Made by a program: the position numbers and the translations under genes. 64,000 bases of DNA from Takakia lepidozioides (taxonomy: Eukaryota; Plantae; Bryophyta). The notes under the pieces were generated by a model. That model searched no databases. It was not told the origin of the DNA and saw only the letters and a list, made by a program, of their open reading frames with translations. The stretch covers positions 44,702,001 to 44,766,000 of the forward strand of contig CM060732.1 of the NCBI GenBank assembly GCA_030704615.1, given 5' to 3'. Shown here one piece after another: positions 1-64,000 of the stretch. The first letter of the stretch is position 1. Each line of letters begins with the position of its first letter.

Positions 1-931
<931 letters not shown>

Positions 932-1490
932 TCAAAGTCAGATATCCACTTGAACTGTACTGCCAGGATGGGGATACCACACCAAACATGGTGCAAATGA
1001 ATCTAATCCTAATATGCATCAACTGAACCCAAGAAACAGAGGCAAGGCTCTAGAGGAGGGAAGTAGACAATCAGGCTGGAAAAGGCGAACAACATAGAAA
1101 TCACATCTACAAAACAAGTAGGAAAGAAAGTCAGTGATGTATCAAAACAAAACAAGGCTAAGAAACAAAAGAAAGGTTAGATGGAAAACTCTGACATAGA
1201 GAGCAAATAAAGGATAACAAACCTCAGAAAGTAGATAGACGTGCAAGGAAAAGAACCACAAAATCAGGCCAACAGGAAGAGGAAGAGGAGGGGAAGAGGA
1301 AGAACAGAGGCCGGCACGGGACAAGCCAGAAGTTTGCAGTCCCTTGCAGACTTCTCTTCTCCCAACATCTCTTGTACTGGGAAGCTCCCCATCATGTCCT
1401 GAGGGGGTTTGACATAGACCTAATTGACAGACAAAATGGTTTAGGATGGGAACATGTTGTCTGTTCCCAATCAAAATGAGCGTTCAGACC

Positions 1491-1520
1491 CGGATCCGCT
1501 CCGGCCCACTTCGGCCCACT
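1491..1520. promoter_or_regulatory. Promoter elements upstream of H3.3: two tandem site II (GGCCCA) motifs and a histone-octamer-like GGATCCGC
   Basis: ggccca at 1503-1508 and 1513-1518; cggatccgct at 1491-1500 is a near match to the plant histone octamer CGCGGATC on the minus strand. Confidence 0.45.
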
Positions 1521-2256
1521 TCGTCTCCTTTTTCGCTTCCTTGTTGAACCGTCTGCCTCCGAGCGTGTGGTAATTCTCCACAGAAACTGCTAGCAATCTG
1601 ATGGATCTGGGTGCACTGAAAATTCGAAAAGACAACAAATGGGGAGGAGTTTCTTGCAGACGGAATCGGAAACTTTCACTCGTGATTGGGTGGGAAAGAA
1701 GAAAAGTGCACCTTAGATTACACCTTACTTCCTTGTTTAAACCCGCACAGTGAGTCTCCGTGATTGATTTTCCATGAGCACGAAGGGTATGTCAGGTAGG
1801 TTGTGTCTGGCTGCAAAAGTCCCACATCTGCTTGAAGCTAAACCCAAGTTTCAAACCTAATCTTACATTGACTAGATTGTAATTGTTGTCTGTCTGCCAT
1901 AACCTCCCTATAAACCCTGGAAATTGTGATCTCTTATTTGAACTTCACGGAGTAATTGGCCGATCTGCCCTCTTTTGGGGGATTTCAATGGAAATTAATT
2001 AGAACGGATTGTTCCCCTTCAGGGTTCGTCCATCTGAATTCCTAGAAGTGTGAGGGAAAGAGAGGAGGGGGAGGGAAGGAAAGGATGGACCAATGAACAC
2101 ACCAGGGATGGTCGCTGCTGTAACAGAGCAAATGAAATATGGCGTGAATCAAAGCGACAAACCATCAATGCTGAGGATGTGCTCAAAGCTGTTGAGGAGC
2201 TGGACCTCACCGAGTTTTGTAAGCCCTTGAGAGCTGCACTTGCAGGTGTGTATGGT

Positions 2257-2282
2257 TCTCTCTCTCTCTCTCTCTCTCTCTC
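2257..2282. repeat. (CT)n microsatellite
   Basis: About 13 consecutive CT/TC units in the intron after the NF-YB11-like exon 2. Confidence 0.9.
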
Positions 2283-2369
2283 ATGATGATTTGCAGTGAT
2301 GACTTGAGTAGATTATTTGAGTTTTTTGTTCTGTCTTTCCTTGAGGGGCAAGGTGCCGGAGCAAACTCT

Positions 2370-2690
2370 AGTAGAAAACCTCTTCAGGGAACACCTCAGA
2401 AGTTTGAAAAAATAAAAAAAATCAACAAAGGTTCTCACACTCTGTGTGTCTTCCCTGGCCCTTGTTGGGGTCTAATTGTTGGGCAGCTCACACACAGCAG
2501 ATTGATGCTCGGGTGAAGGGATTTCTAGGAGAACCTGGAAAGCTGTTTATACCAATGTAAGTCCCACTACTGGAGTGAGCCCCTGACAAAGGTAGCGTCT
2601 GTTCCCTCTTGTTCTACCCAAACTGGGCGTGGGGTCTATGGCCACAAGGCTACGGCAAACAACATCTCATGAGTACATTCTCTGTCTTCC
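2370..2690 (+). mobile_element. LINE 3'-end fragment in an intron (same family as 21330-22150)
   Basis: gttccctcttgttct...tggccacaaggctac...catgagtacattctct recurs as reverse-complement copies at ~21330-21570 and ~21915-22150, one of which adjoins a LINE-type C-terminal CCHC motif. Confidence 0.6.
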
Positions 2691-3149
2691 ATTTGCATGA
2701 CTTATCTAAACTGTCTTTAAAGAACAAAGTTCTTGAGCTGTTATGGGTGCTTGCAGGCTTCAGGAAAGATAATAAGTCTAAGAAAACTGAAACGAAAAGG
2801 AAAGGTGGGGTTAGAAAGAGAAAGCCTGATGGTGATACTAAAGAGGGGGAAGCAAATTCAAGAGGGGAGCTTGAGGATGGCGTTGCCATGGTGGCAGATT
2901 ACAGTTCACCGGAAACTTAACTCTAATAGGCACAAGCACAAGATAGAGAGATACATGTCTCAAAATTGGTGGACAGTGGAAACTTTGAAAGTCGACCAAC
3001 AATGTTCTTTGGATCTGTGGAAGTTTCATAGGGGAACTGATTTCTTTGACAATGGCAATGGTGTCTGTCCATTCTGAGGTCATGAGGTCATCTCTCATTA
3101 TTCAGCTTGTGGTGTAGTTAACAATTCAGCACAAATTGGACAACATTGT

Positions 3150-5812
3150 TTGGACCCACGGTGGTTTCATTAGGGAATGCCCTCTTTCAAAACGACGTGA
3201 TGTCCATCTCTGCATCTTCATTGTATATAAGGTCTTCTTGTACATCATCCAGTTTATGAGGGTGAGGGTGAGGTTGACAAAGTTGAACCAAGTTTGGACT
3301 TCCGACATTATTTTGAACAATTCTTAAGATCAACATGCTTAGGAAAGTTGTATGTACTCATCAACCGCACAAGAAGCAGGGGTCTCTTTGAGACAACATC
3401 TGGTAAATTGACCTAGAACAAGACACGGATCTACTACTATAAGAGCAATACGATTGTGGGAAGATGGACACCGTGAGTCTGAAATCACAGATGATCAGCA
3501 TTCTTACAAAACTGGCACATGGAATTCCTTCAATTTTACTCTACATTTTTCAACATTGTGTGACATATGTAGAGATTGATGGTATTACAAAACTGGCCAC
3601 AGGGAATTCCTTCAATTTTACTCTGCATTTCTCAACATTGTGTGACATATGTAGAGATTGATGGTATGAACAAATTGCAGTTGCTTCATAGACCAGGATT
3701 CTTCTGTTTAGGACTTGGGCCTCATAAGAATGTATGCACCATGTCTCACACAACTTGGGTCAACCAAAAAAATTAAGTAGATTAAAAAGATGAATATAAC
3801 TTCACATATACCCAAGCTTATCATATAGAAGCACTTCTATTACCTTTTTGAGCGCGAAGAGGTTGTCCTTGTACGCACATCTGAAACATGTCACGTAGTC
3901 TTCCAATGTCTGTGTTCCATCCCATTTCACGTACAAGCCAAACGAATTTGTATGCATTATGACTTGCTCCTTCGCATTCGTCATTACCTGCGTTTCCAAC
4001 ATGCATTGTCACATAGCAGTTCACGGAATTCATGCCAGCAAAGCAAATTGGGGGAAGTACCTTGAACCACCAAGTCATGCGGTTGAGCCACACATCCACT
4101 GCAGGGTCGGAAACTTTGAGTGGAAAAGACCACATGGTCCTTACACTCTCCGATGCATTCCAGATTGACAGCCACCGTGTCTGCCATTTCCGATCCAATG
4201 TCAGGAGCAGGAAGTAGAGTGGCTATTGCTAGGAAGGAACTTCAGTGCATTGAAACCTCACCTTCTCTTTCGCCTCCACACATGCCATTGACAGGTGATG
4301 CAGTTTCTCCAACTGCATGGTCGGCTGCATGGCCCGAGAATAATGTTTTGCAATCTCGGGGATGAAGTCATTTCCAAGTGCCGGATCTGCAATGGCCACC
4401 AGCTTCACAAGCTTTGATTTGTATTTGGTTTTGGACTTGACCCCGGCTTCCTTCAAGTGCTTGGTCAATGACTGCAACGGTTTTAACTGCCCCTCATTTT
4501 CCACGAAGAAGTGTTTGGCATGGGAAATCCAGCTTGATGTTTGACTGCCAAGAAAAACATGCAGAAGCATTACATTCGATCCATGTGGAAAAGTGACTGG
4601 AAATTGGGGAAGGATGAGCAGAGGAAAATGAGAGGACGATTTACCATTCACCTCCACCATTCCATCCATAGTCAGGCGATACCATGTCCGGTCTGTTTTT
4701 GCCACGGCTTTTTGAATGAGCTCGGGCTCCAGCATTTCGGCAAACATGTGCGGGTCAGTGAGACAAGTTTTCCTCACCTTGTACAATATATGTGCCATGT
4801 GGGTATGCACGTACGCATTTTCAGTGACCCTGCAAGGCACACTCTCCAATTCAGTCCACTGAAGCACAGAAACAAAACTGATTGGAAACCGAAATGCGGC
4901 ACCGCATTTCGGATGTGCATGAGAGGGTATGAGAATCTTACAAGTTGAGGTCCGCCATGGCATTCTTGAGCAGGGAGAAGTCTACCGCCTTCACTTTGAG
5001 GATGACACACCCACCATGTAATGCCAGCCAATATGCTTGGCATGGTTCTGCTTGATGTACTTCCACCAGGCAAGAAGTTGGTGATTCCCGTCCCACACAA
5101 AAAACATTTTGCCCGACATATGGCCGAAGTCTGGATCACCATTCAGCATTGTCTCGAATTCGTCGTTGCGATTGTGCCAGTGGGTATCCCATGCTGACAA
5201 TTCATCCGCAGTGGGTCCACGAGTTTCGCCGTCCTCATTCTCAATGGAAACGTAGAAGGCTGGCGAACCTAGATGATACCCTTCTCGAAATGCGAACTTG
5301 AGCTTATCCACATCTCCTAGAAGAGCTTGCCTGACAATGGGAAGGGGGACCATGCGACGGAGTGGAATTCGAAGAGTCCGCTGGAATACCCTGCTGCCTA
5401 GAACTCTGCCAATACTACTGTGCATCTCCTCCAACATTGTATCCGCTGCACTTTGGAATTCCTCCGGAGACATTTCTGCATGTGGTGGTAGGGGCTGAGC
5501 AGCTGGAGCATCCCCAACTGCAGCTGTAGTCTGGGGAATATGTGCGGGCAATTGTTGCATTGTAGAGGCCTCCTCCGGGCCTGCAGTATTCTGAAGTTCT
5601 TCCACAACGGTGGTGAAGTCCTGTTGCAAAAGTTGAGCATCAGCACCCTCCTCGCTGACAGTTCGACGACATCGGGCGATCCCATTGCCTTCGCTGCAGC
5701 AGAGACGCCCCCAACATCACATGTCTGGAAATCAAGCAGGAACTGGGCTTTTAGTGGAATCGGTTTTGCGGGAGACTGCTCCGCCCTCCCCCTGATTGCC
5801 TTCTACTTCTTG
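3150..5812 (-). pseudogene. Degenerate multi-exon gene with a ParB/Sulfiredoxin-like N-terminal domain; probably transposon-borne
   Basis: ORF 5629-4991 contains VRQALLGDVDKLKFAFREGY..SPAFYVS and FFVWDGNHQLLAW (ParB/Srx DGNHR-type motif with R>Q). A frameshift near 5010 continues as CVILKVKAVDFSLLKNAMADLN|GTAAG. Further exon-like blocks lie at ~4830-4650, ~4540-4061, ~3987-3844 and ~3755-3695, with stops and frameshifts. Confidence 0.6.
3505..3666. repeat. Imperfect tandem duplication of an ~80 bp unit
   Basis: ttacaaaactgg..caca.ggaattccttcaattttactct.catt..tcaacattgtgtgacatatgtagagattgatggta occurs twice in tandem. Confidence 0.85.
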
Positions 5813-5814
5813 AT

Positions 5815-6432
5815 TTTGTGCGTTTGCAATGCTTGTGCAAGCCTGGCAGCCCTGGAAAAGGGCAAAGGGTGCATGGTGACATCATCAAAGCTGGAATTGT
5901 ACCAAATGTCATTCTGGACAGTGCCCTGCTGGACATGTATGCGAAATGTGGGTGCATTGAGGATGCAAAGGGAGTATTTGACAATGTGGCTGAATGAAAT
6001 GTGGTGTCGTGGAATCCGATGATCGCAGGATATGCCCAGCATGGTTGTCATAGGGAGGTCCTGCAACTATTTGAAGGAATGCAAAAGAATGGCTTGAAGC
6101 TGGTCAGTATCACCTTTATATGTGTTCTTTCTGCATGCAGCCACACTGGCCTACTGAATGAAGGAAGACGCTACTTCGATTCCCTGAGTCAACATCATGG
6201 TGTCACCCTGCTAGTAAAGCACTTTGGATGTGGACCTTCTGGACGTGCGGGACAACTAGTACATGAGGCAAGGTATCTGATTAATAAAATGTGAATCAAT
6301 TTAGATGTTGTGGTGTGGAAGGCCTTGCTTGGTGCTTGCACAATCCATGACAATGTGGAGATGGCTGAATGTGTGGCAACATCTATCCTCAAGTGGGATG
6401 AATAGGATGCCGCGACTTATGTGTGTTGCTAT
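5815..6432 (+). pseudogene. PLS-class PPR fragment (L/S/P2/L2/S2/E motifs) with frameshifts and stops
   Basis: [66 protein letters not shown] and VVWKALLGACTIH occur in shifting frames. Confidence 0.9.
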
Positions 6433-6920
6433 AATTCTGGGTTTGGGTGGTGGAGCTTCTCCAAAGCTTGAAGATGGAAGTGAATACGAATTTTAATGAG
6501 CTTGATGAGAGGGGCAGTCCTGTGCACAAGTTTGTTTAAATTTGGACATGTTTGTTTGTTTCTCGTGGTGTGGCTTTGGATGGAGCCCTTGACGAACTTG
6601 CATGAATATTGTAAAAAACTAACCTTAACCCACCAAGATCCAATCCCACGGTGGATGATTGAAAGTTCATATAGTGAATGTAAGGGTATTTGGGTATGTT
6701 GTTATTGATTGATGCGGCTTGTGAAAATTGAACATTGAAATGCAGATCCGCCATTTTTCTTCTAGAAAAAACAAAACACGAGACCTCTTCATGTAACACT
6801 GTGGGGATGACCCACCCCTTTTTTTGTGAAAAATTGAACTTAGTTCTCAGAATTCGTCGCTAGTAGTGCGGAGCAACGCGAAGCCCTAGTTCTAGCGGCG
6901 ACCGAAGGTCGGAAGCTAGT
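6432..6920 (+). mobile_element. Helitron-like 3' end (copy 1), followed by a second small hairpin + CTAG end
   Basis: 6797-6890 (ggggatgac...ttcgtcgctagtagtgcggagcaacgcgaagccCTAG|T) is shared with 14848-14944 and homology stops exactly at CTAG-T. It is followed by a cgacc-gaa-ggtcg hairpin and gaagCTAG|T at 6916-6920. Confidence 0.55.
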
Positions 6921-7286
6921 TTAGCGTAGAGCAGGAATAGGGTGCCAAAGTGCCACGTTTTCGTCGCCATGTCATCATCGCCACTTTTTGTCGTCAAATT
7001 CTGTCGAGTCTGCCCGGACTTCCCGCCCGAAATACGCCAATAGAAATTGCCGCGCCAACGTTTTCGGAACTGCCCGAAATGCCCGAACTTGTCACTCACA
7101 CGCGCGCGCTGCCGCTTCTTTCTCGCTCGCGTTTGCGTGTCTCTGTGCACGTCTGCCTTTGTGCGCTAGGTGTGGTTGCCGGAATCATGGCTGGTGTGGA
7201 GGGATAGCACCAACAATGCAAGAGAAATTCACAACGAGGAGGAGAAGAAGCCTTTGGAGGGGGGAGATATCACCAACCAAGTCCAA

Positions 7287-7370
7287 ATGCATCACGATCC
7301 ACAGCTGTGGCGTGAGGATGCCCTTGAATTCAACCCTGAGCAATTTGCTAGAGGAATATCCAATGCTTGT
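7287..7370 (+). pseudogene. Cytochrome P450 (CYP72-clan-like) PERF-region fragment fused in frame to PPR motifs
   Basis: MHHDPQLWREDALEFNPEQFARGISNAC matches the HHDPxxWGxDAxEFxPERFxxGxxxAC segment of CYP72-clan P450s. Confidence 0.75.
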
Positions 7371-9190
7371 GCAAGCCTGGCAGCGCTGGAAAAGGGCAAA
7401 GAGGTGCATGGAGACATCATCAAAGCTGGGATTGTACCAAACGTCATTCTGAACACTGCCCTGGCAGCTCTGGAAGAGGGGAAAGAGGTCCATGGCGACA
7501 TCGTCAGAGCTGGAATTGTACCAGCTGTCATTCTGAACACTACCCTGGTGGACATGTTTGCAAAATGTGGGTGCATCTAGGATGCAAAGGGAGTGTTCGA
7601 CACTATGGCTGAACGAGGTGTGGTGTCGTGGAGTGCGGTGCTTGCAGGGTATGCACAGCAGGGACGTGGGATGGAGGCTTTGGAGACCTATGAGCAAATG
7701 ATGTGCGACGGGGTGAAGCCCAACCACATCACGTTTGTGTGCGTTTGCAGTGCGTGTGCAAGCCTGGCAGCCTTGGAAAAGGGCGAAGAGGTGCATGCCG
7801 ACATTGTCAGAGCAAATGATGGGGGAAGCACATCATGTTTATGTGCATTTGCAATGCTTGTGCAAGCCTGACAGCCCTGGAGAAGGGCAAAGAGGTGCAT
7901 GGGGATATCATCAAAGCTGGAATGTACCAAACGTCATTCTGAATATTGCCCTGGCAGCTCTGGAAAAGGGGAAAGACGTCCATGGCGGCATCTTCAGAGC
8001 TGGAATTGTACCAGATTTCATTCTGAACAATACCCTGGTGGACATGTTTGCAAAATGTGGATGCATCTAGAACGCAATGGGAGTGGTCCACACTATGGCT
8101 GAACAAGATGTGGCGTCGTGCAAGCCTGGCAGCCCTAGAGAAGGGCAAAGAGGTGCATGAGGATATCGTCAAAGCTGGAACTGTACCAAATGTCATTCTA
8201 AACACTGCCCTGGCAGCTCTGGAAAAGGGGAAAGAGGTCCATGGCGACATCTTCAAAGCTGGAATTGTACCAGCTGTCATTCTGAACAATACCCTGGTGG
8301 ACATGTTTGCAAAATGTGGGTGCATCTAGGATGCAAAGGGAGTGTTCGACACTATGGCTGAACGAGGTGTGGTGTCGTGGAGTGCGGTGCTTGCAGGGTA
8401 TGCACAGTAGGGACGTGGGATGGAGGCTTTGGCGACCTATGAGCAAATGATGTGCGACGGGGTGAAGCCCGACCACATCGCGTTTGCAGTGCGTGTGCAA
8501 GCCTGGCAGCCCTAGAAAAGGGTGAAGAGGTGCATGGCGACATCGTCAGAGCTGGAATTGTACCAGATGTGATCCTGAACATTGCCCTGGTGGACATGTA
8601 TGCCAAATGTGGGTGCATGGAGGATGCAAAGGGAGTGTTCGACAATATGGCTGAATGAGATGTGGTGTCGTGGAATGCAATGATCGCAGGATATACACAG
8701 CATGGTTGTCATAGGGAGGTCCTGCAACTATTTGAAGGAATGCAAAAGAACGGCTTGAAGTAGTATGTGTTCTCTCTGCATGCAGCCACACTGGTCTTCT
8801 GAATGAAGGAAGACGCTACTTCGATTCCCTGATTCAAGATCATGGTGGAACTCCGACAGTATAACACTTTGGCTGCATGGTGGACCTTCTTGGACGTGTG
8901 GGACAACTGGATGAGGCAGTGGACCTGAACGCGCGGCAACATCTATCCTCAAGTGGAATGAACAGGATGCCGCGACTTATGTTGCTATCAAACATCTATG
9001 CTGTAGCTTGCAGGTGGGTTGATACTGTAAAGGTGAGAAGAATGATGAAGGTCAGAAGGGTTGAAAAGGAGCCAGGTCGCTGCTGCATTGAGGTTTGCAA
9101 TAGGGTGCACACCTTCATTGTAGATGACAAGTTGCATCCCAGAATTAAGGAAATCCATGCTGAGCTGAGAAGATTGTTTGGGAAGATAAA
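7362..9190 (+). pseudogene. PLS-class PPR fragments ending in E1/E2/E+ (PG box), heavily disrupted
   Basis: Repeated ACASLAALEKGKEVHGDIVKAGIVP.VILN.TLVDM.AKCG and VSWSAVLAGYAQQGRGMEALETYEQMM motifs; LLSNIYAVACRW...KEPGRCCIEVCNRVHTFIVDDKLHP; many stops. Confidence 0.92.
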
Positions 9191-9194
9191 GGTG

Positions 9195-9570
9195 ATTTGT
9201 CAGGAGCCGTTTTCCAGATTACCTATGATTACCTACAAGAAACCTGCATGGGTAGATGGTCAAGTGGAAGCCGCAGCAGCAGCGACACAATTGATAAAAC
9301 CAAGTGTTGCTAATGAAGGCACCTTCTTCAACACATTTCACCCTGTTTTTCCCTCTTATCAGAATCGGCCCTAAATATCCATATTGAATTCTGCAAGTTA
9401 GCTGGTTGAGTGAATCTTTGATAGTTTGGAGTGACTTTGACATGATATTCCCAACTGACAACAGGAAAGTATCCTAAAAGAGGTAACAGAGATGAGGAGA
9501 AGCTGTGGAATGAATATTTTTCTGACCCCAGTCAATGGTGGGACAACCGAGGCAAAAAAGTGAATGCCTG
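9195..9570 (+). pseudogene. Fragments of PDF motifs of organellar single-stranded DNA-binding (OSB-type) proteins
   Basis: ~9200-9270 reads RFPDY.. then ..ITYKKPAWVDGQV; ~9465-9568 reads GKYPKRGNRDEEKLWNEYFSDPSQWWDNRGKKVN, matching the WxxFFxxPxxWWDNRxxK...PDF...W motif. An intron-like stretch separates the two. Confidence 0.7.
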
Positions 9571-9579
9571 TCATATTAC

Positions 9580-12500
9580 CTGTCATTCTGAACACTATGG
9601 CTGAACGAGATGTGGTGTCGTGGATTGTGATGTTTGCAGGGTATGCACAGCAGGGGTGCGGGATGGAGGCTTTGGAGACCTATGAGCAAATGATGGGGGA
9701 AGGGGTGAAACAGCCCACATAATGTTTGTGTGCGTCTAGCAGCCCTGGCAAAGAGATCCATGGTGACATCATCAATTGTACCAGATGTCATCCTGAACAC
9801 TGCTCTGGTGGACATGTATGCCAAATATGAGAGCATTGAGGATGCCAGGGGAGTGTTCAACCTATGGCTGAACGAGATGTGGTGTCGTGGAACGCGATGC
9901 TTGCAGGGTGTGCACAGCAGGGGCGCGGGATGGGGGAAGGGGTGAAGCTCGACCACATCATGTTTGTGTGCGTTTGCAGTGCGTGTGCAAGCCTGGCAGC
10001 CTGGAAAAGTGCAAAGAGGTCCATGGTTGCATCGTCAAATCTGGAATTGTACCCGGTGTCATGCTGAACACTGCCCTGGTGGACGTGTATGTCAAATGTG
10101 GGTGTATTAAGGATGCCAAGGGAGTGAGATGTGGTGTTGTGGAGTGCGATGATTGCATGATATGCACAGCAAGGGTGCGGGATGGAGGCTTTGCAGACCT
10201 ATAAGCAAATGATGTGCAAAGGGGTGAAGCCCAACCACATCACATTTGTTTGTGTTTGCAGTGTGTGTGCAAGCCTGGCAGCTCTGGAAAAGGGGAAAGA
10301 GGTCCATGACGACATCGTCAAAGCTGGAATTGTACCAGATGTCATCCTGAACACTGCCCTGGTGGACATGTATGCCAAATGTGGGTGCATTAAGGATGCG
10401 AAGGGAGTTTTCAAGACTATGGCTGAACGAGATGTGGTGTCGTGGAACTCAATGCTTGCAGGGTATGCACAGCAGGGGCGTGGGATGGAGGCCTTGGGAT
10501 GATGTGCGAAGGGGTGAAGCCCGACCACATCACGTTTGTGTGCGTTTGCACTGCGTGTGCAAGCCTGACAGCCCTAGAAAAGGGCAAAGAGGTGCATGGT
10601 TGCATCGCCAAAGCTGGAATTGTACTAGATGTGATTCTGAACAATACCCTCGTAGACATGTATGCCAAATGTGGGAGCATTGAGGATGTGGAGGGAGTGT
10701 TCAACAATATGGCTGAATGAGATTTGGTGTCATGGAACGCCATGCTTGCAGGATATGCACAGCAGGAGCGCGGGATGGAGGCCTGGGGGAAGGGGTGAAG
10801 CCCGATCACATCATGTTTGTGTGCGTTTGCAAGCCTGGCAGAGCATGGCATTCTAGCAAAGAGGTGCGCCATGGTGACATCATCAAAGCTGGAACTGTAC
10901 CAAATGTCATTCTGGACGCTGCCCTGGTGGACATGTATGTGAAATGTGGGTGCAGTGAGGATGCAAAGTGAGTATTTGACAATATGGCTGAATGAAATGT
11001 GGTGTCGTGGAATCCGATGATCGCAGGATATGCCCAGCATGGTTGTCATAGGGAGGTCCTGCAACTATTTGAAGGAATGCAAAAGAAAGGCTTGAAGCCG
11101 GACAGTATCACATTTATATGTGTTCTCCCTGCATGCAGCCACACTGGCCTTACTGAAATCCAGATGTTGTGGTGTGGAAGGCCTTGTTTGGTGCCTGCAA
11201 AATCCATGGCAATGTGGAGATGGCTGAACGTGCGGCAACATCTATCCTCTAGTGGGATGAACAGGATGGCGCGACTTATGTGTTGCTATCAAACATCTAT
11301 GCCGCAGCTGGCAGGTGGGATGATACTGCAAAGGTAAGAAGATTGATCAAGGTCAGAGGGGTTAGAAAGGAGCCAGGAGCCAGGTCGCTGCTGCATTGAG
11401 GTTGGTAACAGGGTGCACACCTTCATTGTAGATGACAAGTTGCATCCCAGAAACATCTATGCCGCAGCTGGCAGGTGGGATGATATTGCAAAGGTGAGAA
11501 GAATGATCAAGGTCAGAGGGGTTAGAAAGGAGCCAGGAGCCAGGTCGCTGCTGCATTGAGGTTGGCAACAGGGTGCACACCTTCATTGTAGATGACAAGT
11601 TGCATCCCAGAATTAAGGAAATCCATGCTGAGCTGAGAAGATTGTTTGGGCAGATGAAGGAGGCGGGGTATGTGCCTGACACGCGCTTTGTATTGCGAAA
11701 TGGGGGAGGAGGAAAAGGAGCTTTCTCTTTGCCACCACAGTGAGAAGCTGGCCAATGGTTTTGGGCTGATCAGCACGACCCCTAGGACGTCTCTCCGTCT
11801 CATCAAGAATCTTCGAGTGTGTGGTGACTGCCACACCTCCACCAAATTCATCTCAAAGATTGTTGGCCGAGCAATTTTTGTATGGGACGCTAACCGCTTT
11901 CACCACTTTGAAGATGGGATTTGTTCTGGAGTGCGATGATTGCAGGATATGCTCAGCATGGGTTTGGTAAGGAAGCTTTTGAGATCTATGAGCAAATGCT
12001 ACAGGCAGGGGTGACCCCTGATTTGGTCACCTGGCAGCTCTGGAAAAGGGTGAAGAGGTGCATGGCGACATTGTCAGAGCTGCAATTGTACCAAATGTCA
12101 TTCTGAACAATACCCTCGTGGACATGTATGAAGGGAGTGTTCAACAGTATGGCTGAACAAGATGTGGTGTCGTGGAGTGCGATGATTGCAGGATATGCAC
12201 AGCAACGGCGCGGGATGGAGGCTCTGGAACGCGATGCTTGCAGGGTATGCATAGCAGGGGCGCGGTATGGAGGCTTTGGAGACCTATGAGCAAAAGATGT
12301 CCAAAGGGGTGAAGCCTGACCACATCACATTTGTTTGTGGTTGCAATGCGTGTGCAAGCCTGGGAGCTCTGGAAAATGGGAAAGAGGTCCATGGTGACAT
12401 CGTCAAAGCTGGAATTGCACCAGATTCATCCTGAACACTGCCCTGGTGGACATATGCCAAATGTGGGTGGATCGAGGATGCGAAGGGAGTTTTCAACACT

Positions 12501-14545
12501 GTGGCTGAACGAGATGTGGTGTCGTGGAACGCGATGCTTGCAAGGTATGCACAGCAGGGGCACGGGATGGAGGCTTTGGAGACCTATGAACAAATGATGG
12601 GGGAAGTGGTGAAGCCCGACCACATCACGTCCGTGCGTTTGCAAGCCTGGCAGCCCTGGAAAAGGGCAAAGAGGTGCATGGTTGCATCACAAAAGCAGGA
12701 ATTGTACCAGATGTGATTCTGAACAATACCCTCGTGGACATGTATGCAAAATATGGGTGCATCGAGGATGCGGAGGGAGTGTTTGACAGTATGGCTGAAC
12801 GAGATTTGGTGTCGTGGAGTGCGATGATTGCAAGATATGCATAGCAAGGGTGCGGGATGGAGGCTTTGGAGACCTATGAGCAAATGATGGGGGAAGGGGT
12901 GAAGCCCAACCACATCACGTTTGTTTGCATTTGCAGTGCGTGTGCAAGCCTGGCTGCCCTGGAAAAAGGGAAAGAGGTCCATGGTGACTTCGTCAAAGCT
13001 GGAATTGTACCAGATGTCATCCTGAACACTGCCCTGGTGGACATGTATGCCAAATGTGGGTGCATTAAGGATGCGAAGGGAGTGAATTTCAACACTATGG
13101 CTGAACGAGATGTGGTGTCGTGGAACGTGATGCTTGCAGGGGTATGCACAGCAGGGGCGTGGGATGGAGGCTTTGGAGACCTATGAGCAAATGATGGGGG
13201 AAGGGGTGAAGCCCAACCACATCACGTTTGTGTGCGTTTGCAGTGCGTGTGCAAGCCTGGCAGCCCTGGAAAAGGGCAAAGAGGTGCATGGTTGCATCGC
13301 CAAAGCTGGAATTGTACCAGATGTGATTCTGAACAATACCCTCGTAGACATGTATGCCAAATGTGGGAGCATTGAGGATGCGGAGGGAGTGTTCAACAGT
13401 ATGGCTGAGCAAAATTTGGTGTCATGGAAAGCCATGCTTGTACCAAATGTCATTCTAGACACTGCCCTGGTGGACATGTATGCCAAATGTGGGTGCATTG
13501 AGGATGCAAATGGAGTATTGGACAATGTGGCTGGCTTGAAGCCGGACAGTATCACCTTTATATGTGTTCTCTCTGCATGCAGCCACACTGGCCTACTGAA
13601 TGAAGGAAGACGCTACTTCGATTCCCTGAGTCAAGATCATGGTGTCACCTCGCCAGTAAAGCACTTTGGCTGCATGGTGGACCTTCTGGACGAGCAGGAC
13701 AAGTACATGAGGCAGTGGACCTGATTAATAAAATGCCAATCAATCCAGATGTTGTGGTGTGGACGGCCTTGCTTGGTGCCTGCAGAATCCATGGCAATGT
13801 GGAGATGGCTGAATGTGTGGCAACATTTATCCTCAAGTGGGATGAGCAGGATGCCGCGACTTATGTGTTGCTATATCAAACATCTATGCTGCAGCTGGCA
13901 GGTGGGATGATATTGCAAAGGTGAGAAGAATGATGAAGGTCAGAGGGGTTAGAAAGGAGCCAGATGACAAGTTGCATCCCAGAATTAAGGAAATCCATGC
14001 TGAGCTGAGAAGATTGTCTGGGCAGATGAAGGAGGCGGGGTATGTGCCTGACACATGTTTTTTTATTGCATGATGTGGAGGAAAGGAATTTTCTCTTTGC
14101 CACCAAGCTGACCATTGGTTTTGGGCTGATCAGCACGACCCTTATGACGCCTCTCCGTCTCATCAAGAATCTTCGAGTGTGTGGTGACTGCCACACCTCC
14201 ACCAAATTCATCTCAAAGATTGTTGGCCGAGCAATTTTTGTATGGGACGCTAACCGCTTTCACCACTTTGAAGATGGGATTTGTTCTGGAGTGCGATGAC
14301 TGTAGGATATGCTCAGCATGGGTTTGGTAAGGAAGCTTTTGAGATCTATGAGCAAATGCTACAGGCAGGGGTGACCCTTGATTTGGTCACCTTCATTTGC
14401 ATTCTCAATGCATGTGCCCTGGAAAAGGGCAAAAGGGTTCATGCTGACATTATCAAAACTGGAACTGGGTCATATATTAATTTGGAGAATACTTAGTGAA
14501 CATGTATGCTAAATGCGGGAGCCTGAAGGATGCGTGCCAAGTGCT
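9580..14545 (+). pseudogene. Tandem array of PLS-E-DYW PPR pseudogene segments containing two truncated DYW domains
   Basis: Numerous P/L/S motifs in broken frames. DYW 1 at ~11670-11929 ([20 protein letters not shown]...[41 protein letters not shown]); DYW 2 at ~14040-14289 lacks HSE. Both lack the terminal CGDYW. Confidence 0.93.
11291..11610 (+). repeat. Near-exact 160 bp tandem duplication inside the E2/E+ region
   Basis: aaacatctatgccgcagctggcagg...gttgcatcccag starts at both 11291 and 11451. Confidence 0.9.
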
Positions 14546-14549
14546 GATG

Positions 14550-14944
14550 AGACTAAGAGAGGCCTAATGAGGGCTTGGGTTTCTCGATTTTTTTTTCATT
14601 TCCTTATTTCGGGAGGGCGATCAGTGCAGCTACATGGGGTGGTTATTTGATGTGATGTCTGATGCTTGGGGAGGGACGCGAGGAGGGAGGGAGGGAGGGG
14701 GAGGGGGAGGGGTGTCTGCATACCGGCAGAAAAGGGGGTTCAAATCCCCCTCACTTCTTGGGCATAGATAGGGGTATGCCTATGTTATACTTTTGCATTG
14801 TTCCTCATGTTTTCTGCATAGTATATATTTCCAATTATCAAAATAATCACTGTATGCGCGGGGATGACACGCCCCTTTTTGTGCCAATTGAACGTAGTTC
14901 TCAAAATTCGTCGCTAGTAGTGCGGAGCAACGCGAAGCCCTAGT
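14550..14944 (+). mobile_element. Helitron-like 3' end (copy 2)
   Basis: 14848-14944 is nearly identical to 6797-6890 and ends ...gcaacgcgaagccCTAG|T. Confidence 0.55.
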
Positions 14945-16334
14945 GTAGTTACAACAATACACGCAATTCATGTGATCAAAGGTGACAACGAGCATGTAGG
15001 CTGGTGGTAATGGGCACATACCATGTTGGGATGTGGTTGTGGGTTCAAACCACCGTCTGGTGTGTCATGAAGGTGTCCACCTTCCTGTTGGAAGGTGGTA
15101 GCCCTTCGGGGTCAAGTGACACCATAAGTTACTGTCCCTTCCGGAGGTGTCATATATATGATCAAAGGTTCGTAAAACATATATTATTTTTTTCAATTTC
15201 CTTAGCCCATAAATGTCCGGGAAGTAGTTGACTTTCAGGGAATGAATGGACCCCCTCCTGCCTAAATGGGTGTAATTTACAATTTTGAAAACTTGACCGG
15301 ACAATCTGTGCCCACCTATCCTCCGCATGCAAAATTGTCGGGCCAATAGGACCCATCTGCAAAAATGCAACCGATTCATCAAGTTGGAATAATCGCTTGC
15401 CACAGTTCTAGGACACAAGAAGCAACTCGTCACAACTCTGATATCCCTTATTAGAAAGCTCCGCGGCACACAAGCCTAACGCTAGTGACCTCCATGCTTC
15501 CAAAGGTCCTAGCACAAGGCCCTTGGCATTCTTGCCCTAGAAGCTCGGTCAACAGGCAAATATGACCTGTGAGAATGGTGCCGTCATTCAATGGGCACAG
15601 GTGAGCATGTAAAGTGCCTGTTAGGCCACCAAAGGCAAGCTTACTATTTGCAAAAGTTTTGCTGAACCTTGCCTTGTGAAAAAACTGTCCTATGCTAAAA
15701 CCAGGAGGGACCTGCATCAACTCCACCTTCTACAACTAAACCTGCACCAGACAATTGCTCGAGAGGGAAGGAGGTAAAACCTCTCCTGGTGCTGGGGGAC
15801 CAAGAGCACTATCCAAGAAGGGCTGAAAGGACCAATCCAAACCAAACAGTAAATAGTAAATAGTAACTAAGGAGGGAGACAGTCCAACTGTAATGAGGTA
15901 AGAAAGCTGATGAGGAACAGGGCTGTAAAGAGGTAGGCGTGCAAAAGAGGGCCAGAAAGATCTATTTGATCCCAGCTACTACCACTGTCTTGTTCAGCAT
16001 GGATAAATGCATCATTGCCACTTTCTCGGGGGTCAAAATACATCTGCATAAACTGCATTTGTAATCTGCATGAGTATGATAGCGGGTCATGCTCCTTTCT
16101 AATTTCTGGAAATTCAAAAACTGTCTTTAGATAGTACACTACACCTACATGTCAACTTCCCAACATCCTAACTTCCCAATTATTTCCTGGTTATGTTTAC
16201 AATATTACTGGGACTGTTGGAATCTTCCACTTTACAGTTTAGTAGCCTTGCGCACACATTTTACCATTAGCCATTGGCTCACTATATGTGACAGCCTGTG
16301 TAAAGAAGATGCGCCATAGCTGCTGACCAAACTT

Positions 16335-19091
16335 TCAGGCTGGTGCCTGGAATCCAATGACACCTGCAGTCAAAATAGAGCTGTAAGTCTGTATAAAGAA
16401 CTCCTAGTTGCTTATCAAGTGCCTTGTGACTAACATCCTGTTTCATGAAGGTTTCCACGGCTCTATCATTGTCTCGGAAGATATTCCTCAGTCTTGTTAC
16501 TATGCAGTCGACATACTCTTGCTACCCTTTCCACTGTCTCTCATCGTCGAGAAATTAGATTCACATCTAATGCCAAAGCAACAAACTTCTAGCTAGAATT
16601 GGATTATTGCTTAGGTTCAAACACATCGGCCAGAACAAAGCTCATGGCAACTTCTAAGTCAAAAGAGCACATCAATGAAATCAACACCGGTGAAAACAAC
16701 TGAGAACACTCACCACAAGCAATCCTGCCACCAACATTTCCTGTAGCCTTGCTCAGCTCATGGCCACTTGCAGCATTGTTAACAAAATCTGGAATCAATC
16801 TCATCAGGTCCACAAGGTCTGAACAGAAACCTTCTGTCTCCTTGTTGCTATCAAACCCCTTCCAAAGGACACAGGGGTAAGTATTTGATCAGGGAATGTT
16901 GGTATTCTGCAGCAAACATAAGGAAGGCTACATTGCAGCAGGCTGGAGGATGACACACTTGGTAAGGCCAAACCCGAAGAGACTGAAATTTTTTATTCAT
17001 TCCCCTTTTGGAACAACCTTGAAGCAGACCATGCAGGACATTGCAAGAAGCTTGCAATATCTAAATAATGGACTACTTCCAATCTTAAGCTCGCAAAACA
17101 GCGTGAAAACCCATTGCCTTGAAATTCAGACTTTGCCAACAATGCCCATCAGCTTCAATAGTTATTCAGATGATCAACCATAATGAACATATACGCAATG
17201 GATAGAGGTGACATACCCTTCCCGAGGTCATCAGGGTCAGCATGCAACACCACTGCACGGCCAATGGTGGAGTTCACCCCAGCCAGAGGAATCTACCGAC
17301 CAGGCAATCGAGACAACATCACATTCAACTCACCACGAGCAGCTCTGTTCAACTCTTCTAAGTGCCAGGGAGTGAGTAGTACTCAAAAAGAATCTGTCAG
17401 TTAAGGGTACATTCCACAATATTCCCTGGTTGCTAAGGAGCAAGAGTCTCTACAACAAATTGCACTTAGTTCGCCCCAACAAGAAACAAGCTTAACATGG
17501 CCAACCACGATGGAAGCACACCTAAATGCCACCTGCTACCTTTGATGGTACTTCTTACTGGTAGAAGTGGGCAAGGCTGTATGAGTATATGGTCGGATAC
17601 CCCGACAAATATCCCTAAACTCTGAACAAGTCTCTAACACAAGTCTTGGCAGAAAAACCAGGAACTGCTCAGAGCAATTCATGGCCCTGTACCTGCCATA
17701 ACTACTTATTGGAGAAAATCTTGAGTACATGAAGATAAGGCTTTTACAAAGCAATACCTGTGAGTCCTTCACACAGATGTTGGCAACACCTGCCCCACTT
17801 CCACAATCCCGCAACCAGGCTGGTGAACAACGACCATAAATCGTTCAACTACGAAAGCTAAATCAAACAGACTAAACTGCAGGGCTACTCACAAAAAACA
17901 GGATGGGGTATTGGGATATCTGTGCAACAAAATCTTTCTAGTCATCAACACTTTCTCAAGAACAAATGAAGTAGCATCGATTGGAGGATCATACTACAGG
18001 CATGAGACAGTGCCAGGAGCTGCTTGGCTCGGAAGTCTAAGTAGAAGAAGTTTTAAGCACTCTGCCTCTACTTGCGTAGCTTAAAGGTGTGAGGCGTGTG
18101 GCTGCACTGCCAGTCAGTGTTGAGGACAGAGGATAAAAGAAAGGACCTTCAAAACGTTGACGAAAAAGGATATTTTCTGTTTTAAGGAGAAAGAGAGAGA
18201 GGACAAGAGAGGGGAGATCTCACCATCATCTCCAGCAATAACGTTGCCAAGGTCTCCAGCATGACGGATTGCATCCTTGGGACCCCCATGCTCATGATGA
18301 TTGGGATTGAAGTGTGCACCTGGTGCCACACACGTAGACCCTGGAACTATTCACATCACTCGCATGACTTTTAAACCTACCTACGATGCATTTCTATTGT
18401 GATGCTTGACTCATTGACAGGGAGCAGCACCTAACCGTGAAAATGCAAGGAAAACTAATGGGATTCATACCAGTGGAAAGACAGCCATTGGTGGTACCAC
18501 CAAGAGCATGGATGTGGAAGCCATGGTTGCCTTGCCTCAAACCACAAACTTTTCCCTCGATCACTGTAGGGCCTGCAATTTCAGCAATAAAAAATTGCAC
18601 TCACTCTTGTTCACCTGCAGCAACAGTCTCATTGGATTTCTTCCCAATTTGTAAAGCACCTAGAACAGATTTCAACTACATATGTAACCATCCATGGATT
18701 GGATCTAAAGTTTTGAAACAATAGAATACTGCATGAAGTGGCCAGTACATCCAACAACTTGATTCTGGGCACCTCTATCACATATTGTCACCATTGATCA
18801 AAGTGGTCTTGTCTCACTAAAACTTGAGAAAAATCACTTGTTCTCAATGGCATACTTATCTTGGAGAAAGGAACATTGGATTACTCTGTAATAGACAGCA
18901 CTTGAACATGATCAGACAATGACTATTAAAACTGTCGATTCCCCGACACAATTAAAGCTCTAGCTGCAGACATACTGGGAGACAAGAACCAAGATATGAT
19001 ATTAACCTTGCACGTCATCCTGTGAGAAAGTTACAACCCCACTTATTCCAGCAGTCCCTGTCAGCACTGCCACAGCCTTCAATGGTGCCAC
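16335..19091 (-). pseudogene. CSD: Cu/Zn superoxide dismutase, cytosolic type, 7 exons; probably recently inactivated
   Basis: Exons 19091-19007, 18572-18471, 18319-18224, 17789-17758, 17292-17217, 16767-16714 and 16363-16335 give (V)APLKAVAVL...HGFHIH...HFNP...RHAGDLGN...[40 protein letters not shown]. The expected ATG reads GTG, the exon 6 acceptor reads AA instead of AG, and conserved GDTTNG>GGTTNG and GNAG>GNVG are substituted. Confidence 0.88.
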
Positions 19092-21329
19092 TGGCACCTT
19101 CGATATGTGAGTCTTTCCCTTGGATCCTGTGGAGGCAATGTTGCTAAGAGTAAAAGAACAAGTAAATGAGAGGCAGAAGGAGGAGGAGGACTACCAGACA
19201 AGACAAATCTCAAGGGAACTTGTCCCTTAGTGACACCCACTGGAAGCATGGGGCCTCTGCTGGTTGGAATCTGGTGCCAAGGAACTCTTTAGGTTCTTAC
19301 CACCTGTGCCAGTAGACCAACCAAGCAAGTCTGCATGAGCACAAGTTTTGTGGCATGTTTTTCAAGCACCATGTTCTGGGTTTTGTTACCAGATTCTTCT
19401 TGCGGAGCGGGTACTACTCAGATCTCTAGTAACCTTTTGGAGGCAAACTTCTCTCTGTTTGACTCCATGAAATTAAGGCCTGATTCCTAGAGTGTTGTCA
19501 TTTAATGTTGTGTGCGTTTTTCATTTCTTTGCTAATATTCCCTGAGGTCTTGAATCTGTGACCGCCTTTCTATTGGGTTTTTCTTGATAGAGCCATACCA
19601 TTAGAACCTACACAACACTGTAATAGCTACCCAGAGCTCAATTGTGGAAAAATGGGCAATGAGGCTTTCCTGTGGATGGGGGGCTTCAAGTTTATTTGAT
19701 TCCAATCACATGTGATGGAGTTTGATAAGAATTTGTTCTCTTTGAATTCATAGCTGTCACATATTTCTACACGGATAGAGATTGAGACTTTTGTGATCCT
19801 CTGGGAGTGTAAACACTCATCAATGTAGTCAACTGCAGAGAAAATTTGCCTTCCCAGAAACCAATTTGCATTTTTAGGAACCCCCTGAGGATGGCCCTGC
19901 CCTTCCCATGAGCCCAGTAGTCCACCCCTGGATGCTACCAAACATCATCAATGTCACTAAACACCACATTGCAAAGCATTGTAGCTCAAACTACCCGGCC
20001 TCGATTTGAGAGCTGAGCATCGGTGCTATACAAGGGTTTACAGCACCAGAAATTTTCATTACATCAGGTATGCTTACAGCTTTTTGTCACGATCACAGTT
20101 CTACCATTACAAAACAGAGTCTGACTAGTTGTTGGTAATACAAGCAAATTTTATTCAAGGAGGAGTTTAGACTTGAACTATATCATCACTCCAGCAGAGA
20201 GCAATGGGAGCTCTCCTTGAGTCCTCTCCCTATCAATCGCGACCCTCCAATCCAGATAACCCATGCTACGAAACCTTAGAAGAATATTGGAAGGACTAAT
20301 AAAGAAGAACCGCAAAGACCAAATCGCATATCAGTGGTGTCCTTTGCCACCATGTTTGGCCTCCTCCTCAGCATGGCGCAGGTGCCGAATCTCCGTGGGC
20401 CAGCCAACGGCGTAAGAGAGAACCATCTTCGGCTGCCTTGCTCAGAACAAGCATACTAACAAAGACCTCCTCGCCTTCGATTGCAGGCTCTCGAGAACAC
20501 AGACAAGTTTGCTGACCCTTTCTAGCCACTTCCCTTTCCTCCTTTCCGTTTCTCTGTTCCATTCATGGGAACATGTTCTCGAGAAGTTTTCATTGTAGAC
20601 TGTTTCGAGAACTGTTTCTTTGTCTCTCTTTTCACAAAAACATGGGCTCATGTTGTGAAGAACAAACTGAGACCCATCAGTGCTGTCTTTGCAGGGATCA
20701 TGAGGAATACTGGATGGCAAAGGAAAATTTCCAGAACAAGACTCGGTAGCTCGAGTCTGAAGCAGAGGTCAAATTCGATACTCGATACTGCCATTCATAG
20801 GCCCCTGTCAGCGTCCTCTCTCTTTGGTTTTGGCAGGTCAATCGTATGCCATTGTCTCTCTACTCTTACCGTTACCAGTGTTGCTTGCTCTGTCTGGATA
20901 TAGGTTGCTTCGTTGCTTCAATGGGGATTAGGTGTTGGTAGTTGAGTTTCTCGAGTGCTAATTGCAGCTCCCTGATCTTTCTGTACTTCCACAATCCCTG
21001 ATCTTCATCTATTCAGCAGCATTTGTGTGTGTCACTTGTTCACTGCCTGACGTTTCTTCTGTTTGTTTATTCAACCCCAATGTCGATGTCCTGCACGTCT
21101 GTTTTCACATCTCCTTGCTATGACCGCCTCTGTGTATCCCCATCGTTCCTGCGAACGTTTGATATGACATACCTGGTTGGGGGGGTTGAGCCCACTGATA
21201 TACCACAGCCAGCAAGCAGGTTCGAAGGGAAAGGAGTATTATTCATACTAGTGAGCATCGATCGTGCAGAGTATGACGTTCATTAAACCACTGCTGCTAC
21301 AGCCTTCCAGTATCAGCACGGGACATAGA

Positions 21330-22150
21330 TAGAGAATGTACTCATAGACATTGTTTGTTAGCCTTGTGGCCATTGACCCCGCGCCCGGTTTGAGCGGAAC
21401 ACAAAGGGGCAGAACCTACGTTTGTCAAAGGCTGATGCCGTTAGTAAGACTTACCTTTGAATAAACAATTATTGATCTAGGTTTCCCAGCTATCCTCTAG
21501 AAATCCCTTTCCAGATGCGTCAACCTGCTGTATGTGGTTTGGGGCCCAAAAAGGGCCTGGGCTTTTGGCTCAGCATCAACTCTTTCAAAGTTGATAACCA
21601 GAGGTACAGGCACAATTCCCTTCGTAAACTTGAAGAGAGCATCTCTCTGGTGAGAGAACACAGAGAAAGAATCAGAAAATGAATATAGTCTTCAGGTTGC
21701 CCACACAATGGGCAATTGCAAGCTCCCTTTCCTCTCTGTGCAGTATCACAGAAACCAAGAGCAAGGAAAATAATGCTGCACAAGGACTGTCTCATACAGG
21801 GCTCTTTGGGTCCCCTGAAGGCCTCTGCCAGGGATCTCCGAGAAAATAGGGCACCAGAAGAAAACAGGATCTTCTGTCTCCACTTGTACCATTGGACAAG
21901 TCCTGTACTCGAGAGGAGACAATGTACATGAGACGTTGTTTGTTGTAGCCTTGTGGCCACAGACCCAGCACCCAGTGTGGGCAGAACAAGAGGGAACAGA
22001 CACTACCTTTGTGAAGGGCTCATTCCGGTAGTGGGATGGCTTACCTTGATATAAACAATTGGTTCAGGCTTTCAAGATATCCTCTAGAAAGCCCTCACAC
22101 AAATCTGCTGTCTGAGCTGCCCGGCAATTAGACCCCAACAGTGCCAGGGC
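21330..22150 (-). mobile_element. Two tandem LINE 3'-end fragments
   Basis: CPLCGQPEDYIHFL...C (LINE ORF2 C-terminal zinc-knuckle-like motif) at ~21730-21660, followed by a 3' segment that is repeated at 21915-22150 and 2450-2690. Confidence 0.65.
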
Positions 22151-24079
22151 TGTAGGCTCAGCCTCGGGATTTTCAGAGGGAGAGAGAGAATGAAATGAAA
22201 TGAAATGGTGCTTTATAACGTCCGCGGAAAGCTCGTAGAGCTTATGGGACAAAATGGAAGAAAACATGAGAGAGGAACAAATCCAGAAACCACAATTAAT
22301 GTTCTAGCGATTGTCTAAGGGTGAAGGCCTCGTGTAAGTAGGCTGCCACGCATTTTTGATCCTCATAGTGAAAGACATCAGTGAGAGTTTGGGTTCCACT
22401 GAATAAACAGTGAAATCTCCCACGGATCTCGTAGTATGTTGCTGTTGCTCTGACTGTCAATCCATCCACATCCCGGCAAAAGGGCCGTCTTCAAGTGGGA
22501 GTGAGTGTTGAAGCCTTCACATTCATTCATTCACACAAATTCATGCACACAACCTCCCCTTTTGTTTTTTTTCCCATTTCCTTCCCACCGGGCATTTTCT
22601 GAAACCAATCAGCAGACATTAGTGGGGTTCATCATCATACAACTTGCTACCCAACTTCCATCTGCCACTATGATTCACTGAGAAACCCCACAGTTCATCA
22701 TCTGATTTCTCAATTCATCACCCCTGCATAATTAACAGCCTACAACCAAGGACTATTTTCCCCCAACCTGGGCAGCTAGAGATATCACAACCACAGGGCA
22801 CACACAAAGCCACACGACAACCAGCATTATTCGTTCAGTTCCCTCTTAGTACCTACCCCTGTCTGCCCACCTAACCATTAGTACCAGAGTAACCCTAACC
22901 CTGTCTGCTGTCGGGTAATCTCTATCCCAAAATCAATCCAACATCCAAAACCCCCCCCAACCGGCCCGACACACATAAAACCCTGATGCCAAGGCACCTT
23001 TATATCCTGTGGTCTCTGTAACGCGTTGTCCACCTAGTAAGGTGCCACACCATCTTCACTCCATTCCACACAGCTTAGCTGGAAGTAACAAGGGTTTGTG
23101 ACTAATCATCTCTCTCACAGGTGGCAACCATAGTACTAAGAGGGAGAGACAAACCATTGCCCTCTGTGGTAATGAAGTATAATCTGCAAATTCGTTGACT
23201 GGATGCTGTAGCTACAATTCTTGATGTCTCAGATCATCATCACCTCAGAAATTCTTGACTTCTCTCACACTTCAGAGTATGATCATACCATTCCCTCATT
23301 AAAAGTTGCTGCTGCCTGACAATCTTTGTGCCAAAATGAGTGCATGTTTCTTGTGTCCCACACCGACCCCATGCTTGCGAACTGGTGGGGGTCAAATCCA
23401 ATCCTCACCACCAATTTCCAGAACATAAATGTTTCATCCACATGGAAATTACGTCTGGGATTTCATATCCCGTGACCTAAGAATGTTTTATTTTGCAGAT
23501 ACTGTACTGACACATATCTGCACAATCACTATAGCTCAGACCAAATGATTCTCCACTCAAACTTCAGTAGCAATGATTATCCGGGTGAGATCTGGACATA
23601 CATGGGTTCCTGAAGTAAGTGCCATCCAAGTGCCAAGCACGTTAGAATTCTCCTCCATGACCCCAGTAGATTCCATGTCACTTCCAGGCACGATTGATGT
23701 AATTAAGACCAACCGACTACATGCACCCAACGAATCCTCATATTCGCCAAGTTTAGAAGGCACAGTGTGAATTATTCCTCTCCAGATGAACACGTCATGA
23801 GTCTCAGGCTTGTTCACCTCTTTCCTTCTCAGATTCAACATCACACATCACCCGAGAATTCTGAATGACAAACTCAGAGTCATGTGCAAGAGCAACACAT
23901 ACAACCCCTAAATTCCACCGACCTTGACCCTCACTGCAATGGAAAGACCTTCCTGGATAGGGCTATGCACATGCACACCCGCAGATTGCCCCAACCATAT
24001 TGAATGCCACACTTGGGGCTGATGAGATTACTAAATCAGGTGGAATGGCGGGGTGTAAAGAGGGAAGTGGAGTGGTGGG

Positions 24080-24800
24080 AAGCACCTGCAAAGAAAGCTT
24101 TGGAAGGAGATGAACGACCTCGCGCGATGCATGCGGGCAAATAAATGTCCAACAAGCATTTCTTATCAGGTCGGCAAACCAGCCATAGCAATGCCACTCG
24201 GACAGCTGCTTCTAAGCAACAAAGTGTCCACCCTCAAGTTGGCTACAATGCACTGCACACACTTGTCACAGAACTCCATCCAACAAAAACACCCTGCGAC
24301 CAGTGCTGCCATCACATTATCTCCAATGAAAACTGGGCTCATACCATACATGTAGGAGAAGGCAATCTCCAGTCCCTCCGCGCTCACAGAAGGGTCATCA
24401 ATCTGCAGTTCGATTTGCAGCTTTCTGTACTCTGTCCAGGGGCCTGAGAGAAGTAAATGGAAGTACGAAGACTGCAAGAGTATAATCCGATAGAGCGGAT
24501 AGTCCTTCCCCATAAAATTTAAGGTTATGTCCGAGAACATATACCCCTGCAACCCCTGCTGCTGCACATGCTCGCAAAGTGCAACCCCCGCCTCCACCAC
24601 TGCACTTTTCCCCTCTCTCCCCCAACCCGCTTCAAGTCGCAGTGCAACCCAGAATCTCTCATCCCTCCCTCACCCGCAGCCCAGGTGTCACTCCCGTCGT
24701 CCCAGGGAAGAAGACACCTGCTGCACCTATCTCCTCCACAATGTGCAGCATCTGCTGGTCGCCAATAAATTTCTTCTTCCATGGGCTCTGGCATCTGCTT
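24080..24800 (-). pseudogene. BTB/POZ-domain protein (germ cell-less-like plant family), frameshifted
   Basis: ALCEHVQQQG...FSDITLNFMGKDYPLYRIILLQSSYFHLLLSGPWTE...DDPSVSAEGLEIAFSYMYG; after a frameshift near 24200 it continues YGWFADLIRNACWTFIC...LLPKLSLQ. Confidence 0.75.
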
Positions 24801-25714
24801 GCAAGCCAGGCCTCCTTCCTCAATATACCATAGTGTTATGCGCTTCTTACTCCAGTTCTTTGGATGGTTTATGGACAGGCGGCCTGCAATTGAAAGCTTC
24901 GTGATGGTTGCTGGACTTGCACAACACATCTACCATATCGGAACCACAGCTTCACTTCACCAACATTCAGCACAAGCAGAGCAGAGCAGGGCATACAAGA
25001 GCTTGGTCGTTGATTGCGACACCTAGAAAATGTACTCACGAGCCACAGACTCACATCAACTTCACTGCCTTGCAGTACAAGAAGACCCGCGAAGGACAAC
25101 AGCATGCATCAACCCCTACCTTACAGTAGCACTCTCTCTCTGCCTACTACGAATGAGCACCCCCAAATCACTCGCACTCACTAAAGCATCAATATTGGAC
25201 CAGCAAAGTACATGCCAGGGGGTGCAGGCTATTTGCAACTAAGTTGTGGCGTCTCTCCATCTCGCATTGCTTCTCCCCTCCCCTCCCTCCCCCTGCTGGT
25301 ACTACATAAATGGACCCATGGCACGTGGCTGGGCACAAGGACAGTGAGCAGCAAGGGACACCGATTCACGGCACTGCCAGGCAGCACAGATGGACCACAG
25401 GAGTGCTTGAGGAGGCTTGCTGGATTTTTGCTGGTCCTGTGCAGCATGTCTAGTAGTTCGACATGCTTCCAACCCCCAACCCCCTTGCTAAGCAGCTTGC
25501 ATCTCCACTTCCAGTTCTCTGTCTCCTCATGGGCTTGACCAACCTGCCCCAATTACAACGTGGACCAGATGCCAGGGCACATAGGCTGGATGCAGCCATG
25601 TATCTCCAACATCAATCTCTGTTATATACATTTCTCCCCCTGCTGTGCACCCCAATGGACAAATCACTCCACTACCAGGCAGTGTAGAATTGCGCTAAAA
25701 GTAAGACGGGTTCC

Positions 25715-26032
25715 TCAGGACATCTGTCCTGAGGAGCTCATCTTATTTTTAGAGCAATTCCACGGGTCCTCGTGAACTCCTGATCGCCCACAGTGAGTAC
25801 CCAAGGCGGAACGCGTCAAGATCTTAGAATAAACCGGCAACATCCTATCCACGCAAGCCACCATCCTCTTCAATTGAATCTTCAGCTCTGAGACCTCAGC
25901 AGCGAGTTCCTCAACCTTCTTGTACACAGACTCGGATGGTACATCATCGGAGCTGAACAACCTAGATGGCACCAATCTTCGCAAACCCAAAGCATGAAAG
26001 CGCACTGAAATCTCCCGCATGGCCGCCATCAT
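25715..26032 (-). CDS. Unknown ORF/exon with a mitochondrial-presequence-like N-terminus and a coiled coil; possibly a gene remnant
   Basis: Splice acceptor ctgcAG|G directly before ATG. MMAAMREISVRFHALGLRRLVPSRLFSS is Arg/Ser/Leu-rich with an RLF|SS cleavage-like site, then VYKKVEELAAEVSELKIQLKRM. Confidence 0.35.
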   Translation of the reverse strand: MMAAMREISVRFHALGLRRLVPSRLFSSDDVPSESVYKKVEELAAEVSELKIQLKRMVACVDRMLPVYSKILTRSALGTHCGRSGVHEDPWNCSKNKMSSSGQMS

Positions 26033-26099
26033 CCTGCAGTTGCTTACACATGTCAATATGGAAAGTAGAAGTGGTGATTGAACATAGACCCCTACTCTC

Positions 26100-27820
26100 A
26101 ATCAAATTGCCAGCTGAACTGTGCTAAGTTCCTTGTCAAAGGTGAGGTGGTCTTATTGGGTGACTTCAATGCCCCACCATTGGGCCTTTTGGTGAGGATG
26201 AACTGAATTTCTAATGGAAGACGGTCAAATAAACTGTCCCAAAGAACTTTAACTTTCAACCTTGAATAATAGGTCAAAAGGAGACCTAATGCAATGGACC
26301 TGTAAAACCACCAACCTGTTCTTTATGCCCATTTAAGCTGACAAGCTGAATTCCATACACATCACAAGGGAATCTACCCATCTATCCTCAATTTCATGGA
26401 CCTACCAAACTGTAATATATTTTTGGAGCTTCATCATTTCAACACCCATTTTGAGCTGAAAGCCCAAACTGAGGAACCATCCTTGTGGATTACCAAGCTT
26501 AAGGGATACCGTGGTATCCATGATAAACCATTACGGCATGGTTTGATATTACGAACAGAACAGGTATCATAGTGGACAAGAGTTTGTTTCCCCACAGTGC
26601 CAGTGTGTTTGATTGACAGAACTGATATTAGTACCTCTGACCACATCTTGGTTTGGACTAAAGATCAAAACGTGTTTCCCCAACACCAAAAGATCTGTGA
26701 AATGTTTGATTCGGAAGTGGCACATACAAAAATTTCCAAAATGAAGAGGTCAAGGCTGAATATGTCCAGGCCTTGCAACAGGTTCTCCCTCAATTTGTCT
26801 ATTCGCTCCAAGACTGGCAGTGCAAGAAATGAAGTCAAAAGAGCTGTGGATTCTTGGGAGAGTTTCATCTCCTCTGTGGCTGACAAGATCATAGGGAGGA
26901 CACTAATTGTCTGCAGTAGAGCTATTGATTGGTGGACCAATGAGATCAAACTCAGCCGAGAGACGAGTCCTCTATAAAGACTGCCGCAATTTGAAAGTCA
27001 ACAAAACAAATTGTGGGCTAGGTACTACCAGATCCGCCAAGATAACAGTCAGCTTGTAAGGTTTCAGAAGAAAATATATACCGGGACAAGTTATACAATG
27101 AAATAAACTCAAATCGCCATGGTGGTAAAGACAAGGGATTCTGGTTGGCCCTTCGACGTCTATACTTGTCAGCATGTACAAGCGCTGAGGACTACTAAGG
27201 GTGGAGTGGTGACTTCAATGGTTGATACTGTCAAAACCTTTGAAACTCACTACAGTATCCTTGGTAGACATTCTAGCTCTAGCTGTGAGGGGTCTTTTGA
27301 AGAATGGAAGGACGCACTTGGAAAAAACTGTTCCCACGATTCAAGACAGCCCTGATGACCTGGAGTATATTTCAAAGGGTTACAATGCTCCCATTAGTTC
27401 TTCTAAGATTGTGGAAGCAATTGAGCATTTACACGGATATAGAGCTGGTGGACCTGATGGCATAGTCAACAAGCTAATCAAGCAGGGTGGCGGCCCCATC
27501 ATAGAGGCCCTTGTACTTCTCTTTAACCTTATCTGGAGGACTGACATGATCCCCTTTTGCGACAGGGGATCATTGTCAATCTACACAAGAAAGGGGAACT
27601 ATTAAGGCATCACGCTTCTCAATGCAGATATTTTGCAGAGATATAAGTACTCGTCTCGAGGTCGATCTGGAGTACTAGAGGTTGTTTCCACAAAGGCCGA
27701 GCTGGCTTTCTGAGAAACAGGGGCTGTGGGGATCTTCACTCTAAGCCAGATTATTCAGTGAAGGAAAAAAGAAGGGAAACCAACTTTTGTTTTTGTCTTA
27801 TGACACAGTGTGGGGAAGAC
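26100..27820 (+). mobile_element. Decayed LINE ORF2 (APE endonuclease + start of reverse transcriptase), truncated
   Basis: KGEVVLLGDFNA (~26140), DISTSDHILVW (~26625), WWTNEIK, AGGPDGIVNKLIKQGG, KKG..GITLLN and YDTVW (~27800-27815), in broken frames. Confidence 0.85.
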
Positions 27821-28420
27821 AACCTGAGTCAGTTGATTCGGGGAGGGCAGAGGGTTGGTGCTCAAACAACTTGTACTGGAGTTAACAAGAGATGGTCCAG
27901 CTACCTGCGAGACACCAAAGTCATGGCACACCTATGACAATGTCAAACAATACCCGATTTATCCTGCAGGAGTTATAAGTTGCTTGGAGAAGGGCATGGC
28001 TTTGGTGGACTCTACGAGATTTCAGGTCTCTAGGGGAAGAATAGGCAACAAATTGCACTTGTTCAAGTTCCTAATTTCACTTTCTCATAAACTGCACACC
28101 AAAGTACCTAAAAAGATATGTATGTCAGTGTATGCCGCAATCATAATCTACACAAAACCAAGACAACAACAATGCAGATTCCATTTCAGAAATGTCTTTT
28201 GCCTACTTCTACACATCAGGTCTAATCCGCAGGGATGGTGGTAAGAACAGCAAGCATCCTTTGATTCATTCTATGATTCATATCTAGTTGTGGAAGAAAG
28301 AACGAAAGAAGCCCACATACAGAGACAGAAAAACACAGCCACAGTAGAGATTGTGGGCAGGACACAATGCGAGTCAGAAAATGGACGGGAAGATATCTTT
28401 TACAAAACAGAGAGACGTGC

Positions 28421-28600
28421 GTTGCGGAAAGAAAGTGGATGAAGATCTTGGCGCTTTCAGAGAAGGCAAGAAGAGCGTCCTTATTCACAGGAATATCCTT
28501 CTCTCCTCCCAGTGCGCACGGGCGAGCTCCGCAAGCTTCCCTTTCACAATTCTCTTCACATTGGCCTGCGGTAGGTCTCACTCTCTGGCCCTGCTGCCAT
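28421..28600 (-). pseudogene. NF-YB11/DPB4-like exon 1 with two frameshifts and a GC donor
   Basis: MAAGPES/DLPQANVKRIVKGKLAELARA/LGGEKDIPVNKDALLAFSESAKIFIHFLSAT read in three successive frames (single-base losses near 28577 and 28513). It ends in phase 2 (AC|GCACGT), matching the phase-2 start of exon 2 at 2127 on the opposite strand. Confidence 0.85.
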
Positions 28601-29619
28601 CCCTCCCCCCCTCTTCTCTCCCTCTTAGCGAGACAATTTATACTAGGAACACAGACACGCACACGCACCAGACGCAACACAAAGGGGGCTCCGACCAAAC
28701 GAGGGTATTGCAAGGCGGAAGATGTTCGAACCGAGAAAAGACAAGGAAATGAAAACGGGGATTGTATGCAATCCTACGGTTCAAAAGGGCGGACTGCAGG
28801 CACAACAAAGGCCAGCACGGCAAGGTCGGCAGAAATGCTCCATAGGATAGAACGAGAGAATAAAATAAGAAATCTTAGACATTTCAATTGTTGCGACTAT
28901 ACCCTCATGAAAACACCACGGACCACAAACCCCGAGCAAAATAACACACATGTAGTCGGAACGAAAACCGCTAGGGTAACCCCAGAAGCCTTAAGGACAG
29001 GACAAGGAAGTAAAGAAAAATAGCGTTAACAGTACAACACATATCGTCCGAGAATATGCACTCGAGGAAACTGACGCAGCGAAGTGCAAGCACCAAGCAG
29101 ATGACGAACAATTGTGTAAAGGAAGAAAAAAGTATGAAGCAAGGTAAGAAAGCATATGACTAGATCGAAACACATACCTTGCTGATCACAGGTTGCAGAA
29201 TCACTATGAGGTATTCGTGCTCCTCTCAACTCACGTCGCGAAGACTCGGACTCGCGAGGGTTTGCCAGCATGCCCTTCTCCTCCAACCAGCAATACATGG
29301 ATGAATGAATGCATCCGAGGAGATGGATGACCTTCGGGGAATCTCAAGATTGGAAGATGCTTTTTGAACAGAAAAATAACAGAATGTTGAATTAAATTAA
29401 AAGGAAACTTAATTTGAATTTTGTGTCTTCGCAACTGTTCTGTCGCAATTACCTTCATAGAGGTATATTAGTGTGTATTTCACTGACAACAACATCAAGA
29501 CGAGACTCCGCTGTAAGCCTCCACGGCCTCCTGTTGTGATGGGTTGTGCTTGGTATACAATTTGAAATGGGACTGACCATTGCTTGTAATTGCAACACCT
29601 TTGTTCGACATTCACTTAA

Positions 29620-30836
29620 CCCTCAAGTGTCAAAACTCATTTTCACCCTCTCGTGGAAAAACATGACTCTGGCCCACAATTTTTTTTTTATCTAGAGAAT
29701 CTCTGTGTCCCTGTAAAACTGACCGTTGGAATTACTTCCCACCTACCCCACCTCCTACCACAAAAAGTTTCACCAAAATCCAACTGCCAGATCTGAAGAT
29801 TATAAAGTATAGAGTGGGGACAAAAAAAAATCTCCACTAAGAACTAGGTGCCAAAAAAAGCAGTTTTTTGCTCGTATTTGGGCATTTTTAATTTTTTCTG
29901 TTTGAGAGTCTCAAGAATGTTGCTCCATACCTGATAACACACATTCTCATAAAATTTCAGTTTTTTCTGAAATGTTCTCAAGTGGGCTCCTTTGTAGTGA
30001 CAAATTGGGGGGTCAAAATATGCCATTTTCTTTGGGCAGGCCAAAATCTCTCTTCCTAAAATTATACAAAAAAAATCAGCCGCCGGTCAATCCCTAACCC
30101 TCCGGTTGAAATGTCATGGGCTTCCATATGAAATCCCCGAAAAACTTTGAGGCCAATCAGCCAATGCACCGCATCCTTAGGTTCCCGGCCCAAGACTTCA
30201 AATGGCACACCTTTGGTATAGCCTGCAGGCCTAGGATATTTGGAGCCGTAGCCCAGAAGGGCGCGGGGTTTGGGAGCTCCTCTGGCTACCCGGCCCTGCT
30301 TTCATGGGGGGCCACTCCACCCTCAAACCCTCTCAAACCCCCGCCCTAGGTTTGATCCCTCGTGGCGTTTTTCTCGAGCCCCGAGCTCTGCCGCCATCAC
30401 GGCTGCACTCCCTCCAGGGCGCCCTGCATGGCGTTAGCCGGAGCTGCCATCACCGTGGATTCAGGCTAGGGCCCAGGCCTGGAATGCCCAGACCTGCACC
30501 GGGCGCCATGTCCCTGTCGGGCAATCAAGGGGTTTGGGGGAGCGTGCCGCCCTAACCTTTATGGGGTATCTTTCAGTCACCCTAACCTGACCGCAGTTGC
30601 CATGTCAGCAACTTGGGCAGGTTAGGGGGGCCAAATTGGCCTCAAAAAGCTCCCTTTCAATTGGCCCAGACCCATACACCTTCAGGCATTGACCAATTGG
30701 CCAATGCCATATGAAGGGGGACCCGATTATCTGTCGATTGAGGAAAAAAAAAGGCCAATCAGCCTTAACCACAGGAAGTTATGGCTGGTTAAAGAAACCT
30801 AACCGACCCAAAACGGGTCGGTTTGACACTTAAGGG
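29620..30836. mobile_element. Non-autonomous piggyBac-type DNA transposon (1217 bp)
   Basis: TTAA at 29616-29619 and 30837-30840; TIRs CCCTCAAGTGTCAAA and TTTGACACTTAAGGG (14/15 match); subterminal hairpin ccgaccc-aaaac-gggtcgg; no transposase ORF. Confidence 0.8.
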
Positions 30837-32459
30837 TTAAGTTTCAATGGTTTTAACATGAACCTGCGGCATTAGAGACAGGATCATTCATCATGTGAGG
30901 TGCTAAATAACATGTCCTTAGCACACAGTTGCCAACTCTTATGCAATACAGACATTCTCTTTCTGCAAATGCAGTCCTTCATCTAAATTGGTACAAAAAA
31001 TACCGGCAGTACAAGTTTTGGGCTGAAAGTTTCAAGCACTACCTTCCCAGGCATTTTAAGGATCATTTTTTTGGGTACCCACAGTACATGCGGTGGCAAT
31101 AAAAACAGGCTTGTACACTTTCCTGCACTTGTCTGTACTTCTACTTATCTTCCTCACTTTCTTGCCGGGCTTGCGAGTTTCACCAACCAAGTGGTAGTCA
31201 CTCAGATGGGTCAACACTCTTACACTAAACCTGATGTAAGATCAGCTGAAAACCCTGTAACAACCTACCACCAACCCCCTGTCAAAGACAGAGAAGCCAC
31301 AATGAAGCACATCCATCATGAGTGCCTTCACAGCTTTAGGCCAAGTGAAACTCTTTGCTCCCTCCAGACTGTGACCGCTGGACCATGGAAATTGCAACAT
31401 ATAAGGGAAGTAAACCTTGGGTTCAAGTGCCAAGAACGGAGCTGACAGTGGCTCAATTTGATCTTCACGATGCCCACTCTGGGTTCCAAATTTTGCAGAA
31501 TTTTTGCATTCCTTTCTGATTAGACTAATTTAAACAGAGGCAGCCACGTAGTCGTACAGCCATATCCAGAAGAAAGGTGGATAAAATATTCGACAGTTGA
31601 AACCACTGCTTACTGTACACAACAGCTGTACCTAACAAGTAATTTGTCATGCTGCACATGCGTGCCGCACTGCACCATCCTGGACCTCGCCACCGCTGCA
31701 AATTACACTCACTGTGTGATGTAAGTTGAAAACACCACACCAAGTTCAACCATATAATGGACTCTTGCCCTCCGTTGTAAAAACAAAACAGTTCAACAAA
31801 GAAGGAATTGCAACATGAGATAGGAAAAAAGACACAAGATCATGATGCTGACTTGAAATTAGATGTTTACCAGTGTGCTCTGTTGTTGGAGTAATGCTGA
31901 TGTGACCATCTTGCAAGTGCATCTGACCCCCATGCATACAACATGAACCCCCTGTTTTTTATGCATTCACACAACTGCTGAGGCTTCGAGCATGATACAA
32001 ATGGACGCTGACAACCTTCTCTTCTACCCTACCCACCTGGCAGGAAACATTGCTCTGCTTTGAACCCCAACCTGCACTCAGCAGGTTGGCAGGATAAAAT
32101 TGCCAGTCTCAGACTATGACCTGAAAAAAATACGTTTTGGACTCTGTAAAAAAGCGAAAGTTCAACGCCTGTCATAAAGTTCTGATACCTAATGTCTTAA
32201 GTATGCCTGACACGTAGGTCAGGAAAATGTGAACTGGCATCAGGAACCTGTAGCAGAGCTGCACTGTAAGCCCACTACTAGGAATAAGTGAGGAGCAATA
32301 ATGAGTTAGAATAACTGCAGTAGTGGGGGTATTTCCAGGTTAAGTATATGGATCAGTGGAAGAGGCACCACAATACCAGAAACACACAAGAACAAGTAAG
32401 CCTTCAAAATGTGAATCTTAGAAAAACCATACCTGAGAAAACAGAAACCTTCAAGCAAA

Positions 32460-35400
32460 TCATTCACTTCGAGAATCATCACTGTTCTCCCCTTCAGAAG
32501 CTCCCATAGCAGCACTGTCAGTTTTCTTAGCCTCCCAAATATCCTTAGTGCTTCTGCCAGCCCCTAATAGGTTATCATTGGCTGGTCCATTGCTAGTAAG
32601 CTCAGTAATGCCTGCTGCACTTGACCACTGTCTGTCCCCGGCTCCACTTGCTGCAGATTGTGGGCCTCCTGGAGAACCAGAATTATTTGTAGTGGATATG
32701 GCAGTGGCCAAGGAGATTGGCATGAGACAGAGGCCCTTGCTCTGTAGATACTGCATAGCTGACCCCATGTCATCCTCCATCAAGCGTGCCACTTGGCGCT
32801 CTGTCAGTGCAAGACCATCTTGCACTGGGCCTGCTGCCCCAGCAGAGCGGCTTATTGTTGCTCCCGCATAGTTATTCTGGCCCTGTGTGCCATCAACCAA
32901 TTCATCCATAAATACTGTACCAATCCAGCCTACACTGTACATGCAAGCTGTCACAGTTTGCAGCCAATGGACTTATATATGTATATTCTACGGTCTCCCA
33001 CAAACAAGGGTCGGTTTTTCAAGCCCAAAACTCAAAGAAAATACCTGCTCAGAATTCTGCTGTAATAGAAGGAAGCCCTAGCCAAGCCAACTGAAAATCT
33101 GGAAAACAACAGCCAGAATTAGCAAAAAAGATACCTCAGAAGCGAGGTCAGTCACAAGTGAGGACGCAGCACCGGCACCTCCAAGACGACTCATGCTCAG
33201 AACCTGCCCCCCCAAGCCCCAATGTTAGCTCCACCGTCATTTTCCAAAACAGCGCCACCAAAGTATTGATGCTGTACTGAACAGTGCAAGAAAGGACTTG
33301 CGGCCCACCCAGGTGGCACTACATTTCATAATGAATTCAGACCACCAGGTGCTCTGAACAGCTAATATTTATTTCAGGACCATCAGCCTCAAACAATGAG
33401 ATTTCCAAATAAACACAGCAAAGAACCTGACCTTCACTTGAATTTGCAGAAACTTTAGATACTCTATGATCTCATCCAGCATTGATGCCTTGTCTGTCTG
33501 CAGCTCAATCACCGTCCAAAAAGTTTAGTTGGAAATAGGACCAAAACTTGCCAGCATACTAGATAGTGACAGAAGGCTTTCTTCTGACAATTAGACCAAT
33601 TTTAACTGCCTCTGACTTTCATTGGTACTATGTTGAACCACTTGACCAGTTTGCACACCTAGGCCTGAGATCTGTGGTCAGATTGATTGAAGTACATGTG
33701 CTGAGGATAAAGGCCTTTTCAATGTGGTCTGAGGACAAAATCCAATTTCATCTACAAAGATTAGTACCATAATTGGGGTGAACTGTCAGCACCTCCAGTT
33801 GCCATCATTTTACTCCCCTAACCTCTCATCAGATCTATGGTCATGATCGAAGCTTGGGTTTGCAATGGAGTATTGTGCTTTGCCAAAATGATGAAGTATC
33901 TGAGCATTATGTTGAGTATGTGTCTTAGCATTTGACCAGAAAGTGGGCACTATTCTTACTATATTTCTGCAACTGAGAGCAAGGAAATCAGCTCTTGTTT
34001 ATGTGCAAGGACCAAAACTGTGGGAGCCTTTACCCACTAATTCAGACATACGCCTGCTGTGATTTTGTCCATGAATGGATGTGATGGGAGGGAAAGAAAT
34101 AGCTACAGTACAAGTCGTGGAAATGCTGGCCATTAGGTGGCTAATGAATAAGTCTGTTCATTCTGAAGGGGGCGAAAGCATGCGCACCGTTCCGCAGCAA
34201 CCATGATCTACAGGTCCAAATTTGACCTCAGAAATTGCATACTGCCCTGCAGAAGAGCTGACATAAACGCATCCATGTGGTTTCATGTTACTGGCAGATG
34301 CATGGAGAAAGAGAAGGACCATATGGTGAAGAGAGATACAATTGAGCACCTTGTTGGAGTTGGGAACAAGCTCTTGCAGTGCTTTCAGGCGCTCAGCAAT
34401 GCGTTCTCTGCGCAGCTGCCATCCACCATAAGAGTGCTTCCGAAATTTAGTCTCTCATTCAAGCTCTCAATGTCAACCAGTAGTACTCATTGCCTATTCA
34501 CAGCTGACTCAAGAAGCTTTGCCACTGTTTAAGGCCTACAGACAAACACATGCGTGCAAGTGCCATGATCACTGCTCCAAACACAAGGTAGTGCAGGCTG
34601 CCTAACTAATTGAACCAGTTGTAGTCTGCAGATTACATTGGCAATGAACTGGGTTTAAAACCCTGCTTTGATGAGGCAAACCTTGGAGCAAAGAAGTCAT
34701 GCCCAAGTTCCTCTTCATTTAACCTCACACCTTTGACAGGACAGAACCCTACCTGGGCTCATTGCAGGGCACATAGGAAAATTGACTAACCCGCTCTGCA
34801 ATACTATGTGGATCAGTCGCCTGGCCCCGACGAGCTCGCACGCGAGGTCTTACACCTCCTCCAATCCCTGCATGTGGCTTCATACCTCCTTCCTGCCCTC
34901 CAAACCCTTGCCTTGGTTGTACTACTGTATGCCCATTACCCTGCATTCAGCCAAAAAAACAACTCTCTGAGCATTAAATCACGCTATGTTTACAGGTCTT
35001 GAAAAAAAATATAAACATGATGCTGCAGGAGAAGCCTTACTGGACTGTTTATGGCGGCTTCCTTGCAGCCAGGTGCAGCACAACACCTGGATATTACTAG
35101 TCACCCTTCCCATAGCTTACTGCTCTAGTTTCCATGCACTGATAATTACAATACGAGAAAAAGGGTGCAGCAGGGTGGCCTCGAGGAGGGCTGGTTGTTG
35201 AATGCTAAAGGTCCCAGATAGTCCTCGATAGCCATATCATGCCTTGCATCGGGCCATAACCTCTGTAGACCAATGCACAGGGATGGCACGTTCCTACCCT
35301 ACCTCAACAATTTGGACGGTCTTCAGCTCATCTTCGAGCGAATTTTCGTGGAATGGTCCAACTTCTTATATGCGACACAGAAAGCTAGCGTGTGTGCAAC

Positions 35401-36407
35401 GGAGTACTAAACTGAATTCACACAGGGATTTCCACAGTACAGGAAGCTGCAATGTGCTGCGCAACTGATGGACAGCCATATGGTGTGTTTGAAGTGCTAA
35501 ACAAGCACTGGAAACACTCCTTGAGGATCGAATGAAATCCCCCGGTGAAGAAGAGTTGCTTGATTCGAGGAATCCAGAAGCAACCATGTCATTAGGCACG
35601 TACAAAATTTCCAACGCGGTTATCTCGTATATATAATTCTTCCTCATCCCTGTGGCCTCTACCAAGAAGATGTGGGTCAAAACCGGAGTTGCTTTCTCCA
35701 TCAGGCCAAAGAGTTTCTGCCTTTGCTTGAACTCTAGCCATTGGCAAAGGCTGCACGCCACTCAGATATGGTCGTACCTTGGGACCCCCAGATTCCTCGC
35801 TACCACTGCTCCCCACTGATTGTGACCGTGTCAGTGATGCACTCAACTGCAAGCTGGATCCGATTGCTGCCCCTTCTACCATGTTGCGGGGCCGGCCCAC
35901 ATCTTGAGAGCCGCCCTCACCGCCACAGGACTCGGCACGCAAGTCACCTGGGGTAGCGGGATTTTGCTGCATGGCCGAGCGCTGCTGATGCAGGCGTGCC
36001 ACCAGCAATGCGTCGACGGTGGGGTTGTGCGCACTGTCCCCAACCCGAGCAGAGGCATTGGCCTCCTCTCGGTCTCCTGCAGGTCCGGCCAGGCCCTGGC
36101 TGCCCAATGCCCCACCAAGCAATCCAGGTGGCATCAGCGACATGGTGAATAGCTTTTGCGCTGTACCCATGGAGTCGACTTGCATCGATGTGGCTCCGCC
36201 AGCATTGTAGTCCCAGGGAATCCTCCCTATGCCCCCCATTTCGGACCAGGAGGGCATTGACAGCATATGGTCCAGGAGCTCGTCCATTACGGGCTGCTGC
36301 TGCTCGGATTGCTCAAAGTGCAAGGAGTGATGGTGTGGCTGCGGTTGTGGGTGTTGCAGCGCAGCCGGCTGGTTGAGCAATCCCGGGTCATTACCACTTA
36401 CACCCAT
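32460..36407 (-). CDS. LRL: bHLH transcription factor, LRL (subfamily XI) type
   Basis: Exons 36407-35604, 34940-34791, 34415-34350, 33497-33432, 33203-33135 and 32882-32460. [73 protein letters not shown], plus the LRL domain ERQVARLMEDDMGSAMQYLQSKGLCLMPISLATAIS. Confidence 0.93.
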
Positions 36408-37842
36408 CGCTGCAGGCCTGAGCTGAGATGAGCAGGAGGAAGCAGCAAGAGCTTGAGAGCAGCCTCAACACTCCGCTCCTAGAGCACAATCCCCATCTCT
36501 CGCTCACTTGAGATCGGTGCCCACAGAAGGGCTGTCAAATCCGCATTCCCCTCCGTGAAGAGAAACGGAAGAAGAAGATCGATAAGCTGAACCCGCAATC
36601 TGTTATAAATTGTCAGGTAGCAGAATGTATAGAGAAAGTGTGGGCATTTATTGCACCGACAGAGCAACGTGCAGCAGTGCCATGTTGGGCACTGAATCTA
36701 GCTCCTCGCACAGATTGGTGACCTGCCCAACAACAGGCGTGTTGCACAAGGTCCTTGCCTCTATAAAGGCCCCTCGTAACCAGCTCTCGTAAATGAGAAA
36801 TATGAAATGGTCATCCTCAAAACCTGGGCGGGTGAACGTATGCTGGTCCTGGTACCTCCTATTGACCAGGAAACGGAATTCTGCTGCATCTTCTTTTCAC
36901 AATCTGTCGGTGTCTCCCTCCGGAGGTGTAAGGAACTTGGGAGTCAGAATTTCTGGTTGGATTTTGGTTCCCTTTTTTAATCTCATTGAGGGATGCAAGG
37001 ATTCCCTGGGATCGGATGGGCAAATATAAACTTAACAAGCCCTGTGGTGAGATCTGAAGATGTGGGCATTGGGAATTATGCATTGAGTGAGAGGAAGAAG
37101 AGTCAACAGCAGGGGGTTTGATGTTTTGCAGAGTCTTGTTTACTAAACACGTTTTGTTTTACTTTAACATGTTGGATGACTAACATATCACATTGAAAAG
37201 AAGAAAGTTCACCAAATCAAAGATGCTGATACTTGAGTTCTAGCAGAAAAACCAATACAAAAATGTAGGCGAGTGTGTGCCTGCATCAACTAAGAATTCA
37301 AGGCCATTTGATTTCCACATAGAGACTTGTCATGTGAGAGGTAGCATTGTTGAACCCTTTTTAACATCTCAACGTCTAAGGAGCTGCAGGACCAGTATAC
37401 CACCCTTACACCCCACCAGAATAAGTGCAATCTATTCAGTAGTGCTTCTGTTCCACACAGAAAACAATATGTCCATGAAGCATTCTGTTTGAGAACTCAT
37501 CATTTTCCATATGGGTTCACTACCCACCTGTGATTCTGCTCTATTCATAGTGTTAGTAATGAACTTAGAACCTCAAAAGCTCGTGGCAAGTACTAAGGAG
37601 TCCTAATGCATACTAAGGAGTACTCAATAATCCCGAGTCAATAAAAAGAAAATCGCCCCTGAATACCCAGTGTTACTCCTTCTTTTGGGACCATGTGCAG
37701 CTCAAAGAAAGTGCAAAACTGATTGTGGCATGCTATGAACCCACCATTTCTTTCAACTTTACTCATGTACAAAACTACTGTTGAAGTTATGCTCTTTCTT
37801 CATGTTTGAAGCGGCACACTCTCCTTCGTGCTTTTGTTTGTC

Positions 37843-38203
37843 TCACCAATAATTCCCACAAGAATAAACCCTGGTGGAAGCAGTTGGCATGAGCTCGCCC
37901 AACAATCTTCAAGATAACTTAGTGGCCTTGTGGCAGTCACCACACACACTAAGGTTCTTGACAATGCGTATAGGTGTCCCAGCTTGTGTGCTCAAGAGCC
38001 CAAAAGCAATTGCCAATTTCTCACTATGGTGGCAAGAGAAATTTGGTACCTCCTCCACTTCATGCAGTACAAAGCATGTGTCAGGCAAGTGCCCACTGCC
38101 CAGCCTCTTCCATCCTCCCAGACAATCTCTTCTGTTCAGCCCATTCCACAATTTGTGGATGCAATTTGTCTTCGGGAATGAATGTGTGCACCAGTTGTCC
38201 ACC
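37843..38203 (-). pseudogene. Decayed E+/DYW domain of the left PPR gene
   Basis: HHSEKLAIAFGLLST...IVKNLSVCGDCHKATK and terminal SCGNYW*, interrupted by several deletions and frameshifts. Confidence 0.88.
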
Positions 38204-39922
38204 TCAATTTTCAAACTTTCTGAAACCTCTGTCCTCCATCATTTTTCTTACCTTTGTCTGACCGTCCCACCTCCCGGCTGCAGCATAAATGCTTGAGAGT
38301 AACACATAAGCTGTGGCATCTACAGGATCACCACTGAGAATGATATTTGCCACACGTTCTGCTACCACAACATTGCCATGAATTCTGCAGGCACCAAGCA
38401 AGGCCATCCACAATTCAAAACCTGGTTTGACTGGCATTTTCTTAATAAAGTCCTCTGCCTCATCCAATCGGCCTGCACGGCCAAAAAGGTCCACCATGCA
38501 GCCAAAATGTTCCACTGTAGGAGTGAGACCATGATCTCGACTCATGGAATCAAAGTAGTGAAGGCCTTCATCCACTAGGCCCAGATGACTACATGAAGAG
38601 ATAAGACATATAAAGATGATTCTGTCTGGCTTCACACCTTCCTGTTGCATTTGCTCAAATAGCTGCAGGGCCTTCATACCACATCCATGCTGAGCGTACC
38701 CTGCAATCATCGCACTCCATGAGACCACATCATGCTGAGCCATACTGTTGAATATTTGATGGGCATTATTCATGCTCCCACACTTGGCATACATTTCGAC
38801 GAGGGCAGTCTCCAGAATGATATCTGGAACAATTCCAGCTTGGACGATGTCGGCATGGACTTCCTTCCCTTTTCCCAGGGCTCCTGAGCTACCACACGCA
38901 TTGAGAACACAAGTGAATGTGACCACATCTTTTTCAGCCATTTTTTCATACACTTGCAAAGCATCCTTCAAGCTCTTACATTTGGCATACATGTCAATAA
39001 GGGTATTCTCCATCATCACATCTCGCACAATTCCACTTTTGCTGATGTCAGCATGTACCTCTTTGCCCTTTTCCAGGGCTCCTAGGCTAGAACATCCCTT
39101 GAGAAGGCAAATGAATGTGACGCTGTTGGGCTTCACCTGTTCCTTTTTCATTTGCTCATAGATCTCAAAAGCCTGCATACCACACCCATCCTGAGCATAT
39201 CCTGCGATCATGGCACTCCATGAGACCACATTTCGATGAGCCATTTTGTCAAACACTTGACGTGCATCCTTCATGCTCCCGCATTTGGCATACATATCAG
39301 CAAGGGCAGTCTCCAGAATGATATCTGGTACAATTCCAGCTTTGATGAGGTCAGCATGGACCTGCTTGCCCTTTTCCAGGGCTCCTTGGCTGGCACATGC
39401 ATTGAGAGCACAAGTGAATGTGACCCCGCTGGGTATCACTCCTTCCCATATCATTTGCTCATACATCTCTAAAGCCTCCCTACCACACCGATGTTTTGCA
39501 TATCCCGCCATCAGTGCAGTCCATGTAAACACATCCCGTTCTCGCATTCTTTCAAATACTTCGCGTGCATCCACCAGGCTCCCACACGTAGCATACATGT
39601 GAACAAGGGAGTTGAGTAGAAGCATTGTTGGCTTGAATCCACTTAGGATAATGTGCGCGTGCACCTCCTTTCCTCTTGCTAGGTCTTTGACTTTGATGCA
39701 CTCCCGCAAGAGACAGACATAAGTATTGCAGTCTGGCAAAATGCCTTGTTGGGTCAAAATGTGGGGCACATTTCTCAGTTTTCCTGCCTTACAGAGTTTG
39801 TTTACATCCCCACAGGTGCCAGAAGAGTTATTGTTGACTCCCTCTCTTGGTCCTCTTTCAAAAGTAGTGGTCGTGGTGGAGATGCCTGATTCATACAACC
39901 GTGTCTGATTCAACCCTGCCAT
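38204..39922 (-). CDS. PLS-class PPR protein, open through E1/E2, DYW out of frame (572 aa ORF); putative 5' exons to ~41022 are disrupted
   Basis: Uninterrupted P-L-S triplets, P2/L2/S2 and E1/E2 (WMALLGACRIHGN, AYVLLSSIYAAAGRW); frameshift after GFRK; one in-frame deletion of about one motif (KDVV|TFTC). Confidence 0.8.
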   Translation of the reverse strand: MAGLNQTRLYESGISTTTTTFERGPREGVNNNSSGTCGDVNKLCKAGKLRNVPHILTQQGILPDCNTYVCLLRECIKVKDLARGKEVHAHIILSGFKPTMLLLNSLVHMYATCGSLVDAREVFERMRERDVFTWTALMAGYAKHRCGREALEMYEQMIWEGVIPSGVTFTCALNACASQGALEKGKQVHADLIKAGIVPDIILETALADMYAKCGSMKDARQVFDKMAHRNVVSWSAMIAGYAQDGCGMQAFEIYEQMKKEQVKPNSVTFICLLKGCSSLGALEKGKEVHADISKSGIVRDVMMENTLIDMYAKCKSLKDALQVYEKMAEKDVVTFTCVLNACGSSGALGKGKEVHADIVQAGIVPDIILETALVEMYAKCGSMNNAHQIFNSMAQHDVVSWSAMIAGYAQHGCGMKALQLFEQMQQEGVKPDRIIFICLISSCSHLGLVDEGLHYFDSMSRDHGLTPTVEHFGCMVDLFGRAGRLDEAEDFIKKMPVKPGFELWMALLGACRIHGNVVVAERVANIILSGDPVDATAYVLLSSIYAAAGRWDGQTKVRKMMEDRGFRKFEN

Positions 39923-41059
39923 CCTGCAAGCCTCAAACTCTTACTTACACACCTTTACACTCAAGGTCACTATACATTTGAAAGCTCCTTTTTGCTTCAA
40001 AGAAAAATCTCTATATGATGACTCACTCCATGCTAGAAATCATGGTTGCAAAACTGTTCCAGAATCAACTGTACCTTTCCGATCTGTTCGATATTGAATC
40101 GTTGAAACCTCATCAAAACAATACCCTTGGAATTCTTGACATCTGAGTACATCGCCCCTGCCACATTTTCCTTGTATCATGGCAGCCTTCACCCAAGGAA
40201 GTGTCGACCAACCATCAGTCTGAAGGAACTCAATTATGTGCTCATGTCTGGAGTCCTGTGAGCCTGGGCTGTTCTGTGGAAACGAGTGGACCACTCAGCA
40301 GATATAGATTCAACCAAAGCCTTGCATAGACAAGGCTACAACTAGAAAAGCTCCAAGCAACCTCGAAGACTGGCAGATTACATATGCAGTCCACAAAATA
40401 CAATTAAGTCAGCTTCAATACAAGACCTTCTAGATAATCTCTTTCACGTCCCAAATGGATACAGCCTCACCTTATCAAGCCTGTTGTACCCCTGCTGTGT
40501 AGCATCTGAGAAGAACCCCTGTAAAAATCGTTCTTCGCTCATCGTTTGACCTGCGTGCAGGAACCTCAGGAACATGAGAACTTTCCCAGTTTCCGATTGA
40601 ACGAGTTTCTTCCGTAGAGGAGTTTTAGTGCTCAAACTCAAATCCTTACAGGTCCATCAATTACTTGCGCAATGTTGAGGAATGATAGTGCAGGATTTCC
40701 ATTTATCAACCTCCACTGGGTCCATGGACTCTCTGGTCGTCAATTGGGCAATAGATCTCTTCTTGCAGGGTTTTGCTTCCAGAACTTGACCGGATTTCTT
40801 AAGTTATGCAGCAGCCCTGTCATAATTCTCACTCCGAGGATGGTTATACTTTCTGGCATCTGCTGGGATGAATCGTGGGTCTCATGTAGCCTGGCGATTC
40901 GATCCATAAAGTTAAGAGAACTACACTTGAGCAACCGGTTATGTGCGTATACCTTTCTTGGCTCTCCCTGCAAGTTGGGGAGGCGTCGCAGCCATTTGTT
41001 GCAAACGTCTCAGGCTCGGCATTGCCAAGCTGGATACCCATCTCCGCTCCACAGCTTCA

Positions 41060-41510
41060 CCTGATAATCTAATGGGTGATTCGAGACCTCTCAGAGCGGC
41101 CGAGCACGGTGCCACCCCTATGCCTGTGTGAAGAAGAACAATCCAGAGGGAGCCTCCACAAAGGACCATAGGACTAAACTTGCATATCTTTCTCACGTCT
41201 GCTTGTTTCTTCGAGAGCGGTATTTCTTCAATCCTCAACATCTGCTCGGGTTCACAATGTGGGCGCCTCCTAGAAACTGGTATCTGTAAAACGTTACAAC
41301 AGCACCGGGTCTGCTTGGGTCCGCTTAAAACAATTCCATTCCAATGATCGGCCCCCAATTAGTCGCTCACCAGCTGTGTAGGGGTTAGCTGATCGCAAAC
41401 TCTAGACGCAAATTGGAGTTCAGCCTGATCGCTCTTCCACCTGGGAGTTTCTTCTTTTCACATTGTGTCGAAATGAAACGCACTCAGCCGCTGCAGAGTG
41501 TGGCAGATTG
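41060..41510. promoter_or_regulatory. Putative bidirectional promoter/spacer between the two divergent PPR genes
   Basis: Unique spacer at the centre of the inverted duplication, flanked by homologous first exons (41022-40953 on -, 41553-41622 on +); CCAAT at ~41341 and ~41355, ATTGG at ~41412. Confidence 0.45.
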
Positions 41511-42895
41511 ATGGGTCAGGCTGTGGGGCGGGAATGGGTATCCAGCTTGGCGATGTCGGGCCTGCGACGTCTGCAGCAAATGGCTTTGACGCCTTCCCAG
41601 CCTCCAGGGAAATCGAAGAAAGGTACATACAGACAACCCTTTGCTTCGTTTCTAAGCTTTGTGGTGGGGCGATTGAAGACTCCGTATATAGTCCTTCAGC
41701 ATTCACCCTCGAAGATGTTGACTTTCTGATATGACAGGATTGTTTTGGACGGCCGTTTCTGTTCCCCTTCCATCAGTACCTTCTTTCTCTCATGCAATGA
41801 ATGAAGGATACATTTCAGACTTCAGCACATATATTCAAAATCCTGAGGGAAGAATTTTATGAGGTGAGAGACAGCTTTACTACAGAGTTGTTTCGTTGGA
41901 GTGCTTGCGGTCATGGGGTGCCATAACAATTTGGGAATCCTACAAGGTTTCTCCTCGACTGCAGGGCTGCGCATAGCCCAGGAATGTTTGCTGCAAGGTG
42001 CAGCAGGTGAAACTCTGTTAGAACAACAAATTTGTTGTGTCCAAAGGCAGGCCAGAAGGCCTATGGCTGGAGGTTAGGTTATGGAAAGTCTGCACTATCA
42101 TTCCTCAATAAGAGGCAGGTAAATGGTGAGCTCCTAGGATCTACGTTTGAGCACTACAACTCCTCTATGGAAACTGATTTAGTTGAAAGCTGGCAAAGTT
42201 CTTACAATCCCAGAGGTCCTTCACACGCAGGTCAAGCAATGACCAAAGAAGGGCTGGGGCAGGAGTCCTTCTCAAACCCTTCACAGAAGGGGGCCAACAG
42301 TTTTGATAAGGTGAGGCGATCTTCATGAAGTGGAGGAGAGGGCTTGTACTGAAGCAGGCATGATGAGGATTTGTGGACTGGATGTAATCAGTAGTTTTGC
42401 AATCTGTGTCTCCTGGTTATTTTAAAGATGCTTGGAGCTTTGGCGGTTGCAGCCTTATGTATGCAAGCCTGTGGTTAAAGCTAAGGCTGCTCAGCTGCGT
42501 ACTTGTGGTCTCACAGAACAGTCTGAGACGGCCAGAGTTTAAACAGACGCACACAAATGTGGCCCTTCAGATTGAGGGTTGGTCAAGTCATCCCAGCCGT
42601 GAAACGAGGTCGAGGACAATGTGGTGATGGTCCTAATTTCTATGTACACCATGGAGCTCCAGGTCAAGAATACAACGGGTATTGTTTTGATGAGGATTCA
42701 AGGGTTCGAACTCAAACATATAGCAAAGGTATAGTTAAATCTCAAATCAGAAATGACTGCAGTAGTTTTGTAACCATGTTGATATCTAGGAAGGAGCCTG
42801 TTGTCATGGAGAGATTTTTCTTGAGGAGCTTTGAAATATGTAATTTGTGATTTTGAGTGTAAAGGTTTGGGAGTAAGAGCTTTGAGGCATGCAGG

Positions 42896-45205
42896 ATGGC
42901 ACTGCTGAATCAGACCCAGTCGTTTGAATCAGGCATCTCCACCATGACCACCGGTTTTGAAAGAGGACCACGAGATGGAGTCAACAACAACTCTTCTTGC
43001 ACTCGTGGGGATATATGGACACTCTGTGTGGTGAGAAAACAGAGAGAAGTGCAGCAACTTTTGAACCAGCAAGTCTCAGCAGACTCCAAAACTTATGTCA
43101 GGCTCTTGCAGGAGTGTATCAAAGTTAATGACCTAGCAAGAGGAAAGCAGGTGCATGCCCACATAGTCCAAAGTGAATTGAAGCCAAGCCTTCCTGTAAT
43201 GAACACCCTTATCAACATGTATGTTAAGTGTGGGAGCATGGTGGATGCAAGACAAGTGTTTGAGGAAGTGCCTCAACGAAGCATGTTGACATGGACTATG
43301 ATGGTGGTAGGATATGCCAAACATGGGCATGCTGAGGAAGCTCTCCAAATCTATGAGAAGATGCATCAGGAAGGGGTGAGGGCCGATAGGATCATGTACA
43401 TTACTGTGCTCAAGGTGGTGGCCAGCCTAGGAGCCCTGGAGAAGGGCAAGCAGGTCCACGCTGATATCATCAAATCTGGAATTGCAGCATACTTTCCTTT
43501 GGAGACAACCCTCGTGGACATGTATGCCAAATGCGGAAGTGTAAAGGATGCACGCCTAGTATTTGACAAGATGTCCAAACGAGATGTAGTCTCATGGAAT
43601 GCAATGATTGCAGGATATGCCAAACATGGGTATGGTGAAGAGGCTCTCACAATCTATGAACAAATGCAACAGGAAAGAGTGATGCCTGACAGGGTCACTT
43701 TCATTTCAGTACTCACTGCTTGTGCCAGTCTAGGAGACCTGGAAAAGGGTAAGCAGTTCCATGCTGACATCATCAATGCTGGGATTGTGTCATATGTTAA
43801 TTTGGAGAATGCTCTAGTGGACATGTATGTCAAATGCGGAAGTGTGAAGGATGCACATCAAGTGTTCCACAAAATGGCTAAACGAGATGTGGTCTCATGG
43901 AGTGCATTGATAGCAGGATATGCACAGCATGGGCAAGTTGAAGAGGCTATCAGAATCTATGAACTAATGCAATGGGAAGGGGTAACGCCCAACAGGGTCA
44001 CATTCCTTTGTGTTCTCAATGCGTGTGCCAGCCTCAGAGCCCTGGAAACAGGCAAGCGGGTCCATATGGACATCATCAAAGCTGGTTTTGCATCATATAT
44101 TACTTTGGCCAACACTCTTGTTGACATGTATGCAAAATGTGGCAGTTTAGAGGATGCACTCCAAGTGTTTGATAACATGGCCAAGCGGGATGTGGTTTCA
44201 TGGAATGTGATGATGGCAGGATATGTACAGCATGGGCATGGTACAGAAGCTCTCAAAATCTATGAGCAAATGCATCGTGACAGGGCAATACCTAACAGGG
44301 TCACGTTTATTTGTGGTCTCAGTGCATGCGCCAGTCTAGGAGCCTTGGAAAAGGGCAGGAAGTTCCATCAGGACATCAGCATAGCTGGAACTGCATCAGA
44401 CATTATTTTGCAGACAAGCCTTGTTGACATGTATGCAAAATGTGGGAGTGTAAAGGACGCTCGTCAATTATTCGACCAAATTTCTAAAAGGGACGTGATC
44501 TCATGGACAGCAATGATTACAGGGTATGCCCAGCATGGGCATGTTGAAGAGGCTCTCAAATTATATGAGCAAATGCAACGGGAAGGGGTGACACCCAACA
44601 TGTTCACGTTCAATTCCATTCTCCAGGCCTGTGCCAGCCTAGGAGCCCTGGACAAGGGCAAGCAGGTCCATGCTGACATTATCAAAGCTGGACTAGAGTC
44701 ATGCATTATTTTGGAGACAACCCTTGTTGACATGTATGCCAAATGCGGGAGTGTGGAGGATGCACATAGAGTGTTTGACAAAATGGCTAAAGGAGATGTG
44801 GTCTCATGGAATACAATGATTGCAGGATATGCTCAGCATGGGTGTAGTAGAGAGGCCCTCAAAATATTTGAGAAAATGCAGAAGGAAGGCATGAAACCAG
44901 ACTCTATCACATTCACTTCTGTTATCTCTGCATGCAGCCGTGGTGGCCTAGTGGATGAAGGCCGTCTCTTCTTCAATTCCATGAGTCACGACCATGGCCT
45001 ACTACCTACAATGGAGCATTTCAGCTGCATGGTGGATCTTCTCGGTCGTGCAGGGCGATTGGATGAAGCAGAGGACTTCATTAACGAAATGCCAATCACC
45101 CCAGATGCTTCAGTGTGGGGGGCCTTGCTTGGTTCCTGCAGAATTCATGACGATGTGGAGGTAGCAGAGCGTGCGGCAAAATGCATTCTGAAGTGGGACC
45201 CATAA
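42896..45205 (+). CDS. PLS-class PPR protein, open for 769 aa, nonsense codon at the E1/E2 boundary; putative 5' exons from ~41553 are disrupted
   Basis: About six P-L-S triplets plus P2/L2/S2/E1; KWDP* is followed by in-frame HAAAYVLLSNIYAAAGRW. Confidence 0.8.
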   Translation: MALLNQTQSFESGISTMTTGFERGPRDGVNNNSSCTRGDIWTLCVVRKQREVQQLLNQQVSADSKTYVRLLQECIKVNDLARGKQVHAHIVQSELKPSLPVMNTLINMYVKCGSMVDARQVFEEVPQRSMLTWTMMVVGYAKHGHAEEALQIYEKMHQEGVRADRIMYITVLKVVASLGALEKGKQVHADIIKSGIAAYFPLETTLVDMYAKCGSVKDARLVFDKMSKRDVVSWNAMIAGYAKHGYGEEALTIYEQMQQERVMPDRVTFISVLTACASLGDLEKGKQFHADIINAGIVSYVNLENALVDMYVKCGSVKDAHQVFHKMAKRDVVSWSALIAGYAQHGQVEEAIRIYELMQWEGVTPNRVTFLCVLNACASLRALETGKRVHMDIIKAGFASYITLANTLVDMYAKCGSLEDALQVFDNMAKRDVVSWNVMMAGYVQHGHGTEALKIYEQMHRDRAIPNRVTFICGLSACASLGALEKGRKFHQDISIAGTASDIILQTSLVDMYAKCGSVKDARQLFDQISKRDVISWTAMITGYAQHGHVEEALKLYEQMQREGVTPNMFTFNSILQACASLGALDKGKQVHADIIKAGLESCIILETTLVDMYAKCGSVEDAHRVFDKMAKGDVVSWNTMIAGYAQHGCSREALKIFEKMQKEGMKPDSITFTSVISACSRGGLVDEGRLFFNSMSHDHGLLPTMEHFSCMVDLLGRAGRLDEAEDFINEMPITPDASVWGALLGSCRIHDDVEVAERAAKCILKWDP

Positions 45206-45921
45206 CATGCTGCAGCTTATGTGCTGCTATCAAACATCTATGCTGCGGCTGGCAGGTGGGGTGATAAAGCTGTGATCTGTGACCCAAGCCCAATCCTTTG
45301 ACATTAGGATCTTAGTTCCATAAGTGATTCTTTTGTAGAGAGGAAAGCAAGACAAATAAGTGAAGGTGGAGGTAGGGAGGAGGTAAGAGACAATCATGAA
45401 TCTGGGCAATGTGGCTATTGCATGGTAAGCTTGCAACAAGGGATGGAGAGGAGCCCCTGCCTGACTGTGTGTAGATGCCCCCCGCCTCACTGTATACCAA
45501 TGGAGGACAGAGGTTTCAGAAAGGAGCCAGGGTACAGCTGCATTGAGGTAAATAGAGAGGTGCATACATTTGTTGTCCAAGTCAATTTACATGCACAGAT
45601 TGAGGAAATCCATTCTGAGCTGAGTACACTGTTCAGCCAGATGAGGAGCCTGACACATGCTTTGGATTGCATGATGTGGAGGAGGAGCAAAAGAAGTTTT
45701 CTCTTTCGCACCACAGTGAGAAGCTGGACAATGCTTTTGGTCTCATCAGCACACCCCCTGGGACAACTATCCACATCATCAAGAACCTTCAGGTGTGCAG
45801 CAACTGCCACACAGCTACAAAATTCATCTCAAAGATTGTTGGAAGAGCAATTGTTGTACGGGATGCCAACCGCTTCCACCACTTCAGGGATGGGTCTTGT
45901 TCTTGTGGGGATTATTGGTGA
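45206..45921 (+). pseudogene. Decayed E2/E+/DYW tail of the right PPR gene, with an ~225 bp insertion
   Basis: Insertion at ~45274-45499; MEDRGFRKEPGYSCIEVNREVHTF; frameshift near 45650; [14 protein letters not shown]...VCSNCH...[14 protein letters not shown]. Confidence 0.88.
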
Positions 45922-46747
45922 AAACGCCTGTTGTTTTGTTGATATGCATGTAAAGCAAATGAATATGTCAGAAGGTGGAACAATATAGATTCTAGTTAAG
46001 AGGCTTAGCTGCTAGGGGACATTTCACATGTGAGTCTCTAATGGCGAGTTAGATGGCTGAATCAAGTCAGTCAGTTGGGCCGAGGTCATCAGTATATTCC
46101 ACCCAGTAGCCTTCTACGCACGTCATGCTCTTGGTGGTTTTGATATTTAGACATGGGACAGAACTTTGCAACTGATTTGCAGTGGTTGCGACGTTAACAA
46201 AGTCAATTGTGCCCCTCCGAGTTAGCATGTCAAATTAAAGAACCAAGTACAAGCAGATACTGCACCATTCCTTGCCTAGATGGAACGACTGTTAACTGTC
46301 ATGTTTTTGTCTGTTCAGCACAGAACATCAGGTTGAAGCCCAAAAGTGAAAATTCATATAAAATTTTATTTTAGACAATCCTGTCTTGTCTTCTCAAGTA
46401 CTCACAGGTGAACATAGCACTATCAGGGTTGTTCTTGCAAGATTTTCAAGCAAGTTACTGCCATAGTTAGATTCATCTTCTGTACAGCCTGTGGTCTTTA
46501 GAAACAGTTGAACTGTTCTTACTCTTCAATCCCAAACGCAAGGTCTTCTCTGTGCATACGTCGACCGACGTTATATGAGAAGAGCACGAGGGGTCTCTTG
46601 GAGGCCTCTCCTCATCCTCCCGCTGAGGAGAAAATTAATAAAACAAAAACATCCTTAACGGACACTGGGACAGATCCATCGAGAAGCAGTTTCTGCCCTT
46701 ATCCTACATAATATTATTGTCTATTCTAATCTCGTTGAGCAACTTCG

Positions 46748-49542
46748 CTACAGGATGGTATTCGTGCCACAGCCGGCTGTATGTAAGAGCACAGCTTTGA
46801 TCTCGTCAGGCCCAACATCGACCTCCATTGCTTGCTGTGCACAACCCACAACATACATCACATTCAATCAGTTACTCTTCTGTCAACTTCATGGGGGTGC
46901 TGGATAGTCAGAGTAACAACTGTAGGAAGACTTTGTTGAAGTTCGGGAGATTCAGGAAGACTTAATGGCCATGGTGGTCTCATCGTAGTCCTCATGGCAG
47001 GATTTCACTGACAGAGAACTTACGTTTCTAGACAGTGAGCCAAGTGGTTTTAACATCCCCCAGATTATACGCTGCAGCGTACTGAAAGGATCACAGGCCC
47101 TGGACGCAGAAGACTGTACCTCAGCTCGAAAGATATCGAATACAAAGCCATTGAAGCTGCTGACCACAGCCTGTTGCACATCCAGGCCTAGGCCATCGAG
47201 GGCGCGCACTGTTGACAGAAGAAGCCCTGCACGGTGTGCAGAGAACATGCGGATATTGAGCACCCTCCCCTGATCTCTTGTCCTAACCTCTACCTGCTCC
47301 ACATAAAATTTCCCACGATCAGTGCTCACGCTTTGCTGCAGTAATGAACGAGTAGTCAACAGACTGCTAGGGGAAAAATATTGTAGATAGCAACAGCCTA
47401 GACCGTGTGTGGGGCACAATGCTAAAGAACTTTCCAGCCCTTTCCAAGCATCAGGGACTGTTTTTAGAATATCAAAGATAACGTGTACCCGGGTAGGTTG
47501 GACGTCAACGATAGATATGGGGTTCGGGCACTCCTCTTTCACCATGCGGCATGTCAGTGCAGTGCCTGACGGTGTTAATGCTGATGGATGGGGAGGCAAC
47601 AACGTGTACTCTGCAGGTATTGCTTCCAACTCAGTGTGCAGGTCATTGATCTGCTGTAGCAACTCCTTAAGATACTCAATGGCATCCCCTAGAATGGAAG
47701 CCCTGTCCATCTGGCACCCACGCAACCAATTCAGATTACGTTATTTGTCTCAGGTTCAGCTCTACAAAATTCTACATTGTAATGTACCGTTGAGAGAGAA
47801 AGATTTAGATCCATTTCGAGCTAGAAGACAAGGATCTATTTTGCAAAGCTTCCGCTAACATTAAGTTGGATCTAGAGCTGTACAAGAAGATTAGCCTGGC
47901 TAGGTGAAGCTCTCTAATCAGTGCCAGCACTTTCGAGTCTCATTCAAGTGCCCTTTCAAGTTCCCTGATTGCACGATCTAACCGTCGTACTTCAAATTCG
48001 AATTATGGATTAGCAGCTTTGAAAAAGCTGCAGCAACCTTGTAACAGAGACGCCGCCACCCGTCCAAGTCATCAGCTTAATGGAAGCACAACCAGACCTG
48101 TAAGGACACACACCTTGGTGATTTTTGGCACCACAGATCGTAACATGTAGAGGCGCTCATTGAGCTTCTTACGGCGTCTACGCTCTGCCATAAGATTTTT
48201 GGCAGGCGGTCCCTTTTTCCCCTTGCCTTTCTCCCGACGAGCCCTGCAATGATCGCCCCCCTCCATACTTACAGTGTCGTCTGTCTCATACTGCACACCT
48301 GAGCCATCACCACTTTCATCCATCTCATTGTCATCTTTTCCCTCCTCTTGCTCCCGATCAAACCGACCGCTGCCCACTAATTCTGACCTTGAAATTTGGC
48401 CACTGAGATTCTTGATGACATCATCTTCGACTTCTGTGCCCTCCAGTTGTTTCTGTTTCCCTTTGATGTGAGGGCTTTCTGGGTCATCAGACCTCTCCCT
48501 CGAAATTTTGTTTGGGGTGGAGGTAAGTACACAATGGGAATCAGGCCCCCCTCCTGTGTTGTGTCCCAATACAGGGCGTGGATGGAACAGCAAGGTATGT
48601 GGGCAGCCTAGCGAGCTCCCCACCACCTTTGAATAAAATTGTGTTCTTTCTGGGTTGGAATGCAAAGGTCGAGAGTGCTGTCTTCCCAGGTCGACAATTC
48701 CATCAGCAAACCCTGGAGAGGTGCGCCCGCTGTCAAGATTGTTGACCAAGGTATGGGTCGGACTGTTGCCTAAAGCGGAACTAGGACCTGGATTTATCAT
48801 AAAGTTGTTGAGATTTTGTGTGAGCCCTGAACTGAAGCCCTCAGTCCTGAGAACACTCATATGACTCTTGGGGCTCCGACTGCAGTAAACCCCGCCATGT
48901 GTACTTCGAGCCCTACCTGTCGCATTAGCACCAAGTTCTTCAGTGAGTCAACGAGTAGACCTGCTCAATTGATATTTGAAACTTGATGCGTCAAGTGCAT
49001 TCCAGAGCAGACTACCTGCGGCATCTCGAGTGTTCATCTGGAGCCAAGTCTGATCGATATGTGTACACAAGTGTTATTACTGATCTGCAATGTTTCATTC
49101 CTAGGTACCAGTATGCAGAATTTAAACTGCTGTACATACCAATTGATGTATGATTCTACAAGCTAATCAGGAAAATGGAGAACTTACCTGAAGACAGGTC
49201 GACGTGAAGATGAACCCCAGCCGAAGTCTGTCCTACAGAGGTCATCTCCTCTAATACTAGGCCATTGCTGTTGTGCAGACCTCCTCCAAGGATTGGGGCG
49301 GTTCTGAAGTTACTGAGAAGTGTGCTGGGGTTCTCAAAGGGTCCGAGGGAGACATCTAACAGAGTATTCAAACTTGACCTGGTTTCAGCAGATGTGGCAG
49401 ACGAAGGCGCATTCACGGTGCGAGACAAAAAGGAGTGTAGTTGTGGTGGGTCTAAGTTGAAGCCCGACATCGGTGTGAGAGGGGAAGCATAAGACAAGTC
49501 CTTGATCTCATCCATGAGCGATGTGTCTGCTGTCGCATCCAT
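46748..49542 (-). CDS. ICE1: bHLH-ACT transcription factor, ICE1/SCREAM type (exact N-terminus uncertain)
   Basis: Exons ~49542-49188, 48916-48114, 47710-47489, 47293-47120 and 46834-46748. [67 protein letters not shown]-like [36 protein letters not shown], and C-terminal [13 protein letters not shown]. Confidence 0.9.
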
Positions 49543-52500
49543 GTACGTCCATTCCTCATCAAGCAGTGCCGCCTTTCCATTGAAGGGTTCTCTAACAAGG
49601 CCCTGCTGCCCCTATACACACCCAGCGCGAACGTGTCAGATTGGCTGTCACACAATTGAGTTTACCTCTTTCTGGTCTACCGTAGTAGAGTGTTTAAACT
49701 GGCACTGTCTAGTCTACTCTGATCGTAAGGGATACATTATGTTCACGAGCTCTATAGAAATATTCTTCAGTTGATCGGGCATGCTTCAGGCGATGGTCCA
49801 CGGTCTATGTACAGGTATTGAAGTACTTTAAATAACTATATGTTATTCTTACATCATGGCGAAATGTTTCGAACTTAGCGAAGCAGCTGACAGCAATTAG
49901 ACCAACGCTCCAAACGCCATACTGACAGCAATTGATGTCGAAAGAACTCAGGTCAACTGCAGCAACTAAGCAGCTACCGGTCGTGTATAGATTATAGCTC
50001 TCTCTCGAGATTCAAACAGGTAATTTTGAAGGTTAGGACTTCAAACATGAGGATGGGGTCCGAATAGTAAATTCAGTTGCACGACAAGTTTAGGAAACAG
50101 TTTGCAAAACTGGTCCATGTGATATATGTACATTTCAGGATCGGAGACCCGATTTGTCAAAAAGTTAGTTTATCTAGAGATAGGTGGGTTGGTTTGGCTT
50201 ACTTTGATAGCATCATCGATTGCATCCTGGCTCTGGCCGCATGTTGAAGTGGGCCTCCACTGAGTACTGTCCTCCACCAAGCCCGAAATGGAATCGGCAG
50301 CCAGCCTGCTACCCCAGTCACGATGGACATCAGCGCCACATACAACTTATGTGTATCCAGTGACAAGTTACTAAATTAGATTCACACATGAATGCGAGAT
50401 GAATGCACTCCGATCTTGTCAGAACCTGTCGACAAAAGATCCTTCTCCGACCTCCGAACCATAACAGACTCCCAAAGATGCAAAACGAACCGACTTAAAC
50501 CTCATAGAAGAAGAGCCATCCATCCAAGCAATGCTTTCTGATCGGGTCATCTGATCGGATCCGTGCGCAAGCTCCACAGTCCACTTGCTCCCAATGCGTC
50601 AAGGCCGTATGTCTCTGGGTAGGCTCTCTCAATGAGACTGATGCTTCACACGTCTCCTCTTGATCATCTAGCTAACAGTCTTGTGGGTCTAAATTTCCGA
50701 CTCGTGTGAGCATTAACAGATTTATAAAGATCGAGTACCTCACTTGCAAGTAGAACATCAAGATTGTGCAAGTGTCGTTCGCTATATACGATCAGCGAAG
50801 TGTGCTTACCCGTGGCTAGTCGATCGTAAGCTTACATCGGAACCTTAAACATTTTTAAAATGGATCATCGTTCCCTCAAGCAAAGGCAAGTTCACCCAAA
50901 TTACAACCTCCTAGATGTCACAGAGTACTTGCAGCTAGAGCGAGGCTGATTGTATTGCTCGCCAAGCAACCAAGTCCAGTACCGCTATGACGTCGTTCTT
51001 CTCTAAGTTAATACGTGCTTTTCATTCACATCACACTCTTTCAATCGAGGCCCGGAACTCTAGGCTTGCACTGTCCATTCAATTGTCATCGGGGGCTCTA
51101 CGTAGACCTGGAGATCAGGACTACAGTGCATAGTGCTCTTTGGCACTCACGCCTCAGCTGGTTTTTTCTCGCATGCGAACAAAACGTATCCCTGGGTAGT
51201 GTATAACATGCTATAAGATGGGTGAGCACCCAGTTGGAACATTCAGGACTTCTTGATCTGTTCACCAGCATTTGCAGCTGCCTGTTTCCTTCAAAACTAT
51301 CTGTACTTGGCTGGAAGTTCCAACACACCTGCACACAAGGTTGCGCTGCACAAGATGATTCAACGGTGACCAGATCTCATCTCCTTCACACGCCAGCCTC
51401 TCCCTCCACCTTTTATAGCCATTCCTCACTAGATACTACCGATGACCATAATTCTGATCAATGATAAAACCATGGCGAACGATCGCACTCGCACAAGCAA
51501 CGTATCATGGTCAACAGATTAAATGTGTTCATGAACATGCCTGTTTTGACGTTTCTAGTTTCTAAGGGTCTAAGGGACGATAGCGATCTGATTACGTTTG
51601 TGTTGACGTCGTACATGTATACGATAGGTGTGTCGCTTATAGCTCCGTGTAAGACGGAGATCAGAGAATGTGGGCCCCCCCGCGCTGTTGGTGGTACAAT
51701 ACTTTGTGGTAAAAGTGTGGTGCGCGCCCAGCCAGTTTAGCCTGACCATGGCATGATGGTTTGCGGGCCCACCCTCAAGAAAACATGGAACGCCGTGATT
51801 GAAGCGGAAAAGCTTCTCACAAGTCACCTAGTCCAGATGGTTGCCAGGGTACGGGGCCCACCGGACGGTACAACGTTTGCAGCAAATAATGCTCACCTGG
51901 CCAGTACTGTCGTATTGAACCAAGTGTGCATCTCTGTGAAGGTGTGCATAGAGTATCGAGACTCTTTGCTCGCCATCCCACTCTTCGGGACCATATATAC
52001 AATTGACCATGAAATGGATCCTCTAGGCCTTCCTGATTTCTTCCAAAAATTCCTCTCTAACATTCTACTAGAGAGAGATCACAGAGAAGTACAGAGAGAG
52101 AGAGTAAAGGAGGCCTGAGTCAAGAACTCTAGGATATGTTATTACATGCAGCTGCATTGTACATAGTGAGCTTGAATCGATATAGTAGTGGAGAGCAATG
52201 ATACCAGTAAGTTTGCCATTACGAAAGACACACGAGCAAGGGTGCAACATGTCAAGGTCTTTAGCTATGATTGATTCGAGAAACTGTAAATCTGATCCTC
52301 TCTCCATCGTTCAAGACAGTAGCAGCTTGAAATGTATTGTTCCTTGGTCCTTGAGATTGAATTCATGGTCATTATGCAAATGATATCATCAGATGCCAGC
52401 TCTAGATATGTTTTGACTTTTGATGAATTGAATCACGCAAATAAATATCACCAACACTAGATGCCTAATATTATTATAGGAATCCTCTTCCACACATTGA

Positions 52501-55099
52501 GTGTTTGCGCTCCCATGTTGCAGAAAGAGGCGCCAATGCTTTCACACTTGTATCTTGAATTTTAGAATTCGTGAAAGGGTACGTGGCAACACTCAAGTTC
52601 ATCTCTCTGGGTTGATCCGACAAACTTCTCACATCGTAGGGTCAGGACTCAGGTGTCTCAAAAATACCTACTGCCTTAAATTGGAGGTGGGTCCGGCACT
52701 CAAAGATTGGAATAAAGATGATCTAAGTTCGAAGTCATGGAATGCAGGTGTACAACTTCCTTAATTCTGTGTATGTGGATCATGCAGAGTTGGGTTGAGT
52801 GGGTATCATGTGATTGGGCTCGTGTGATGCGCATAAACTGCAAGTGGGTTGCTAGCTACAATGCTTTCAACATTCTCAGGCCAGTTGGACATATTATCCA
52901 TCGGTCGTTGAGTTTCATACCAGTATTCCTTGGCACTGAATAAGAAGATGCAAAATCTGGTCTGGGACATAAGGTGGTTGTAGAATTGTGAGCGACAGTA
53001 GGTGAAGAACTGTACATACAGGGGACATACAGGGAAGTCAGTAGGTTCGACAAGGAGGATGTGATTGAAGCAGATGCTGTCGGAGGGGGCTTGTAACGCT
53101 CGCGGCTGTCTCACCTTGTCGCGCTTCTGCACAGCTGGGCCACATTACCACCTGCCGACCCCCACTTTCTGGCTTCTGCTTTCTAGAATTCTCTTGGTGG
53201 ATGCAAGTCAAGGCCCGAAGGATGCAGCACAACCTCCAGAAAGGCCTACCTGTAGCTTTTTTCACTTGACTGCAAAACCCGCACCTCTGGCCACCTTTCT
53301 TACTCACAACGGAGGATCTATTGATGCCGGATGCCCGCCCTGTCATCCCGGCATTCGGTGCAGACCGTGCAGAGGGCGGGACCGCAGGCACAGACCCGCC
53401 AGCACCGCTGGCCAAGATTTGGGCAGCGGGCAGGGCATATGAAGGGCAAGTCACGATTTTTCTTGCTGATTCTGGAGTTGGATGACAGGATCCCTGGATT
53501 CTATGCTCTCTGGGCAGAGCGGGCCAGAACCCGAGTCCTCGCATACCCAATTTGGGGCACGATGGATTTTTACAATGTATTACCATCGGTTGATTCTGAT
53601 TGTGAGGCTTTCTTTGAATCCAGTGTACAGATGTACTGGTAGGCTGTGGAGCGGAAGTGCGCATCCACCTCAGTGACGATGAGCCAGGGACTACTGCAAG
53701 GCGGGGGCACCCAAAGAAGGGTATGGGCATGCAATATGGCCGACTTGGTCAAAGCAGGGGTACGCAGCATGTCCTGAGCTACGAACAACTCTACGCCGTG
53801 CTCTCTTCACTTCAGCCCGTCCCTTGCTCGCTTGCAGGCTGTAGGTGTCTGTGGATGAGAGGCGAGGTGGATCGAGTGTAAGGGTAACTTGCATTTTGGC
53901 AGCATACACGATTCAGATCTGTACGCGTCCTGGATAATCTGAAACAAGGACTACTGAGGCGTGAAAGAGAGCCCCTTCCCATTCGGAGTGCTGCCTTCTT
54001 AACAATTACGGCTGCACATCAAACAGCGAGTAAATATGGTGGCCAGTGTGTGTCGGATAGCGATTAGCTTTATGGTTCAAGCACCTCAAATTGCCCGTAT
54101 CCAATTACAGAGCATTGTTGTTGGGCAAGTGACTGTGACTTCCCACTACTAGTTACCGAGCAGGGAACAGGGCATCGAGGTGGTAGATGGCCTCTGGGAA
54201 GCATAGTCACTCTGAAGAAATACACCACACAAAAATCAACCTGTTCGGATAATTTTTGTCCCATTGGAGGCAGATAGAAATAACGAGCGCACATCTGCAT
54301 GCATCCAATCCCTACGATTCTGAAGGTAGCACCTGGGTGCGGAAGGCTGCGCGAACCCGAGCAGTACCGGACATGTACCATCATGGAATATCGAGAAATA
54401 AACTTTGTGTACGTGAGGAGGGATACAGTTGTCTGCCCATATCTACATCGCAGGTGGCATGGTTGAGTCAAGAAATAGTTGTGATATGGAGGTTGAGTGC
54501 TGAGCTGCAAACTGACAGACCTGGATCAGAGAGCCTGGTTGTGCATATTTGTTATCATCCACACAAGTGGTCACGGATCATGCTACAGGTGCGTATTCAG
54601 AATAACATGTTTGAACTAAAGCCTCAGTATTTTACACTATCAGAGTGATTGTCAGGACCTGTCTTTCCAATGTTCTAAGTTCTGGATTCTCTTGTTGCCT
54701 TCCTTTAGCAGACTCTCACGCTTATAACAAACACAATCGAGGAATCTGAGACTTTGCTTTGGTGTGGGTATCCAGATACAGCTGAAGCCCTTCACAAATG
54801 AGCATGGGAAGCCTGAAGGAGATGGACGTGGAGCAATGCACTAGTTATTACCTTCTGGATTCACCTCTTGTGGTAATCTGAATTGCTATCAACGAGGCAA
54901 GTTTCCTTGAAACCACCAAAGATTACTGGATATCTCTATGCATCAGATTTTGTAGAATCTTGATGTTATTGGAAGAGTGTCCGACATTGATGTAAAATTG
55001 AACTTCAGGCTGACTAGTTTCTCTTCCACTCTTAAGGTCAAATGCTCAAGAAGAAGTAAGCAATTTAAGTACTGTCAAGGAGAAATGTTTTTTGACAGT

Positions 55100-56450
55100 G
55101 GCTGAGGGTAAACACAGTGGGAGGGTTGGAGGGTTAGTTCTTGACAATTAATATTGCTAATACTAAGAGGATAGTGGATGTCGCGAACTTTTGAGAACAT
55201 GGGATGGTAAGGTTGCTGCCCTCCCACTCTTCAAATATGTGAAGATGACATGCAATGCCTTGTCTGCAGGTGGGCATACCCTCCATCTTGGCATCCTAGT
55301 GCCGATCTCAGTGACTGGATGGTATTGCCTTGACAAATTGAGAAATTCCAAGTTTGGACACATTTGATGTTGGAAACCAGAAACCTCCCCCACACTAAAG
55401 GAGCTTCCTGGTTTGAACAGAGTTTATTTCTTGCCAATTGATGTGTTGTGGGTATCACTGTATCCAACAACGATAGCCTCAAGTGCAGACTCATCAAGAA
55501 GAAAATTGGTTTCAAGACAATGGGTTGTGTCCTAGGATAATGCTGATTTTTTGCCAGCTTAAACAAGGGAACAAGAATGAAGTAATCACAACTGTGATTT
55601 AGCTTCCAACAATTCATTTGAGGAATTTGCGCTCATGTTATGACTTAGATGGAACGTAATGAAGCTCGACCCTACAGGCACAACTCCTCTCCCCCTGTTT
55701 TCCTCCCTGGCATTCAGTCAGAATTATTATTCAAGATTATAGATATATTCGAAACCGACAGTGATTGCGGTGCTTGGTCCAGAAGGAGGTTCTCCACATC
55801 TTTTCTCAATTCTTTGAGAATGGTCCAAGTGGGGTTCTAAACCCTCCATTTATAGATGTCTTCTGCCCATAAAGAAAGAGAGCTTGGAAAAGTTTTGGGG
55901 ATGTGGTTTGTCTGACAACCTTACTGCACAGGGTTCTGGAGGAGGCATCCAAAGTCCATTGTTGTTTGAAGGTCGTCTCAAATTGGGTGGAGGGCTTTAA
56001 CTCAGAGGGAAAGACCTTGAAGAAATCTAGAAGATCAATTTGATAAAGAGAGGGGGGGAATAATTAGACAAGGTATTCATGGAGATTGCTCTGATTATGA
56101 GCTGCAGATAGGCAGAAGCTGGTGCAGATTAAGTAATACCTGCTTACTAGCAAGAAATCTACAGGTTCGGTACACTAAGTTTGCATTACGCTTCCAAACT
56201 ACAATGATGTTAGAAATTACCTTTGTCTGCATGTCTGAATCTGTTGTCTGCACCTCTATGGTAGGAGAGGTAAGAGGTACACTTTCATTGGTCTCCTTCG
56301 TTGGTCCCTTACACACCTCCCACGCAATAGATTTTCTTGAAACGAAAACTAAAATGGCCTCCAATGACAACGATACGACAATTTTACATGTTTCTGGAGG
56401 TTGGTGTGAATCTACTTTCCTCAGCAGAGCAGTCACGTGAGTCAACCGGA
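55100..56450 (-). pseudogene. Possible decayed leucine-rich-repeat (RNI-like) gene remnant
   Basis: CPNLEFLNLS/GNTI across a frameshift (~55360-55320) and an SL..../LSHN-like piece near 55640; otherwise no long coherent frame. Confidence 0.3.
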
Positions 56451-57186
56451 TGCTTCCAAGATAACGGACACCTTCTTTTCCAATCCCTCAACAAAAAGTG
56501 GGCGATCAGATTCCAGCTATTTCCTTGCTCCGATTGGCCGGAATGGAGACCTTCATCACATCATGTGACCACTTACAACACTCACACTTTTGACTGGGAT
56601 GTCCACCTCTACTGCAAATTATCGTGTCTAAGGTCACCAGGTGATGGGTTGGAAATGAGATCTTACGATGAAAATGTTGAGGGTCCCGTCTAGGAAGACT
56701 AGATCATCTTTTAGTTTGAGTTCTTTGGCAAGTGGCAGTTTGGGGTGTGAAGGAGACACTCAAATGCTAGGTAGGCTGGGCTCCTAGTCATGTCATTCTT
56801 GTATGATAATCTGCACACACAAAGTGCCAAAATAGTTGGATATCAGAAATGGGTGGTGGTGCATGATGCATGGCAAGCATATGCACAGCCTTCACCACCT
56901 GCCAGGCGGTTGCGTGGCCATCATCACCCTCCCTTTTCACATAGACTGCCACGCAGATCAAGTTTGTCCATTACTGACAGATGCAGCTGGAAGTGTGTTT
57001 CAAATTCCTCCCCCCTGCTGCTGCCACGAGCCTCTTCTCAATTGCAGCCGCGAGTAGGCCTCACGAATTATGATGCTCAGGGATTATAACTTGGAAAGTC
57101 ATTTGAATACTAACTAGATCATCTGTGAAGAGGGGAGAGAGCAAAAGACTGATACATGTATCCATAGATTGTAGGAACAGCTCAGG

Positions 57187-59132
57187 ATGAGTACATTGAC
57201 AAAAACTGAGGATGCACATAAGAAGTACAGAGAGCGAGAGTATGCGGAGGCCTTGGAGTTGTACACAGAAGCGCTCAATGTAGCTACGCACAAGAACCAT
57301 CGTGTTGCACTTCACAGCAATCGTGCTGCCTGCCATCTCAAGCTTCACAACTACAAACAGGTCTTTCTTATATGATTTTGTCCCATAAGCTCGAGCGGAT
57401 TTTTGCGTGCAATTCCTCTACTGTATCGTGGTTTCCTTTGTGCCATAAGCTCTTTCAGTGGACCGTCACGCTATACAATTTCTTTCTTCCTCTTTCTTTC
57501 TTTCGTCGTAAAGTACCATTTCATTTCATTTCTTCTTCTTCTTCTTGTATCCCTCATGGGAACAGAGCCTCTACAGTTGTAAAAGAAAATGCACGACGTG
57601 ACTCACACCTTAAGTTATCCGTATTCCGATTTCACTAAATTGCTGGATGTACCTGAAAGTAATCGGAGGAGCCTAGCTTCACTTTTTCAAGCGCTTACAG
57701 GTCTGTACAATTTGCTGTGTAATTGACACCCGTGGGTAATTGACTGCATAGTCCAGAGTGAACTGCATCACGAAGGGTTGTACAGACGTGTTATAGTGTT
57801 CATCAATTGTACTCCTCAGTCGAGCCTCAGTCATGCCCTGCCTCAGCTGGGAACTCCAGCGTGGGACGTTGGTACCCCTCATGTAATGTGCTAAGAGTAT
57901 GATGTGTTAGAAGCAATTAGTCTCTTTCTGGGGGGATACTGCATGCATGCATGCATCTGAAGTTGTTCTTAATTTATTGGGTGCAATCTTGAGATCTCGT
58001 GACACATGAGTAAGTAGTACTTCCCCTTATTTGAGGAGATGGCAGTATGTGATGTCCAAGTTTTGGGTGTGACAAGGCGTGCAGGCAGCAGACGAGTGCA
58101 GTGCGGTGTTGGAGTTGGATGCAGTGCACACTGGGTCACTCATGCTGCGGGCACGAACTCTAGTGGCGATGAAGGATTATCATTCAGCGTCGTTTGACGT
58201 CAATCGTCTCCTTGACATCAACCCTTCATCTAATGTATATCGCAATCTGCAAGCCCGCTTGCGCACCCAGCTGGTACGATATCACTCCCAAATGTTGCAC
58301 ACGGTGTCCATCTACATTTAGTGAGACTTAAAATTCATGAATTTCAACCTGGCACTCTGTGAACAGACTTCAAACGGTAACATTTGAGATCATTTGCTTC
58401 AGCCATAAAGGGATAATTTGCTTCAGTGCAGCTAAATTCTATTGTTGGTGCTCCACAGTACAACGGAAAACTCTCTGATAGTGGCTGCTTTGAACACCTT
58501 CAAGATTAACTATGGTGGCCAAGATTGTGCGCAGTCACCAACCTGTGGACTCCTTCAAGCGCTTTCCTTGCTGCCTCAACCTTTCTGCGTTCTCTGTGTT
58601 TTACATCCCCTACGAGTATATTGAAGTTCTACCTGCTTGTCGAATCATCTGATTTAGGTTTGATTACCATGTCTCTTAGACTACGGAAATCTTGTCCACG
58701 GGTTCAAAGGATTTCAGTCTCCTTGTCTCGTCCAGTATGTTAGCTCTGTAGTTCCTGCAGTGCAGGTTCCCTGATACCAGTTGAGACCCTAGTGTTGAAT
58801 AGTTGATCTAATAATTGATGCCTGAGCGCTTGCAGGCCCTGGCACCCATACCAGAAGCAGAAAGTGAATCTCCGCCAGAATCACCCACAAGCCAAGCATT
58901 GCGATCAACCTCCCCAGCTACAATATTGCCACTTGCCAAGGAGCCAGAGGCACCAGCTAAAAAGGGGTGGGATGCCATTCCAGCTCCCAAGGGGCACTCA
59001 AGCATTGACTATTCTCAGTGGGGAGCCTTTGGAAATGATTTGAGTGATGAGGACGATGAAGATGAGGATGAGGAGCCTCAGTACAGATACCGGCTCCGCA
59101 CTGTTGGGCTGGGTGCTGTCTCTAGCAAGTAA
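57187..59132 (+). CDS. Tetratricopeptide-repeat (TPR) protein of an uncharacterised conserved plant family
   Basis: Exons 57187-57360, 58085-58273 and 58836-59132, all phase 0. YAEALELYTEAL...LHSNRAACHLKL, AADECSAVLELD...LMLRARTLV, and conserved C-terminal GWDAIPAPKGHSSIDYSQW...EPQYRYRLRTVG. Confidence 0.92.
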
Positions 59133-59638
59133 GGCTAGCTCACAGGGGACACAGGGAAGTCCAGCAGATAGGTCGAGTTTGTTGGCATTCTTGTAGAACT
59201 GTGCCCTTCCATGTACTATATACAGAGAGAGCTGGTTGGAGTCATTGGCTTGAAATGGTTTCTCTCAGCCATTTCATTTTTGATGAGTTATGTCTCGATT
59301 TCAAGATACAGCAATGCTGCACCACCATACCCCTCTTTCATCTTCAGAAGCCACAGGTTCTAAGTATTTGGACTGTGCAGGCCTTTTATATGGGTGTGCT
59401 GTGCTCTTGGGCCTTTGGTACAAGTTGGGAGAGAAACCCTCTCTCAAACCTGCCCATGTCCGATCTTGCCAGTCTTTCTTTTCTCACATGGATTGCGTGG
59501 TGGGTGTATAAAACGAGTGGTGCAGTGAGGGAGAACTCGTAGGGACTCTGAACAGCTCAACACTCACAAGTAAGTATGTGTATTAACATGTGCCAATGTT
59601 CAGCACAGTTGATTCTTCAAAATATATGGGGTCTTGTA

Positions 59639-59850
59639 CACTGTTGGGCGGGTATTACATTTTTTAATATCAGCCGGGTCCCGGTATTGAAAAACAATTT
59701 TTTTTTAATACCAGCCGGTTCCATAGTATTGGAATATTCACTTAATTCTAATATCCGCCGGTTCTCAATAGTATGATTTCTTATTTGTGGAGGGGTATTC
59801 CAACCATAATACCAGCCGATTATAAGCCCGAATATAAATAATTAAAATTG
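59639..59850. mobile_element. Truncated end of a hAT-type MITE related to 60237-61152
   Basis: Starts CACTGTTGGGCGGGT (13/15 to the neighbouring TIR); AT-rich with repeated aatacc/atcagccgg motifs; no partner TIR seen. Confidence 0.45.
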
Positions 59851-60236
59851 AAAGTAAAATAACCACCAAATCATTAATGTGCCTCTAATTTAGAAGCATA
59901 CTTGATTTCACAAAGTTTTATTTTTATTTTTAATAAATTTATAAAGAACAGAGGCTGTGGCCCTGCCAGAATTTATTAAAGGAGAATAATGAGATACTAG
60001 AGGGAAAAATAACCACTTAGGGGGCCGTGAAGGCGCAAACGCATGGGAAACTACCCGGAGACATGCAGCAAGGAACACCAACAGTCAGTAGCTCAGTTGG
60101 TAAAGTGCACTGAGTGCCATCCAGATGACCTTGGGGTCAATCCTGCTACTTGACTGGTGTGGTGCGCTCTTCTCCCCCTTCCATGCGCGGTGTCGCATCT
60201 GAAAGCCTTAGGGCGAGGTTACTGAGAGGTTATTTT

Positions 60237-61152
60237 CAGTGTTGTGCGGGTCTGGGTTTCGAAGGCGGGTTAGGTTACCCGCACCCGCACTCGGACCCGT
60301 GCTATCACAAAAAACCTGGACCCTAACCCGGATACATTTCTAAAATGAACCCGGAACCGGTCACAAAAAACCCGGAACCGCCTGTTGGGTCCAGAATCCG
60401 TTAAACCCGCTACCCGAGGGCCAATGTAGCGGGTGAGGGTCTGGGTCTTAATTTTAGATGGGGCATGCGGGGTCCACCTTAGATCTGGTAGGTTCATTGG
60501 AAGGGACGAGCAGCAATAGGCCGCAGCAGCAGCCAGCCCCACCACGTTGTAGCCCAGTGGTAATGCCCACATACCACCTCAAAAGCGGTTGTGGGTTCAA
60601 TCTCCGGAGTGGTGTTCCAAAGTTGTGCGCCTTTGGGACCATAATTTACACCTCCCAAAGGAGACGTCATATATTATTATTATGCCAGATCACACACATC
60701 CATGCTATAGTGATCTACCCTTGAGGCATATTACTATTCTTAACATGTTTAAAGAATTGATATTGAAAAATAGAAAATGGAACTCAAACTTAATTTAATT
60801 CTTATTCATGATATACATATTCATATTCATGGTATATTTTGAAGGAATGTCTCTTAAAATAAAATTCATTATTAGGATTTAAAGTTTTTTCCAGCCAAAA
60901 ATAAATTTATCCCTAATTAATCTTAATTTTCTAATTTATTTAATCAATATATTAGGACCCGGATCCGAACCCGTGAACCCGCTAATATTTCCCAACAACT
61001 ACCCGGACCCTAACCCGAGTCCGTGTTGACAAACCCGGACCCGGATTTTCCAAATTTCAAAAACCCGGATCCGGACCCGGACTTGGCTCCGAAAAAAAAC
61101 CAGCACCCGGACCCGGCGGGTTCCTTAAAAAGGAAGAACCCGCACAACACTG
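60237..61152. mobile_element. Non-autonomous hAT transposon (916 bp)
   Basis: Perfect 15 bp TIRs CAGTGTTGTGCGGGT/ACCCGCACAACACTG; 8 bp TSD GTTATTTT (60229-60236, 61153-61160); many subterminal ACCCG/CCCGGA repeats. Confidence 0.93.
60541..60625 (+). mobile_element. Second tRNA-like SINE head inside the hAT element
   Basis: A box TAGCCCAGTGG (60550-60560) and B-box-like GGTTCAATCT (60594-60603); no proper cloverleaf. Confidence 0.5.
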
Positions 61153-62056
61153 GTTATTTTCTCCTCTCTCTATCATGGGGCCTGATTTGTGAGCTGTCGC
61201 TCCCAGGTGTTTCCCTTTGTTATTAAAAATAAATAAAAATGAAAAAGGAACGTAATGGGGGATACTAAATAGATCAGTGGCACTGCGACTAGCTAAGGGA
61301 GCTCTAAGCGCGTAAGGGATCGAACCAGAGCTGTGAGCTAGATATAAGAACTGCCATACCAGGCGAAGAGAAAAGACATAAAACATGGGATCAGAGCGAT
61401 TGCTCTGCCCATGAACTTACTGGACTTGGGTTCCAATTGACTTGGGTTGTAAGTAAAGTAAAGTAGAAGACTGGGGTCAAAAGACTTGGGTTCTTGGATT
61501 TTCTTTTGGATGATCAACATGGAATGTTAGGGTAGATCTTATTTTCTTTTGGGGCAGATACCAGATACCAGATACCTAAGTTCTTGGACTACATAGTACC
61601 TGTACATTTCACAGAATCCCATAGGTATTGATCATCCAAAGGAAATCCAGCAATGGGTAAGAAGTAAAGAGCAGCCACCATCACTGCAAAGAAACCTTGA
61701 GTTGTGGGTAAGAACTAGAAGTAGAACTAAGAAGTAGCCAACCAGGAAACCCAAATAAGTTTTACTCTTTTGGGCTCCTGCAGATCTCTGCATAGAAACC
61801 GGTTTCAGAGGAATCCAAGTCCCATCATTCTTCTTGGGCTGGATGTGTTCACAAACATGAGGGTGCCCTAACCCGCAACGAGAGAGTTGAGGTGGGTTGG
61901 TAGACAGTGTTGTCTGCTACTGCCATCGGAGGTGACGAGGAAGCGAGACGAAGGTGCAGGATAGGGCAGCATTTCAATGCCCTTCCACTTTCTCTCGCTA
62001 CTTCCTGTCTTGTGCTTGTAGCTTGATCGTACTGAAAGAAGACAAGGTGTGCAAAG

Positions 62057-64000
62057 ATGGCGGCATCGGAGGAGATGAGCTCCCTCTTCCCAATTTTCAT
62101 CCTGTCGGTGGTGGGATTGTTCACCGTGCCTTGGACAGTTTATCGGCTTACGAGGGCTCTGACAAGTCAAGGCAAAAATCTGCACTGCCGCTGCTCCGAG
62201 TGCATGCGATCTCCCAAGTACCAGACTTCACTGGTGAAGCGGGTCAGTGTTTCGGATCTCCCTCATGTGCTCAAGTGGCATGGAAATTAGGGCGAATTAT
62301 GTCTGCATCAAACTTGTGTATGTAGAGATAGAGGCGCGAGGAGTTAATGTTGAGTTCAACATGGCTGCTCAGCGTAGAAGGATATGTCTACTTCTAATCA
62401 GGTCGAAACAGCTTGGATATCCCTTAGCTACTTGTTTTCCGCTCTTGATCGATTATGTGAAGCAGTGGCATCTACAGCGTGCAAAGTAGACAGAGAGAGG
62501 TAGACGGTAGCAATTCGGATTTTTCACCCCCAATCAGGGTTTAAGTCAGTACAGATCCAACAATTGTGTCTATCCAGAGCATGACCTCAAGTAGCTGCTA
62601 TTCTCTGAAGCGTGGCGACCAATGACTGTGGCACACTTCATATTAATTGAACTACCATCTTGCCCGTGAAGCACCAACCAAGCGGACACGCACAGTGTTG
62701 GTGTCTTAGCTTGCAAGTTTTAATGCGAATCTATTTAGATCGTTGAGCAGAAAGTCTCATGTTCCTTTGGGTCGAATTTGCATATTGAGCACTCCGTTGG
62801 ATATGTCTCACCCCCCCCCCCCTTAATGCCCACTTACGTCCTTAAAATCCATTAGTTGCCGCCCTAAGGATGCCTGACAGTCTTATTATTCTCTGGATAT
62901 CAGGGACAAGCTGCCTGCATAGTGTTGCTTGTTGGCCTAGGTACTCAGCCTAAACTAGGCCTGCAGGATACTACTCTTCCCGGGGAGCATACTGTCTCCC
63001 CCATTTAGTGATGACCCACTTATGCCCTAAGGGGCATTTGTTCCTGCCTTATGGATGCCTTACAGTCATATTAGTCACTGGATATTACCACCAAGCTGCC
63101 TGCCTATTGTTGCTTGTTTGTCTGGGTACTAAGTCAAATCTGGGCCTGCTGGCCAGAAGCCAGTCATGGGTGTATGATACACAGTCCGAAATTGCCATAG
63201 CAGTCAAGGACAGCAGATGACAGTCAGGCTGCAGGGAATTGGGTGTTAATATAAGGGCTGGTGCCGATGTCATAGAAATTTTGCGGTACGTGTGCCTGTG
63301 ATTGCACTGCCAGAATCTCTGTTGTGTGGAAAGGTTAGTGGGCTAGAGAGCAATAGCGAGAAAAATGGAATTCTGGCAGTGCTGTCTTAACCAAGCTGTG
63401 GCCATATGTTGTGGGGTGGGGGTGTGGCGGGAGCAGGTTGGGAGGGTGTCAACATGCAGCAATGTGACAGTCGTGTTCCTGTGGATCATCATGGGTTTTC
63501 TGGTCTACTACATCAAGCTTATCACTCGTGAGGTTTGTCTGTCCTGTCTACATTTCTTCTTTGCAACTCAGAGCTTAGAGTGAGTGAGTTCAGAGTTTAC
63601 TAGGCTGGCACATTGATATATAATTCTTTGCAACTCCGTAACCTTCTTTGCACTACTTACATGGATATGCCAACATCACCCTCCACCCCCTTTTCCCTCT
63701 CTACTGTTACCATCAATCAACTCCCATCGAAGAAATAGTAATGTCATGCTTTGTATCTCAAATTCTGAAACTAGGTTTTCCTGGCTGTCTCTGTGCATTG
63801 TGGTTATCAGTTTTTAGGTTCTCACACTACCATATATTGCCGCTTGTGGTTGGGATCAGAGTCAACTATTTGAGCCTTACTCAATCCTGGGGCTCGAAAG
63901 TGGTGCATCTGATGGAGACATAAAGAAGGCATATCGGAGATTGTCAGTTCAATATCATCCAGACAAAAACCCTGATCCTGGTGTGTATATAATTCCTATA
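62057..64000 (+). CDS. ERDJ2: SEC63/ERDJ2 ER translocon J-domain protein, 5' part
   Basis: Exons 62057-62242 ([17 protein letters not shown]...CRCSEC), 63437-63532 (TM segment) and 63860-63980 ([10 protein letters not shown]...[24 protein letters not shown]-domain). Confidence 0.95.
62866..63150. repeat. Diverged direct repeat (~100 bp core, ~185 bp period) in ERDJ2 intron 1
   Basis: ggatgcct.acagtc.tatta...ctggatat...caagctgcctgc.ta.tgttgcttgtt.g.ct.ggtact.ag...aa.ct.ggcctgc occurs twice. Confidence 0.7.

What the first reader, a model, noticed from the sequence alone, without database searches (positions are those of the whole stretch)
2127..28600. One gene split across both strands, 26 kb apart: NF-YB11/DPB4-like exon 1 on minus, exons 2-3 on plus
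Seen: exon 1 (28600-28421, -) ends ...FLSA-AC in phase 2 and exon 2 (2127, +) begins A-GCA-AAT. Joined, they give a continuous histone fold (...FIHFLSAT ANEIWRESKRQTINAEDV...). Known: this is the NF-YB11/DPB4 (Pol epsilon/CHRAC) architecture. Inference: a ~26 kb inversion, with breakpoints at ~1750-2110 and ~27820-28400, broke intron 1. Two frameshifts in exon 1 favour a real, aged break over misassembly or cross-strand trans-splicing. No N-gap is present.
Basis: partly seen in the sequence, partly recalled or inferred. Interest (0 to 1): 0.8.

Follow-up and report, generated by a model that had tools for sequence, protein, structure and literature searches.

The report
Dead moss DPB4 gene, inversion-split
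A moss copy of the small histone-fold gene DPB4 (a DNA polymerase epsilon accessory subunit) lies in two complementary halves on opposite strands 26 kb apart, and its first exon is also damaged; this is most likely an ordinary dead gene broken by an inversion.

Summary
Exon 1 of a DPB4/POLE3/NF-YB11-type gene lies at 28600-28421 (-). Exons 2 and 3 lie at 2127-2246 and 2757-2920 (+). Moss orthologues match each piece once in the 64 kb, and the pieces abut exactly at the conserved phase-2 intron 1 position.

Neither half has its missing partner nearby. An intron-containing histone H3 gene on the minus strand fills the space left of exon 2.

Exon 1 carries three disabling lesions:
- Two 1-bp deletions, both GAGGA to GAGA.
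- A GT to GC change at the splice donor.

Exons 2-3 are open with intact splice sites. Exon 2 has two private changes at columns conserved in at least 90% of orthologues (C to W, F to L).

Both exons rank the orthologues the same way, with Sphagnum closest, so one origin is likely. The breakpoints have no inverted repeats, terminal inverted repeats or N gaps.

My estimates:
- Real ~26 kb inversion through intron 1 of a now-dead gene copy: about 0.6.
- Misoriented assembly block: about 0.15.
- Independent fragments: about 0.12.

I could not test whether an intact paralogue exists, nor check reads across the junctions. The scan has noted two other inversion-split genes in this same assembly. The finding is ordinary and of low interest. 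I never built or searched the joined spliced model.

The parts
28421..28600 (-). DPB4/POLE3/NF-YB11-like exon 1 (start codon to the AC before intron 1). It is broken by two 1-bp deletions, at about 28577 and about 28503-28508.
   Evidence: Translations in three frames. tblastn to P0001, P0013 and P0019 at E 1e-18 to 1e-21. DNA alignment showing the two missing bases.
28419..28420 (-). Intron 1 splice donor, mutated from GT to GC (AC|GCACGT).
   Evidence: Sphagnum, Physcomitrium, moss L008 and L001 all have AC|GT at the same place.
27606..28418 (-). Presumed 5' remnant of intron 1, with the right-hand inversion breakpoint somewhere inside. The position is not resolved.
   Evidence: Inference. 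Orthologous intron 1 is about 410-600 bp. No exon 2/3-like sequence lies downstream on this strand.
1650..2126 (+). Presumed 3' remnant of intron 1, ending in the AG acceptor at 2125-2126, with the left-hand breakpoint somewhere inside.
   Evidence: Inference. The acceptor context matches orthologues. No exon 1-like sequence lies in 815-2126. The histone H3 5' region lies to the left.
2127..2246 (+). Exon 2: the end of helix alpha-2 through alpha-3/alpha-C of the histone fold. The frame is open and both splice sites are intact. It has private C to W and F to L changes.
   Evidence: Pfam CBFD_NFYB_HMF positions 44-65, E 0.0027. 85% identity to Sphagnum. Conserved-column count.
2247..2756 (+). 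Intron 2 (GT...AG). It contains a (CT)n run and a 235-bp repeat at 2453-2687.
2757..2920 (+). Exon 3: lysine-rich then acidic tail. The frame is open and it ends in TAA at 2918-2920.
1..814 (-). Flanking histone H3 gene (intron-containing, H3.3-like). Its start codon is at 814-812 and it runs off the window start. It marks the left flank, which is not inverted.
   Evidence: ORF translations [24 protein letters not shown] and [24 protein letters not shown]. Pfam Histone, E 2.7e-9.

Best explanation
This is one copy of the moss gene for DPB4/POLE3 (Arabidopsis NF-YB11), the histone-fold accessory subunit of DNA polymerase epsilon and CHRAC. The copy once lay whole on the minus strand next to what is now position 28600. 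A two-break inversion of the block from roughly 1650-2126 to 27606-28418 cut it inside intron 1. That carried exons 2-3 about 26 kb away and flipped them to the plus strand, beside an unrelated histone H3 gene. The copy is not functional. Exon 1 has two frameshifts and a GT to GC donor change, and the two halves cannot be transcribed together.

Shown: the anatomy, the lesions, the complementarity and the single origin.

Inferred: that the event was an inversion, which came first (break or lesions), and that it is real rather than an assembly artefact.
For: - Each of the three exons occurs exactly once in 64 kb, and together they cover the orthologue end to end with no overlap or gap.
- The junction sits at the intron 1 position and phase that Sphagnum, Physcomitrium, Marchantia and a further moss share.
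- Nothing exon 1-like lies in 815-2126 (+), and nothing exon 2/3-like lies below 28420 (-).
- A minus-strand histone H3 gene, with its 5' region, fills the space left of exon 2. An unseen plus-strand exon 1 would have to lie beyond a nested H3 gene.
- Per-exon DNA identities rank the orthologues the same way for both halves. Sphagnum is closest at 76% for exon 1 and 82% for exon 2, then the Bryopsida mosses and Marchantia.
- Exon 1 has three disabling lesions. Exon 2 has two private changes at columns conserved in at least 90% of 106 orthologues.
- The window has no N and no inverted repeats at the junctions, which is where assemblers tend to flip blocks.
- Long open frames elsewhere argue against a generally indel-ridden assembly: a 769-aa PPR ORF and the H3 exons.
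Against: - No breakpoint signature was found, whether repeat, duplication or transposon end.
- The ancestral gene order cannot be read. The DPB4 loci of Sphagnum, Physcomitrium and Marchantia share no neighbour with this window.
- The decay pattern is uneven. Exon 1 has two indels but no private substitution in 21 conserved columns, and exons 2-3 have no indel in 93 codons. Both indels are the same GAGGA to GAGA change, which could be local consensus errors.
- The scan's notes list two other genes with flipped parts in this same assembly. That could reflect biology or a weakness of the assembly.
Confidence: 0.6

Rival explanations
1. Assembly artefact. The ~26 kb block is misoriented in the assembly and the gene is collinear in the real genome. 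It would then be either an ordinary collinear pseudogene or, if the two 1-bp deletions are consensus errors, an intact gene using a GC donor.
For: - Both frameshifts are the same GAGGA to GAGA loss of one G.
- Exon 1 has no private change at conserved residues.
- Exons 2-3 are fully open with good splice sites.
- Other flipped gene parts are noted in the same assembly.
Against: - The window has no N gap.
- Neither junction has inverted repeats that could mislead a long-read assembler.
- Sequence quality elsewhere in the window is good.
- The donor GT to GC change is a substitution, not an indel.
Confidence: 0.15
2. Two independent partial copies. The minus-strand exon 1 and the plus-strand exons 2-3 are unrelated leftovers, for example fragments duplicated or carried by transposons, or the remains of two paralogues. 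They only happen to be complementary.
For: - The region is rich in mobile and mosaic DNA: PPR mosaics at 5.8-14.9 kb and a LINE-like fragment at 26.6-27.6 kb.
- The two halves have decayed unevenly.
Against: - Exact complementarity at one intron would need two separate events with ends in the same ~500-bp intron.
- No terminal inverted repeats or direct repeats frame either fragment.
- Both halves give the same ranking of orthologues and similar relative divergence.
- The window holds no extra partial copy.
Confidence: 0.12
3. A still-functional split gene, with the two halves transcribed from opposite strands and joined by trans-splicing.
For: None beyond the intact acceptor at 2125-2126 and the open exons 2-3.
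Against: - Two frameshifts in exon 1, with a stop codon directly before the DLPQANV frame.
- The donor is GC rather than GT.
- Nuclear trans-splicing of protein-coding genes across strands is not an established mechanism in land plants (general knowledge).
Confidence: 0.01

Closest known systems
DPB4 / POLE3 / CHRAC-17; Arabidopsis NF-YB11 (AT2G27470); Physcomitrium 'DNA polymerase II subunit B4' (P0013); Sphagnum CY35_14G107500 (P0019)
   Same: - The same three-exon layout, with intron 1 in phase 2 after ..LSA-T and intron 2 in phase 1 after ..LA-G.
- 74-93% amino-acid identity over the histone fold.
- A lysine-rich then acidic tail.
- The naming NF-YB11 = DPB4 homologue follows PMC6801657.
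   Different: - The exons lie on opposite strands 26 kb apart.
- Exon 1 is frameshifted twice and its donor is GC.
- Exon 2 has C to W and F to L at highly conserved positions.
- It cannot encode the protein.
Genes disrupted by an inversion breakpoint inside an intron (the general class of structural-variant pseudogenes)
   Same: - Two complementary halves in opposite orientation.
- Each half keeps its own flank.
- Secondary decay of the orphaned parts.
   Different: No flanking inverted repeats or transposon ends were found that would name a mechanism. The ancestral arrangement is not documented in any relative.
Other flipped gene parts noted by this scan in the same genome (WDR25 exon, s1-469950; PAO exon 1, s1-493614)
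   Same: Part of a gene lies on the strand opposite to the rest in the same assembly (AI notes, not checked here).
   Different: Those cases are small (0.2-4 kb) and lie within one gene. This block is ~26 kb and carries several other genes.

Membership tests
DPB4/POLE3/NF-YB11 (histone-fold subunit of Pol epsilon/CHRAC) | CBFD_NFYB_HMF histone-fold domain (Pfam PF00808) | tested here: inconclusive
   Only exon-sized pieces could be scanned. Exon 2 matches profile positions 44-65 at E 0.0027 and 18.4 bits, below the 21.4-bit cut-off. The exon 1 pieces (24-28 aa) gave nothing. The orthologues they match carry PF00808.
DPB4/POLE3/NF-YB11 (histone-fold subunit of Pol epsilon/CHRAC) | Best matches are named DPB4/POLE3 orthologues rather than NF-YB proper or NC2-beta | tested here: met
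   tblastn and blastp best hits are Sphagnum, Physcomitrium and Marchantia 'DNA polymerase epsilon subunit 3 / II subunit B4', at 74-93% identity per piece.
DPB4/POLE3/NF-YB11 (histone-fold subunit of Pol epsilon/CHRAC) | Conserved exon-intron structure of the land-plant orthologues | tested here: met
   The positions and phases of introns 1 and 2 are identical to Sphagnum L002, Physcomitrium L004, Marchantia L010 and moss L008.
DPB4/POLE3/NF-YB11 (histone-fold subunit of Pol epsilon/CHRAC) | Intact, translatable coding sequence (a functional member) | tested here: not met
   Two frameshifts and a GC donor in exon 1, and exons on opposite strands. It is a pseudogene of the family, not a working member.
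Gene split by a chromosomal inversion | Complementary, non-overlapping halves in opposite orientation, each present once | tested here: met
Gene split by a chromosomal inversion | Both halves derive from the same gene copy | tested here: inconclusive
   The two exons give the same ranking of orthologues and similar relative identity. The pieces are short and no close relative is available.
Gene split by a chromosomal inversion | Breakpoint signature (inverted repeats, transposon ends, junction duplications) | tested here: not met
   None found by self-blastn, sensitive blastn or the repeat finder. Many end-joining inversions leave no signature, so this does not exclude an inversion.
Gene split by a chromosomal inversion | Collinear arrangement in an outgroup, or reads spanning the junctions | not testable with these tools
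   Orthologous loci share no neighbours with the window. No reads or close relatives are at hand.

The most novel reading that the evidence does not exclude
This is the only DPB4/POLE3 gene of this moss, so the species has lost a histone-fold subunit of DNA polymerase epsilon/CHRAC that is otherwise kept across land plants, and an inversion killed it. I could not search for an intact paralogue in the rest of the genome, so my evidence does not exclude this.
Probability: 0.1. Interest if true: 0.45.

Novelty: new member of a known kind. Interest (0 to 1): 0.2.

Why it matters
It matters little by itself. It is a clean textbook example of a gene copy cut in an intron by a structural rearrangement and then decaying.

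Its practical value:
- Annotation. Neither half should be called as a gene, and exons 2-3 beside the histone H3 promoter could otherwise be mis-modelled.
- Assembly quality. It gives one more site, alongside the two other flipped gene parts noted in this genome, where assembly orientation can be checked with reads.

It would become moderately interesting only if no intact DPB4 exists elsewhere in the genome.

Tried and rejected
- A second copy of either half in the window: none (tblastn at E up to 10). Weak hits at 33365-33502 and 21687-21547 (E 0.3-2) are chance.
- Homology between the GA-rich stretch before exon 2 (2052-2079) and the GA-rich 5' leader of exon 1 (28624-28597): local alignment score 34 against a shuffle maximum of 33, so low-complexity chance.
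- Inverted repeats or terminal inverted repeats at the breakpoints: none.
- Synteny with Sphagnum, Physcomitrium, Marchantia and a metagenomic moss contig: no shared neighbours.
- An annotated protein from this genome containing exon 3: none in the 5.8-billion-protein collection. A window-encoded PPR protein is not on record either, so this genome is probably not in those collections.
- P0001 (Logan SRR22405887) as a same-species intact paralogue: its DNA is only 73-76% identical and only within the exon. It comes from another lineage or is a very old duplicate, and the run accession appears in no paper.
- The rest of the LINE-like element beside the left breakpoint: not present, so the inversion did not simply cut that element.
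- Earlier scan notes by sequence for the two breakpoint regions: blank, which per the operators means nothing.
- The joined, spliced protein model was deliberately not built, searched or folded. All searches went exon by exon, by reference.
Full report
**What the window is.** The 64 kb has 46.6% GC, a CpG observed/expected ratio of 0.45 and no N. It carries PLS-type PPR genes and PPR mosaics, bHLH genes, a BTB gene and an intron-containing histone H3 gene. It is therefore land-plant nuclear DNA. Earlier notes of this scan call the genome a moss, and the best protein matches are moss proteins. It is not human.

**The observation.**
- On the minus strand from 28600, the sequence reads MAAGPESE in one frame.
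- It reads DLPQANVKRIVKGKLAELARAHWEE in a second frame, with a stop codon directly before the D.
- It reads GEKDIPVNKDALLAFSESAKIFIHFLSA in a third frame, followed by the two bases AC that end the exon at 28421.
- On the plus strand, an AG at 2125-2126 is followed by A + ANEIWRESKRQTINAEDVLKAVEELDLTEFCKPLRAALAG up to a G|GT donor at 2246/2247.
- After a 510-bp intron, exon 3 runs from 2757 to a TAA at 2918-2920 and encodes a lysine-rich then acidic tail.

**How the pieces match orthologues.**
- tblastn with moss orthologues puts residues 1-65 of the Physcomitrium protein on 28598-28420 (-).
- Residues 66-104 fall on 2128-2244 (+) and the tail on 2738-2917 (+). E-values run from 1e-7 to 1e-21.
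- Nothing else in the window scores better than E about 0.1.
- Each exon is therefore present once, and the three together make exactly one gene.

**Family.**
- The nearest proteins are Sphagnum CY35_14G107500 and Physcomitrium 'DNA polymerase II subunit B4'. Both are 161 aa with Pfam CBFD_NFYB_HMF.
- More distant matches are Marchantia, lycophyte, fern and seed-plant 'DNA polymerase epsilon subunit 3 / NF-YB11' proteins.
- A review of plant DNA polymerases lists NF-YB11 (AT2G27470) as the single Arabidopsis DPB4 homologue. It notes that its role in Pol epsilon has not been shown experimentally in plants (PMC6801657).
- Pfam on the exon-sized pieces is weak, because they are 24-40 residues long. 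Exon 2 matches profile positions 44-65 at E 0.0027, below the cut-off.

**Gene structure in relatives.**
- In Sphagnum (L002), Physcomitrium (L004), Marchantia (L010) and a further moss contig (L008), the gene has three coding exons.
- Intron 1 splits the Thr codon after ..FLSA in phase 2. Intron 2 follows ..LA-G in phase 1.
- Intron 1 is about 410-600 bp in these species.
- The two halves in the window end and begin exactly at that intron 1 position.

**Damage.** A DNA alignment of exon 1 with five orthologous exons shows one base missing at about 28577 (GAG-GAC reads GAGAC). Another is missing at about 28503-28508, where the stretch from GCGCAC to CCTGT is 20 nt against 21. Both are the loss of one G in GAGGA.

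| Species / locus | Exon 1 end and intron 1 start |
|---|---|
| Sphagnum | AC\|GTATGT |
| Physcomitrium | AC\|GTGAGT |
| L008 | AC\|GTACGT |
| L001 | AC\|GTACGT |
| Window | AC\|GCACGT |

The window has a T to C change at the second intron base.

- Exons 2-3 have no stop or frameshift, and their three splice sites are intact.
- Among columns conserved in at least 90% of 106 full-length orthologues, exon 1 has only the moss-wide Y to F change (1 of 21).
- Exon 2 has the moss-wide D to E change plus private C to W and F to L changes (3 of 22). Only 8 of the 106 orthologues have three or more such mismatches.
- The copy is therefore dead, but the decay is light and uneven.

**Does each half lack its partner locally?** Yes.
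- A histone H3 gene sits on the minus strand left of exon 2. Its start codon is at 814-812 and its first coding exon encodes [24 protein letters not shown].
- Further H3 exons run off the window start (Pfam Histone, E 2.7e-9).
- A CT-rich leader and a TGGGCC-containing upstream region reach to about 1600.
- No exon 1-like sequence lies in 815-2126. A plus-strand exon 1 could exist only beyond a nested H3 gene, outside the window.
- Below 28420 on the minus strand there is no exon 2 or 3.

**One origin or two?**

| Compared with | Exon 1 DNA identity | Exon 2 DNA identity |
|---|---|---|
| Sphagnum | 76% | 82% |
| L008 | 71% | 79% |
| Physcomitrium | 70% | 75% |
| Marchantia | 70% | 75% |

- For calibration, Sphagnum against Physcomitrium is 73% for exon 1 and 78% for exon 2.
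- Both halves stand in the same relation to the same relatives, which fits a single source gene.
- The pieces are too short, and the nearest relatives too distant, for a decisive tree.

**Breakpoints.**
- If one inversion did this, the flipped block runs from somewhere in about 1650-2126 to somewhere in about 27606-28418.
- The ancestral gene then lay whole on the minus strand next to the present 28600, with the bHLH gene at 32.5-36.4 kb upstream of it. The H3 gene would have faced the BTB/LINE end of the block.
- I found no inverted repeats, terminal inverted repeats or direct repeats at either junction.
- A GA-rich resemblance between 2052-2079 and 28624-28597 is no better than shuffled sequence.
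- The mechanism is therefore open. End-joining of two breaks is the default inference.

**Why not more certain?**
- The DPB4 loci of Sphagnum, Physcomitrium and Marchantia share no neighbour with this window, so the ancestral order cannot be read.
- This genome's proteins are apparently not in the searchable collections. I could look neither for an intact paralogue nor for transcripts.
- Two identical GAGGA to GAGA losses without any private substitution at conserved residues could be local consensus errors.
- The scan has noted two other flipped gene parts in this same assembly (s1-469950, s1-493614). That may be biology or an assembly weakness.
- Against an artefact: there is no N and no repeat at the junctions, the open frames elsewhere are long and clean, and the donor change is a substitution rather than an indel.

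**Verdict.**
- Real ~26 kb inversion through intron 1 of a DPB4 copy that is now a pseudogene: about 0.6.
- Misoriented block in the assembly: about 0.15.
- Independent fragments: about 0.12.
- The rest goes to more complex rearrangements.
- Functional cross-strand splicing is effectively excluded by the frameshifts.
- The finding is ordinary. It would gain interest only if the genome holds no intact DPB4.

All work went exon by exon, by reference or by reading the window file.

Noticed in passing
window 1-814 (-): Intron-containing histone H3 gene (H3.3-like), intact as far as visible. Its start codon is at 814-812, it probably has a 5'-UTR intron, and TGGGCC motifs lie at about 1500-1530. 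It runs off the window start.
   Followed up: partly
window 2453-2687; 21327-21536; 21917-22149: A ~235-bp repeat inside DPB4 intron 2 matches, in inverted orientation, two direct copies about 590 bp apart at 21.3-22.1 kb (72-78% identity). The layout looks like a small terminal-repeat element with a solo repeat in the intron.
   Followed up: no
window 26597-27605 (+): By eye this is a LINE-like fragment: the end of an endonuclease (..STSDHILVW..), then ..GPDGIVNKLIKQGGGPII.. just before where a reverse-transcriptase domain would start. It stops abruptly at about 27605, so it seems cut at its 3' side. Pfam gave no hit, so this is unconfirmed.
   Followed up: partly
window 5800-14900; 38204-39922 (-); 42896-45988 (+): Dense PLS-type PPR repeats: a mosaic array at 5.8-14.9 kb, and two PPR genes facing each other (42068-43898 matches 40715-38917 inverted at 71%). 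The 42896 gene changes frame before its E/DYW-like end.
   Followed up: no
window 24169-24600 (-): Exon of a BTB/POZ-domain gene (Pfam BTB, E 8e-5), near the right end of the putatively inverted block.
   Followed up: no
window 46952-48860 (-) and 32460-36407 (-): Two bHLH transcription-factor genes. One has an ICE/SCREAM-like basic region (..[17 protein letters not shown]..). The other has an LRL-type C-terminal motif (..GLCLMPISLATAIS..).
   Followed up: no
window 29614-29634 and 30822-30842: A 21-nt inverted repeat, 95% complementary, with arms 1.2 kb apart in the presumed DPB4 upstream region. It may mark the ends of a small transposon.
   Followed up: no
same genome, other pieces (scan notes s1-469950, s1-493614): At least two other genes in this assembly are noted as having a part on the opposite strand. 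Checking all three sites together against reads would show whether this is biology or an assembly habit.
   Followed up: no
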